Positions 1-64,000 of a stretch of 64,000 bases of DNA are shown here, piece by piece (within the stretch, counting starts at the first letter, position 1; each line of letters starts with the position of its first letter). The stretch spans positions 124,001-188,000 of the forward strand of contig NW_026926945.1 of assembly GCF_032062105.1 (NCBI RefSeq), read 5' to 3'. The translations under genes were made by a program, and so were the position numbers. The notes under the pieces were generated by a model. The model was not told the DNA's origin, did not search any database, and saw only the letters and a program-made list of their open reading frames with translations. The DNA is from Saccostrea cucullata. Taxonomy: Eukaryota.

Positions 1-1080
1 CTGAGGTATATATACTCCGTAATGAAGGTGATAAAGGTATATTGCTGCATAAGTAAAGGAAGTTGACGATAGAAAAGTTAAAGTTATCACGTTTATCATA
101 TAGCTTGGTTGTTAGATTACAATTAACGTCTTTTTCAAGTAAAATATCCAAGTATTAAACAGATGTGTTAGACTCTGTGGTATCTTTTATCTCAAGCTCA
201 CCAATATATATCTTATCGACGTAGGAATGGAAATTACCATTGTTACCAATTGACAATACGTCGTCGATATACCAGTATCTAAATGCCGAGTTGAAGGAAA
301 CAGAATGTGTTTTCTTCTTTTCACTCATAAGATTTTGCACAAATTCTGTTTCATATGAATATAAAAATAGGTCTGCTAATAACGGAGCGCAATTGGTACC
401 CATTTGAATTCCCATTGATTGTTGGAATACCTGGTCTCCAAAATCCACATATTAGATATTGAAAATCAGAAACTCAAGCATCTCTTTGATGTTAATTTCA
501 GAGTACTTGTGTGCAATCAGAATGTGTTTTAACAAAATAATTTTGCAAATGACCAATGACCAGATACGAAAATTTTCGAGTTCCACTTTTATTCAAAAGC
601 AGCTGTCAATGATATCAAAAAGCCTGGACTTTAATTTATTCTGGGGAATGGTAGTGTATAAAGTTGAAAAGTCTTAAGTTTTTAAGCTGTTGATCTTGGT
701 AAAATCTTGTGATTTCAAATTGCCCAAAAGTTCTTTGGAATTTTTGAGTATCCACATCTGATTCACTCCACTTCTTGAATATATTGTTGCACAGTACTCT
801 TGAAGTTTTTCCTTCACTACTGGCAATATCTTAGTGAGGAGTAACGAAAGAGGATTGGTTGAACATTTACTGGAACCCGCAATGTATCTTTATAAGGATT
901 TTTATGAATCCAATATATATATACAGGGGTAGTTCAAACTCATTTTGGCTCTGTTGAATATTAAAAGTATTTAAAACTGATATATGATTTTTAAAAAAAT
1001 TCTTCCTTAGAAAGGGAAGTATGAGTATAAGTAGGATTACCACTTGAAGAATTCAATCCAAGAATTTTTGCGATTAAACT
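1..1080 (-). mobile_element. Penelope-like (Naiad-type) retroelement RT remnant, decayed
   Basis: ORF 155-448 reads QQSMGIQMGTNCAPLLADLFLYSYE...YIDDV, matching PLE-type RT motifs; the frame is broken on both sides; the same sequence recurs elsewhere in the window. Confidence 0.85.
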
Positions 1081-1274
1081 CAAAAAACTTTGCGTTAAAC
1101 GCTTTAGTATTTTTTTTTCTACAACAAATTAAAACACAGAGGTACTTTTAGAATTCAGAGGTATTTTTGTAAGCATTTTCAATTACTCAACACCTGATTT
1201 TCAGGTTCTGAAGACCAGATGCTTGCTGTCGTTTGTTTAACCATTACTAAATACGGATTTTGCAGTTTAACCGA

Positions 1275-1440
1275 AAATGATCATAAGTACAAGGCGGGTG
1301 TGATAAGTTGACATGGGTTCTTTTACCTTCATGGCACCTGATCTCACCTTGCTCCGATATTCTGAGAGATTCTTGCTTATTCTGCCCCCGATTTGTACTG
1401 TTTCTAATGAATTTTGAGCTTGATTCCTCTTTGTCATTTT
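1275..1440 (+). repeat. Penelope-like 3' terminal module, degenerate
   Basis: ggcgggtgtga...catggcacctgatctcacc matches the module repeated across the window. Confidence 0.65.
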
Positions 1441-1623
1441 ATTTTTTTCTCATAAAGAAAAAAAGTCTCAAGAGTGTAAAAAATATTCAACTCTTATGCA
1501 AATATTCATTCCATGAATACAACAGATTCGAATAAAATAAGCATACTTCATGATGATTAACAAATAAATATGATCACAATAAAATTATATTTCAACAATA
1601 GTTCAATGAATAAATCCAAAGGA

Positions 1624-2319
1624 CTATTCACCAAAAAAATTAGAGAGTCTTTTTATGGCATTTTTGACTACTTCCAAAGTCTTATAAACCCTAATGCAAA
1701 ACCGTGCACAGATTCCAATACAAAACAGAAGTCCCTTGGCATTCATTGCCTGATGTGAGTACGAATTACCCACTAGTGTCCACGACACAAAACTGTCACA
1801 GTTATTGTGAAACACTGAGTACTGCCTCTCCCCTAGGCGTCTTTTTGCTCGTTTCACTGCCTCGGATTTTTCTTCCTCTGTCTTGGGGTAAGAGTCAGAT
1901 GTTATATGATAAACACCGGAACTAAAGTCTAAAGTTTCATCACTGCTCGTAACTTCTACCGATTCCTGAATAATCTCGGCAACTCCTTTTAAAAGAATTA
2001 TCATAGAAATCCTTTTTGGAGCATAGTGAACAATTGTCAATTTGTTTTCTGTTGCATCTGTCACCAAAAAGTGATGATTGTAGCTATAGTCAAATGTCCA
2101 CCACAGAATACGAAGAGAGCGAGGTCTGTGAACCCTGATATGGGAAGCTGGCCCTATCTCTCCACTTTGTACCAATTTTCGTATTTCAGATGCATCCTTT
2201 AAACGTTTTTCATGGCACTTAATACACTTAGACTTTTCCTCTGTAAATAATGTATGCTTCACAAACGTATAGAGAATTTTGTCCATGATACAACCAGCAT
2301 AACCAAACAACTTGTCCAT
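1624..2319 (-). CDS. LRAT/PLAAT (HRASLS, H-box/NC) family protein, paralogue 1, 231 aa
   Basis: Intact ORF with YNHHFLV (His1), TIVHY (His2), RAKRRLGERQYSVFHNNCDSFV (catalytic Cys) and a hydrophobic C-terminal helix; three paralogues in the window; TATA and Inr just upstream. Confidence 0.9.
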   Translation of the reverse strand: MDKLFGYAGCIMDKILYTFVKHTLFTEEKSKCIKCHEKRLKDASEIRKLVQSGEIGPASHIRVHRPRSLRILWWTFDYSYNHHFLVTDATENKLTIVHYAPKRISMIILLKGVAEIIQESVEVTSSDETLDFSSGVYHITSDSYPKTEEEKSEAVKRAKRRLGERQYSVFHNNCDSFVSWTLVGNSYSHQAMNAKGLLFCIGICARFCIRVYKTLEVVKNAIKRLSNFFGE

Positions 2320-2335
2320 CGCTTTAAACGATAAG

Positions 2336-2429
2336 AACTGATCAAGATGTAAACATGTCTTGTCTTTTATAGTTCTGTTCTTGATCTATTCTTAGAATTA
2401 GGTTTCCCCTTTCTCGTGGGAGGCGGAGC
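2336..2429 (-). promoter_or_regulatory. Core promoter of paralogue 1: Inr, TATA, GAS, kB-like site, GC box
   Basis: Minus-strand TCAGTT 2336-2341, CTATAAAAG 2364-2372, TTCTTAGAA 2389-2397, GGGGAAACCT 2400-2409; plus-strand GGGAGGCGGAGC 2418-2429; same order in paralogues 2 and 3. Confidence 0.75.
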
Positions 2430-4015
2430 TTAAGGATTTTAATTTGATCAATGAAACTTTCTATAATGTACAGCAAGTGAGAGAAAATCAGAAACCTTGA
2501 CTTCTTAAATATTTTTGAACATTTAATTTTCTGTTAAGACTTAATTGAATAAAAATCGATGAAATAAAACTCTTAAAGAGCACACAGTAATATAGATACA
2601 TGAAATTTATATATAGATTCATAATTATAATTTTGCTTAAATATTTGTTTTCAAATTAATTTTTTATTTCAATAATTTCTAATTATTAAAATATATTTGA
2701 AAGTTTTATTTTTCTACAATTTATAAAACTAGCATTCAATATGTATTTTTCTGTAACAAGTAATGAATTTGTTACTTTCAAAGATTTAGGAAAATAATTT
2801 TCCAAATATAACATGTATAACGCGATAAATTAAAGTGTTGAGCCATGTAAATTGATAAAACCACATACATTTAATTTTCAAATATCAATTTAATGCCTTG
2901 CAAGAATTAGGGTTTATCTTTTTTCTTGGTTTGACACACACACACAAAGATTCAATTAGCCTCCCTTTCACTTTGCTTCCGACGCCTATGTAAATTGATA
3001 TAACCACATACAATTAATTGTCATAAAATTAACTCAGCCTTGCAAGATAACTTTATCGATCTATTTCAATTGAAATAAATACAATTTGCTCTATTTTAAC
3101 GATACATTTGATGTGCATTATTGCATAATATAACGTAGGGTAATAAAACCTAGTATATTTGTTTCGGATATATTTTCCCAGGAATTCCAAAGACAACAAT
3201 ATATAAACATATAAATATATTATTACTAAATCTGACATATTTACAGATCGAGTCTTATCCTAATCCGCGGAGTAATTCGTCACTACGTATATATACAAAC
3301 CACAGTGGTTTTATCAGGCACTGTGTCAACTAGTATGATTAGTGTGTAGTGGTATGTGATTTTGATGTTAAACACATCGCGCGTTTGTTTGTATAATAAA
3401 ATTGTCTCATGATACTTGTGTCAATTTAAGTAATTGTATTGTGTGTAAATTTTTATTTTCATTGTAAACTCTAATTTAAAGGGAATTAATTGTATCATTA
3501 TAGGACACTCATATAGTAAATTGTGATGCAAAACGTGTTGAAGAAAAATAAATCTGAAGAATGATTTAAACTATAAATACTTAAAAAATAATTAGAGGAC
3601 TTATTCGCGTGTAAGTGATTGATTTCATTTACGTCATTTGACCAAAGACATTGAGTGTTGTATGTGTAAGCTATACACACTCCCCTCAAATTAAGTAATA
3701 GCTGTGAAATATTTTGAAAATACCGGTAATGATTTCAAAATCGTGCATGAGGATTTTTTCCCAGGAAACCTTTTTTTTATTATACCACACTTGATCATGT
3801 TGATGAAAATATGTATTTTACAAAAAAGAAAAAAAAATTTTACCACTCCAAAATGAGTAATTTTATGCATTACGAGGACATTTTTATGCAAGAAAGAAAA
3901 TTACAACTCAGCAGAATACACTTTAATGAAAAAATTAAGATCCTGGAGACTCTTTATCAAGCAACACATTTTTTTCACCCCTACATTGAGTCAACTCGAT
4001 ATATTCCAACTTTAA

Positions 4016-4229
4016 GGAGGCTGGGGGTCAACAAATTAACCTCAAATTAACCACCAGATTTAACTTATTTTTTAGATATGGTATCTTAAGCTGTCAACTA
4101 TCATTTGGCAAAGAAAAAATTGATGCATTTTAGTTATTAAAATTGATCATTTTTGTATATCTTTATATGGAGCTCTTCTTTTAAAGGAGATATACATAGT
4201 CTGAAAATGTCTGCCACCCCCCAGCCTCT
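4016..4229. mobile_element. Non-autonomous DNA transposon with TTAA target (Kolobok-like MITE)
   Basis: TTAA|GGAGGCTGGGGG ... CCCCCAGCCTCT|TTAA; purine-purine termini with TTAA duplication. Confidence 0.7.
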
Positions 4230-5947
4230 TTAAAAACAAAAAAAGATAGCATACAGTTTAAAATATCTGAATACTTTTTAGAGAAAGAAATCGGTGGTAA
4301 TCTAACAACTAAATAAGTTATAAGTAAGAAAACCTGACATCAGCTTTACTATTTTCATCCTTCAGATTCGATAAGTGAAAGCATTTCTAAAACAAAGCAG
4401 GATACTGACAAATAAACTGATGACACAAGACCTTGTAGTACTCTTTATATTCAACATTCGCAAATTCGAATGTCGATTCAATGCCTACAAATACAATTCT
4501 TTGTTATGTCGAATGTTGAGTGACGTTTTTTTTTTTTTTTAAATTTTTATACATATTCTTAGGTCATTATTTTCACAATGAATTGTCTTAAGATTTTACT
4601 CTTTATCTGAACATGACAATGAGCGGCATTGAACTGTCAACAGAGGATGTTCTCTTCTCCATGACTCCTGATTCCATCTCTTTTTTCCAGTTGTCGTGTT
4701 TGCCCTGCTCATAATTTTATTTATTTCATTATTTTCAAGACTTAAATCCTTATTCTGCTTGTACCAAAGGATAAAATTAAGATGCAAAATAAACAACTTG
4801 TTTGAGCAACCCCCAGGGCCTCTTTCAGAATTTGTTCAAACAAAAGTAACACGAGTACTAATTATCAGAATTGAATATGACTTTAAAAAACCCGTACTTG
4901 CGGGAAGTGAAATTTTTTTTCTGGAGTAAATATACATTATTTCTCCATACTAAATACTAATGTTTACTGATCTGATAAGTTCCATGAATCAGACTGTAAA
5001 AAAAAAACAAAAAAAAAACATACGACCAAAACCTATGACATGCTATCATTCGTTAGACACTCCATGCTTGTCCATGCTTCTAGATTTATCACTGAACCTT
5101 GAACTACTTGTATTTCTTTGGATCTTGCAGGTCATGGGGGATTCCTTTGCTGTTAATCATAAATAAATATGTATGTTTATATATAGTCTCTGCCTGATAA
5201 TTAGCAATACCTGCCAAATTGCAATATATATGTACGTATACGGAATATAATAAGAGTCTTAGAAATCAAAGTAATTTTCTAATCGTGGATCAAACAGAAA
5301 TAGAGATTCCGCAGAATTAAGACCCCGTGGAAAAAAGTACATTTACAATAGTTTATTACCAACCTTTAACTTTTTGAGAAATTGGAAATATATTCTAAAA
5401 CAATTGATACACTAAAACCTTACTTATATCACAACAAGGTGTTTGAGGGGTAAATGGCTTACTGATATTAAGGTCACTAAAGAGTGATAAAAGTTTGTAT
5501 AATTACTGATTGTATCAAGTCAAGCCATGCCAAATTATAGACACATTGTGCTGGAATATTTTAAAGACGTATTAATGTTTTCACAAATCAAAAGCAGGAT
5601 ATTGTTTAGAATTTAAACATGCTTTGTCCTTTTCTTTTTTGAAAAGTTTTGTTTTCCTAAAACTTAAAATTAGACAAGATCTCTTTTTATTAAGGACATT
5701 AAACAATAATTTGGGAAAAATTAACAAATGAAGTAATGTATTACAGTAATCTGTTCTCGGTCGCTTGAAATAATCTGACATTTCGACCCTCGCATTATGA
5801 AGTTTCACAATTGGCATACGAATTCATGTTGATCGATCAAAAGATCTTTAAAAAATGTCAAGAAAATATATACAAATGTATGCAAAAAAACCCAAATCAC
5901 CATAATCATCTTATAGTCTGTGTTAGTGTTTATCATATAATCGGTTA

Positions 5948-6200
5948 CAATTGGCGCAGTGATAAATCGCGGAGGAAAGTTTAATCCTCGCATGTTTGAA
6001 TCCCACTGAGGGACCTGGTTTTCGGAAGGGACCTACATCTGTATATGTGAAGACTGATGTGACAATATGGGCAGTCAAAAAAATCCATCGCTGCCCCATG
6101 GCCATAACTGCCGAGTCAGGGCTGAATCTGAAAATTTAAGCGCCTGAATATCAATGAAAAAAAAATAGCGAAGGGACGTTAAACAACACAATAAACAAAG
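5948..6200 (+). mobile_element. Diverged tRNA-derived SINE
   Basis: A-box-like TGGCGCAGTG, B-box-like GTTTGAATCC; body atggccataactgccgagt and tail agggacgttaaacaa resemble the SINEs at 31685 and 55845. Confidence 0.6.
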
Positions 6201-8849
6201 TCTATGACTGAAAAAAATTAATAAAAAATAAGATTCACTGTTTGTTGTATCTTTTTTTTCAGTATTGCGGTTTTTTATGATTATCATTTTCTTGACAAAA
6301 ATAGATGCAAAGAAAATTGAATTCCGTGAGGAATAAATATGTACACGGGTTTTCCGAAGCACGTTGGGCAGGGTTTGTATAGACCCAAGAAGAGCATGCA
6401 AACCCTACCAACTGGTACATTTTAAAGAGGATCATGCATTAAAAAGCGCGTAAGAATTGTTATAACTTTCTATTGACGCAAAGATAAATTTAATTTAATT
6501 TAATTACATTTCATTTAAAGCTTGAAACGACGATTTAATTTTCCTTAATTTGAAAGCGATCACTAGCCATTGTATTTTATCAAAGGCCTTGAAAATATTT
6601 AAATGTTTTACGTCAATCAATTCGTTTCACATATCTGACAATTCACATTTTTACTCATTCTATGCAAATCCCGTCTTGTTACATACGGCCACCAAAGAAT
6701 GTGTCTTCTTTCTGGTTTAATAATGGTTTGTAATTAGAATCTGGTTTGTGGGATGTGTTTAAATAATGACATGGTGATTCAATTTTAAATTATTTCAACT
6801 CTCCCTTGTATCCTGGTACAAGAAAAAAACAGGACCATTTACATGAAAAAGGTAAAAGAAGAAGTGCGAGGAAAACAAAACAATTAAAACGATCAGGTGG
6901 TACTTAAAAAATTGGTCATAACATACCAAACTCCTTTTGCTAGGTCGCTTTTGGAAGGTTTATATAGAGGTGTCATTTTCTACAATTTAAGCATTTTATC
7001 GTGCAAGTCTCACAGAGATTTTGCACCTTGAAATGCTTTTACAATATCCTTGTGGAAATGACCTCGGTTTTTACTAGAAAAAGTAAGCGATTTTTGCGTA
7101 GTATGTTATGAGCATGAATAAAGTATGAATATAACAAAGAGTCTTAAAACTCAGGAGTCCATTGACAAATACAAACCAGAAGCAGAGTAAAGACAAACCT
7201 CTAAATGTTACAATAGGGGTCATCTATCAGTAAGCATCAAATCATATTTTTTCTGTTCTTCTATAGGTTGTACAAATTTATAAATGTGAACTGAGCATAA
7301 ACGCTCTTACATGAAAAATAAAACACTGAAGTAGAGTGTTTTATGGGTTCTTGGTTCTTAACAATTTTATATTTAAACAAAAATCACACATTGACGAAGT
7401 CGCACAGTAACTATATATAAGTAAAGAAATACATCGCCGCAACATTACATAAAATTCGTGTTAATAACGCTATCAGTGCTACTTGGTACTTTACACCGGG
7501 GATATAAATAATAGAATTAACGTCTTGACGTTCCATCTTTGAACCACTTTTCATATTTTACCACGTATTTGTTCTTGGCACTAAAAGTGGGTCCACAAGG
7601 TATATAGCTGCGTATTTATGTACTGAGGGACCGGAATAAATCTCACTATTTTGCACAAAAATTTTCAATAACACTTTATTACTCAAAGGAGTATAGCGTG
7701 ATATTTTTTTAAACAGGAAAAAATGTTAATATACTGAAAGGAAAAAGAAACGCAGGGTAACATAATATTCGAAATCTTTTGGACCGCTTGACCGACAATT
7801 ACGAAGATTGGTCAGATGAGAATGTTACTCACTATGTTTTCAACAAATCTCGTACCATTTCATGCACATAAGGTATACATATTCTTTTTCAATATTTACA
7901 GACGATATGAATTTATTGCAATTTTGGTACAGTTAACGGAAGTTCCAGGGGTCTAGTTTTTGAATTGCCTAAGTAAGAACAAGGGCAACAAAGGATAACT
8001 GAACAGTTTCTCGTGAATTTCCCCCTGTAGAAGGAGTTACTCGTTGTCAGATAGGGTCTCCAATGGTTTCCAACCAACGGTGACTATGACGTTAACGCGA
8101 AACAGAGGGACGTAAACATTGGGTTATTCGTCCTGCCACCTGTTTAATCGCCACCTAACTACCACATTAACCGCTATTAATACCGTAGATTATCATAATC
8201 ATTACATTCACCCCAAAACTGGAAGAAAATAATCGCAAAATTTGAGTTTTTGAGCCGTTTACGTTTGTGTTCCCTCATTGGCGCATGCGCGCGTCGTTTT
8301 ACTAATTATCCGATGTAGTTACCCATGCTTAATATAGCCAAGGTTCGCAAACTAAACACTAACATGAATTCCATGCACAGGAGAATCAAGACTGTGACAG
8401 ATGCACGGGGGAGATATTGAAGATTTATGCGAGTTTTCGATTTTCACTTTATGGGGGTATCGTCAAATGAGTTTCAATAACTCATCAATTATAAGACAAA
8501 ATCAAATGGGATTTTTGTAACATTTTGTTTAAAGATGATTTTAAAAGTAAGATAGAAATACTGAAAAAAAATAAAAGGAATAATAAATTTAATACACCTC
8601 AAAATGTTTACCTTGCGTTTCTTTTTTCCTTTCAGTATGTCTCTGTATCTCTTCATTCTCTCAATATCACGAGTAAATGCAATACTGTTGTGAGAAAAAA
8701 AATGAATATCATTATGATAACATTTCAAAAGCATGGCATTGATAGACTTTAAAGACTGGATGATTCCTTCAAAAATATTATTCAAGAACAATAAAGATGA
8801 TTATTATACTTTTGTTAAAATGTTTCCTATAGTTCAGAAGGTAAAATAA

Positions 8850-9240
8850 CTATCTTTTATAGTTCACGCATAGCAAAGCTATACCCCGGGGTATAGTTTT
8901 TGCTATACTCATCGGAAAATTATTTGGCAAATTTTGCCGCCAATTTTGATTCCAGCGATAAATCTATTGACTGATGATGTCATAATGACTTCAGTAGCAT
9001 TATGAAGTCATCAGGATTTCAGATTATTCTTGCAGGATTATCTTACTCCAAACAAATTCAAACCTCAGAAATTTTATCATACATCAGTATAATAAAATGC
9101 TTATCAACTGGTTGTGAGTGGGATAGCTCTTTTATCAAACCCTTGACATAGAATATTCCCCGAGGGCTTGCCTGTCGCGGGTTTAATAAAAGATCTATCC
9201 CACTAACAACCAGTGGATAAGTGTATAATACAAAAATAAA
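8850..9240. mobile_element. Palindrome-bounded insertion, possibly a non-autonomous Crypton-type element
   Basis: Near-perfect palindrome at 8870-8906 and a hairpin with roughly 50-bp arms at 9100-9221; absent from duplication copy B. Confidence 0.45.
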
Positions 9241-9360
9241 TGCATCCATGCCATTAAAATCGAAAATATCTTATTTCTTTTTTATTAAATACTATAAAAG
9301 ATTTTAATCTTAAGTAACTTTGTTTGTTAAAAAAAAAACAACTGTATCAAATTTCCTTAA

Positions 9361-10471
9361 CGAGGCCCGATCTAGTTGAAAATTACGAAAACGGAATGAT
9401 AAAAATTTTTAATTCTTTAAACATGTTGAAATATACTTGTATGTTTTATGCTTCGAAAAATTAGAATGAAATTTTGTTACCTTGCCTTTATTGTAGTGAA
9501 ATGGGGGCACTGTCAAGATATGGACCATTTTTCGTGTTTTTATACACAATTACATACTAAAACTCTTCAATAAACAAAGAAATTTACAAATTAAAAAAAA
9601 AATACATGATGAAATTCTTTGTTTTTCACATATATTATGCAATTTTCATTCTTCTTATAAAAAATGAAAAGAAAATGGGAGGTAGCCTTTATTGCAGTGA
9701 AAAGGGGGCATGTCAAAACACAAAATTTGGATTTATTCTATCCAACTACGTATTTTGTAGGTCGCAATGGGTTTACATAACACCAACACACGATTGCAAT
9801 ACTGTATTAGTTTCTAAAAAATAAATAATTCTTATATTATGAAATAATTTTCTCGCCATGCTTTATTTTTCCCTTAACACGCGACATTGTTTTACGTTGA
9901 AAAAAAGGGGTAGAGGGAGGAGGAGGGGGTAAAGGCGACAAATTGCGATTTTTACTTATATCATGTAATATATAGAAAAATAAAATATTTCGGGGGTTTA
10001 ATTTAAATGATTTATAGACTTATTTTATTTTTAAAAAAACTGAAGATAACCCATGCATATTTAAGTCCGCAATAAAAAGAGTGTGTATAAACACTTCAAC
10101 ATGTTCGAAGAGAAAGACTAAAATCGTTTACTTTTAGTTGCAGTGTTTGTTTTTTTTTTAACTCACAAATTGAAATAAAACAGGATAAAATTAATGAATC
10201 TGTACCAAAAAATTGATCCCTAAAAAATAACTAGGTTCCAAAGTTGTTTATTAATTCAAATATTAAAAAAAATAATAGAAATGCCAACTCTCAATGCATA
10301 GTCTATAAAGCTACCAGGTAAGCAAGATCGGCGAAACATTTTAGCGCAATTTGACGTCATTTTAATTGTGACGTTATTGTGTTCAATTGTGATGGCAGTC
10401 AAGGGTATTGTGACGTGCCTGAGTCGACGCTGCGTTAAAACGTATGCGCAGATCAAGTAGATCGGGCCTCG
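9361..10471. mobile_element. Non-autonomous DNA transposon, 19-bp TIR, TTAA TSD
   Basis: TTAA|CGAGGCCCGATCTAGTTGA ... TCAAGTAGATCGGGCCTCG|TTAA (one mismatch); absent from duplication copy B. Confidence 0.8.
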
Positions 10472-11859
10472 TTAAGTGTCATCTCTGTTTTTTTTTTTTA
10501 TCAACGTAACGATATTTTTGTCAATGCTATACGGATATAAGATATCTTCACATTTCATGCTGTACCCATGCTCTGTCGCACGGTTCGACCAATTAATATA
10601 AGAACCTTTGAATGATTTTAATGCCTTCAAGATCAAAATCAACATTCCAGCTGTTTTTGATCTGTAAAGCTTCTTTTAGAAATGAAGTGTTTTTGGTAGT
10701 TTGTAATTCTTGTAAATATTGGCTGTTTATGTAAAAGCGATGGTGCGTCAGTGTATTGAAACACGAAACGCGTCCTCCTCAACTCTTTTGATTATCTATA
10801 CATAACTTCTTAAAACTTTTCTACTTTGTTAATTAATTAAACTAACGAAAATAAAATAAATCTTTGAACACTTTTGACTTTTAAACTGAAATTGACCATA
10901 TACATTGTTATAAAATCATCAAGTTCAGCTTTAAGACATGACCACAGTTTAAATGATTCCGTACCGATTTGGCCTAGTAAGGATGTTTTGTTCTATATAC
11001 CGGGTTAGACGTGAATCAGTGTTTACATTGAGGGTTTTTAGACTTGCAAAAGGATCGGATCGACCAACAATTTAAAATATAGACGGTGAACTACTTTGAT
11101 ATGAGCATAGTTTAAATGAGGACTAGTATAAGTTTTGTCAGGAGGCAAAAGTATATAGTAATATTATAACTAGTAATATTAATTTTTCAATCAATATGAG
11201 CTCCTTTAGAATAAATTGTTTAACAGACCTGCATCTTTTCTGATTATCAGTTTTAATCTTATTTGGATGTAGTACTAAAGGAATTAATTGATTGCAAAAA
11301 TTACAGAACTTCATGTTAAACTTTAAGAGGTTATTCATAAAACTATATACTTGAAGAATGGTCACCAGCTTTAGGTCTGTACTTGATTCGATAACCAGGA
11401 GAACAGTCTGCAAAACTTCCAGTCCGAAGATTATACTATATATAAAAGTAAGTTGATGGTACAAGAATATCAATAATCTCGTTAGAAAGTAATATTTTGA
11501 AAATTTTAATATCGCTACAATGACCGTGTTAGGTCGTTTGTTGACTGACCATTTTATACAATCCTTTGTATCTTACATATCTCTAAATATAATTGTTCTA
11601 CCCTACCCTAATGACATTGATTTTGAGTAGGCCCCCTAAATAGAATAATCAGAATTAGAAATTTGATTTGACTTATAAAGTTTTTTTTCTAATCTCTTTT
11701 TTTTTGGGGGGGTGGTCTTATAGAGTCTATCTTTTAATATTTTTACCGATTTTGTGCCTTTTGGAGAAATTGGGAATTTTTTTTATTATATGCAAATAAT
11801 GAACATTAACCAAGCTCAAAGGTCAATTTAACAACATAATAGATAGATTGCATATTCTT

Positions 11860-13330
11860 ATAAGGTAATTGTATCGACCATAGAACTTATTAAATGAACA
11901 CTGTAAAGGAGACTGGTGATATTCGTGATGCATAAATTTGTTTTTCAATAATCTACCTCGCTTTAGGAATTGCTAATACGTAGAGCATGCTCTTGCGCAT
12001 CAACTGACGCCTTTTCTAGGAAAGTATTCAAATATGAAGCAGATTTGTCAGACTCTGTATTATCTTTTATTTCAACTTCACTGGTATACATACGTATATT
12101 GTATCGACATAAGAATGGAAATAACTATTGTTAATTGACAATGCGTCATCGATATATCTACAAATGTCGAATTGAACTTCTTTTCAAGTATAGGATTTTG
12201 AACAATTTTTGTTTCATATCAGTACAAAAATAGGTATGCTAATAACGGAGCAAAATTGTTACACATGGGAATTACAATAGATTGTTGGAAGATCTGGTCT
12301 TCAAAAGTCACATAGATATTGTATTTCAGGAACTTAAGCATGGAAGGATATGGAGATAACGAACAGTATTCAATCTCTAAGGCCATAAAACAATAGAAAA
12401 TAGGAGCAGAGCAAACACTGACCCTCGAAACACGAGAGGTGGGATCAGGTGCCATGGAGGAGTGAGCATCCCCTGCTGACCGGTCACACCCGCCGTGTGC
12501 TCCTTGTCATGATCCAAAAATAACGAAAAAATCCGTCGTCAATTCAGTGTAAAAATAATGGACTAACAGTTAGTATGAAAAACGTCAGTCAGCATTTGAC
12601 TCAATGATAAAGTCTATTTGCTGACAAGGTCATTGCATCGACCATAGAACTTACGAAATGATGACTTTAAGCGAGTGTGCTGATAACTGTTTTGTCAATA
12701 TTTTACCTTGTTTTAGAAATTGTACATACGTAGAGCATGGTTTTACGGATCGAATCAACTGAGATACATAAACTCCGTATGCATGTGACGAAGGTATATT
12801 GCTTTCATAGAGCATGGTTGTTAGATTATCATTAACGCATTTTTCAAGTAAAATATCCAAATATGAAACAGATGTGTCAGACTCTGTGGTATCTTTTATC
12901 ACAAGCTCACCAGGATGTATCGTATCGACATAAGAATGGAAATTACCATTGTTAATTGAAAAAACGCCGTCTACATATCTAAATGTCGAGTTGAAGGCCA
13001 CAGCAAGTGTTTTCGTCTTTTCATGCTTAAGATTGTGCACAAATTTTGCTTCATATAAATATAAATACATAACTAGATCTGCTTATAACGGGGTGCAGTG
13101 GGTACCCATTGGAATTCCAATAGATCGTTGGAAGACCTGGTGTCCAAAAAAAAAAACATAGATATTGTCAATCAGAAACTCAAGCATCTTTTTGATGTCG
13201 ACTTTAGAGTACTTGTGTGCACAATCAGAATATGTTTTAACAAAATAATTTAGCAAAAGACAAATGGCAAAGTAAGTAAATTTACGAGTTCCATCTTTAT
13301 TGAAAAAGCAATCGTCCATTGTACTGTTTG
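11860..13330 (-). mobile_element. Two tandem Penelope-like (Naiad-type) RT fragments with 3' module
   Basis: ORFs 13083-13352, 12651-13070 and 12219-12455 give GIPMGT, FRYVDGV, YLDILL and SNIPSSHAYGVYVSQLIR; 3' module at about 12340-12560. Confidence 0.85.
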
Positions 13331-13919
13331 TTATAGAGTATGAAATGTCCACAGCTCAATGCTAAAATAAACCAGTCATGTACGCTTTCATTCCTTAACA
13401 CTTTGTAGTCAAAATGTTTAAATAAAAACTGGTTAATCGTTATTGCAGTAGTATATGATTATTGAATAACCATCATTCTGATCGTTCAAGTTCCAGATCC
13501 GTAACACATATCGTGCGCCTTTGTATTGTTGGACAAGACAAGTGAAAAAAAATTGGACAATTTTCTACCAGAAATGGTTTTCGATCATTATGCATGTAAA
13601 TTGTACATGCAAGCAAGTGTTCCCAATGCTTTAGTACAATTCAGACCAATTAAGAGAAATTAAGCGATGGCTCTCATAAAAAGTACAAACAATACATATC
13701 TGCGTACTGGGCACAGACTCGTTCCATTGAATAAATGTAACATTAAAGTGGAGTTATGTATGGGTCTTTGGTTCTTGACAATTTTACATTTATCCAACGT
13801 CACACAGTAACTGCAGTATGTAAGTGCGGAAATATACCGCACAAACATTACGTAAAATACGTGTGAACAACACTTTCAATCAGAACTTATTGGTCATAGC
13901 TTTACACGGAGTATATGAA

Positions 13920-15520
13920 TAATTAGAATTACGCGTTCGTCCTAAGAAAACTCTTACTAAGAATTAAGGATTTGTAGCGTTCCATCTTTGAACCACTTTT
14001 CATATTTTTACCCCTAAAAGTGGGTACAAAAAGTATATAGCTACGTGCTTTTATACCACGACTGAAAGGACTGGAATAAATCCTATTATTTTGAACAAAA
14101 AAATAATTCCATCATGCAACTCAAAGGAATGCAGAGCAATATTTTTGTAACAAGCCAGGGGTTTCGTTCTGTATCTCATCACTCTCTCAATTTCACAAGT
14201 ATAAATGCAATATTGCTGTGAAAAAAAACTAACTATCATTTTGATACAATTTCAAAAGCATTATATTGTAAGACGTGAAGGACCGGACGGATTCCTAAAT
14301 AAGTATTAATCATGAACAATAAACCTAGATGATAGCTGAGATAAATATATTCATGCCATTACTTGAAATCGAAAATAATTATTTTATTAATTACTACAAT
14401 TACTACAATAGATTTTAATCGAAAGTGAAAAAAATGCTAATGTACTTAATTTCATTATATGTCATTTACCCTGCCCTAGTCTGCGGAACAGTGGTAAGAG
14501 GTAATTTTTGTTTAACATTTATATTAGGGTATTTTTGTCAATGTTATACGGATATAAAATATCTTCGTACTTCATGCTGTACCAATGCTTTGTCGTAGGA
14601 TGCGACCAATAAATAAAAGACCCTTTGAATGATTTTAATGCCTTCAGGATCAAAATCAATAGTCCAGCTATTTTGATAGGTAGAACGTCTTTTAAAAATG
14701 AAGTGTTCGTGGTAGTTATGCCAACTATTGTGTAATTCGTGTAAATATTGGTTGTTTATGTAAAAGCGATGGTGCGTCATTAGATGCGCTTCCTCTTCAA
14801 ATAATTTGATTATCTATACGTAACTTCTCTAAACTTTTCTACTTGTTAAGTTTAAATAACGAAAACAAATCTTTAGACACTTTTGACTTTTAAACTGAAA
14901 TTGACCATATACATTGTTATCAAATCATCAAGATCAGCTTTAAGACATGACGACAATTTAAATGACTTCGTACCGATTTGGCCTAGTAAGGATGTTTTTG
15001 TTCTTTATAAGACGTGAATCAGTGTTTACATTGAAGGTTTTGATAATCGAAAACAGAGAGACCAACAATTTAAATGCAGACGGTGAACTACCTTTATATG
15101 AGCATGGGTTACATGAGGACTTATGTAAGTTTTGTAATGGGGGCAAAATTATACAAGTAATATATTTTCAACCCATATCGGTTCCTTTAAAATGATATGT
15201 TTAACAGACTGTATTTTTCTGATTTTAACTTGAATCGTATTTGGATGTGGAACTTGGAATAAATTGATTGCAAACTTACTTAGTATACTGCAAAATTTCA
15301 TGTTCAAATTGAAGACGTTATTCATAAACCTAATATATACTTGTGAATGGTCACCAGCTTTAGGTCTGTACTTGATACGATAACCAAGAGAGATTATATA
15401 CAAAAATAAATAGATCCCATTTAAAGTAATATTTTGCAAATTCTAAGATCCCAACCAAAACCTTGTTTAAATGTAAAGGCCTCGTTAGGTCGTTTGTTGA
15501 CTGACCTTTTTTAAATACAA
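13920..15520 (+). repeat. Local duplication, copy B
   Basis: Uninterrupted counterpart of 7500-11560, e.g. gttccatctttgaaccacttttcatatttta and gttaggtcgtttgttgactgacc. Confidence 0.8.
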
Positions 15521-15719
15521 TTATCATGATTATTTCATCTCTAATCTTTAATAATTGCCCTTTAATAGCACCTCATCCCACCGCTGAGGTTTCAGTGATT
15601 TCTCTTCCAAACTTATATCAATTTAGCATAGTGTGTATACTTGCTTTACTTAAATTTGTAAGTTAAAAAAATTCTTGATGAGGTGCAAATTTACTAGTGA
15701 AATGATCCTTTTACACAAG

Positions 15720-16430
15720 GCTTTTTGATATCATTGACAGCTGTTTTTTTTAAAAAAGAACTTCTACTTGCAGCTATCATTGGTCATTTGCAAAATTATT
15801 TAGTTAGAAATATCAAACACAAAAACTCTACAAGAATCTGATTTTAAAAAGATGCTTGAGTTCCTGAATGACAATATCTATGTGGCTTTTGAAGAGATCT
15901 TTTTTCCCATGGGTACACAATTGTGCACCTTAGCTGCATTTTTATGTACTCATATGAAGATATTCCAAAATCTAAGACATGAAAGGATTTTATATATTTC
16001 CTATGGGTTTCAACCCGACATTTATAGATATATCTATAACACATTGTCAATTAACAATTGTTATATATTGAGATAATGAAGAGTATTAGAGTCCTGACAC
16101 ATCTGTTTCATATTTGGATATTTTACTAGAAAAAAAATGTCAAAGGTAATCTAACAACCAAGCTTTATGATAAACTTGATGACTCTAACTTTTCAATCGT
16201 TAACTTCCTTAACTTATGTAATAAATTTAACATATTCACCTGCATTCAAGGTTGTCTCTCAGTTGATGCGCAATAGCATACTCTACGTATTAGCAATTTC
16301 TAAAACGAGGTAAATCATTGACAAATAAGTTCATGCAGAACGAATATCAGCAGTCTCGTTGACAGTGATCATTTCATAAGTTCTTTGGTCGATACAATGA
16401 CCTTGTAAGAAAATGCAAATCGTTGGTACC
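15720..16430 (+). mobile_element. Penelope-like RT remnant inside the inverted segment
   Basis: MLEFLNDNIYV...PMGT and aaccaagctttatgataaac; reverse complement of 11860-12330. Confidence 0.75.
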
Positions 16431-17413
16431 TCTGTGTTTTGAAAATCTATAAACAATTTTGTATTGTTTTAATCCGACTTTGATATTGAATAGTTTGCGT
16501 AAAAAATAATTAAAAAATCCTTATTTCCTCCAATAGACACAAAATCAGAAAAAATATTGAAAGTAGGCCTTTAAGACCCCCCCCCCCCAAAAAAAAAAGA
16601 TAAGAAAAAATCAAATCAACTGGTAATTTAGGGGGCCTACTCAAAATGAAATTTAGGGTAGGGTAGAACAATATTTGAGATATATAAGATACAAAGGGAG
16701 CCAAAATGTGTTTATTATATTGCATGTAATACAAGTATCGTCGTTGGTTTTGATTCAAAGTTGTTTACATCATTTGACCCCCGGGGGCAAGCAAGCGGGA
16801 AACAACTGTGATTTACTTTTACAACTGCAAGCTAATTTTTACTTTATTTTCAATTAATTAGATTAATTGTTCTGCATCTTTATCTTGTGTAGGTCTCATT
16901 AAAAAGAGAAATTGTATCGCCACACACAGCTTGATGAGGTGCATGGAATGTCATGTTTGGACACTTGATTTGACAAGCAGTCTACTGCAGCTACTAAAGA
17001 AAAATATTATTTTATAAAATAGATTTGCAAGAATTTTTTTTTCGACAGAATCAGTCTTGCTGCTACATATGATATTATGAATTTAAAAAAACCACATTCT
17101 TTCAAATAATATATATTGAGGTAATGAACAGTATTCAAGTCATACAAATCAACAGCGGAGAAAACGCGGACCTCTAAATAAACCTTTACATTGCCTAGTA
17201 TTGACTATTTTAATAGATACAATCCTCCATAAAAATTAAAGATGAATAAACGTTGGTAATGTCTTGAAAATCTATAAACAATAAAAATCCGTGAAGAGGG
17301 CGTAATTACAGCATTATTGGGTACGTCATTACTGGTGACGTAAATGAAATTTAAAATACAATGTAATCTATTTAATGGGCGGAGATTAACCCCCTTCCCC
17401 GCAATCACGCATT

Positions 17414-17497
17414 TTAACGCATATACCATTTCCTTTTTCTAACGCAAATTAACGCATATACCATTTCCTTTTTCTAACGCAAATTAACGCATATACC
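17414..17497 (+). repeat. 35-bp tandem repeat, about 2.4 copies
   Basis: Unit ttaacgcatataccatttcctttttctaacgcaaa starts at 17414, 17449 and 17484. Confidence 0.9.
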
Positions 17498-17667
17498 GTT
17501 CCCCGCAATCACGAATTTTCACCCACTTAAAAACTTCATTTAATCATCAATTTAAAAATCCCCTAAAAAATAAGAAAAAATTATTTTCTTATTAAAAAAT
17601 ACATCATAATATTATTTACGCTAAACTTTAGAGAAACCTATACCACGCTATAAAGTGCTTGCGGGGA

Positions 17668-17740
17668 TTGATTGATTGATTGATTGGTTGTATATTGTTT
17701 GATGTCCCTCTCGAGAATTTTTCACTCATATAGAGACGCC
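17668..17740 (-). mobile_element. 5'-truncated SINE tail with 12-bp target-site duplication
   Basis: (ATTG)n tail plus gtccctctcgagaatttttcactcatat, flanked by tgcttgcgggga at 17656-17667 and 17741-17752. Confidence 0.85.
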
Positions 17741-18164
17741 TGCTTGCGGGGAAATGGTAACGTCATATTTCTATGCCGTGAAAAATAAAGTGTACATGTA
17801 TGTTGCATAACAATTCAGTAAGTTGTAAAGAGTTAAACTTGTACCTTTTAACAGGTGGCATAATTTGATGAAAATTATGAATCTTTGGAAAATTACGTTT
17901 GGCGATTGACGTAATAGAGAGAAAATTACTTTTTCAGATGGATTTTGAAATCTAGCATAAAGTGACTGAGGGGCAATAGGAAAACCATCTTTTCCTTCTC
18001 TCTTCGATAATGCCAAAGTAAAACAAGAACTATATACAAGATAACATTGTCAATCTGTACCGATTATAACAAACAAAGCAGCTAAAACACTGTGTTTTCT
18101 TCCAAGTCTCCTCATTTTAATTCTATTTTTTTCTTTAATTTAATTTTCCGTTATTTCCTTTGGC

Positions 18165-18320
18165 CGGGGAACACGGCGGGTCAACAGGGGATGCTCACTC
18201 CCCCCATGACACCTGATCCCATCCATGTTTTGGAGGTCCATGTTTGCTCTGCTCCTATGTTGTATTGATTTATGGACTTTTGAGTTTGAATACTATTCAT
18301 TTTATCCATGTTTCATTTTG
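18165..18320 (+). repeat. Penelope-like 3' module
   Basis: cacggcggg...caggggatgctcactcc...cacctgatccc. Confidence 0.8.
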
Positions 18321-20928
18321 TAGATCGGAGATTAGATTTTTCCAATGGTAAATCCAGCTAATATCCATAGATCATTTTCAAAGAGGAGAATCTTAAAAAA
18401 AGCATTTTTATTTTAAAAACATTTTAATATTCCCAACAGTTAAATTTAGTTATTTATTACCATACCCGTAATAAATTACTTTTTATATAACTCATATCAA
18501 ACAAGTTACAAAGATAAAAACTGGGTTCCAGTAAAAGTTCTTCTAAGCCTCTTTCCTTTCTTCTCACTAAGCTATTAACAGCAGTGAAGGAGGAAACTCT
18601 GAAGTATATATTAGATATTAAGTAGATCAAACGTTAATACTTACAAACATAGAGGAACAGTTCCAAAATTTCAAATCACAAAATTTTATCAAAAACTTAA
18701 ACATATAACGTCAAGCTCAAAATAGAATATTACTGAAAAAATGGACCAATAAAAAGGTTAGAAACTTGTAAAGTATAGTTATGGCCTGCAGCTTTTACCT
18801 TATATATTAAATCAGAAAAAAAAGCCTGTTAGACGTGCGTATGTTTTACAAAAATTTAAAATGTGTTTTTCCTCCAGATACTATGTCAAGCATACATATT
18901 GTCACCCTTTATTTTTCAAGACTCGGGCATTTTTCTTTTGAAGGATTAACTCAACACGCAAGCAAATGTAGGCGAAAAGTCTAATGAATAATTTTGATGT
19001 CACTTTTTGTTAAGCCTTTTTCACTCAAATTGAGACGACAAGGACATGTACACTTCAGGTACGGCCCCCGAGAAGCCAGGACTGCAATAAAAGATCTTAA
19101 TCTGTACGATTTCATTCGGAAAAACGGTATCCTAGTGTCCGTTTTACAAAAGAACTAACGGCCAAGACCACAATTTGATTAATTTTAAGTTTCTAATTTA
19201 CATTAACTGTAAACGGTTTTAGTCTTCCTGAAAGAAATGTAGTACGATAATTCCACATTGGCAATATCAAACACAATCATTAATTTTGCTTGATTTTACA
19301 AACAATTCAAGATTTAGGTTTCAATGGTAATTCTTCTGTAAAATGGACCCCAAGTCTCTTAGAAGGATTCGACAGCGTGAAGCAAAGATCAACTCTCAAG
19401 AGCAAACCCGCAAGCCACTACGCCACGGGGGTGACTTTAATAGATGAAAATTGAAAAGATAGTTCATATTCATATTAAAATATCGAAAGTCATAAAATGA
19501 ATATGAAAATTTATTACTATTACTATAAGACGGAAATTTAATATGTATTTGTTCCTGAAAGAGATTCATAAAAGTAAATTTAATTTTTAATTTTATATGA
19601 CAGAGAAATTATTCTAATAAATTGATCTTATTTAATCGTTCAATAAACTTGCAATAAAAAGATGCTAAAAAAGTTTTATTTTGAGATGATGTAAATGTTA
19701 AAAAAACCTACATAATAATCTTTAGCAAAATAAGATTAAATATTGATGAACCTTAAAATTTGCACCTTCATCAATTAAGAGCAATCCGTACTTTGGAGAC
19801 CAACAACTACTAATCAGAAGAACATGCGACACTTTGATTAATGATTTTTAAAAAAAAAAAATTAACACATATTGAGACACAAGACATGGGTTTAAGGCCT
19901 CTTCCAAACGAGCCGTCCCTGCGTCACACAGTGCATATATTGAGGGTCGGTCTTTCGCATGAGACCGTATTAAAGTACATCAAGAGTCTGGGTTTAATCT
20001 TGTAGTATAAACTGGAACCTTTAAATCTCTCTAAAAGATTTATTTATTCCTTTTAGACTCCAACTGACATCCCGTGATAGATGGAAATGAGTTTATTTAC
20101 TCTACAGAAGACTTGAATCAGGTGCTTGTATGTTACGTAACTTTAAAAGATTACGTAAATTAGAACGCATGTCAAGGAGAAACCTGCCTTTACCGTATTT
20201 CTTACACATTTCTAATTATTTTATATATCCGTTGTGTATTTTTAAGAATTATTTATATATTTACATTTATTGCAAAAAAAAAAAAAAAAAAAAACAAAAA
20301 AAAAAATTTAAAACTAAATTTTTTCATTGCATCTTTAATTTAATTGTTTTTTTTTTTTAATTGTTTACGAAGCTTTTTTCTCATGTTACTGGAAGATGAA
20401 ATTGAAGAAAATGAAATTCTTTGTAAACAGAGACTTCATCGGATATTTCTTTCCACGTAATCAATATTAATTGTAACTCTGATGCTAGCGAAAATGATTC
20501 TGTAAGAATTGTTGTTGTAATGGATAAGACCGTATGGCTGTGTTAAAACTTTTCTATCCCCTAATCATTTTCAGTTCAAGTATGCTTTTATATATATTCT
20601 GTTAATATAAAGGCAAGTTATGCATATAACTATATCTTCAAAATATTAGGTACATTTTTCATATTCTTATATACTCGGTACATGATTATGAGTTATATCA
20701 AATGTTAATAAATTCACTTTTTCATCATGAAAAGAATCGAAAATAGTTATTGGATAAAAGAAGGAAAAGATATCAAAACTACAAATATCACTCAACATTT
20801 ATTATGATACATATCAAATAAACATCAAATAAATTTCGGAATAATAAGCATAAGATAAAACAGATAAATATGAATATAACAATAAATTATATCACAGATA
20901 TGATTTCAGTATGAATAAATGCAGAGGA

Positions 20929-21588
20929 CTATTCACCAAAAGCATAGGAGAGTCGTTTTATAGCATTTTTGAATAATTCCAGCGTCCTGTAAATCTTTAT
21001 GCAAAACCGTGCACAGATTCCAATACAAAACAGAAGTCCCTTGGCATTCATTGCCTGATGTGAGTACGAATTACCCACTAGTGTCCACGAAACAAAACTG
21101 TCACAGTTATTGTGAAACACTGAGTATTGCCTCTCCCCTAGGCGTCTTTTTGCTCGTTTTACTGCTTCAGATTTTTCTTCCTCTGTCTTGGGGTAAGAGT
21201 CAGATGTTATATGATAAACACCGGAACTAAAATCTAAAGTTTCATCACTGTTCGTAACTTCTACCGATTCTTGAATGATCTCGGCAACTCCTTTTAAAAG
21301 AATTATCATGGAAATCCTTTTTGGAGCATAGTGAAGAATTGTCAGTTTGTTTTCTGTTGCATCTGTCACCAAGAAGTGGTGATTGTAGCTATAGTCAAAT
21401 GTCCACCACAGAATACAAAGAGAGCGAGGTCTGTGAATCCTGATATGGGAAGCTGGCCCTATCTCTCCACTTTGTACCAATTGTCGTATTTCAGATGCAT
21501 CCTTTAAACGTTTTTCAACGCACTTACAATCAGACTTTTTCTCTGTGAATAAAGTTTGCGTCACAAACATATTCAGCATTTTATCCAT
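20929..21588 (-). CDS. LRAT/PLAAT family protein, paralogue 2, 219 aa
   Basis: Intact ORF nearly identical to paralogue 1 over the catalytic core: YNHHFLV, TILHY, NNCDSFV. Confidence 0.9.
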   Translation of the reverse strand: MDKMLNMFVTQTLFTEKKSDCKCVEKRLKDASEIRQLVQSGEIGPASHIRIHRPRSLCILWWTFDYSYNHHFLVTDATENKLTILHYAPKRISMIILLKGVAEIIQESVEVTNSDETLDFSSGVYHITSDSYPKTEEEKSEAVKRAKRRLGERQYSVFHNNCDSFVSWTLVGNSYSHQAMNAKGLLFCIGICARFCIKIYRTLELFKNAIKRLSYAFGE

Positions 21589-21665
21589 AATTTAATCAGC
21601 ACAAAGCAACAACCTGTCACATTGCTGGAACTAAAAGAAATGGTCAACATGTAAACATGTCTTCG

Positions 21666-21725
21666 CTTTTATAGATCCCGATCTATTCTTAGAATGGTTT
21701 TCCCCTTTCTCATGGGAGGCGGGGC
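21666..21725 (-). promoter_or_regulatory. Core promoter of paralogue 2: TATA, GAS, kB, GC box
   Basis: CTATAAAAG 21666-21674, TTCTTAGAA 21686-21694, GGGGAAAACC 21696-21705 (minus), GGGAGGCGGGGC 21714-21725 (plus). Confidence 0.75.
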
Positions 21726-23331
21726 TTAATAATGAATTTGATCAATGTGGCATAAGATGTCCGTTGAAAGCAATAATACTGTATATACATGTATCAGATA
21801 AAATCGGGTTAACTTTAAAAAACACTGTGCATCACGAAGCAATTAAAGTAATTATTTATACTTTTATCTATAATAGAGCAATAATAGTTAAATTACGACC
21901 AGAAAGTGATCACGTGTAATTTTTTAAAAACATTATTTCTGTAGTAGACCAGATTTAATTGAGATTCGGGACAGTAATTTTCCACTGCGTGTAATACATC
22001 GTAGTGTGTGTTTGAGTCACAGTCTATGTAACGGGGGAATCCAAAAAAAAAACAACAAAAAAAACAATCTTCTAGAGCAGACATTGAATAAATTAACTGA
22101 ATGAGGCAGTTAAGATATGTTAAACAGATAGCAGGCTGAAAAGAGCTAGCGGCATTAATGAAATGTGAAGTAAATGGGATCAGAAGTATGATTATATACA
22201 TTTCAGAAGAAAATATACATCATTTACCATTTTCCTTTGTTGTGTCTGGTCTTTTCCGGTTTGTGTATTTATGTATGTATGCAATAGCTAATGTGTTTTA
22301 CATGTTGTGTATTAAAACTTTCCTCTGATAGCTCCATCTAACGTAGAGACTTAATGTTAAGCAAATCCTACTCTAATTAAAAAATAGTATAATATATGCT
22401 ATTATGAAATACTTATTATATACCATTATGCGTCATTATTTGAAGAGTACGAACTAACTGTTAACGACTAGAACTAACAATATTTAAACAAAATTACATC
22501 ATAAACGGATTGTCGACTTGTCAGGGATGAATTTCAAGTTTGAATTCCATTTGACAAAAAACAGAGTAATGTTTGTAAATGCTATGCAAATACCTCTATA
22601 TAAGAAACATTCAACATTATTTAATTTTTTTGAAAACAATGATAATTGACCAGGTTATATTCAGTTAATTTATTGCTAAAACATTTTTTTTATAAAATCA
22701 ATTTCAATGTACAAATATTGTAAGACTTCCCTGACCTTATTATTATAGTTCTTGCATTTGATCTTCACTTAAATTTCACCATATACTCTTAACTGAAATT
22801 ACGTTTAAAAAGCCTGACAGTTTCTTTAAAAACTAGAAGATTAATTGTGCACCTGTGAAGAATTCATTTCATTTACGTCACATGGACACAAACATTTGGC
22901 GAAATAAAGGTAAGGCTAGCAGACTGCTTTTCAACAGAAGTAAATAATTACAAAGTATGTCGGAAAAACCGTAAAGTGTCAACCACAAACAGATTTAGGT
23001 ATTACTTCTTATTGTAAAATACCATTTAATGCAAATTTGTATGCTGGTAATTAAGGTAATACTAGATCAAGGTGATAACTGAAAACGTCGTGAATAATTA
23101 TCAACCACATGTTAGAACGGATGAAACATCACTTGTAAAGGCAAAGCATCCCCTTTCACACCCGCCATGCTCCTTGTTATGATGATAAAAAGGAAAAATC
23201 GACAGTCAGGTCATAGTGTAATGCCTAGGTCACATTTCCCGGCCGGTAGCCGTAGACCGGTGGTAATCGGTGGTAATCCGTGGTGTTAACGATGCCTAAA
23301 CCTCGGTCCACATCGGCCTAGTAGTCCTTAA

Positions 23332-24451
23332 AGAATCAGTCACATTATCCAGCGATAGGTATAAAGGCCGGTTTACACTATGCATCTTGACACATGCATC
23401 TAAACACATGCTTCAATTTTGCCTCATGCATCTTCTTATTTACACTATGTGTCTTGATGCATGCATCTTTAGAATACTTTGTAAAGATGAAATTTATCTA
23501 CTTAAAAAAATAACAATACCTTCAAATTTCATTTCCAGATTTATTTTAGCTGAACAAATCATTCTTAATTTCCTTAATATGATAATTCTTGGAAGATATA
23601 ATTTATATTTAATCCAAAACAAAATTCTTCTAATATTATAATAATCAGATAAGTTTTTCTAATTGTAGTTTTAATCAGTATTTTCTGTTTTTTTGTATCT
23701 CGGGAAGCTATTTTTGAAACTATATGAAAAAAATAAGGCTCATGATTCAATATCAACTCTGACGTTTCTTTTCATTGGTCAGTTCCATGCATCTTGAAGC
23801 ACGGAATAGAACAAGTTCTATTCCATCGTTCAAGATGCAACACCCATTTAATTTGACACAAGGGGCTTTTACACTGTGAATCTTGACACATGCATCTAAG
23901 ATGCATGTGTCAAGATGCATAGTGTAAACCGGCCTTAAGATGGGCAACCAATGCGTTTTATGATAAAAATGGCGTGGTTGCCGGCCGGACTTACAAAGGC
24001 TCAGCGATGCATTGCTAATCAAAAAACGATGTTCCAGAATAATCGGCCGATGTATATTACTTCGCTCATACATTGGTGAACATCGTTCGACTACGGGCCA
24101 TTGTTTGGTTGAACATAGACCGATGATCGGCCGTTATCTGTTGAACACCACTCAACCCCCCGATGACCTCAGATTCAACGGATATTGGGCGATGCTCGGC
24201 CATACATCGGCCGATCCGTGAAAGATGTGTTAATGATGGGTTACCGATGAGGAGCTATGAGCGGCATCGTTGGAGACATCGCTGATTTTTAACTACGGAT
24301 TATTTCCTACCGATGACCCCACCGATTCGCAAAATGGCCTTAGTCACCGTCCGATCACTAATGGTGTCCGGGCGGCAACCACGCCATTTTCATCAAAAAA
24401 CGCATCGGTTTCTCATCGTATACCCCATCGCTGGATAATGTGACTGATACT
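23332..24451. mobile_element. PIF/Harbinger-like non-autonomous element (host of a nested MITE)
   Basis: TAA|AGAATCAGTCACATTATCCAGCGAT ... ATCGCTGGATAATGTGACTGATACT|TAA; the inverted repeat extends about 90 bp once the inner MITE is removed. Confidence 0.8.
23365..23935. mobile_element. PIF/Harbinger-like MITE
   Basis: Perfect 37-bp TIR AGGCCGGTTTACACTATGCATCTTGACACATGCATCT with TAA TSD at 23362-23364 and 23936-23938. Confidence 0.9.
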
Positions 24452-25769
24452 TAAATAATAGCCTTTAAGTCTGCATGAAAGCGTCAGTCAGCATTTGACT
24501 TAATGCTAGTCATTGTATCAACTAAAGAATTTACGAAATAATGACTTTAAACGAGGTTCCCCGGGATCATGAAACATCTTTAGCTTAAGTCCAAATATTT
24601 ATTTCGTACTAAAATTTGATGAGGTCAAACAGACAAAAAAAAAATTAAAATATTTGTCAATATTGCTTCACAAAAGTGTTTTATGATTCATTTAATAATG
24701 AATAAATATTTTACAGGCGTTTAAAAATTTGACTTAAGTCTAAATCTGTATCATGATATTATGATCCCAGCTCTGGATTTTTGCACTGTTTGTTGATCTG
24801 TATTATTTGTATATTTTATGTGATTGTGTATACAATGCACACACTCTGATAAAGTGCAAACATTAATACTGCTTTTTTATGATTTATGTCGTCTGATTCA
24901 AGATGAATGGCATCAAATGTCTGAATGATTTATATGCCAGTCAGAGATATAATTATATGCTTGCTTTCTAATTAATTTGAAAAAGAATTATTTGAGAGAA
25001 CGGCTTTTAAGCATTATTCTAGTAGTTAATTCTGAATAAAAACCACCATTTTCTCAAACAATCCCATTTTCGATATTTTGTTAACTATGAAACTCAATGG
25101 AACCTTAACTTTTATCGGATTAACTGAGAAAACTTCTCATGATCTATCTAATCTCGTTTTTGTGGTTTTGTTTACTGATCTAATACACCATCTTTGAGGA
25201 ATTCACATAAACAGGTCTCCCGTGTTTGAGCGTGCAGTTCATAATAACATTTTAAAAACTTCATTGCAAAGATAATACATCAATCACCACAAAAATACAT
25301 AAATACACATAAATACACATAAATACTCTAACTTTGAGATATCTTGATTTGTATGGACACCAGTTCATGTTATCTAGTGCAGTCCATTAACCTATATTAT
25401 ATTTGTATGGAATGTTTATTAGTTATTTACAATAAACAAAAAAAATGTGCATTGTGGTCTCTTTCCCCATTCATTGCGGTGCATATTTATTGCATATTTT
25501 TGTTTTCGCTACAATTCATAAACATAGTGTTTTCCAATGTAAAAATCAACAGAATTATTAAACAATAACTGTAATTCTCAAAGCAATATTGCCTTATCTT
25601 ATCAGTTATTTTATGTACTAAAGTCTTACGTGAGCCATTACTTTCATGTAATGATTTAAGAAAATGGAAATCTCGGGGAAGAAATTAAATTCTTTCAATA
25701 TTCATCTGAACGTTAAATTTTCAATTTTTGTAAAACTATTTTGTTAAAACAGTTTAACGATCAATTATG

Positions 25770-25890
25770 GAGATAACGTATCGTTAACTCAAAGTATATA
25801 AAACATCAGAGGTGATATCTGGTGCCATGGAGGAGTGAGCATCCCCTGACGACCGGTTATACCCACCGTGTGCTCCTTATCATGATCGAA
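25770..25890 (-). repeat. Penelope-like 3' module
   Basis: ggtgccatggaggagtgagcatcccctgacgaccggt. Confidence 0.8.
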
Positions 25891-28179
25891 AATGGAAATA
25901 TTAGTAGAAGAATTATTATATAATAAAAATGGCATAACAATAAGCATAGAAAAATGAGAAAAGAACATTTTACACATAAAAACGTACATGTATACCTTTT
26001 TTTTTTTTTTACCGGTTTGAATAGTTTAAGGGGGGATAAGACAACGATCAAATGTACAAACTAATAATTTTTGCATAGTATTTTGACAGTTCAAAATTGA
26101 TAAGAAAATATATTTTTCTCTTATCTTAAAATATATTTAGACATAAAGTAAAAAGTAGGTTTTAAATAAATAGAATTCGGTGATTTTTTTTAACGTTAAA
26201 CGTGCGGATAACGATAATCCAGTAAAGAAAACAAATTGTTTACACCTCAGGCCTGGGAAAATTAAATCAGAAAAAAAGTATAAAACGCCCCTTTGTCGCC
26301 CGGTCACACTCGCCAGAAGAAATTGAAAATATTAACAATTGGACCTTTCTTTCAAGGGTTTTGTGATTTTAGATATTTGATAACACTCCTGCGTCATTTT
26401 AAATCATTTCATGTCTCAACTTACAATGCAAAATTATTACTAACTAGTTCATGACATACATGCCCTAATATCACAATGCACCAAAATGATTCGATTGTAT
26501 CACATTTCAGTAGGTTGTTTTTATGACGCTTTTTCAGTTGTTGCATTAAAAGTCATTTTAAAAATGATTGATACACGAACTACCGGTAAGTAAAGTGTGT
26601 TTGTTCTCGCTTTCCCTATAAACACCCGCCTTTCGTCAGTAACCAGACTACCCGCATTGAAGTAGTACATTTGTAAGTCTAAATAGACATTTAAACGCAA
26701 ATTATATTACAGAACAGACAAAGATACGAAGATATTCAAATATAATTAAAAAACTTATATGCAGCAGTTGTAAATTATACAAAGAGAAGGATTAAACATC
26801 ACCGTGCATGATGCACTCATTCATTCTCAAATTCAAAACTTCAAAGGAAAAAAAAGTTCGGTCAGTGTTGGCATACTTTGAGATCTGTGTGGGCATTTAG
26901 ATTACACTGGAATAAACAGATTTATATTTTGCTGTTGAATAGGAAAGTTCTAGATGATAAACAGTGATCAAATCTTAACAAATCAATGCATAAAAAGTTC
27001 CAAACCTATATGTTCTTTTCTCTTCCAAAAAAGGTGAAGAATGTTTTTTCTTTCATTTAATAAAAGTCACCAATTTATTTTTCCAGCCGACAGTACCCAA
27101 TATAAAACAATATGCTCATTAATTAAGAAACAAAACTGCTTCATTGAATAAAACATTTAAAAAAATTTTCATTGACATATGAGACACTCAAACCACCAGT
27201 TCGCTTTTAATAAATCATTGATGAAGTTTGATATTTTTGGCCAATTGAATAAACTTATGATAGAACTATCATAAAATAGGTAGCAAAGTAAAGAATATCT
27301 TTTTCATTAACATGCGTTAGAAATAAATTGTATCAACTTGGGGTTGATGTTATTTGTTTTTAGATTGGAATTAAATTTCATTTAATCAGTGATGATGAAA
27401 CCTTGCTATGTCTAAATATGTTTATTCAGTAACTTGATTTTTTGATAAAAAATATAGAGTTAACATTTCTAAAGAAAAGAAAGCTAACTAAAATTCATCC
27501 CTTAGTCTTGTTAAGTCTAATGTTATTGTATTCTGCGGGTAGATAAAATCTCCTGAATCCAGGTGGATTAAAGGGGGATTCCCTTCTGATGACACATTCT
27601 GTGACAAATCCCAGCCACCTCTTATAGGTAGGAGTTAAACTTGATGACGAGAGGCTTTTAGTTGTCCAGTGTTTATTGATATTTTATTACAGAAAGTCGT
27701 GAACTATTCAGACAATACACGAAAAGTCACGACGCGTCGCACGGATGAGTAAACGCACCGAGAAGAATGAATGAAATCGGAGTATAGGTAATTGATATAG
27801 ATCAGACAGGTTTAAATATACATGTAAAGAGAACTCAAGCAAGTAGATGAATGAATTACAAGTAGAGCAATTGGATAAAGGTACGGATGTACTTACTATC
27901 AGACGAAGACAAAAACACTGAGAGGCATTTCAAGAGAGAAGATTACCTTAGATAATTTATATTGATACATTATACGATTCGAATGCATGTTAGAAATACC
28001 AAGAGGTTTCACAAACAATAAATTCAGAATTTGATTTTACTAGGCTAGACAGTTTAAAAAAAATATTAATCAAGAAATGAAAATATTCAGTTTTGTAAAG
28101 CAAATGGCAGAAGTAATAGTGCAAGATTTTACAAATTCATAAACATAATACCCTATAGGTACTTTTATTGATTGATACG

Positions 28180-29105
28180 ATAACCTTGTCAGCAAATACA
28201 ATCTACAGACCAATGCTGACTAATGCTTTTCTACTAACTGTTAGTCTATGTTGTTGCACACTGTACCGACTACTGATTTTTTGCCTACCATAATAGGACA
28301 GGGGCCACATGGCGATTGTAACAGGTCAACAGACGAGCCTCATTGCATGCTTCATGGCAAATGATACCAACTATGGTGTTTTAGAGGTATGTTTGGCGTG
28401 CTTCCGATTAGTACTAGTATTACTTAATGTACTTTAATGGACATTTGAGCTTGATGTCTGTTTGTAACTCACTGTCTTACTAAGGACGGCATTTATGAGT
28501 TAATGCCTATATTTTGATAAATCTCTGAAAAGCTCTCTACTGACAAAAACCCTAAGAAAGGTTACGATTTTAAATGGTGCGAAATTGAGATGGACAGATC
28601 TAGAAATTCTCCTATTTAGTTATGAGCTTGGTCTTTCCTTTTATATATTGTAAAATGACCCTTTTTGCTGTTTTGGGGGCACGGAGAGACCCATAAATAT
28701 TCTCCAACCTCGAAATAAAATTCCCGCAAACTAACCTCGAAAATTTGACTCCACGAGAATATGTAATTTACAGGAGCCTTATATAGTAAAATTAGTATAA
28801 TTGACAATTTTCAAACTTCATATACATGTATTTTTGCAATTATACGAGACTGATTAATGAATATAATATTTTTCTTTAATTGCAAGTAATTATTTACACA
28901 CTCAATTGTCGACGGATTTCTTCGTTATTTCCCGATCATGATAACACATGACAGGTGTTGCCTGCTGAAAGGGAATGCTCATTCTTCCAAGGCACCTGAT
29001 CCCACCCTTGATGTTTTGAAGGCCTATGTTTGCCGTGATTCTGATTTATATTGTTTGATGGACTTTTGAGCTTGATTACTGTACGTTAACTTCATACATT
29101 TCACT
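28180..29105 (+). repeat. Two degenerate Penelope-like 3' ends (about 28180-28470 and 28900-29105)
   Basis: accttgtcagcaaatacaat and gacggatttcttcgttattt...ggcacctgatcccacc. Confidence 0.65.
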
Positions 29106-31684
29106 TGACAGTAAAATTGTATTTGATTTAATCAGCAAGAGAGTAGATTCAGTCAGAAATTACGAGCAACGATATATTTTTTTTTTTTTTGGTTGAAAGA
29201 AAATGTTTTTGTCTGAAAGCATTACTAAATATAGATGCAAGGACTAGTATGTAAGTTTATGCTTACTTAAGGTGTAAATATAATAAAATGCAACATTGAT
29301 TAATAAAAATTATAAATTTATTTCAGCATTCTACTTTAAAAATATGCATGATCTTTTTCATGGTAATTGAAAATAGTTTGTAAGAGGTGGGTTTGAAACA
29401 AACAAATGAGTATGGTAATGCTTAATCAACTGTTATCTTAAAAATCAATACACAACAGCGACGAAAAGATTTTCCCTTAGCTAGTCACACAATAGATATC
29501 CAAATATCTGTATACTTTGAGTTATTTTTTGTCTTGAAAATAACCTGTATATATCTATGTATCAGGATTTTACCATACTAATGGCACGTCAGTTGTGTAT
29601 ACGTAAAACACATGAAATCAGAGAGAAAGAATGAATGCCTGTGTCATCTATTCCAAATATGTGATAACTAAAAGGTGTCAATATTCTGATTTATAGAAGG
29701 TAAAGCGCGGTCTGAGGTTTGCAACTTTCACATAAAAGAAAAAGTATCGCAAAATAACCATTGCTAACTAACAGTTTATGTTGACTATGAGCATCACCAC
29801 GGTTATCAAATATCTTACGATGTGATTTTGCTCGGAAAAAATTAGAGGCATGTAATTAAATTCTGACATAACTAAATGAGTGAACATTTTAAATCAAAGT
29901 AAAATTGCATTTATTCAAAATCATTTCGCGTTATTGTTTTATGAGGGGGTATGTATGTTTGACAAAAAAATTCTCTGAAAATAGTGCATGGTAGAAAAAA
30001 GTTGTCAATAAAAAAAATAATACTTACCGACACAATTTATAGTAAAGAAAAGCATCTCATTTATTTTTCTTGAACACCATCGTTTCAGTGATTTGATTTT
30101 TTTTTTGACAGTATACATGCATTTTTAAAATTAGATTTGACAGATTTGAATACTGAATAAAATCACTTTATTAAATTTTTCTAAAAAAAAAAAAAAAATG
30201 TCCAAAAGACGGACAGAAATGATAATATTTTATTCACACATTGTGAAATTTTCAAAGCTGAAACACTGCCCTGCTGACATTATAAAATCCATTTTTGATA
30301 AAACAATAGTAGATATCATAGGAAAAAAGTTAATCAAAGCATTGCAAATAACTTAATATAATTATTCATGAATACATCTATATCCTTACATTAAGGCATT
30401 TTTTTTGTCTTAATTATGCATATTTTACCTGTCAAACTAGACGTTTTAATTGTAATTAAGAAGTAACATGCAACAAAATAGTTAAGACTTAAAATGTTTC
30501 TAAATGTTTTCATTCCATCAACAGCTAAAAGCAATTGATATACATTTAAATGTTCAAAGACTGTCAATTCTGTCGATTGACGTAAAAGTCACCTTTTGAT
30601 TAAAGTACACTCTATTCAAAGTATTGCATAATCAGATTTTAAGAAGTATTCAACGCCGCAGTGCAATAAATAAGAAGCATGTCGATATTTATTACCTGAA
30701 ATGATAATAAAAAACATCTCTAACAAATCAGTATGAAATTCCGTCACGTTAAATCCTAAAAACAGAGTCGGGGTGGTTACGTTTTTGTTACGTATATGTG
30801 GATAGATATAAGGACCCGTAGAATAGTTATCGTCGTGTCTGTAAAATTTATGTGTTGTAGTTAGAAAAGTACTTTGGTGAATCACTTAATGGAATTAGAC
30901 AATACACGCCTATGTTCTTAGATGACTTACATCGTTAACCTTAATTTCTGCCAAATCTTGAAGAAGATTATAGCATGCATGTTTGTGTGTTTACTTTTTA
31001 TTTACAACTAATTGTATAGCAATTATAATTTTACTCTCACCGAAAAAAAAAACAATATTATCAAATATGGTAGACACTAAAATGTGTGGTTCTTTTTTTT
31101 TTTTTAGTAAGTTGTAATTATTCATGATTTTAAAGACTTTTATAACCCGTTTGTTATTTTCCAAAATTAATACAAACCTGGTTTTCCTCTATTCATATAA
31201 CACTTTGATGACCCTGACACCTGATGTATCACTTAATGAGTCAAGATATTTATATGATGAAATGCAAATATAGTATTGAAAAAAATATAGCAATTGTATA
31301 TTTTCTGTCATGAAGAGTTATTTTTGGTTGATAGACCAAAACCAAGTACTTTCTATGACATGGATTTCAAAGGCTGTCCATAGTATCCTTACTACTTGAA
31401 TTCGTTCAAAATGTTAATTCATTGATGCATCCTAAATGATAAGAACGAGAAGCTATCGATCTAAAAATGTATGAATAATTCAAAAATGTGAAGAAGGCAT
31501 AAAACGCCGACCCCTGGAAATTCCGGAAGTAAGAATATTATATATATAAGTCACATGGTTAATCGCATGGGCCAAAGTTAAAAAAGGTCAAAATGTGAAT
31601 TAGTTGCTTATCTAAATTTAGAAATGGCTTTTCCCTTTATATTAATGAACTTGATTTATTTTACTTCGTATTACACAGTGAAGG

Positions 31685-31970
31685 TCGCTCGACTGGCGCA
31701 ATGGTAAGAGTGTCAGCTCTTGAGTCGCGAAGTAAAAACCGTTACTGGTTCAAATTACTGTGGAACGTGGAGACCGGTCCTTCGGATGAGACCGTATAAA
31801 CCGAGGTCCCGTGTCGCAGTAAGTGCTGGCATGAAAAGGATCCCTCCCTGCTCAATGGCCCTAAGTTCCGAGTATAGATGAAAAAATTGCAGCTCTTCAT
31901 CGAAAAGTTGTGGCGCCTCCATATATGAGTGAAAAAGAAAAAAACTCTAGAGGGACGTAGAAATAAACAC
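31685..31970 (+). mobile_element. tRNA-derived SINE with Deu/Nin-type central domain
   Basis: A box TGGCGCAATGG; core ccttcggatgagaccgtataaaccgaggtcccg...aaaggatccc resembles the Deu/Nin SINE domain; tail agagggacgt. Confidence 0.75.
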
Positions 31971-33344
31971 AGTACTTGTGTAGTTCATCAAGTATTCCTC
32001 TTATTATCCCTCTTTTCGTTTGAAATTAATGTTTTTTAAATAATTATGTTGATAAAAAAGATATGTGCTGATTTTAAATAATTGTAAATATGTTGATATA
32101 TATGTAATATGCCACTTTCAGCACATACACAAATTCAATGTGCTTGAAGTGCAACGTATATGTGAATGATATTTAACAATTTTACCATTTCTTAAAAAAT
32201 GTAAAAGATTTATAAACATTTCCTTAAAATTTTTCATTATACCTTGAAATCGTGAAATCAATTTTGACGATCTTTAGAAGAGCTATTTTACCTAGTGGAG
32301 TAAAAGGACATCTGATGTACAATTATACAAGGAAAAGAAAAAAAAAATAATCAGAAGTGAAATTTCAGATTGTTTCCAGTTACAATGTAAAGTTTAAATC
32401 TATAGAATCTCAGTCTTGACACATTGGTCAACAGAGGTGTGTCGGTCCACGGATGAACTGGCGTAGCTCCTGGGATGACTACACGGGGATTAGTGGTTAC
32501 GCACAAGGAAGAGGAAAAAAGATGCTATATTTGTATTCCTCGTCTGATCATGATTGAACTGGTTTGAAGTATATGGTCCTAAATCCATATCCTTATCCAA
32601 TTGCTCATCCACCGGAAGAATTTGAATTAATACTCGTTTTGTCACCCTTTTTTCCCTTGAAAGGATGCGAAATAAAAGAATATGCTTTCAAATTAAAACA
32701 TTATATATTGAGTTTTGATTTACCATGATTTACATGTTCTGTAGAAAATATTGTCAAATATTGTACTAAAAGATAAAAAAAAGACTAAAGCCACAAAGAT
32801 ATTCAAAAAACAATATAAAAGAATACTCAATGCTAAGTGATTTGATTTATTTTCATCAACTAGTTGAGAGCTACTGTCGAGGTGCTTCAGTACTCTTTAT
32901 TCTGTTAGAAAGTATTCTTCTTTTATTTGCATGTTGTTTACGATAATGAGATAACTTTTTACGCACAAATATTTTACTCTTAAGAATAAAAAAAATTGTT
33001 TACCTAGCCTTGGGAAAGAAATTTTCCATGAAGAACCTCAACAATCCCTGAATATCTGCAGATCAAAATTCTGGGATTTGTCTGCAGTTCTGATGTCATT
33101 TGATTGAGGACACTTACAATTGTTGCAACAGAAATACAATTTAAACCTAACGTTAACCAATGATGTTTTTCTTCATTTTCTTTAGATTTAATATATTTTT
33201 AATCTATCATACGAAATCGTTATGCATATAATATGAAGCATGTCAAGAACCGTTGATTTACAAGTTAAACTCAACTTTTATTTCACTTCACAGGTTCAAT
33301 CGTAACTACGTATCTCCCCCGTGTTCTTGCTAACGAGGTGTATT

Positions 33345-33540
33345 GTGACGACGGATTTTTCCGTTATTTCCCCATCATGACAAGGAGCACACGGCGGGTG
33401 TGACCGGTCGGATGCTCTTTCCTCCATGGCACCTGATCCCACCTCTGATGTTCTGAAGGTCTTTGTTTGCTCTCCTGCTATTTTGTATTGTTTTATGGAC
33501 TTTGAGATTGAATATTGTTCGTTATCTTCACATCCTTCAT
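33345..33540 (+). repeat. Penelope-like 3' module, well preserved
   Basis: tgacgacggatttttccg...catgacaaggagcacacggcgggtgtgaccggtc...ttcgttatc. Confidence 0.85.
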
Positions 33541-33656
33541 TTAGAACAATTGTTTTAGAGAAAGTCAGAGAAACATACTTAAAGCGGTAAGTCAGTGAAA
33601 AAACTCTTACCTATCTGAGTTCTACTGACATCAATTCACAAGTGAAGTCAAATATA

Positions 33657-34817
33657 CGAGGGCTGTTCAATAAATAATGTCCTCGGTGCTCGGAAAGAAA
33701 CAAAAGACGCTTTTCAATGCTTTAGTCTTTATGATTTAACTTATTAATCTCTTTTAATTAAAACACAAGTCCGTAACATTTTTTTATCCAATTTCTGATT
33801 GTTTTTAGAACTCTTTTTTGAATATGACCCTTAGTATACTGGAAAAAGGCAGATCCAATGATTTCCTGGACTTGTTTCTTCCTTCTGAAAGGTGTTTTTT
33901 TCAAGTTTGGAAATAGAAACAAGTCAAAAGGTCAAAGATCTGGTGAATATTGTTAATGTGAAAAAACATTAACTTTCTATTTATCCCGAAAACCCCTTTA
34001 CTCTTCAGGGCGTGCCGGTTTGGATGCTGTCATGAAGAGATTCCTGATTCTGGGTCCTTACTTTAAAAAACCATTCGATTTTTTTGCCAAAAATTTGCTT
34101 TCTAGACTCCTCCTCAAATTGAACTGCCTTCCTGAATATGAAATTTAACAACAATACTACTAATATTTAAGAAAATTGCATATAAATCTGTCTTTGTGCT
34201 CTTGCAATTCTTTGCTCTTGTCAGACCTTCGCTGTTTTTATCAAGTACATCTTATGGTAAATTTTGTTTTGCAATAGATTCAACTTCCATTATCTGTTTG
34301 AATATCAAACCAAAGTGGATAACTACAATTACTGATATTTTAAAATAATTATTAAGACATGCGTACAAGCTGTCGTTTTCACTAATTTTTCAAAATATAG
34401 GGTGACCTTTGAGTACTAAGTTTTTTTTTTTTTACCGTCAAACGTTTCTTAAAAACAGTATAAACTCTACTCCCGAAATGATGTCTATTTCATTTGCTAT
34501 GTGTCTTAAAGTCAATCATACATCATCAAATATTATTTGTTGAAATTTTGCAAACAGTACATAAGTTGTTATATTTTTTTGTTAACAAGGGCGGTATCCA
34601 TTTTTGATGCCCATTATATAATTTTCTATCATTGACATTCACCTGCTCATTTGTCTATAAAACAGGCATTGGTTGCTGAAAATGTCACATATTTCAGTGA
34701 ATATTTCTTTGGGATTTTTAACAAGTTTTACAGCAGCTTTAATGAAGCTTTTATTTTCACTCTAGTTTACTGATTCTTTACCATTCATTTATAATGCAGT
34801 GTCTCGAATAGCCCTTG
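33657..34817 (-). mobile_element. Mariner (Tc1/mariner) transposon relic
   Basis: TA|CGAGGGCTGTTC ... GAATAGCCCTTG imperfect TIR; minus strand near 33890-33950 reads QYSPDL*PFDLFLFPNLKKHL (mariner YSPDLAP motif), with LHD near 34030. Confidence 0.85.
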
Positions 34818-37800
34818 TTTTCCAGCTTATCACAATGAAACTATGTCATGAAAAGTGGTCACATAAACTGTTATAAATTCATCAAAGTTTCAATAATGAG
34901 AGAAATTTAAGTCAATCATATCAAGCTATCAAGTTTCTAACTCAGATAAAAGACAACTGCGTTTTCATAATTCGAAGTATCGTTTAATGTGTGTAAATGA
35001 TTGCATGGTTGTTTTAGGTTCAAATGAACCAACTTTCTTCATTATCAGAAATTTATTTTTAGAACTATATGTACAGTTTTATGGAGTATCTATTTTGTTT
35101 AATGTTTTACATTTCTTCCAAGAATTTTATATTGGTGCACTGCAAAATAGATAACGAAATGCAAAATTCCCAGATATTCCGTCTCGCGAGCTCCTTAAAG
35201 AATGTATTCAAAATAGACCTTACACAAATGTTTAACAAATATCAGTTGTTAGGGCCGTTAGGGATGCTAGGGATAACCTAGAATGCTAGCAAGGCAAAGC
35301 TAATAAAGTAGAATAAAAATAAAGGATAGAGTATAATTTCCATACTGTAAATTTTATATAATTATGAGAATCTTTGTTTGAACATATAAAAACCAAAACA
35401 GAGTCAGATCTACGTCACTTGTGGAGAAAACGCACAGTATTCAATCTCAAGGTCCATGAAATATGATAAATAGAACAAACCTCGAGCTCAATTCCATTGA
35501 AACATAACGGATCGGGGGCAGAGTACACATAGACTTCCATCAATATCTGAGGCAGTATAGGATACATGTGTACTACGGAGAAGTAAGCATCCCCTGCATA
35601 CCTGCCACGTCAGCTCTGTACTCCTTGTCACGATTGTGAAAAAATAGAAACATTCTTACTAACATAATCTTTTGTCTGTAGCTCTTTCTATGCAGCTGAA
35701 CAGAATTAATTAAGAATTTCAATGGTTTTTTTTGCATGTTTCTTCTGTTTATGCTTTGATAGGATAATATATATTTGGAGGGTAAATTAAGCAAAACATA
35801 CGGGATGCACATCTCCTATCTGTATCTCCCTCTACCACTAAATTAAAGTAACTGACTTTAACAGAATATTTTTTATTTGTATTTTTGTTTTCGTTTGTAT
35901 AGATACGTTATATTTAGCAGTTCGGTATTTCCAATAAAAGCAAGGACAATATTATCTTTTCTTTGAAATTGAGGGTAACAATATTTTCAGCACAATTCAT
36001 CCTTTATTACTGAAAAATAAATGGATTAGCCATTCACAGAATCTTTATAAATAAGGACATTGTGCACCTCATCTCATATCACATGATCATGAGAATATAT
36101 ATTGAGTCTCCAATCGCAAAAAATAGATAATAATAAATAATTTGCTTGCGAAGCCAAAAGGGTAATACTGGGTGTGTACTAAGTGTTTGTTATTAGCAAA
36201 ATGCTCTTTTGATATGTCTTTTCTTATATCCAAAGAAAAAGATCGTGTATTTCTCCTTTTGAACTCGTTAAATATCCTGCCTTTTATTCTTATGCATGAT
36301 TAAATATTTGTAAACATTTCAGTACATACATGAACAAAGATGTGAAGGTGTAAGGGAGTTATTTTCCTACTTCCCTCCAGTCTGCTATACAATCTAAAAT
36401 CTCTTTGTAAGGTGAGATTTGGTACCCTGAACGATTGGTAGTGGCAAAGGACCAGGAAGTGTTGAATGTATCTATTTTTTGTGCTTAGTAAACCCATACA
36501 CTGTATCAATTCATCGAATCAAACGATGGAGAAAGTTCTTGCTGTCTATCTCTAGAATTGGTTCAATACACAAATGTTCTTTTAGGGAATTTGTTTGTAA
36601 AGATTCTTTAAATAATTATTATTTACTCAAACCTTTAAGATTTTGAGATTTTTTCATCAATTTCATAATCAATAAAAGTTTGTACTCTTAAATCTAACAT
36701 TTCATATACCAGTTGACGTATTCACAATGAGATGAAACATTTTAATTTTTTTAGGAAGTATGGTATTACATTTTATCTAATTATGTAAACTATATCCCAT
36801 CATCTACGAGTAAATCACGTGTAAAATTGAATGAAATATGAATAATTTCTTAATCTAAATTTTATCATGGTATTTCCAACTAAAATCAGTAAGTGAAAAA
36901 GATTGACTTTGATGTAATTGCTTTGTTATAGCTAAATACACACTCTTTGTAATGGCTAGAAACGTCAAATATATGAATGCACAAAAGGGGTAAAGTGCAA
37001 CCATCGATACACAATTGCATTTGTGTTTATCATGTTCTAAAGTTAAAAATATATTTCTTAATCTATCTGTGAGCAAAAATTCTGTTCATTATTCTTAATT
37101 TTCAAAAACATTTACTTTTAACGAAGATGATAAATCGTATCCTAATTTATCGCGAGGAATGGTTGCATAAAAATTCGTGATTTTCGCATTTTTTTTTTCC
37201 TTTGAAAATTTGAAGGGTGACAATTCACAACAAAACTAGCAGGCCGCCGAGTAGCGAGAAGGCGAATCGAAGTTTTGCACAAGGAAGAGAATGAGGATGA
37301 TATTTCAGTTTCCCGGAGTATTTCTGAGATTGACCTCATGAATTATTCAAATGCAATTTCTAGATTATTTGAAATATCTTTATTGCTAATATGTACATGT
37401 ATATTACCTCTTATAAATTGAATGCCTAAATAGGTATAATTTATGAACAGGTCTCTTTTCTCTCAGAAGAGTTAAACAGATAATATCTGTTCTGTATAAT
37501 ACGTTTTCTTAAACTGCGCAATCTTTAAACTAACGAACTTGTTGACCTGGCCTAGGGTAGAAAAAGTTCACTTGTTCAATTAAAAAAAACCCGCAACAAT
37601 CGCAGACTTACTTAGATAAATTTATGGAAATTTACCGTAATTCGGATGGCACTAGGCATCGTAAATACATCTTTTAACAGAAATTGCTGTGACTCAGTTA
37701 ACAGGAAAATATAAATCTATATGTAATCCCTAATTTGAGAAAGATTTAGTTACATTGCAATCAGCTTACGATGTACATTGCATGTAACACATTCAGGTTG

Positions 37801-39369
37801 TCTAAAATTTTCATTGAAATAATATTAAACAAATGTTTTTATTTCTCAAAAAAAAAGATAACTTACAGCACACACCTTTCTGATTTCTGTTCCTTGAAAT
37901 TAGGTGTTGTCAAGTTCAAACACAAAGGAAATATGTAAACATGGAAAATACAAATATTTTGCAAACAGATTAAGAAATGAATTGCTGATATATGAATGCT
38001 TTATTCATTTGTACTTTAATCTATACATTATCTATTTTGTTCATCTGACTTGAATCTCATATTTAATTATGAGATATATGTCTCTTAGTTTTAATAAGAT
38101 CTGAAATCTGAAATGTAAATTTCTATGCTGATTGATTGAATGTTGTTTTAGTCCCTATCGAGAATTTTTCTGTCATAAAGAGACGTCATTTTTAAATTCA
38201 ACTTTAAATAAACGTTCATGTATGCGTGGCACTCAATCGCTGGTTTTTATAGTGCTCACGCCTCACACGAGACCTCGGTTATTAACGCTTCACACCAAAG
38301 AACTTATGTCGAGCATTAAGTATCAGTACACTACGTCATAACCTAGTTTGTTTACGTCTAAGGTTCGACGGAGCGCAGCGAAAGAGAATCAAACCCGGAC
38401 CTCCCGATCACGAAGACAACTCATCTATCAAGAACGGTAAATCTTTTCTAATTTCTAGATATTTTCTTTCATTAAAAAAGTGCATTGAGCAATCCATTAA
38501 GGTCTCTTTACTTCCATATGCAGATCCATTTAACTTTTTATTCATAATGATTATTCTTTTTAACCAAAAAATATTAGAATATATTATTCATTTATTTCTC
38601 ATTTCTTTTTACAAATGATGCATCGCATCAGTGTTCACAGACAGTTTCATTTTTTTAAATTAAAGAATTAAAACTAAAAAATCCCTTCATGTCATTATTT
38701 TGATTTTTTCCATGATGTCATATTTTTTTCTGCAATTTCTTGAAATAATTTAAAGTGAACTCGATATAAAGAAAATATTCTTATCAAAGTTGATTAAATC
38801 TTAATATTGCCGTATCCTTGTGTTAACTCTACTGGTTAATATATACACGTTTTTCTAATAACTATATTCGTGAGTCCAATTTTTGAAGATCATACCTTTA
38901 TTGAATTTGACTTTGTTTTTTAGGGAGAAATGAAAGGGATAACGTAATTGTTTGTCAAAAAAGATCTCAATGGTGTTACTTTGGGGTGAATGCAGGAAGT
39001 TTTCTAAAAATGGAACATTTTCTCTGAAAGTCTTAGGGAAGATTAAAATCATATTTTTTTTTACAGTTGTGGGTCACTTGCTTCCTGCTTCTGCTGTAAA
39101 ATAAAGAAGTGTTTTTTTAATATAGCCAGGAATGACAAAGTATAATTTAACAAGTCGTGTCCTTTAAAATGTCAAGGACCTCGATTTATTTGAATGGTGA
39201 AGGTCACTGCTGTTGTTTTCTTTTTCTGTTTTAGAAATTTGACAAAAAATTATGCTTCATAGAAATTTAAAAAAAAAAAGGAAAAAGTTTTAACTTTGAT
39301 TTCAAACAAAATATCATTTTTCTCAGTTTCCAAGACCCACATTGCACAAACTTGTCTTTTGTACTTGTA

Positions 39370-39835
39370 AAACTACATCTATATACCTTCATCACCTGCA
39401 TACGGAGTATATATATCTCAGTTGATTCGATACGCAAGAACACGCTCTATGTATGAACAATTTCTAAAACGATGTAAATTATTGACAAGCAAGTTGATGA
39501 AACAAGAATATCAGCAGTGTCGTTTAAAATTGTAAGTTCTATGGTCGAAACAATGACCTTCTCAGCAAGTACAATTTATTGAGTCAAATGCTGACTGACG
39601 TTTTTCATATAAAATTGTTAGTCCATTATTTATACAGTGAATTGACGACGGATTTTTCCGTTATTTCCTGATCATGACAAGGAGTACACGGCGGGTGTGA
39701 CCGGTCAGCAGGGGATGCTCACTCCTCCATGGCACCTGATCCCACCTCTGATGTTTCGGAGGCCCGCGTTTGCTCTGCTCCTATTTTGTTTAATGGACTT
39801 TGAGATTGAATACTGTTCGTTATCTCCATATCCTT
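39370..39835 (+). mobile_element. Penelope-like 3' fragment (RT C-terminus plus 3' module)
   Basis: PSSPAYGVYISQLIRYAR...KLLTSKLMKQEYQQ followed by a complete module. Confidence 0.85.
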
Positions 39836-40997
39836 ATCTAATAATCATTCTATTTATTATAAAATACTCTCATTTGATATCTTTATTTATCAATGTCCTT
39901 TTTTTACAATTAAAAAAAAATCATAGTTATTGTCTGGTTTTCTTCAATTTCTATCTACAATGTTTTTCTTTGCATTCATATCACTACATCCTGGACATCA
40001 TAATTTTGCGTTTAATAGAAGAAAGCTAAAAATAAACACAACTATCGCAAAGGCAAAACAATCAACATTGAGTCGATCAAACGAGAAATATTCAGTAAGT
40101 AAGTTACATTTTTTTTATTCAAGCACTAAATACAATTATTCTGAAATAAGACAGATCCATGGAAAAGTAAATAAATTATTATATTAACACGTACATGCAT
40201 GTATCTTAACATACGTGAATTATTTATTTGCTTATGACATGAGAGCACAATTTGTTTTATTCGAATAAATTCTAAAAGCACTCTCAGTGTAGATTTGAAC
40301 ATCATTTGTTTGTTTTTTCATCTGTTGAATACTTTCTAATATGTGAGGTCATTGTGTGAATTTACGATGATAATTAGTAATGCTATACAATTTCTCTGAA
40401 TAAAATCGGAAGAAAATACCAGCCAAACCATACTTCTTGTTGTTTACTTTTACTTTAAAAACACATCATTTGATATTCGATAAACCCTCTGTGCAATTTA
40501 TATGAATTTTTAATCTATAAAAATACTAGAATGATAGTGTTATGAATTTAATTGAAGAACTTCTTGGAAAATACTCAGTGGGAAAGATTCTAGTAAAATA
40601 GTGTATATGTGTTCGTTGCATATATTAAACCTTAGTAATTAAACTGTAAAAAATAACAGAGAAAACAAATACAAACATACGCAAGGAAAACATAAAACAA
40701 ATCTAGAAATCTCTGGTCTTTAGCTTAATTTTTTTTAAAGAGGAAGTAAAACACTATCGAATATACTTCCTTATAAAAATAAGTTCCCTTTTGCACCATT
40801 ATTGAGGATATCAGTGAAGTATTTTCAAGCTTCGCTCAGCAGGTCATTTCAAACATCAAAAGTTGAAGATTTTTCTGAATTCATAAAATTGTTATATACT
40901 TCAGATGCAAACGCTTTGTGGTCAATGGGCATAAAAATGATAATACTTAAAAATATCATAACAGTACATTTACATAAAAAATCAAAAGCTATCATTA

Positions 40998-41630
40998 TTA
41001 CCTTAAACGAACACCGTTTTTAATAAACGTTAAGGTTCTATAAATTTTAATGCAACATTTTGCACAGATTCCAATACAATAAAGAAGTCCCTTGGCATTC
41101 ATTGCCTGGTGTGAGTACGAATTACCAACTAGTGTCCACGAGACAAAACTGTCACAGTTATTGTGAAACACTGAGTACTGCCTCTCCCCTAGTCGTCTTT
41201 TGGCCCTCTTTACAGCGTCAGTTTTCTGTTTGTGTGTCTCTGGGTAGCAGTCACACGTTACGAGGAACACCCCAGAACTAAAATCCAGGATCCCCTCCTT
41301 ATCCTCCGGTATCAGAGTCTCCTCAATAATCTCCGCTACCCCCCTTAACAGAATTATCATAGAAATCCTCTTCGGTGCATAGTGAATGATTGTTAATTGC
41401 GTTTCCTTTACCTCGGTCACCAAGAAGTGGTGATCGTAACTATAGTCAAATGTCCACCACAAAATACGAAGGGAGCGAGGTCTGCGAACTCTGATATGGG
41501 AAGCTGGCCCAATATCACCACACTGCACCATTCTCAACACTTCCGAAGCATCGTGTAACCTTTTTTCAACTTTTTGTGAGACAAGATCTGTTTTTCTGAA
41601 TACAGTCAAGTAATCGTATGCAGTATGCAT
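40998..41630 (-). CDS. LRAT/PLAAT family protein, paralogue 3, 210 aa
   Basis: Intact ORF: YDHHFLV, TIIHY, NNCDSFV and hydrophobic tail. Confidence 0.88.
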   Translation of the reverse strand: MHTAYDYLTVFRKTDLVSQKVEKRLHDASEVLRMVQCGDIGPASHIRVRRPRSLRILWWTFDYSYDHHFLVTEVKETQLTIIHYAPKRISMIILLRGVAEIIEETLIPEDKEGILDFSSGVFLVTCDCYPETHKQKTDAVKRAKRRLGERQYSVFHNNCDSFVSWTLVGNSYSHQAMNAKGLLYCIGICAKCCIKIYRTLTFIKNGVRLR

Positions 41631-41721
41631 GTCGATAGTATATTGATAATTTTTCCTTGAACTTACATAAAAAATATCTTTTTGCCTTGTGGTTAAACCT
41701 TAAATCATGAAAAACATTTGT

Positions 41722-41789
41722 CTTTTATAGTTCTTACTTTATTTTTAGAATGAACTGGATTTTCCCTATTGCTTCATGGAAGGCGGGGC
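41722..41789 (-). promoter_or_regulatory. Core promoter of paralogue 3: TATA, degenerate GAS, kB, GC box
   Basis: CTATAAAAG 41722-41730, TTTTTAGAA 41742-41750, GGGAAAATCC 41757-41766 (minus), GGAAGGCGGGGC 41778-41789 (plus). Confidence 0.7.
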
Positions 41790-43884
41790 TGAATGGCCTT
41801 CATCTTCGTTTGCGTTTAAAAGACAAGGATTAATAAAAAAAAAAAAAACGGAGGAAAAACAAAACAAAACTCAAGAATAAAAAGGGAAAGAAAATAGATG
41901 AGTCTTAAAGCTATAAGTTACTTATTTTAATTAGGCCTTTATGACTTACATATCCTCCAGTATGTACATTGTAACTATCGCTTTTATCTACTTTAATGTT
42001 TGTATTGTAGAAAGAGACAAAAAGAAATGTTACATGAAAGCCAACAACAAAATTTTAAAACCCATTATCGAAGTTTTATTGACTAAAATAATCTAGGTTC
42101 ATATAGGATATACTCAGCAATATAAAAACGAAGCTGATTCTTTTACGATTTACAAAAATGTAATCTATTTTGATTGTTAACCAATCAGATCAGCTTATTC
42201 TTTTCTCTTAACGTTTTTGAGATACATAGACTGAAACAGTTTTGTAATGAGTAATTAAAAAGTAAAAAAATCTTTTAAAGAGTATTAAAGGTGAATTTAA
42301 AGCAACTATAAAATATATTAAAAGATATAAAAATAAATTGAACAATAAATAACAAAGGGATAAACAAATAAGTGAATAAATAAATAAATCAAACTTCTTA
42401 TTGACATCACATTCGCAACTTATGAAAACCTAATATTTATAGAGAGCGAATTATTTAATGTCGTAATTTATTGTTTAAACCCCACTTTATTTATAAATAC
42501 TTCTAAAGCCTATTGAACTATTTTGGTCAATAAGTGTTACAAATGTATAAAAAAAAGTTGGTGTAGAAGTAGTGTTGTTTATACTGTTTATACTGTTCTC
42601 TATCTCCACATATTTCATTCCAAAAAATCATTCATTTTTTCAAATAACAAAAGGTTGAAATTTAATATCTTATCTTCTTAACCCTATTAAAATATATTGC
42701 TATTTTTACAGGTAAAAATTCAAGGTGCAACGTACATGTCCACGTTTCATCTGCTGTCTTCCGGAGAAGAGATATCGAATTTCACAGTTGGTAGTTTACA
42801 GGCATTCATAATGAGATACAAGTCGGATTGATCGCTAAGGGCATGTTGTGTATACACACAGGGCAGCGATAATAATGACTGGGGACTTCCTGGTCTTGTG
42901 AAGTACTTGTAAGATTTAAACACTTCTCAGATTGCTATCGATTTTAATTTCTAACAGAACAAAGAATACATCTTAACAAATCATTCACCAGAGTGTGTTT
43001 TCCTCATATTAAAAGCGAGATAATAACACATAACTGTATTGTGTTCTGGTTTGAATTATTAAAGTTTGATATAGTTATAAGAGGCTTCTAAGCAATAATA
43101 TAAGTATCTAGAAAAATGAGCTAAGACATGGACTTTGATGCTGGTTATTGTAATGATCGTAAAAACCCAAGTGCTACACATAGTACTTACTGCAAATTAT
43201 TTCTAAAACTTTTAATTCAATACAAAATTAAAAAATGTGGGATATCTTGTCAAAGTTTCGAAGTTTATCTTTTCAAACTTGCAATGTCAATAAAAACAAA
43301 ATTCTTGTACGATACAATCATTTCATTGTCCAGTGTGATTGGACAATTTCAAATTTTAAAACCAACACAGGAGAGTTTATACGTATATAGAAATGTAAAC
43401 ACTGTATTTCAATGTTATGTGAAATAACGTAAAATTAATCGGGTATACGAAGACAAGTTAGTCTTTTCCAGAGTTATGGGGAATCACCTTCCATTCAAAC
43501 TAGTTGGAGGCGGGGGCTGACATCATATGCCTTAATTGTTGGATTTTATGAATGAAAAAAGGGCTTGGTAGGTATTCGTCCATTAAACGTTCACGAATCT
43601 TTACGAATTCATTCCACTGAATGATTTTCTTCACTTGTGTGCCTTCAAGTCAAAATCTAAATATATACCTTATAATGAAAAGGAAAATCTTCAACACTCA
43701 AAAAGCTGTTTTAAAATATATATCTTTTTAGAATAAAGAAATAAAAACACAAGAATGCAAAGATGGATTTTCTTTTTTTAATAGCATTAAAATGCCATTT
43801 TTCTTTTATATTTTTTAACCATTCTAAATTCTATCATTAACCTGACACTGAAGAAAAAAGTTAATCTGTTTTAGTTTTTACACA

Positions 43885-44800
43885 AATCCATAAAACAATA
43901 CAAAAAAAAGAGCAGAGTAAATACTGACCTCCAAAACATTAGAGGTGGGATCAGGTGCCATGCAAAAGTGAGCATCCACTTTTCACAGGTCACATCTGCC
44001 ATGGGCTTCTTGTCATGATCGGGAAATAAGGTTAAAATCATTCCTCAATTCAATGTGTAAATAATGGAGTAACAATTAGTATGAAAAATGTCTTCCAGTC
44101 AGCATTGATTCAATGATAAGTTGTATTTGCTGACAAGGTGATTGCGTCGACCATAGAACTTATGAATTGGTAACTTTAAAAGAGAATGCTATTATACTTG
44201 TTTCATCAACTTGTCTGTCAAGAATTTACTTTTAGAAATTTTAAGCAGCGCATGCTCTTGCGCATCGATTTTTGACATATTCTGCTTCATATGAATACCA
44301 CAAAACGTCTATTATTAGGAAGATACAATTGGTACTCATTGGAATTCCAATAAATTGTTGGAAGACATGGTTTCAAAAAACCAAATAGATATTGTCAATG
44401 ACCCAAGCATCTTTTTGATATCACCTTAAGAGTACTTTATGTCCAATCAGAATGAAGTCACCAAATAGGGTTTTCAGCAAATACAACATTTATAATTAAG
44501 TCAAGTGCTTATTAACGTTTTTTCAAACTAATAATTGGGCAATAATATTTACATGCTGAATCATCGACGAATTTTTCCGATTTTTTGGCGATCATGACAT
44601 GGAGTTCAAGGTGCGTGTGACCGGTTGGCAGGGGATGCTCACTCCTCCATGGCATCTGATTCCACCTCTGATTATTTAGAGGCCCTTATTTGCTCGGCTC
44701 TTCTGATGTTTTAGTGGACCGTATTTGCTCATCTCCCGATTTTTTAATTGTTTGAATTGACTTTTGAGCTTTAATACTTGATTATTACCTTCTTATCATT
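43885..44800. mobile_element. Inverted pair of Penelope-like fragments (43885-44460 minus; 44560-44800 plus)
   Basis: 3' module present in both orientations; a GIPM-type RT remnant at about 44330-44370 on the minus strand. Confidence 0.75.
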
Positions 44801-45977
44801 CAAGGATACTATAGACGTATAAATTTAAGAAACTTGAGTTGATCTAAATTCAAATCTAGTTGCTGTAAGTGATAGCAAAGGCACCTTACATATTAACACA
44901 TACCATGCATATCTGAATAATTGCATGCAATCTATCTTTAGGCAGGTTTATTTGAAACATGAAATCATAGTTATCATGAAGACACCAAGTTCATACAGTA
45001 AACAACTGATCGTAAGGTCTATTTATAATTCAAAAGTGTGTGCAAACCTATCTTCTGATTCAACCAAAACATCTTCTTTATTTCTTTTCAAAACATTGTT
45101 ATCTCGATCAAATATTAAATCATTTCATTTTTTTTTTTTTAGTTTGGTAAAACAGGTTTTTTCAGACACCGTATATATATGCACCTAAAAAAGCCACATT
45201 AAAGTATTTGTTGTAAGTTAAAATTATGCACTATGGTATCAAATTAAAACAGTTTTGCTTAAAACCTTCTCAATTATAATTATTGTTGATGGTAAAATTT
45301 TTTAACCGGAATACGGACTCATTAATTTTGATGGAACTATCAACCAATATGGAATTTCAAATCATATCGTTTCTAAACAGAAAAAATGCTACAATTTAAT
45401 TGGATTGTTTTCCCTTGCAAGTAGAAACAAAATCAGACAGAGGAACACTAAGTTCAGTGACGAGAACTGCGTTTGCTAGTCTAGTCAAAATACATTCATT
45501 TAAAGGATTAGTAGTAATCAGCATCAGCTCTTTTCCGACATAAAGAAAACTGTGTCTAGTTTATTATTGGATTGTCAATGGGACACTAGGGATACGATTG
45601 AAAGTTTCAACTTGGCTATATATATAACTTCAAAAAGTAAATTTCAGTAAATAAGTGTTATATATAGCTGGATGAAAAAAAAATTGAAGAAATGTTTAAA
45701 TTTCTCTCTTTTCAATAGCTTTACAGTGCACTCAATATAATATATTAGCATATACTGCGTGTCTCAATAAATTAACATAGTAGAATTCGCTACTTTAAAT
45801 TACAGAACTCTAAACAACAGCACTGCTGCCCTTTGTTATTTGGACACCCGGGGAAAAAGCTAATCAATTATAAAAATTCACAACAATCATGGCAAGAAGT
45901 CAACAAGTCCAGTTTCTGAACTGTACAACGAAAAAAATTTATTTGAGAATTTATTTGAAAATTATTGACTCAAAAAG

Positions 45978-45979
<2 letters not shown>

Positions 45980-46017
<38 letters not shown>
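45980..46017 (+). repeat. (GA)19 microsatellite
   Basis: Read directly. Confidence 0.95.
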
Positions 46018-46019
<2 letters not shown>

Positions 46020-47137
46020 TTTAATAATTTTGATCGTGAATATACATGTATAGTATGATTTATCATTTATTCAACGACTTTTGAAAATATGTGAATGTCC
46101 ATTTGTACTATGTTATTTGTATTTTTAAAAGTGATTTTATCTAACATATACTTAAAAACATTCTTCATCCTTAATGTTGAAAGTTAATAAGCTCAACGTA
46201 ATGTCAAATTAAAATAGAATAAAAAGGAAGAAAAAATCCATAAGCGGCTGATGAAATAGAAAGAAAAAAAAGCAATTGCGTAGTAATCACCTGATCATGC
46301 AGCTTAAAGTTCCAGATGTTTAGGGGAATTCCAAAGTTAATCAGAGTTCTACAAGTAAATAATAAACAACTAAAAACAATTACAGCTGAAAAGTTACCAC
46401 GTGTATCGCAATCATTTGATTCACACGATCCCATTAGCTTACTGTAATGTTTGTGTTGTTAAGTGTAGAAATCAAATGTCAAGTATGTTCTCAATATACG
46501 AACTTGTGGTGATAAGTGCATGCTGTTTATATGCAAGTGTGTATCCTTAGTAGCACTCTCTCACGTACCATTTCTGATATACTGAACAGATTTGTTTTTA
46601 TTTTAATGTTTACGAATAAAGCATAGAGTACTAATATCAATAAACTTAACATCGGTATCTAAAAATGAAAAAAATAAACCAAAATGATACATAACTCACA
46701 TGAAAAGTTCCTTTAAGTTTTTACTTTGTAGAGGTTTTTGACAACGTCGTGTGTCAATTTGTCTGTCTGTAGTGCCGCATAACATGCTGATCCCTTTTCT
46801 TTTTTTTTAAAATTGTGCCAGTAATATAGATCCTACATTAATCTCTATTGCTTCTAAAGAGAAAAAAAGAATCGATACTATTGAATTAAGGATTTAAAAA
46901 AAAAAATTATGTGAGTTATTGGTGTTTAAATTACACATAATTGTCACGCAGGCATATTTCATGAAGCACTAGAAAAATATACCTGCGTGCAAGTGATTTA
47001 CACACAAATAATTCACTCCACACTTAAAAAATTCCTTATATTTACATTTTCAATGTCTTAAAGCATAAAAATATACTCAGTTTTTGAATTTCATGCAGCC
47101 CTATATCTTTATGTTTTTACTAAGATCTCTGTAGCCT

Positions 47138-47956
47138 CCCTTACCAAAGTAAAATTATTGCAGCAATATTGCTGCTATATTGCGGCAACATTGCAGCAAC
47201 ATATTTTTGTCACCAGAAATAAGCTTTTTGGGTTAGTGAAATATCACTGATAGCTGCAACAATTTGTGGTGACATTCTGGCAATGCTGCCAGGAAAAAAA
47301 ATTTCTGTCAGTATTGCAAGAATGTCACCAGAAGATCTAAAATTACCCATTAGGCATTTGTGAGCATGCTCAGCCATTTTATTTAAAAATATTTTTAATA
47401 TATTTAACTAAGCAAAAAAACTAGAATGAAACTCATTTTTGAATAAATGGAAATTCCAGCATGATTATGGTGTATTTCGCTGCCATGGCAACTGAAACGA
47501 TAATTTTATAATCATTTTCTGAAACTACACAATACCTGCTTTCAGAATATATATATACATTGGTATGTACAAATATTATAAGAAATACTAAAACAATGCA
47601 TCGAAATCTTAATATCAATTTGTTTAGAAGTTCTTAAAATCTTTGCCATGGAAGGAGTTAAGTACCTATTTCTTACTGACTCTGTAGCTTATTATGCTAT
47701 TGATTTATTCCTCAGCACAGTTTGTTAATTGTTAGATTGATAGATCATTATTTCTATTAAATACCAATTTATATAGGTAGTACTGCAGTGCAGCAACATT
47801 GCCGCAACACCTTTCTGATAATATTGCCGCAAATCTAATTTGAATGCGAAAAACGATATTGCCGCAATATTGCTGCAATGTATTGCCAGAATGTTGCTGC
47901 AATATTGTGGCAATAATGCAAGAAGATGTTGCCAGAAGGTGAGTATTTAGGTAAGG
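47138..47956. mobile_element. Non-autonomous DNA transposon with subterminal TTGCNGCAA repeats (EnSpm/CMC-like)
   Basis: CCCTTACCAAAGTA ... TATTTAGGTAAGG imperfect TIR, CT on both flanks, arrays of ttgc(a/t/g/c)gcaa near both ends. Confidence 0.6.
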
Positions 47957-49369
47957 CTCATTATGGCGTCAAGTTAGAGCACGTTTCTCCGTGTATGTCT
48001 ACGCGTGAGTTTACAGAAAAACGTTATTCACATCAATTTCTACGGCTGTTTTACAAGAAAAACAAAGCAAATGGAAAAATATTAATTATATTACATTACC
48101 TTCGAATAATGAAAACTTGCTTTTAATGAAATGTTTTAAATAAGAAGAACGATTAATTTTGGCACTTAAAAAATACATATATATGTCCCTTGTTTTAAGT
48201 TTTTGAGAAACAAGGCCTGGCGGTAAAATAGATATTGCATGTTATAAAAAAAAATTCTAGGCCTGTCTTTCCAGTTTTTATTAACGCTGGTAAACATGGT
48301 TAGATAATGTAGTTCTTATATTTGTTAATTGTGTTTTATAATTTTTTGTAAAATTTCACAGCATTTCCAAGACATTATTTTTTTTTCTTTTGATAACACA
48401 GGAATTCGATACATCTCGTAAAAGTTTGATATAAAGTTCCTACCAATGGTTTATGTGTCAAAGCTTTGCAGGGCAAAAGCACAGAATGAAAGTTAACTTA
48501 TAATCAATATTCAACAATCACAATTGTGAAATTGTCATTTTACCGTTTTTTATAATGGAAATCTAAAGGCCTTTCACAGGGTTTCTCTCCTTTGAAATTT
48601 GACTGTGTTGCAGAGTTTACGCGAAGCACTAAAATTTGGCGGTATTTTCGCCATTAAATTTGCAAATGAATCACTTTTCATGATAATTACAAAAGAATAC
48701 CTGCACACACTTTAAAAAAAATATCACAAATTCGTTACACAAATGGTATGGTCGCACGTATTGATAAATAATAAAACCACATGTTCTGAAGAGCAGAGGA
48801 AATTCTGGTCGATACAGTCGAACTACTTACCATTTTGGAAAGTAAATTTGCCGTTATTTTTTTGTCAGTTTTCTTGATCGAATTATCGAATTACATAATT
48901 CTTGAGCCGTTACTCTATAGAGAAGACATAATTAAATATCTTTAAAAAATAATACAAAGTTTTTTAATTCAACTACTAATTAACTGTTTCATGGAAGTGT
49001 GAAAAGAACTTATTTGTCTTTGTTCCTTCATGCGTAAAGTCCAGCGAGGGTCTAGAAGATAATTGATTATCCAAGATGAAGCCCTAATTCAGTGCTCTAC
49101 CTTTTAGAATTGAAAGACGGTAGAATTGTTTGATTAAGGTTTCAGTTACAGAGAATATAATTATACATTTGGATTTTCTTATTACATGTATCACAGATCT
49201 TACTGTGTCTGGCAAAATGTTTACTGTGTCGCACGCATAAAATTTGAATCCTTACTGTGTCGGAGAAAAAATTACCGTGTTGGGACCAACACAATAATAC
49301 AGCTGATGGAGAACCCCCGCTTTCAGTTCTCATTTGATTTAAAATGGTGGGAAAGTCCGCGCAAATGAA

Positions 49370-51154
49370 AAATGGACTTATAATGGTGAAAATATAGAAA
49401 TAGTGGACCAGTTTGTCTATTTAGGCATTGTGTTTAACTATAACTGTAAATTCCTTAATGCCCAAAAACAATTAGCGGCACAAGGTCGCAAGGCTATGTT
49501 CGCTCTTAAATCAACAATGAAGCAGCTTTATTTAAATCATTGTACTTTGTTTTCTATTTTTGATACCTATGTGTGTAGTATCTTAAACTATGGATGTGAA
49601 GTTTGGGGATCCCACAAAGGCCAAGACATTGAAAAGGTTCATCTTGAGTTTATACGATATGTACTCGGTGTCCGTAAAACTACAAACACGTCCATGTTGT
49701 ACTTTGAGACAGGACGTCTACCCATGTACCTTATTCGTATTTATCGAATGTTTAAATTCTGGTTTAAATTATTACAGTCTGAAAATTGTATATTAAGAGC
49801 TGCTTATGATTGGTCTTATTGTAGTTGTGAAAATGATAAGCAAAATTATCAAAGTTGGGCAAAGTTTATCAAGGAGCAATTACATTGTTTGGGCCTTGGG
49901 TATACAGTAAAACACGTTTAGTACGAACACGGATATAGCGAATTCACGGATATAACGAAGTGTTTCTGGTTCCCCGGCAAAATTCTTTACAAATCTTTGT
50001 AAAATTTTACGGTTATAACGAATTCTGATATAACGAATTTACGGATATAGCGAACTAATTTTGAGTCCCGTTGAGGTTAAATATAATGAATTTTATATCT
50101 TCTATAACGAACTTTCAAAGATTTCAAAATTTGAGTAATTAAACTGACTTTATTTTCTCTCAGCATTTGTATATAAAATTCAAATCATATTAAAAACCTT
50201 AGTTATCGAAGATATGTTTTGTGATATTTGCTTCCCTAACATATTTGATAGTAACACTTGAAGGAAAACATGCATATTGTGAATTCGCTATATATGGTGA
50301 CACGAATTCGTTATACGGATATAACGAATTACGGATATAGCGAATTAGATTAACAGGTCCCAAGGACTTCGCTATAACCGTGTTTTACTGTATGTGGAAC
50401 GACCAAAGGAATCTGAATAGTCGGATCTGTCTGCCAATCATTCGTCAAAGACTTAATGATCACTTTATACAGACCCTATATAGCAAAATGCAAATAGAAT
50501 CAAAATGTTATATTTATAAACATTTAATTGACAATTTTTGCTTGCAATATTATTTAGAAAAATCGATACCAAAGGTGTACAAAAAATGTATTTCTAAAAT
50601 GAGGTTGTCTTCGCATAATCTGTTTATTGAAACTGGTAGGCATAAAAATATAACAAGAGACAAAAAATTCTGTAAAATATGTACTACAGAAATTGAAGAT
50701 GAATACCATTTTTTACTTGTTTGCCCAATTTATTCAACATTGCGTACAAAGTTTTTGAAAAAATATTATTGGTATAGGCCATCTATGTACAAATTAATAC
50801 AGTTGCTAAGTGTGAATAATGTAAAAGAATTATGTAATTTAGGGAAGTTTATCTATAAAGCCCTCGCGCTTAGAAATGATTTAATAATGTAATGGTGTGT
50901 CATTTGCTGATTTGTTACTCCTATATTATTATATGATTGATATGATTTTATCTGCTTTATTACATGTCATTCTCCATATGAACTGTAAAGACTGTTAAAA
51001 TGAGTTTATATGTATATATGTGCATGTTTCATAAGGGTTTACAAGACTGACCAGCCATTATTAATTTCTTTATTTCATTTGTTTATATTGTATAAATGCT
51101 ATAAGACGTATGTCTTTTGCAATAAAGAATTGAATTGAATTGAATTGAATTGAA
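49370..51154 (+). mobile_element. 5'-truncated non-LTR retrotransposon (RTE-X-like) ORF2 C-terminus, 3' UTR and (GAATT)n tail
   Basis: FVYLGIVF...ILNYGCEVWG...ETGRLP, then RLSSHNLFIETGR...CKIC...EDEYHFLLVC zinc knuckle; AATAAA plus (GAATT)5 at 51121-51154. Confidence 0.85.
49905..50390. mobile_element. Tc1/mariner-pogo type MITE inserted in the LINE
   Basis: TA|CAGTAAAACACG ... CGTGTTTTACTG|TA; internal (ggat)ataacgaa repeats; excision rejoins the two ORFs in frame. Confidence 0.92.
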
Positions 51155-51629
51155 GTTGAAAAGCCTGAACGGATGTTAGAGAAACCAGTAGGTTCAGAGG
51201 ACTTGGGAAATCAGCCCTTTCCTCGGAGTTTCTTCAACCCATCAATGACTATGGCTCTGATATTGGTTTATGCCTATGACCTCCTTACCACTTTAAAATG
51301 TTTATGACTTCTTTTAAAAATGTAGGAATATCTTTTTGTTACTCCTTAGAAAAGGTTTCTAAATTAAAAAAAAATCTTTTCTTATGGCTATAAATGTTTT
51401 TTTTAGCCATTTATGTATCCAGTGACTGTTTCATCCCCGATTATGGTTCTAGCGATATTCTTTACATTCATTGTCCCTGTGCAGCCCCATTGCTACGAAA
51501 TAAATTAATATTCTTTATTCATTGTATAAAATAAATTACCTTCTTTTCATTTTAATGATTAGGTTGAAAAAACGTTTTTGTAATTATTCAAACGATGAAC
51601 CTATTCCACTGAATCACCTGTATTGTGTA

Positions 51630-53400
51630 TATGAAGGATATAGAGATAAAGAACAGTATTCAATATCAAAGTCCATAAAACAATACAAAACAGGAGCAGA
51701 GCAAACACAGACCTCCAGAACATCAGAGGTGGTATCAGGTGTCATAGAGAAGTGAGCAACTCCTGCCGACCGGTCACACCCGCTGTGTGCTCCTTGTCAT
51801 GATCGGGATATAACGGAAAACCGTCGTCATTTCAGTGTATAAACAATGGACTAACGGTTAGCATGAAAAACGTCATTTGACTCAATGATATATTGTATTT
51901 GCTGACAAGGTCATTGTATCGACCATAGAACTTGCGAAATTATGACTTTAAACGAGACTTCTGATATTCTTGTTTCATTAACTTGTTTGTCAATAATTTA
52001 CCTCGTTTTAGAAATTGTTCATACGTAGAGCATGTTCTTGCGTATTGAATCAACTGAGAGATATAAACGCCGTATCGAATACATTGAGAGAAACGAAACC
52101 CGTATGCTGATGATAAGGATATATTCCTACCTAAGTATGAGTTGTCGACAATTGAACAAACTGAAGTTATAAAGTTTATGACAAAGCTTAGTTATAACGA
52201 TACAATTAGCTTTTGTCTGATAAATCCTATCTGAAAATAAAACACATTTCCAGATAACCGTAACAAATAGTTTGTATGCTGATATTTTACTTGAAAAAGA
52301 CATTAATAATAAATGTAATGATTTTAACTTTACAATCGTCAACTTCCCTTACTTATGCAGCAATATTCCTCCATCACCTGTATGCGGGTTTATATCTCTT
52401 AGTTGATTCGATACACAAGAAAACGTTTACGTATTCACCATTTCTAGAAAAAGGTAAATTATTGACAAACAAATTGATGAAACAAAATTACCAACAGTCT
52501 CGTTTAAAATCACCATATCTCGCTCTGTGAACGGGAGGTCGTGAGCTCGAATCTCAGCCGCAACTGACCTAAGTAAAAAATGGGTAGCAACTGTTCCTTC
52601 GCCCTGCGCTCGGCACTTAAAGTGAAAGTTACATATCCTTCGGATGCGACCTTAAAAACGGAGAATTTGTATCGCAACAGACGTTGGCACGATAATGATC
52701 CCTCACTGCTTAAGGGTGCTGAGTGCCGAGTAAAGGTAAAACATTAAGCCCTTAACAAAATAATACCATAGTTAACTATAGTTTACTAGCCTATAGTTTA
52801 CAATCAAACTTTTCAAAGTGTTCACTTTAGTGAATCAAGTTTTCAAAGTTATCATTATAGTAGATCATAGTTTTTACCATAGTTAAGCAGTTTTCATGGT
52901 GAACACTATGGTAAAGCAAAGTTTTTATAGTGAACACTATGGTAAAGCAAAGGTTTCATAGTGTCAAAGTTATCACTATATAGTTAACATTTTTTTTTGT
53001 TAGGGTTCTCCGGTATATGGTGACGTCTCTTCATGAGTATGAAATTCTCGTATGGAACGTAAAACAAAATACAATAAATCAATTGAAATCATAATTTCTT
53101 ACTAAAGTTCTCTGGCCGAGGTGTTGACCTTATCAGCAAATACAATTTATTGTTGAGTCAATTGCTTACAGTCATCTTTCATATTAATTGTTAGGCTATT
53201 ATTTACAAATGTACATTGAATTGTCAAAAGATTTTCCAGTTATTTCCCGATCATGAATAGGAGCAGGTATGATGCTTACTCCTCCATGGCACCTTATCCC
53301 ACCGCTGATGTTTTGGAGGTCCATGTCCGTTCTGCTCCTAGTTTCTATTTTTATTGAACCTTTAAGCTTGAATGCCGTTCATCTTATCATATTTGTCATC
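51630..53400. mobile_element. Inverted Penelope-like pair (51630-52080 minus; 52270-53400 plus, interrupted)
   Basis: RT C-terminus (DFNFTIVNFPYLCSNIPPSP) and 3' modules in opposite orientations. Confidence 0.8.
52515..53085 (+). mobile_element. Deu/Nin-type SINE interrupted by a CCC..GGG MITE (52749-53005)
   Basis: B-box-like gagctcgaatctc and core ccttcggatgcgacc; the SINE resumes at ttctccggtatatggtgacgtctc; MITE TIR CCCTTAACAAAA / TTTTGTTAGGG. Confidence 0.75.
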
Positions 53401-55844
53401 GAGTCGACAATAACTATTGTTAATTGATATGATATTGTCGAAATATCTAAATATTGAGTTGAAGGTGACAAAAAGTGTTTTCATCTCATGTAGAAGAATA
53501 TAAAAGTACGTCTGCTAACAAGGGTGGCACCCATGAAAATTCCAACAGCTTGTTGAAATACCCGATCTCCTAAAAAGCAGAAGTTGAAAACAAAAACGCT
53601 AGCATCATTTTAATAATAATTTCAGAGTACTTGTTTGCACATACAGAATGTTAATAACGAAACACATTTGCTCATGAACGATGAAAAGGTTAGTAAATTT
53701 AGACTGCTGGAAGATCAGGTCTCTAAACACAACATAACATTGTCAATCAGAAACTGAAGCATATACTTAGTTTCGTTTTTAAATGCTAGAACAGCCCCTC
53801 CCATGAGTAATTGTTGTCATCATAAAGTACAGGAATACGATAAATTGTTGCTCTACGTTCTTGGGAATTTCAGATTAGATTTCAATGAATTGTTAATGGT
53901 CTTATGATTTGCAGAGCATAATCAAAGGATTTAAAAATAGAACTCGAAACTTAAGCTTCAATTTCAACATCTTGTAGTCGCAATACAGTTGCAGGTGCAT
54001 AAATTTAGAATTGTGCAGAAAGAAAGGGTGAATTATTTGAGTCTGCTGAGTAGCAGATGCAGCTGTTAATTTAAAAAAAAATGAAAATCAAATAGACTTT
54101 TATCTCTTATTTATTATCGGTGAAAGTCTGGGGCGGATGTTACCGACATAAACAAGAATGAAATAAGCAACCATTTGCTCCGAGTTTCTTGTAGATTTCT
54201 TTAACATATCAAGTTCTTTTACATATATCTATATTACTGATGTTTATGCAGCTGACGTAGGTCAGTCTATGACTCTGACTTGCTCATGACATTGCAGGAC
54301 AGGGATTAATCTGAACAAGTTAATTTAAAGAAAGTTGAAACCTCCACAATGACAATGTTTTAAACCCTTCTCATGGAATTGTAGTGCTTAAAGTCTTAAG
54401 ATCGATCAATGTTTGCAATCTTCACCTTTTTCAAGCAAGCATAATCACACAGCTACTTTGTTTATAAACATAATTTTACTGCTGACCACCGTCTTATTTA
54501 TTTTGAAGTACAGTAAACGTCTTAAGCTTCCTCTTAAAAATTAAAGGTTTATCGTTGTTTCGAATAACAATGTAACTAACATAATTGTAAACTATATCAT
54601 TCACTGTATTTAACTTTCTGAACATTTTAAATAATGTGAATGTAATTGTAAAGCAGGTACATGTTATTAAATATTAGTTATTTTGCTTAAAAGGAACTGT
54701 TACAGTTGTGCCACTATCAGTCTTTATAATGTTTTGATAAAAACTACTACAATTTATTTCGGATATCCATGTACTTTAAACTAAGAGTCCTCAAATTGTT
54801 TCCTAAGAAAAGCCAAAATGTAAAATATCAATTGAATCTTTTAGATTAAGACACTTAAAATGTTTCCTTGATAAACAATTTAAAAACTCATTTTCTTCTC
54901 TTCTACAAATATTATGAAGAAAATAAATAGAAAAAATGAACTATTAATCGATAAGCACTTTACAGACGAATGAAGGGGGAATCCCTAGAAACTTCATTTT
55001 CCTTTTTTCTTCTATATTTCATGAAACGTTTTGATTGAAATTTTTAACATGTTCTAAGGATGACATTCTTCAAAACCACGTATCATTCTACAGTACTTTT
55101 TAACTCCAGTTCAGGAAGGTGGGTTTGGTTTAACGATCGACCAATCCTTCCTACACTGGATTCCTTAACGTCTTAAAATTCCTTACAAACAAAACATTGC
55201 TGGGTCCAGTAAATGCTCTGTCAAACACATTTCTTTACACATCAAAAATATTTTCCTCTGTAAAAATTTATTGAGTTACAGCATAATCAAGACTAGAAAG
55301 GGATGAAGATAACGGACGGTGACAGATCTAATAAAAAAAACTACAAACAATAAAGTTTATATGAAATAAATGGAAATAACAAACAGAATGTAAGCTCAAA
55401 AGTCTTTTTTAAAAAAATTCAAATCTTGGGCAGAGCAAACAGGGATCTCTAAAGTATAGGGATTATGTGCCGTGGATTATAATCAAGAAGTTTTTATCAC
55501 CGGTAGAATTTAAGCCAAACAATTGTTTATACTATCTTCTATTTGTTCGAAGTGTTCACGAAAAAGGATTGATTGATTTCTGACAGATAATGATGTACTT
55601 GAAAATAATAATAGTATTGGTACAGGGTTACTGAAAAAAAGACTAACAGTGCTTCAATTGTGAAACAATTAAAATGCTTCATACACAGATAAGACGTGTA
55701 CTTTTACATTCATACTGCGGGTGTGAACGGCCGGCAGGGAATGTTTATCCCTCCGTGGTACCTGATCCCACATCTGATGTTTTGCTGTGTTTCAATTTTG
55801 TTTTATTTAACTGACTTTTGAGCTTGAATACTGTTAGTTATTTG

Positions 55845-56085
55845 TGGTTAGATAGTCTGCTCTAGAGTTGCGGAGTTAAAGAGTTTCGAAGTAAGGAGTT
55901 GATCCTTACGAGGTTCCGTGTTGCAGTAGGTGCTGGCACGAAAAAGATCCCTCCCTGCTCAATGACCCTGAGTGCCGAGTATAGGACAAAATTTGCAGCT
56001 CTTCACCGGCAATTGGTTGCGTCTTCATATTAGTGAAAAATTCTCGAGAGGGACGTTAAACAATATTCCATCAATCAATCAACTG
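55845..56085 (+). mobile_element. Deu/Nin-type SINE, partial
   Basis: cgaggttccgtgttgcagtaggtgctggcacgaaaaagatccctccctgctc ... agagggacgttaaac and (ATCA)n tail. Confidence 0.8.
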
Positions 56086-57169
56086 TTCGTTATTTTCATA
56101 TGTTTCATTCAAGTGATGAAATATGGAATGTTACCTGTGTTTTTTTACAATGTAGATGGATAATGATAGCTTATTGTACTCCAAGTGATGAAAATGTATG
56201 AGTTTTTAATTCAAAATAAGACTTTAGTACACGTGTATTATTTTTCACATTTTCAATTTAGTATTTGCGTATAAGATTACTTTGAAAAAAATGTCTATAA
56301 TGGTAACAATGGAATTTTATGTCAACAATAAAGAGTAGACAGTACAATACAGTTTCTTAAATTGAACTTTATCAGAAGGAAAGATTTATCAAATATATGA
56401 TAGGTCCTCTTCTAAAAAAATATATTGAAAATATGTTTTTGTTAAGTACAGCGATTTCATGAAATGGGCTTTCCACTTCTGACACTAAGAACTGTGTTTT
56501 AAAACTTCCTCTAATTAGCTCAAAACACTGCTACATTTCGTCGAAAAGTACTCACTTTACCTTGAAGTAGCGCTGAACTGTTTTTGACAGTATTTAACAT
56601 ATAATTATTTTGTTAGATATCACTAAACATTTCTGAATTTTAATTTGTTACAGCCTCGGGCTGAAAATTATTTTTTCTTTTTTCCTAAGAGTTGCTTATT
56701 TGATTTGATTAGAAGAAGAGCAAGATGAAAAAACAGTTATCGTTATATTATCAGCGAAACATTTTCTTCAATATTTTAAAAATTTTTACAATATATTTTA
56801 TGTCGGATTTAAAAATTATTGATGATACATGTTGTATTTTTATAAACGTATTTTTCAGGTGACAACCTATCAGAAAACAGAATGTTTTAACACACGTTTT
56901 GGGGTGTGCTATGTAAAAAGAAAATATATTAATATATTTGTTTTTCTGTTTATCAAAGTAAATTTATGTATATAGAGAAACAGTAAAATCAATTTCATGT
57001 AAATTCATAAAAAAAATTTGTGTGAACACGTCATTTAAATGTATTACTTTAAAATCAAGTTAGATAATATTAATTTGATTTGGAATTATATGCTTGTTTT
57101 CAGTTCATGACAAAAATTTGAATTATAAAGACTGAGTTTGATATCTTTTCTTATACACTTGTAAAACCC

Positions 57170-57980
57170 TGGATGAAGGATATGGAGACAACGAACAACA
57201 TTCAGTATCAAAGGCCATAAAACGATACAAAATAGGAACAGAGCAAACACGGACTTTCAAAACATCAGAGGTGCCATGGAGGAGTGAGCTTCCCCTGCCG
57301 ACCGGTCACACCCACAGGCAGTCTGCTCCTTGTCATGATCAGGAAATAATGTAGAAATTTGTCGTCAATTCGTTGTATAAATAATGGACTAACAATTAGT
57401 ATAAAAAAGGTTAGTCAACATTTGACTCAATGATAAATTGTATTTGCAGACGAGGTTATTGAATCGACGATAGAACTTACGAAATGATGACTATACGAGA
57501 CTACTGATATTCTTGCTTCATCAACTTGTTTGTCAATAATTTACCTCGTTTCGGATTTTTTCATACGTAGAGCATGCTTTTGAGTTTCGAATCAACTGAG
57601 ATGTATAAACATCGTATGCAGGTGATGAAGGTAAATTGCTGCATAAGTAAGGGAAGTTATGGATATGAATATTATGAACCTTAACATTATATAGGGCCTA
57701 TATGTGAACTTCATATATACCTATATTGAAACATATGGAGAAAACGAACAGTATTCAAAATCAAAAGTCCATAAAAAATACAAAATAAGATTAGAGCAAA
57801 CACAGACCTCTAAAACACTGAAGGTGGGTTTAGGTGCCATGGAGGAGTGAGAATCCCCCGTGTGCTCCTTGTCATGATCGAGAAATAACGGAAAGACAGC
57901 CAATTCAGTGTATAAAAAATGGATTAATAATCAGTATGAAAAACGTAAGTCAGCATTTGACTCAATAACAAACTGTATTC
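57170..57980 (-). mobile_element. Two tandem Penelope-like 3' fragments
   Basis: Modules at about 57175-57370 and 57725-57910 with RT C-terminal sequence between them. Confidence 0.8.
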
Positions 57981-58640
57981 ATATGAGATCTTAGATAAAA
58001 GAATTGAAATTATAAGATTCGGGGGGTAATTTTGATTTTAGCGTTCATTGTTAGGCTCACTCCCCCATGGCACCTGATCCCACCTCTGATTGTTTGCTCT
58101 ACTACTATTTTAATGGACTTTTGTGCTCAAAAGTGTTTGTTATATCTGCATAAGTATTCAAATAAACACACTTTATATACAAAAAAGAAATCAACTTCAA
58201 TATATCTCCATTATCACAAAATATTAAAATGTTCTGTAGAAAAATTAAAAAAAATTATAAATGCGCATATACATAATGTGTTTACATGCACATTTCACTT
58301 GGCGGTGCACACACAAAAGGACAGTGTATTACAAAGTTAAAACAGAACTGTTTTAAAAATGGGCCAAGGTCGATGAAAGATCTAACATTATTTAAAAAGC
58401 TAAAAAAAAATTGTATGACATTCCTGCGTGTCAGTCATCCATGTGAATTTGACCAACGGTCTCTCGTTACATTTTATAACAAAACCGAGTAACCTCAAAA
58501 GGGAATTCATAAATCTATTTATAGTATTTAAAAACATCAACTATTTAAAAACGTCCTGTTGTCGATTTAAACAGACACAAAACAAAGACTTTGCACGGAG
58601 AGAACGGAATTAAGTTTGGAAAGGTTTTACAGCTTTATCG

Positions 58641-59291
58641 ATGCTGATAAAGACTTACTCGAGGAAATCTATCTTTTCTTGGGACTACAAGGTTGAGAAA
58701 TGCCCCTGTAGGAGAATTTGGAATGCGGAGGACATGAAAAAATTGGTCCAGATTGGACTGGTAGGGCCAGCATCTCATATAAGGGTTCACAGACCCCGGA
58801 CGCTACATTTTTTGTGGTGGAAATTTGACTACAGCTACAACCACCACTACATGGTGGTGTCTGCTACCACGGAATCACTGACAATCATACACTACGCTCC
58901 CAAGAAGATTTCTAGAATTCTTTTATTTCAGGGTGTGGCTGAAATCAAAGAGGAGACGGTGAAAATTGAAAACAACACCGACACGTTGGATTTTAAATCT
59001 GGAGTTTATCTTATCATGAAGGACAAGTACCCCAAAACCCTCAGACAAAGGAGTTACTGTGTAAAGAAGGCCAGGCGTAGACTGGGGGAGAGGCAATACT
59101 CTGTGTTCCACAATAACTGTGACAGTTTCGTGTCGTGGACTCTCCGGGGCAAGTCAATCTCTATCCAGGCCATGGAGGCCACGGGACTTCTATTGTTTAT
59201 CGGCCTACTGGCCAGGACTTCTATCAGGATCTATCGGCTTTTTAAGTCTGTTATAGACGGGGTAAATGACTTTATAGATTCTTATGGATAA
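58641..59291 (+). CDS. LRAT/PLAAT family protein, paralogue 4 (most divergent), 216 aa
   Basis: Intact ORF: GPASHIRVHRPR, YNHHYMV, TIIHY, LGERQYSVFHNNCDSFV and tail GLLLFIGLLAR; AATAAA at 59495. Confidence 0.9.
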   Translation: MLIKTYSRKSIFSWDYKVEKCPCRRIWNAEDMKKLVQIGLVGPASHIRVHRPRTLHFLWWKFDYSYNHHYMVVSATTESLTIIHYAPKKISRILLFQGVAEIKEETVKIENNTDTLDFKSGVYLIMKDKYPKTLRQRSYCVKKARRRLGERQYSVFHNNCDSFVSWTLRGKSISIQAMEATGLLLFIGLLARTSIRIYRLFKSVIDGVNDFIDSYG

Positions 59292-60809
59292 CATCAATGT
59301 AACAATTTATGATATTTATTTTTCTATGTATTGTATTTTTAACTGATTTTGCTTTTATTAAATTAATTTATTTGATTGATGCATTATGTTTAATGCCCGT
59401 TCTAACGTGTATTAAATTAAGGCACATTTCAGTGCACAAATGTTTATTAACACAGATGTATTAAGTTGCACTTTAAATGGGTGTAAACATCAAGAATAAA
59501 GTCTCAAAATTTTGTAATTCTATATGTTATTCATTTTTTAAAATTTCCTCTTCAGTGTTTTAAAGGGTTTTTCTATCTCTATATATGAGAAAATGATAAA
59601 ATTAAGATATAAAATCACAATATTATTTTTCAATTATTTTTCTCAATATTTATCAAAAACTCTTTAAAACATGATGGGATAGTAATGTTTAATCTTGTGC
59701 GTTTTCATGTAATAAAGAACAAACTGAAATGTGTGAAAAAAATGCCAACTGTGGTGTGAGATGATAAATTCACACCTGCAATAATTACATCACAACGATG
59801 CGAGACCATTATCATTCATCACTGAAGGCATGATAAATTGTTTGCAAATTGAATTTCTCTAGTGTTTAAGGAGAGTACATGTATGTAAGCGAGATTTATT
59901 ACCGCACTGAACATAAACGTTTATATTTTATAGCTACTAATTAGAATATCTACTTAATTTATATAATGCATTGTCAGTATTGTTTGATGGGGTGGCAGCA
60001 ATTCCCAAATAGTGTATATTTAATTACTTTAGAATTCATTTCGTCTCAACTGTTTTACCAATCTTGAAAAATATAAGCAATAATCCGGCCTTTTGTAAAT
60101 ATATGAATCTAACGTTTTTAATAATCAATGTGTTATCAACTAATAAAAGTACAGAATGGACAAGGTCATAAAAATTTCACGTCCAATACCCTATTTAAAT
60201 TGTAACTTCTTTTTCTCCAAAAATAAAACAGAACCACCATAACAAATGGCGTTAAATTGAAAATGTAGTATGACAGTCACTAATAATAAATACTGAAAAA
60301 ATTATGTTTCAGTTTGCAAGCATGAAATGCATTCGTGGTTATGCAAAACTTGCAATGTCATAAATTAGGTATTCATGCAAAAGCAAATATCATTGAACCT
60401 TGCACTTTTATATCAAGACGCAGACGTTCTTACTAAGTGAAAAAGAAAATGAAAAAAAAGTGTGCTAAACGTTGCTTTAAGTTTCTTTTGGAATTTATTT
60501 AACGTCCAGGTTATTCAATACACGAGGGAATGTTCTATGAACAGATAAAACAGAACGAGGAAGGAAAGAGAGAAATCAAGTGGTAATGCAAGAATGTAAA
60601 CAAAATTGTTTTCACTTATCATTGAATGCTGGAATACTGCTCCTTATCTCCATTTACGTTATACATAATTGACATGCTTTCCTCCGATGCGTCTGATGAA
60701 ACTTTTGAAAAATTTAATTGTTTTAATTGAATTAAAGTCATTATCTTTACATACCCATATGAAGGTAACAAATGATCACTTTTTACATTTAAAAAGTCTT
60801 TTGAAAAAA

Positions 60810-61285
60810 CAAAAATCAGGAATGAGAAAACACGGACCTCTTAGACAGCAGAGGGAGAGGGACAGATAACGCGGATGAATCCCCACCTACCGGGCACATC
60901 TGCCGAGTACCCGACGCTATGACCGGGCTAAAGAATCCCAAGACATTATCAGGAAGCAAACATGAATCACATAATTGCCTTGAGAGACTTCAGTCCGCAC
61001 TGGACTCCGTGATATAACGAACTTGACGACAAGATCATTGAATCGATCATAGACCTTGCCATGACTCAACATGTAATTTCCTTGTCTCATCATCTGATAT
61101 CTCAGAAGCCTTCTCCGTTTCAGAAGCTGTTTTGCAGTGCACTGCCACCATACATTGGATCGACAAATTGGATTGGACAAAATATAAAAAAAATAGGCGA
61201 CAAGGGCACTTTGCTACGCAATGGAGGGCCATTGGCAAAAGAAAAATTGAAATCACCATGCGTCTTGTTGTCAGACAACCATTAA
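60810..61285 (-). mobile_element. Divergent Penelope-like subfamily remnant
   Basis: Minus strand gives GDFNFSFANGPPLRSKVPLSP and KVYDRFNDLVVKF, aligning to DDFNFSIVNFPYLCSNIPSSP and KFYGRYNDLVSKY; diverged 3' module at 60810-60925. Confidence 0.65.
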
Positions 61286-61989
61286 TGGATCTCTAGTAAA
61301 AGCTTAATAAATTATGAAAAAATACATCGGGATTGATAGCATCTCTTTTTTAAAGCTCATTGGTACATATCAAGCCAACATATGAATTGAAAGAACTCTA
61401 TCAATCGTAAAACGATATCGATAAATTTCATACAATAGGAAGATAACGCATAATATCATGTCTTGAAGCCCATTAAACAGCACAAAATGGGAGATAAACA
61501 AATATGAACCCACAAGTATATCAGAGGCGTGAAATGCAAAAAGAAATATTTATAAAGTGAACAAAATTTAAAAACTAATAGATCTTGGTATAAGTTACAG
61601 ATCTGTTAACAATGTAGGTATAGCGTCCTCCATAAGCGTATGAAGTCATCATTTCGTAATTCTATGGTTGATATAATGACCTTGTCACAAAAACTATATT
61701 GAGTCAAATGCTGACTGTCGTTTTTCATGCTAAGTGTTAGGTTCTTAAAAATACACCGAATTAAGGATGGATTTTCCCCTTGTTTCACGATCATGATAAC
61801 GAGGCAGGTGGGACCAGTCGGCACGGGATGCTAATTCCTCCATCGCACCCGATCCAAATTTAGATGTTTTGGAGGCCCGAGCTTGCTCTACTCCTACTTA
61901 ATAATGTCTAATGGAGATTTCAATTTGAATATTGCACATTATGTTCACCATTCTCCACAATAAATTAAAGTCCATGCTTTTTCATATCA

Positions 61990-63030
61990 CCGACAGCTGC
62001 TTCTTCTAACCTCGTCATTGGTCATTTGCGAAATTATTTTCTTTTACATTCTGATTGAACACACATGTACTCTGAAGTTGCCATCAAAAAGAGGCTTGAG
62101 TTGAGGACAGCAGAGGTAACTATGATTAATGAGTGGAGGATCTAGGATTCTGATCGCCACCTCTAAAATTAATAAATGACAATATCTATATGTTTTTTTA
62201 TAGACCAGGAATTCCAACAATTTATAGGAATTCCCGTGGGTACTGATTGCACCCTCATATTAGCATTCCTTTTATGTATTCATATGAAGCAGAATTTGTA
62301 CAAAAATTCTTATGCATGAAAAAAAGAACACTTGCTGTGGCCTTTAACTCAATATTTAGATATATCGACGACGTTGTCAATTAACAATGGTATGATAATT
62401 TCCATTCTTTTGTCGATACGATATATCACGGTGAGCTTGGAATAAAACATACAACAGAGTCTCATTCATCTGTTTCAAATTTAGATTTTTTACTTGAAAA
62501 GACGTAGTATAATAGTAATCTGTCAACCAAGCTCTTTGATAAACGTGATGACTTTAACACTACAATCGTCAGCTCCCCTTACTTATGTTTATGCAGCGAT
62601 ATACCTCCATCAACTGTATACGGATTTTATATATCTCAGTTGATTCGAAACACAAGAACATTTTCTAAAACGTGGTAAATCATTAACAAACAAGATGATG
62701 AAACAAGAATATCAGCAGTCATCAGTTATGTGGTCGTATCAATGACCTTGTCGGCAAATACAATTGATCATTGAGTCAAATGCTGAATGACGTTTTTCAT
62801 ACTAATTGTTAAGCCATTATTTATACACTGAACTGACGACGGATTTTTCCCTTATTTCCAGACCATAACAATGAGCACACGGCCGTTGTGACCGGTCGAC
62901 AGGGGATGCTTACTTCTCCATGGCACATGATCCCACGTCTAATATTTATGAGGTCCGTGTTTGCGCTGCTCCTATATTATATAATTTTATGGATTTTTGA
63001 TCTTGAATACTGTTCGTTATCTCAGTATGT
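61990..63030 (+). mobile_element. Penelope-like RT remnant through stop codon and 3' module
   Basis: GIPVGTDC, FRYIDDV, DKRDDFN, ...DVFHTNC* then the module at about 62835-63025. Confidence 0.85.
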
Positions 63031-64000
63031 TTAATAAAGAATGATGAATGCTGCCTTAACTGCCCTTAAATATCTCAATATTTCTGCAATTTTATTAAGT
63101 ACGTTATAGTCTGTAATTATTGTCTGTTTAATCGTCTTACTCATTTACATGTGAATGCCATCTCTCCCATATTATTTTCCTAAAGACAAATAGAAAAACC
63201 GTCCATGTGACGACATTACATAAGCCGGTGAACACAGCAATGCATCACAAACTCCCATTCATACCATTACCTGTATTATGATTTACTAAACACTTTAACC
63301 ACATCATACTCCTCAAGAAAATGTAGTTGTTGTATATTTAAGTACATGTAGATCATTTTGAAGCTGTACTATTTTCATTATCAAGCGATTACTTCCCAAA
63401 ATGAAATGCAAAAGGTTAAGATAGCGAGAAGTAATAGCGAAAATCTATCAAGAATACAAACACACAAAGAGGGCATAAAAGACGGAAATTCCAGAGGCTG
63501 GAGCATGGATCAGGTGCTTTGGAGGAGTTAGCATCCTCTGATTGGTCACAACCGCTGTGAGTTCTATCTACTGATCCGGTTGATTGAAGTTTCAGGAGTT
63601 AAATTCACTATTAAAACATAGACTTTACAATTGATTTGAAACACGTAAAAAATACCAAATGTTAAACTGATTTTGACAATGTAATGTTCCTTCTAGTTGA
63701 TTTATACATAGGGTTCTGTGTCTTTTGTGAGCTGACCTCACCTATGGAATTTCTGTGAGTTTGTGCTTCTGCCCTTTTCACACAAATGTATTTTTCGTAG
63801 TCCTTTGAGATAGATCGTGCTCGTTAACTTTACCTTTTTATTCGAATGAAATTTTTTGTGGAAATAACATTTTAAATTCTGTTTTTGTACCAAGAAAATA
63901 ATAATGATAACATATAACAGAAGTTTGAAAATGTTTTGCATCTGCTGCTTCATTATCTAACTAGAATGATATATATGGAGATTACGAATAGTATTCAAGA

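What the first reader, a model, noticed from the sequence alone, without database searches (positions are those of the whole stretch)
1624..59291. Four-gene LRAT/PLAAT-like cluster with a shared NF-kB + STAT promoter module: candidate immune-inducible lipid-remodelling system
Seen: four intact single-ORF paralogues sit in otherwise decayed repeat DNA. Directly upstream of copies 1-3 is the same ordered module of 60-70 bp (GC box, kB, TTCTTAGAA GAS, TATAAAAG), while the spacers and flanks have diverged. Copy 1 has a TCAGTT initiator about 32 nt after the TATA. Known: this fold (His-His-Cys, permuted NlpC/P60) gives phospholipase A/acyltransferase activity. Vertebrate PLAAT4 (RARRES3) is interferon/retinoid-inducible, and PLAAT3 (PLA2G16) acts at damaged membranes and in picornavirus entry. 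Inference: this is a lineage-specific invertebrate family of pathogen-induced membrane-modifying enzymes driven by Rel and JAK/STAT signalling.
Basis: partly seen in the sequence, partly recalled or inferred. Interest (0 to 1): 0.82.

Follow-up and report, generated by a model that had tools for sequence, protein, structure and literature searches.

The report
Oyster PLAAT-like gene cluster, shared promoter
Four intact, intronless genes for PLAAT/LRAT-type lipid-modifying enzymes sit in an oyster genome, each behind a small promoter conserved across oyster genera that holds a probable NF-kB-type site but no conserved STAT site; whether infection switches them on is untested.

Summary
Four intact single-exon ORFs lie at 1624-2319(-), 20929-21588(-), 40998-41630(-) and 58641-59291(+). 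All pass Pfam LRAT (PF04970). Copies 1-3 share an ordered upstream block: GC box, GGGRAAA(A)YCC, TATAAAAG. An AlphaFold model (pLDDT 88.5) matches PLAAT2/3/4 at Z 10.4-10.6. His70, His86 and Cys162 align with the PLAAT3 catalytic triad.

The family is one oyster-only clade under purifying selection (omega 0.07-0.25). Its nearest relatives are other bivalve LRAT-domain proteins.

The promoter block is 87-90% identical to Saccostrea echinata where four-fold sites are 65% identical, and it is unique in the 1.17 Gb genome. GC box, Rel-type site, TATA and the TCAGTT initiator recur in Ostrea and Crassostrea. The Rel-type site is flipped in C. virginica, and the whole GC/Rel unit is inverted in a Magallana-like copy. 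Copy 4 and its orthologues carry their own Rel-type site 14-26 bp before a TATA-like box.

The GAS (STAT) palindrome exists only in copies 1, 2 and the S. echinata orthologue, so the STAT claim is not supported. Transcription of the ORF is seen in RNA libraries. Induction by pathogens could not be tested, and no literature on this family was found.

Verdict: a new member of a known enzyme kind. The enzyme and promoter claims are supported. NF-kB control is plausible but inferred.

The parts
1624..2319 (-). Copy 1 (c1), 231-aa LRAT/PLAAT-like ORF. The start homologous to the other copies is Met12, ATG at 2286-2284.
   Evidence: (PF04970, 41.2 bits against a cut-off of 24.3).
2336..2430 (-). c1 promoter block: GC box 2418-2430, Rel-like GGGGAAACC 2401-2409, TTCTAAGAA 2389-2397, CTATAAAAG 2364-2372, initiator TCAGTT 2336-2341.
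20929..21588 (-). Copy 2 (c2), 219-aa ORF. It is 91% identical to c1 and 85-86% identical to S. echinata LOC133196730. Contigs from RNA libraries lie on it.
21637..21726 (-). c2 promoter block: GC box 21714-21726, Rel-like GGGGAAAACC 21696-21705, TTCTAAGAA 21686-21694, CTATAAAAG 21666-21674, initiator-like CCATTTC 21637-21643.
   Evidence: (87-90% identical to the S. echinata orthologue).
40998..41630 (-). Copy 3 (c3), 210-aa ORF. It is an older paralogue, with dS about 1.2 against c2.
41722..41790 (-). c3 promoter block: GC box 41778-41790, Rel-like GGGAAAATCC 41757-41766, degenerate TTCTAAAAA 41742-41750, CTATAAAAG 41722-41730.
58641..59291 (+). Copy 4 (c4), 216-aa ORF. It belongs to a separate old clade with orthologues in S. 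echinata (92% aa identity) and O. edulis (69%), and with relatives in a cluster that holds a C. virginica protein.
58501..58524 (+). c4 promoter core: Rel-like GGGAATTCAT 58501-58510 and TATA-like CTATTTATAG 58515-58524.

Best explanation
This is an oyster-specific (Ostreidae) tandem cluster of four intronless genes for PLAAT/LRAT-fold enzymes.

Shown:
- Each protein has the permuted NlpC/P60 core with His70, His86 and Cys162 (c2 numbering), which align with the PLAAT3 triad His23/His35/Cys113.
- A long C-terminal helix follows the core and has a short hydrophobic stretch.
- Each gene has its own compact promoter held under purifying selection. In copies 1-3 it reads GC box, then a Rel-homology-type site GGGRAAA(A)YCC 30-37 bp before TATAAAAG, then an initiator about 30 nt after the TATA. 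Copy 4 has a Rel-type site 14 bp before a TATA-like box.

Inferred:
- The enzyme sits on the cytosolic face of a membrane.
- It takes an acyl chain from a glycerophospholipid onto Cys162 as a thioester.
- It then passes the chain to water (PLA1/2 activity) or to another lipid (acyltransferase activity).
- The conserved GC/Rel-type unit is a real binding unit for a Rel/NF-kB-family factor together with an Sp/KLF-type factor. That would make the genes inducible by Rel signalling, probably in immunity or stress.

The STAT element is not part of the conserved design.
For: Enzyme:
- PF04970 scores above its cut-off for all four copies.
- A profile of 71 relatives hits HRASLS2 at 7e-9 and PLAAT3 at 2.4e-7. 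The alignment pairs YnHH with YRHW, IIHY with VVHL, and NNCD/E with ENCEHF.
- The AlphaFold model has pLDDT 88.5. It matches PLAAT4 at Z 10.6 (106 of 118 residues) and PLAAT3 and HRASLS2 at Z 10.4. Chains outside the PLAAT/LRAT/2A group score Z 5.4 or less, apart from the Euglena subunit 8iuf_E7 (Z 12.1, rmsd 8.3).
- H70, H71, H86 and C162 are invariant in 18 oyster sequences.
- omega is 0.07-0.25.

Promoter:
- The c2 block at -150..-51 is 87-90% identical to S. echinata. Four-fold sites are 65% identical, and the sequence just upstream (-200 to -350) aligns at only 26-46%.
- The block occurs nowhere else in the 1.17 Gb genome.
- GC box, Rel-type site, TATA and TCAGTT/TCATTT recur in two Ostrea promoters and in C. 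virginica, where synonymous sites are saturated.
- The Rel-type 10-mer is exactly reverse-complemented in C. virginica. The 30-bp GC/Rel unit is inverted in the Magallana-like locus L035, with 23 of 30 bases identical after reverse complementing.
- A GGGRAW core lies 14-37 bp before the TATA in 11 of 12 promoters. Background density is 1.5 per kb.
- Most sites keep GGG...CC over 9-10 bp while the inner bases vary.

Transcription:
- Contigs from two runs recorded as RNA-Seq and two further runs cover the ORF only. Their 5' loose ends reach about 21613-21619. None crosses the TATA at 21666-21674.
Against: - There are no expression data under immune challenge and no literature on this family.
- Most Rel-type sites miss the strict vertebrate consensus GGGRNNYYCC by 1-2 bases. 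c4 itself has the weakest site.
- Another factor that reads GGGAA/GGAAA, such as NFAT or an ETS-like factor, could bind instead.
- The laid contigs are 90-99% alike, so they come from relatives or alleles and give no true transcription start.
- One 908-nt Magallana-like contig of unknown library type (L034) starts 22 nt upstream of its TATA. If it is RNA, it argues against the predicted start in that copy.
- The C-terminal hydrophobic stretch is borderline for a transmembrane helix (Kyte-Doolittle 1.1-1.8).
- The genes show no sign of arms-race evolution.
Confidence: 0.5

Rival explanations
1. The enzymes are the same, but the genes are ordinary tissue-specific or constitutive lipid-metabolism genes. 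The conserved GC box, TATA and initiator form a plain strong core promoter. The G-rich/A-rich element binds a non-Rel factor, so there is no link to immunity.
For: Sites deviate from the strict kB consensus. omega of 0.07-0.25 is typical of housekeeping constraint. Transcripts appear in four unselected runs from three studies, with no sign that a challenge was needed. No immune-transcriptome paper mentions the family.
Against: The GGG...CC frame over 9-10 bp is kept through base changes, orientation flips and an inversion of the unit. It also appears independently in the copy-4 clade, which lacks the GC box. That pattern fits a dimeric Rel-homology site better than a generic G/A-rich element.
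Confidence: 0.35
2. One reading: the promoter is driven jointly by Rel and by JAK/STAT through the TTCTAAGAA GAS element.
For: A perfect TTCN3GAA lies 20-25 bp before the TATA in c1, c2 and the S. echinata orthologue. c3 has a different TTCCATGAA at 41773-41781.
Against: The element is not conserved. c3 reads TTCTAAAAA there, the two Ostrea promoters read ATTTAAAAA and ATTCAAAAA, and C. virginica reads TTCAGAAAT. The Magallana-like copies and the copy-4 clade have none. The motif is no more frequent in the window than chance predicts. By my own rough estimate, two independent occurrences in about 1.1 kb of promoter is near the chance expectation of about 0.4.
Confidence: 0.08
3. The ORFs are of viral or mobile-element origin (picornavirus-like 2A H-box/NC proteins share the fold) and were scattered by transposition rather than being host genes.
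For: The genes are intronless and compact. The c1/c2 shared unit is only about 900 bp. They sit among repeats. Aichivirus 2A matches the model at Z 7.8.
Against: The same genes are present in S. echinata on one contig with matching relative orientation. Orthologues occur in Ostrea, and related copies in Crassostrea and Magallana. Selection is purifying. The nearest relatives are bivalve LRAT-domain proteins. There are only four copies in 1.17 Gb, and the promoter block is unique to the cluster.
Confidence: 0.03

Closest known systems
Vertebrate PLAAT1-5 (HRASLS family: PLA2G16/PLAAT3, HRASLS2, RARRES3/PLAAT4)
   Same: Same fold (Z 10.4-10.6). Same His-His-Cys triad and NCEHF-type motif, here NNCD(S/C)F. 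Similar small size, with a catalytic domain followed by a C-terminal hydrophobic helix.
   Different: Only 21-24% identical, and not orthologous. There is an extra N-terminal segment of about 35 aa with conserved Cys residues. The C-terminal helix is long (residues 185-216), amphipathic and only weakly hydrophobic, not a terminal transmembrane anchor. The genes are intronless, in a tandem cluster, with a TATA/Rel-type promoter rather than IRF/retinoid control.
Lecithin:retinol acyltransferase (LRAT) and the Pfam family PF04970
   Same: All four copies pass the Pfam gathering score. The HRASLS3/LRAT chimera matches at Z 6.8.
   Different: No evidence for a retinoid substrate. The structural and profile matches to the HRASLS3/LRAT chimera (Z 6.8; E 1.9e-5) are weaker than those to PLAAT2/3/4.
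Bivalve LRAT-domain proteins (Mytilus galloprovincialis VDI05588.1 and VDI39156.1, M. edulis, Sinanodonta woodiana)
   Same: They are the nearest non-oyster relatives, at E 1e-20 to 1e-29, and share the catalytic core.
   Different: They differ in length and architecture (251-634 aa). A long stem branch of 1.48 separates them from the oyster clade.
kB-driven immune effector promoters, such as insect antimicrobial-peptide genes with a kB site close to the TATA box (from general knowledge)
   Same: A compact promoter with a Rel-type site within about 40 bp of a TATA box. The 10-mer GGATTTTCCC found in C. virginica, whose reverse complement is in c3, lies inside a mouse iNOS NF-kB EMSA probe (PMC4619452).
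   Different: Neither binding nor induction has been shown here. Most sites deviate from the strict consensus.

Membership tests
LRAT/PLAAT family (PF04970, permuted NlpC/P60) | Match to the family profile above the curated cut-off | tested here: met
   33.1-41.2 bits against a cut-off of 24.3 for all four copies. The profile of relatives hits HRASLS2 at 7e-9 and PLAAT3 at 2.4e-7.
LRAT/PLAAT family (PF04970, permuted NlpC/P60) | Catalytic Cys in an NCEHF-type motif at the start of a helix | tested here: met
   NNCD(S/C)(F/L/Y) aligns with ENCEHF. Cys162 is invariant in the oyster sequences and present in at least 90% of 71 relatives. Helix 162-171 in the model.
LRAT/PLAAT family (PF04970, permuted NlpC/P60) | Two His residues equivalent to PLAAT3 His23 and His35 | tested here: met
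   YNHH aligns with YRHW (His70) and IIHY with VVHL (His86). Both are invariant in the oyster sequences.
LRAT/PLAAT family (PF04970, permuted NlpC/P60) | PLAAT-type three-dimensional fold | tested here: met
   Model pLDDT 88.5. 7zot Z 10.6, 2kyt, 7zom and 4dpz Z 10.4; chains outside the PLAAT/LRAT/2A group score at most 5.4, apart from 8iuf_E7 (Z 12.1, rmsd 8.3).
LRAT/PLAAT family (PF04970, permuted NlpC/P60) | C-terminal transmembrane or hydrophobic anchor | tested here: inconclusive
   Long helix 185-216. The best 19-residue hydropathy is 1.1-1.8, with a conserved basic residue in the middle in most copies.
LRAT/PLAAT family (PF04970, permuted NlpC/P60) | Phospholipase A1/2 or acyltransferase activity | not testable with these tools
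   Needs an enzyme assay.
Orthologue of a vertebrate PLAAT (PLAAT3 or PLAAT4) | Closest relatives are vertebrate PLAATs, or one-to-one orthology | tested here: not met
   All oyster copies form one 50% cluster. The next full-length hits are bivalve proteins. A single-sequence search finds no PDB PLAAT.
Rel/NF-kB target promoter | Site matching the kB consensus GGGRNNYYCC near the core promoter | tested here: inconclusive
   c3 has 1 mismatch; c1, c2 and c4 have 2. Orthologues: O. edulis c4-type 0 mismatches; S. echinata c4-type, C. virginica and L019 1 mismatch.
Rel/NF-kB target promoter | Site conserved in orthologous promoters | tested here: met
   A Rel-type site is present 14-51 bp before the TATA in 12 of 13 promoters from at least four genera. 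This includes flipped and inverted instances.
Rel/NF-kB target promoter | Rel binding and Rel- or pathogen-dependent induction | not testable with these tools
   The reads tools gave only contigs from relatives. No literature was found.
JAK/STAT (GAS) target promoter | TTCN3GAA conserved in orthologous promoters | tested here: not met
   Present only in c1, c2 and S. echinata LOC133196730. It is degenerate or absent elsewhere.

The most novel reading that the evidence does not exclude
Oysters evolved their own family of Rel/NF-kB-induced PLAAT-like enzymes that attack or remodel membranes of intracellular pathogens, viral replication compartments or damaged organelles. This would be an invertebrate counterpart of interferon-induced PLAAT4 that arose independently. 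Its small GC-box/kB unit works in either orientation and has been kept since the oyster genera diverged.
Probability: 0.25. Interest if true: 0.7.

Novelty: new member of a known kind. Interest (0 to 1): 0.42.

Why it matters
If the Rel-type site is functional, these four genes are compact candidates for studying how oysters deploy lipid-modifying effectors in immunity or stress. Oysters suffer mass mortalities from OsHV-1 and Vibrio. The roughly 100-bp promoter could also serve as a small inducible promoter for bivalve reporter work. The flipped and inverted GC/Rel unit is a clean natural example of a regulatory module that survives changes of orientation. If the genes are not inducible, this is simply an unstudied, well-conserved, oyster-only branch of the PLAAT/LRAT enzyme family.

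Tried and rejected
- A single-sequence phmmer search against PDB found nothing relevant. The 18-sequence profile gave only E 0.92 to HRASLS2.
- The first AlphaFold model, from the shallow alignment, was poor (pLDDT 67.7; the catalytic helix was below 50). Foldseek on it gave no meaningful match. The wide VIA search put PLAAT4 only at rank 7, Z 5.9. Both were superseded by the model from the 71-sequence alignment.
- The strict kB pattern found no promoter site.
- The sequencing-run search gave only small word shares (0.18 at most). All runs were Logan contigs from relatives or alleles, so start sites, strand and expression level could not be read.
- Logan and ENA contigs carrying orthologues (L004, L005, L019-L033) are colinear with genomic DNA or carry long upstream flanks. 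They are not transcripts and say nothing about start sites.
- L034 has an unknown library type.
- Six literature searches found no paper on this family in oysters or other bivalves. A seventh search, on the kB-like 10-mers, turned up mammalian NF-kB papers, one of which (PMC4619452) carries the 10-mer in an NF-kB EMSA probe.
- I read the motifs by eye for IRF/ISRE or MEF2 alternatives at the conserved elements. They fit only some copies, so I dropped them.
- The viral or mobile-element origin was rejected; see the rival explanations.
- Two look-ups of the scan's earlier findings returned nothing.
Full report
WHAT IS THERE. The window is AT-rich (31-35% GC) and is contig C9082:124001-188000 of a 1.17 Gb assembly. 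It belongs to an oyster: the closest named proteins are from Saccostrea echinata (85-86% aa identity), then Magallana gigas, Crassostrea virginica and Ostrea edulis.

Only seven ORFs reach 120 aa. They are 54-91% identical to each other. Ten of the other 18 ORFs that reach 85 aa were tested and none has a Pfam domain. A quarter of the window repeats within the window. The whole genome holds only these four close copies. Other LRAT-domain hits in the genome are about 30% identical.

THE PROTEINS. All four copies pass Pfam PF04970 (LRAT) at 33-41 bits against a cut-off of 24.3.
- A single sequence finds no solved structure.
- A profile of 71 relatives hits HRASLS2 (7e-9), PLAAT3/PLA2G16 (2.4e-7), the HRASLS3/LRAT chimera and PLAAT4.
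- In that alignment YNHH pairs with YRHW, so His70 matches PLAAT3 His23. IIHY pairs with VVHL, so His86 matches His35. NNCDSF pairs with ENCEHF, so Cys162 matches Cys113.
- These residues are invariant in 18 oyster sequences.

The first AlphaFold model, from 18 sequences, was poor. With 71 sequences it reached pLDDT 88.5 and pTM 0.80. Foldseek then ranked PLAAT3, HRASLS2 and PLAAT4 at ranks 1 and 3-5. The structural second look gave these scores:
- PLAAT4: Z 10.6, 106 of 118 residues aligned, rmsd 3.0.
- PLAAT3 and HRASLS2: Z 10.4.
- Aichivirus 2A: Z 7.8.
- Chains outside the PLAAT/LRAT/2A group: Z 5.4 or less, apart from the Euglena subunit 8iuf_E7 (Z 12.1, rmsd 8.3; see the notes in passing).

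After the catalytic core comes a long helix (185-216). Its hydrophobic stretch (GLLxCIGICA) is short and is interrupted by a basic residue in most copies. The 19-residue hydropathy of 1.1-1.8 is borderline for a membrane span. I therefore infer membrane association, not a proven tail anchor. By homology the mechanism is an acyl-Cys162 thioester formed from a glycerophospholipid and resolved by water or by a lipid acceptor. This is inferred, not shown.

EVOLUTION. In the exhaustive search all oyster copies collapse into one 50%-identity cluster (E 1e-105). The next full-length hits, at E 1e-28 or weaker, are LRAT-domain proteins of Mytilus and Sinanodonta with other lengths.

The tree shows a monophyletic oyster clade on a long stem. 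Inside it is a well-supported c4 clade, holding Saccostrea, Ostrea and a sequence that clusters with a C. virginica protein. The remaining sequences are unresolved and hold c1-c3. c1 and c2 group with S. echinata LOC133196730.

Differences at four-fold sites are as follows:
- c1 against c2: 0.12.
- c2 or c4 against their S. echinata orthologues: 0.35.
- c3 against c1 or c2: 0.45.
- Against Crassostrea: saturated.

omega is 0.07-0.25 throughout. That is purifying selection, with no arms-race signal at whole-gene level. In S. echinata the c2-type and c4-type genes lie about 65 kb apart on one contig, with the same relative orientation as here.

THE PROMOTERS. c1/c2 DNA similarity runs only from about -134 to +65 around the ORF. 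c3 and c4 match c1/c2 only inside the ORF by BLAST. Even so, a block just upstream aligns among c1, c2 and c3. Its order is GC box (AGCYCCGCCTYCC), a Rel-homology-type site (GGGGAAACC, GGGGAAAACC or GGGAAAATCC), an AT-rich element, CTATAAAAG, and in c1 TCAGTT 31 nt later.

Against the S. echinata orthologue, the c2 block at -150..-51 is 87-90% identical. That is as high as the best-conserved coding sequence. Four-fold sites are 65% identical, and the sequence just upstream (-200 to -350) aligns at only 26-46%. The block occurs nowhere else in the 1.17 Gb genome, so it is not a repeat-borne promoter.

At greater distance the same parts recur in two Ostrea-type promoters (L021, L022) and in C. 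virginica (L002), where synonymous sites are saturated. Those parts are the GC box, GGGAAAAACC or the exact reverse complement of the c3 10-mer, TATA, and TCAGTT or TCATTT at +30.

In a Magallana-like locus (L035) the whole 30-bp GC/Rel unit is inverted relative to the TATA, with 23 of 30 bases identical after reverse complementing. A unit that survives a flip is what one expects of a binding-site module, not of passively inherited sequence.

The c4 clade has a different conserved promoter without a GC box. It again carries a Rel-type site 14-26 bp before a TATA-like box:
- c4: GGGAATTCAT.
- S. echinata: GGGAATTCCT.
- O. edulis: GGGAATCTCC, a perfect match to GGGRNNYYCC.
- L019 and L027: GGGAAAGTCC.

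A GGGRAW core lies 14-37 bp before the TATA in 11 of 12 promoters. Background density is 1.5 per kb, which predicts about 0.05 per 30-bp window. Most sites keep GGG...CC over 9-10 bp while the inner bases vary. That fits a dimeric Rel-homology site better than a simple GGAAA element.

The GGATTTTCCC 10-mer also lies inside a published mouse iNOS NF-kB EMSA probe (PMC4619452). This is only a weak pointer.

WHAT FAILS. The GAS palindrome TTCTAAGAA is present only in c1, c2 and S. echinata LOC133196730, so it is one inherited instance. At the same place c3 reads TTCTAAAAA, the two Ostrea promoters read ATTTAAAAA and ATTCAAAAA, and C. virginica reads TTCAGAAAT. The Magallana-like copies and the c4 clade have none. 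In the window the motif is at chance frequency: 2 found, 1.84 expected. c3 has an unrelated TTCCATGAA overlapping its GC box.

None of the window's ten strict kB matches lies in a promoter. The cluster's own sites miss that consensus by 1-2 bases.

TRANSCRIPTION. The sequencing-run search returned only small shares. I laid four runs on 18800-23800. Two are recorded as metatranscriptomic RNA-Seq and the other two are guessed to be RNA. All four place contigs on the c2 ORF (20884-21574, 90-99% alike) and on a repeat at 23142-23640. None lies on the unique flanks.

Two contigs continue 47 and 96 nt beyond 21572 and 21517 as unaligned 5' ends. They reach about 21613-21619, just short of the predicted start near 21641. 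None crosses the TATA at 21666-74.

This shows that a c2-type gene is transcribed. It is compatible with the predicted start. It comes from relatives or alleles and from contigs, so it maps no start site and says nothing about induction.

One 908-nt Magallana-like contig of unknown library type (L034) begins 22 nt upstream of its TATA. If it is RNA, it would argue against the predicted start in that copy.

LITERATURE. Searches for oyster, Crassostrea or bivalve terms together with LRAT, PLAAT, HRASLS or RARRES3, and for the orthologues' accession numbers, found nothing on this family. Public records call the orthologues 'uncharacterized' or 'LRAT domain-containing'.

VERDICT. The enzyme assignment is solid. 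The promoter is truly conserved, and its Rel-type site passes the cross-species test. The STAT element does not pass it. Immune induction remains an inference.

I put about 0.5 on a functional Rel-family site that makes the genes inducible. I put about 0.35 on an ordinary, non-immune promoter for the same enzymes. This is a new, oyster-only member of a known enzyme kind, with an unusually clear small promoter.

Noticed in passing
window 2284-2319 and 21617-21622: The first ATG of c1 (2319) is homologous to a minimal upstream ORF (ATG TGA) in the 5' leader of c2 (21622-21617) and of the S. echinata orthologue. In c1 it has come into frame and adds 11 residues, so the conserved start is probably Met12.
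   Followed up: partly
L035:1900-1990 (Magallana-like contig from SRR327449): The 30-bp GC-box/Rel-type unit is inverted relative to the TATA box compared with the Saccostrea copies. 23 of 30 bases are identical after reverse complementing. L020 has the same inverted layout with a degenerate Rel-type site.
   Followed up: partly
window 23142-23640: This short stretch is covered at high depth (up to about 260) by many contigs in all four runs laid, at 90-95% identity. It is probably an abundant, possibly transcribed, repeat family.
   Followed up: no
window 12651-13352 (-) and 49403-50892 (+): These ORFs of 89-172 aa look by eye like decayed reverse-transcriptase remnants (a YVDG-type motif). 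None has a Pfam match at E 0.01 or better.
   Followed up: partly
model mfc2c60e8ee19 against PDB 8iuf_E7: Subunit NDUEG7 of a Euglena respiratory supercomplex is the top structural match by Z (12.1, 157 residues, rmsd 8.3) and a weak profile hit (E 0.0034). It seems to be an LRAT-like domain plus a long helix built into a membrane complex.
   Followed up: no
L034:1-908 (SRR32622304): This transcript-sized contig of a Magallana-like paralogue starts 22 nt upstream of the TATA box and ends just after an AATAAA. The library type is unknown. If it is RNA, the start site of that copy lies upstream of the TATA.
   Followed up: partly
window 17407-17497 and 52889-52963: Two short tandem repeats (periods 35 and 31, about 2.5 copies each) lie in the intergenic DNA.
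   Followed up: no
window 40670-40997: c3 has no canonical AATAAA or ATTAAA within 328 nt after its stop. c1, c2 and c4 have one at +181, +126 and +66/+120/+204.
   Followed up: no
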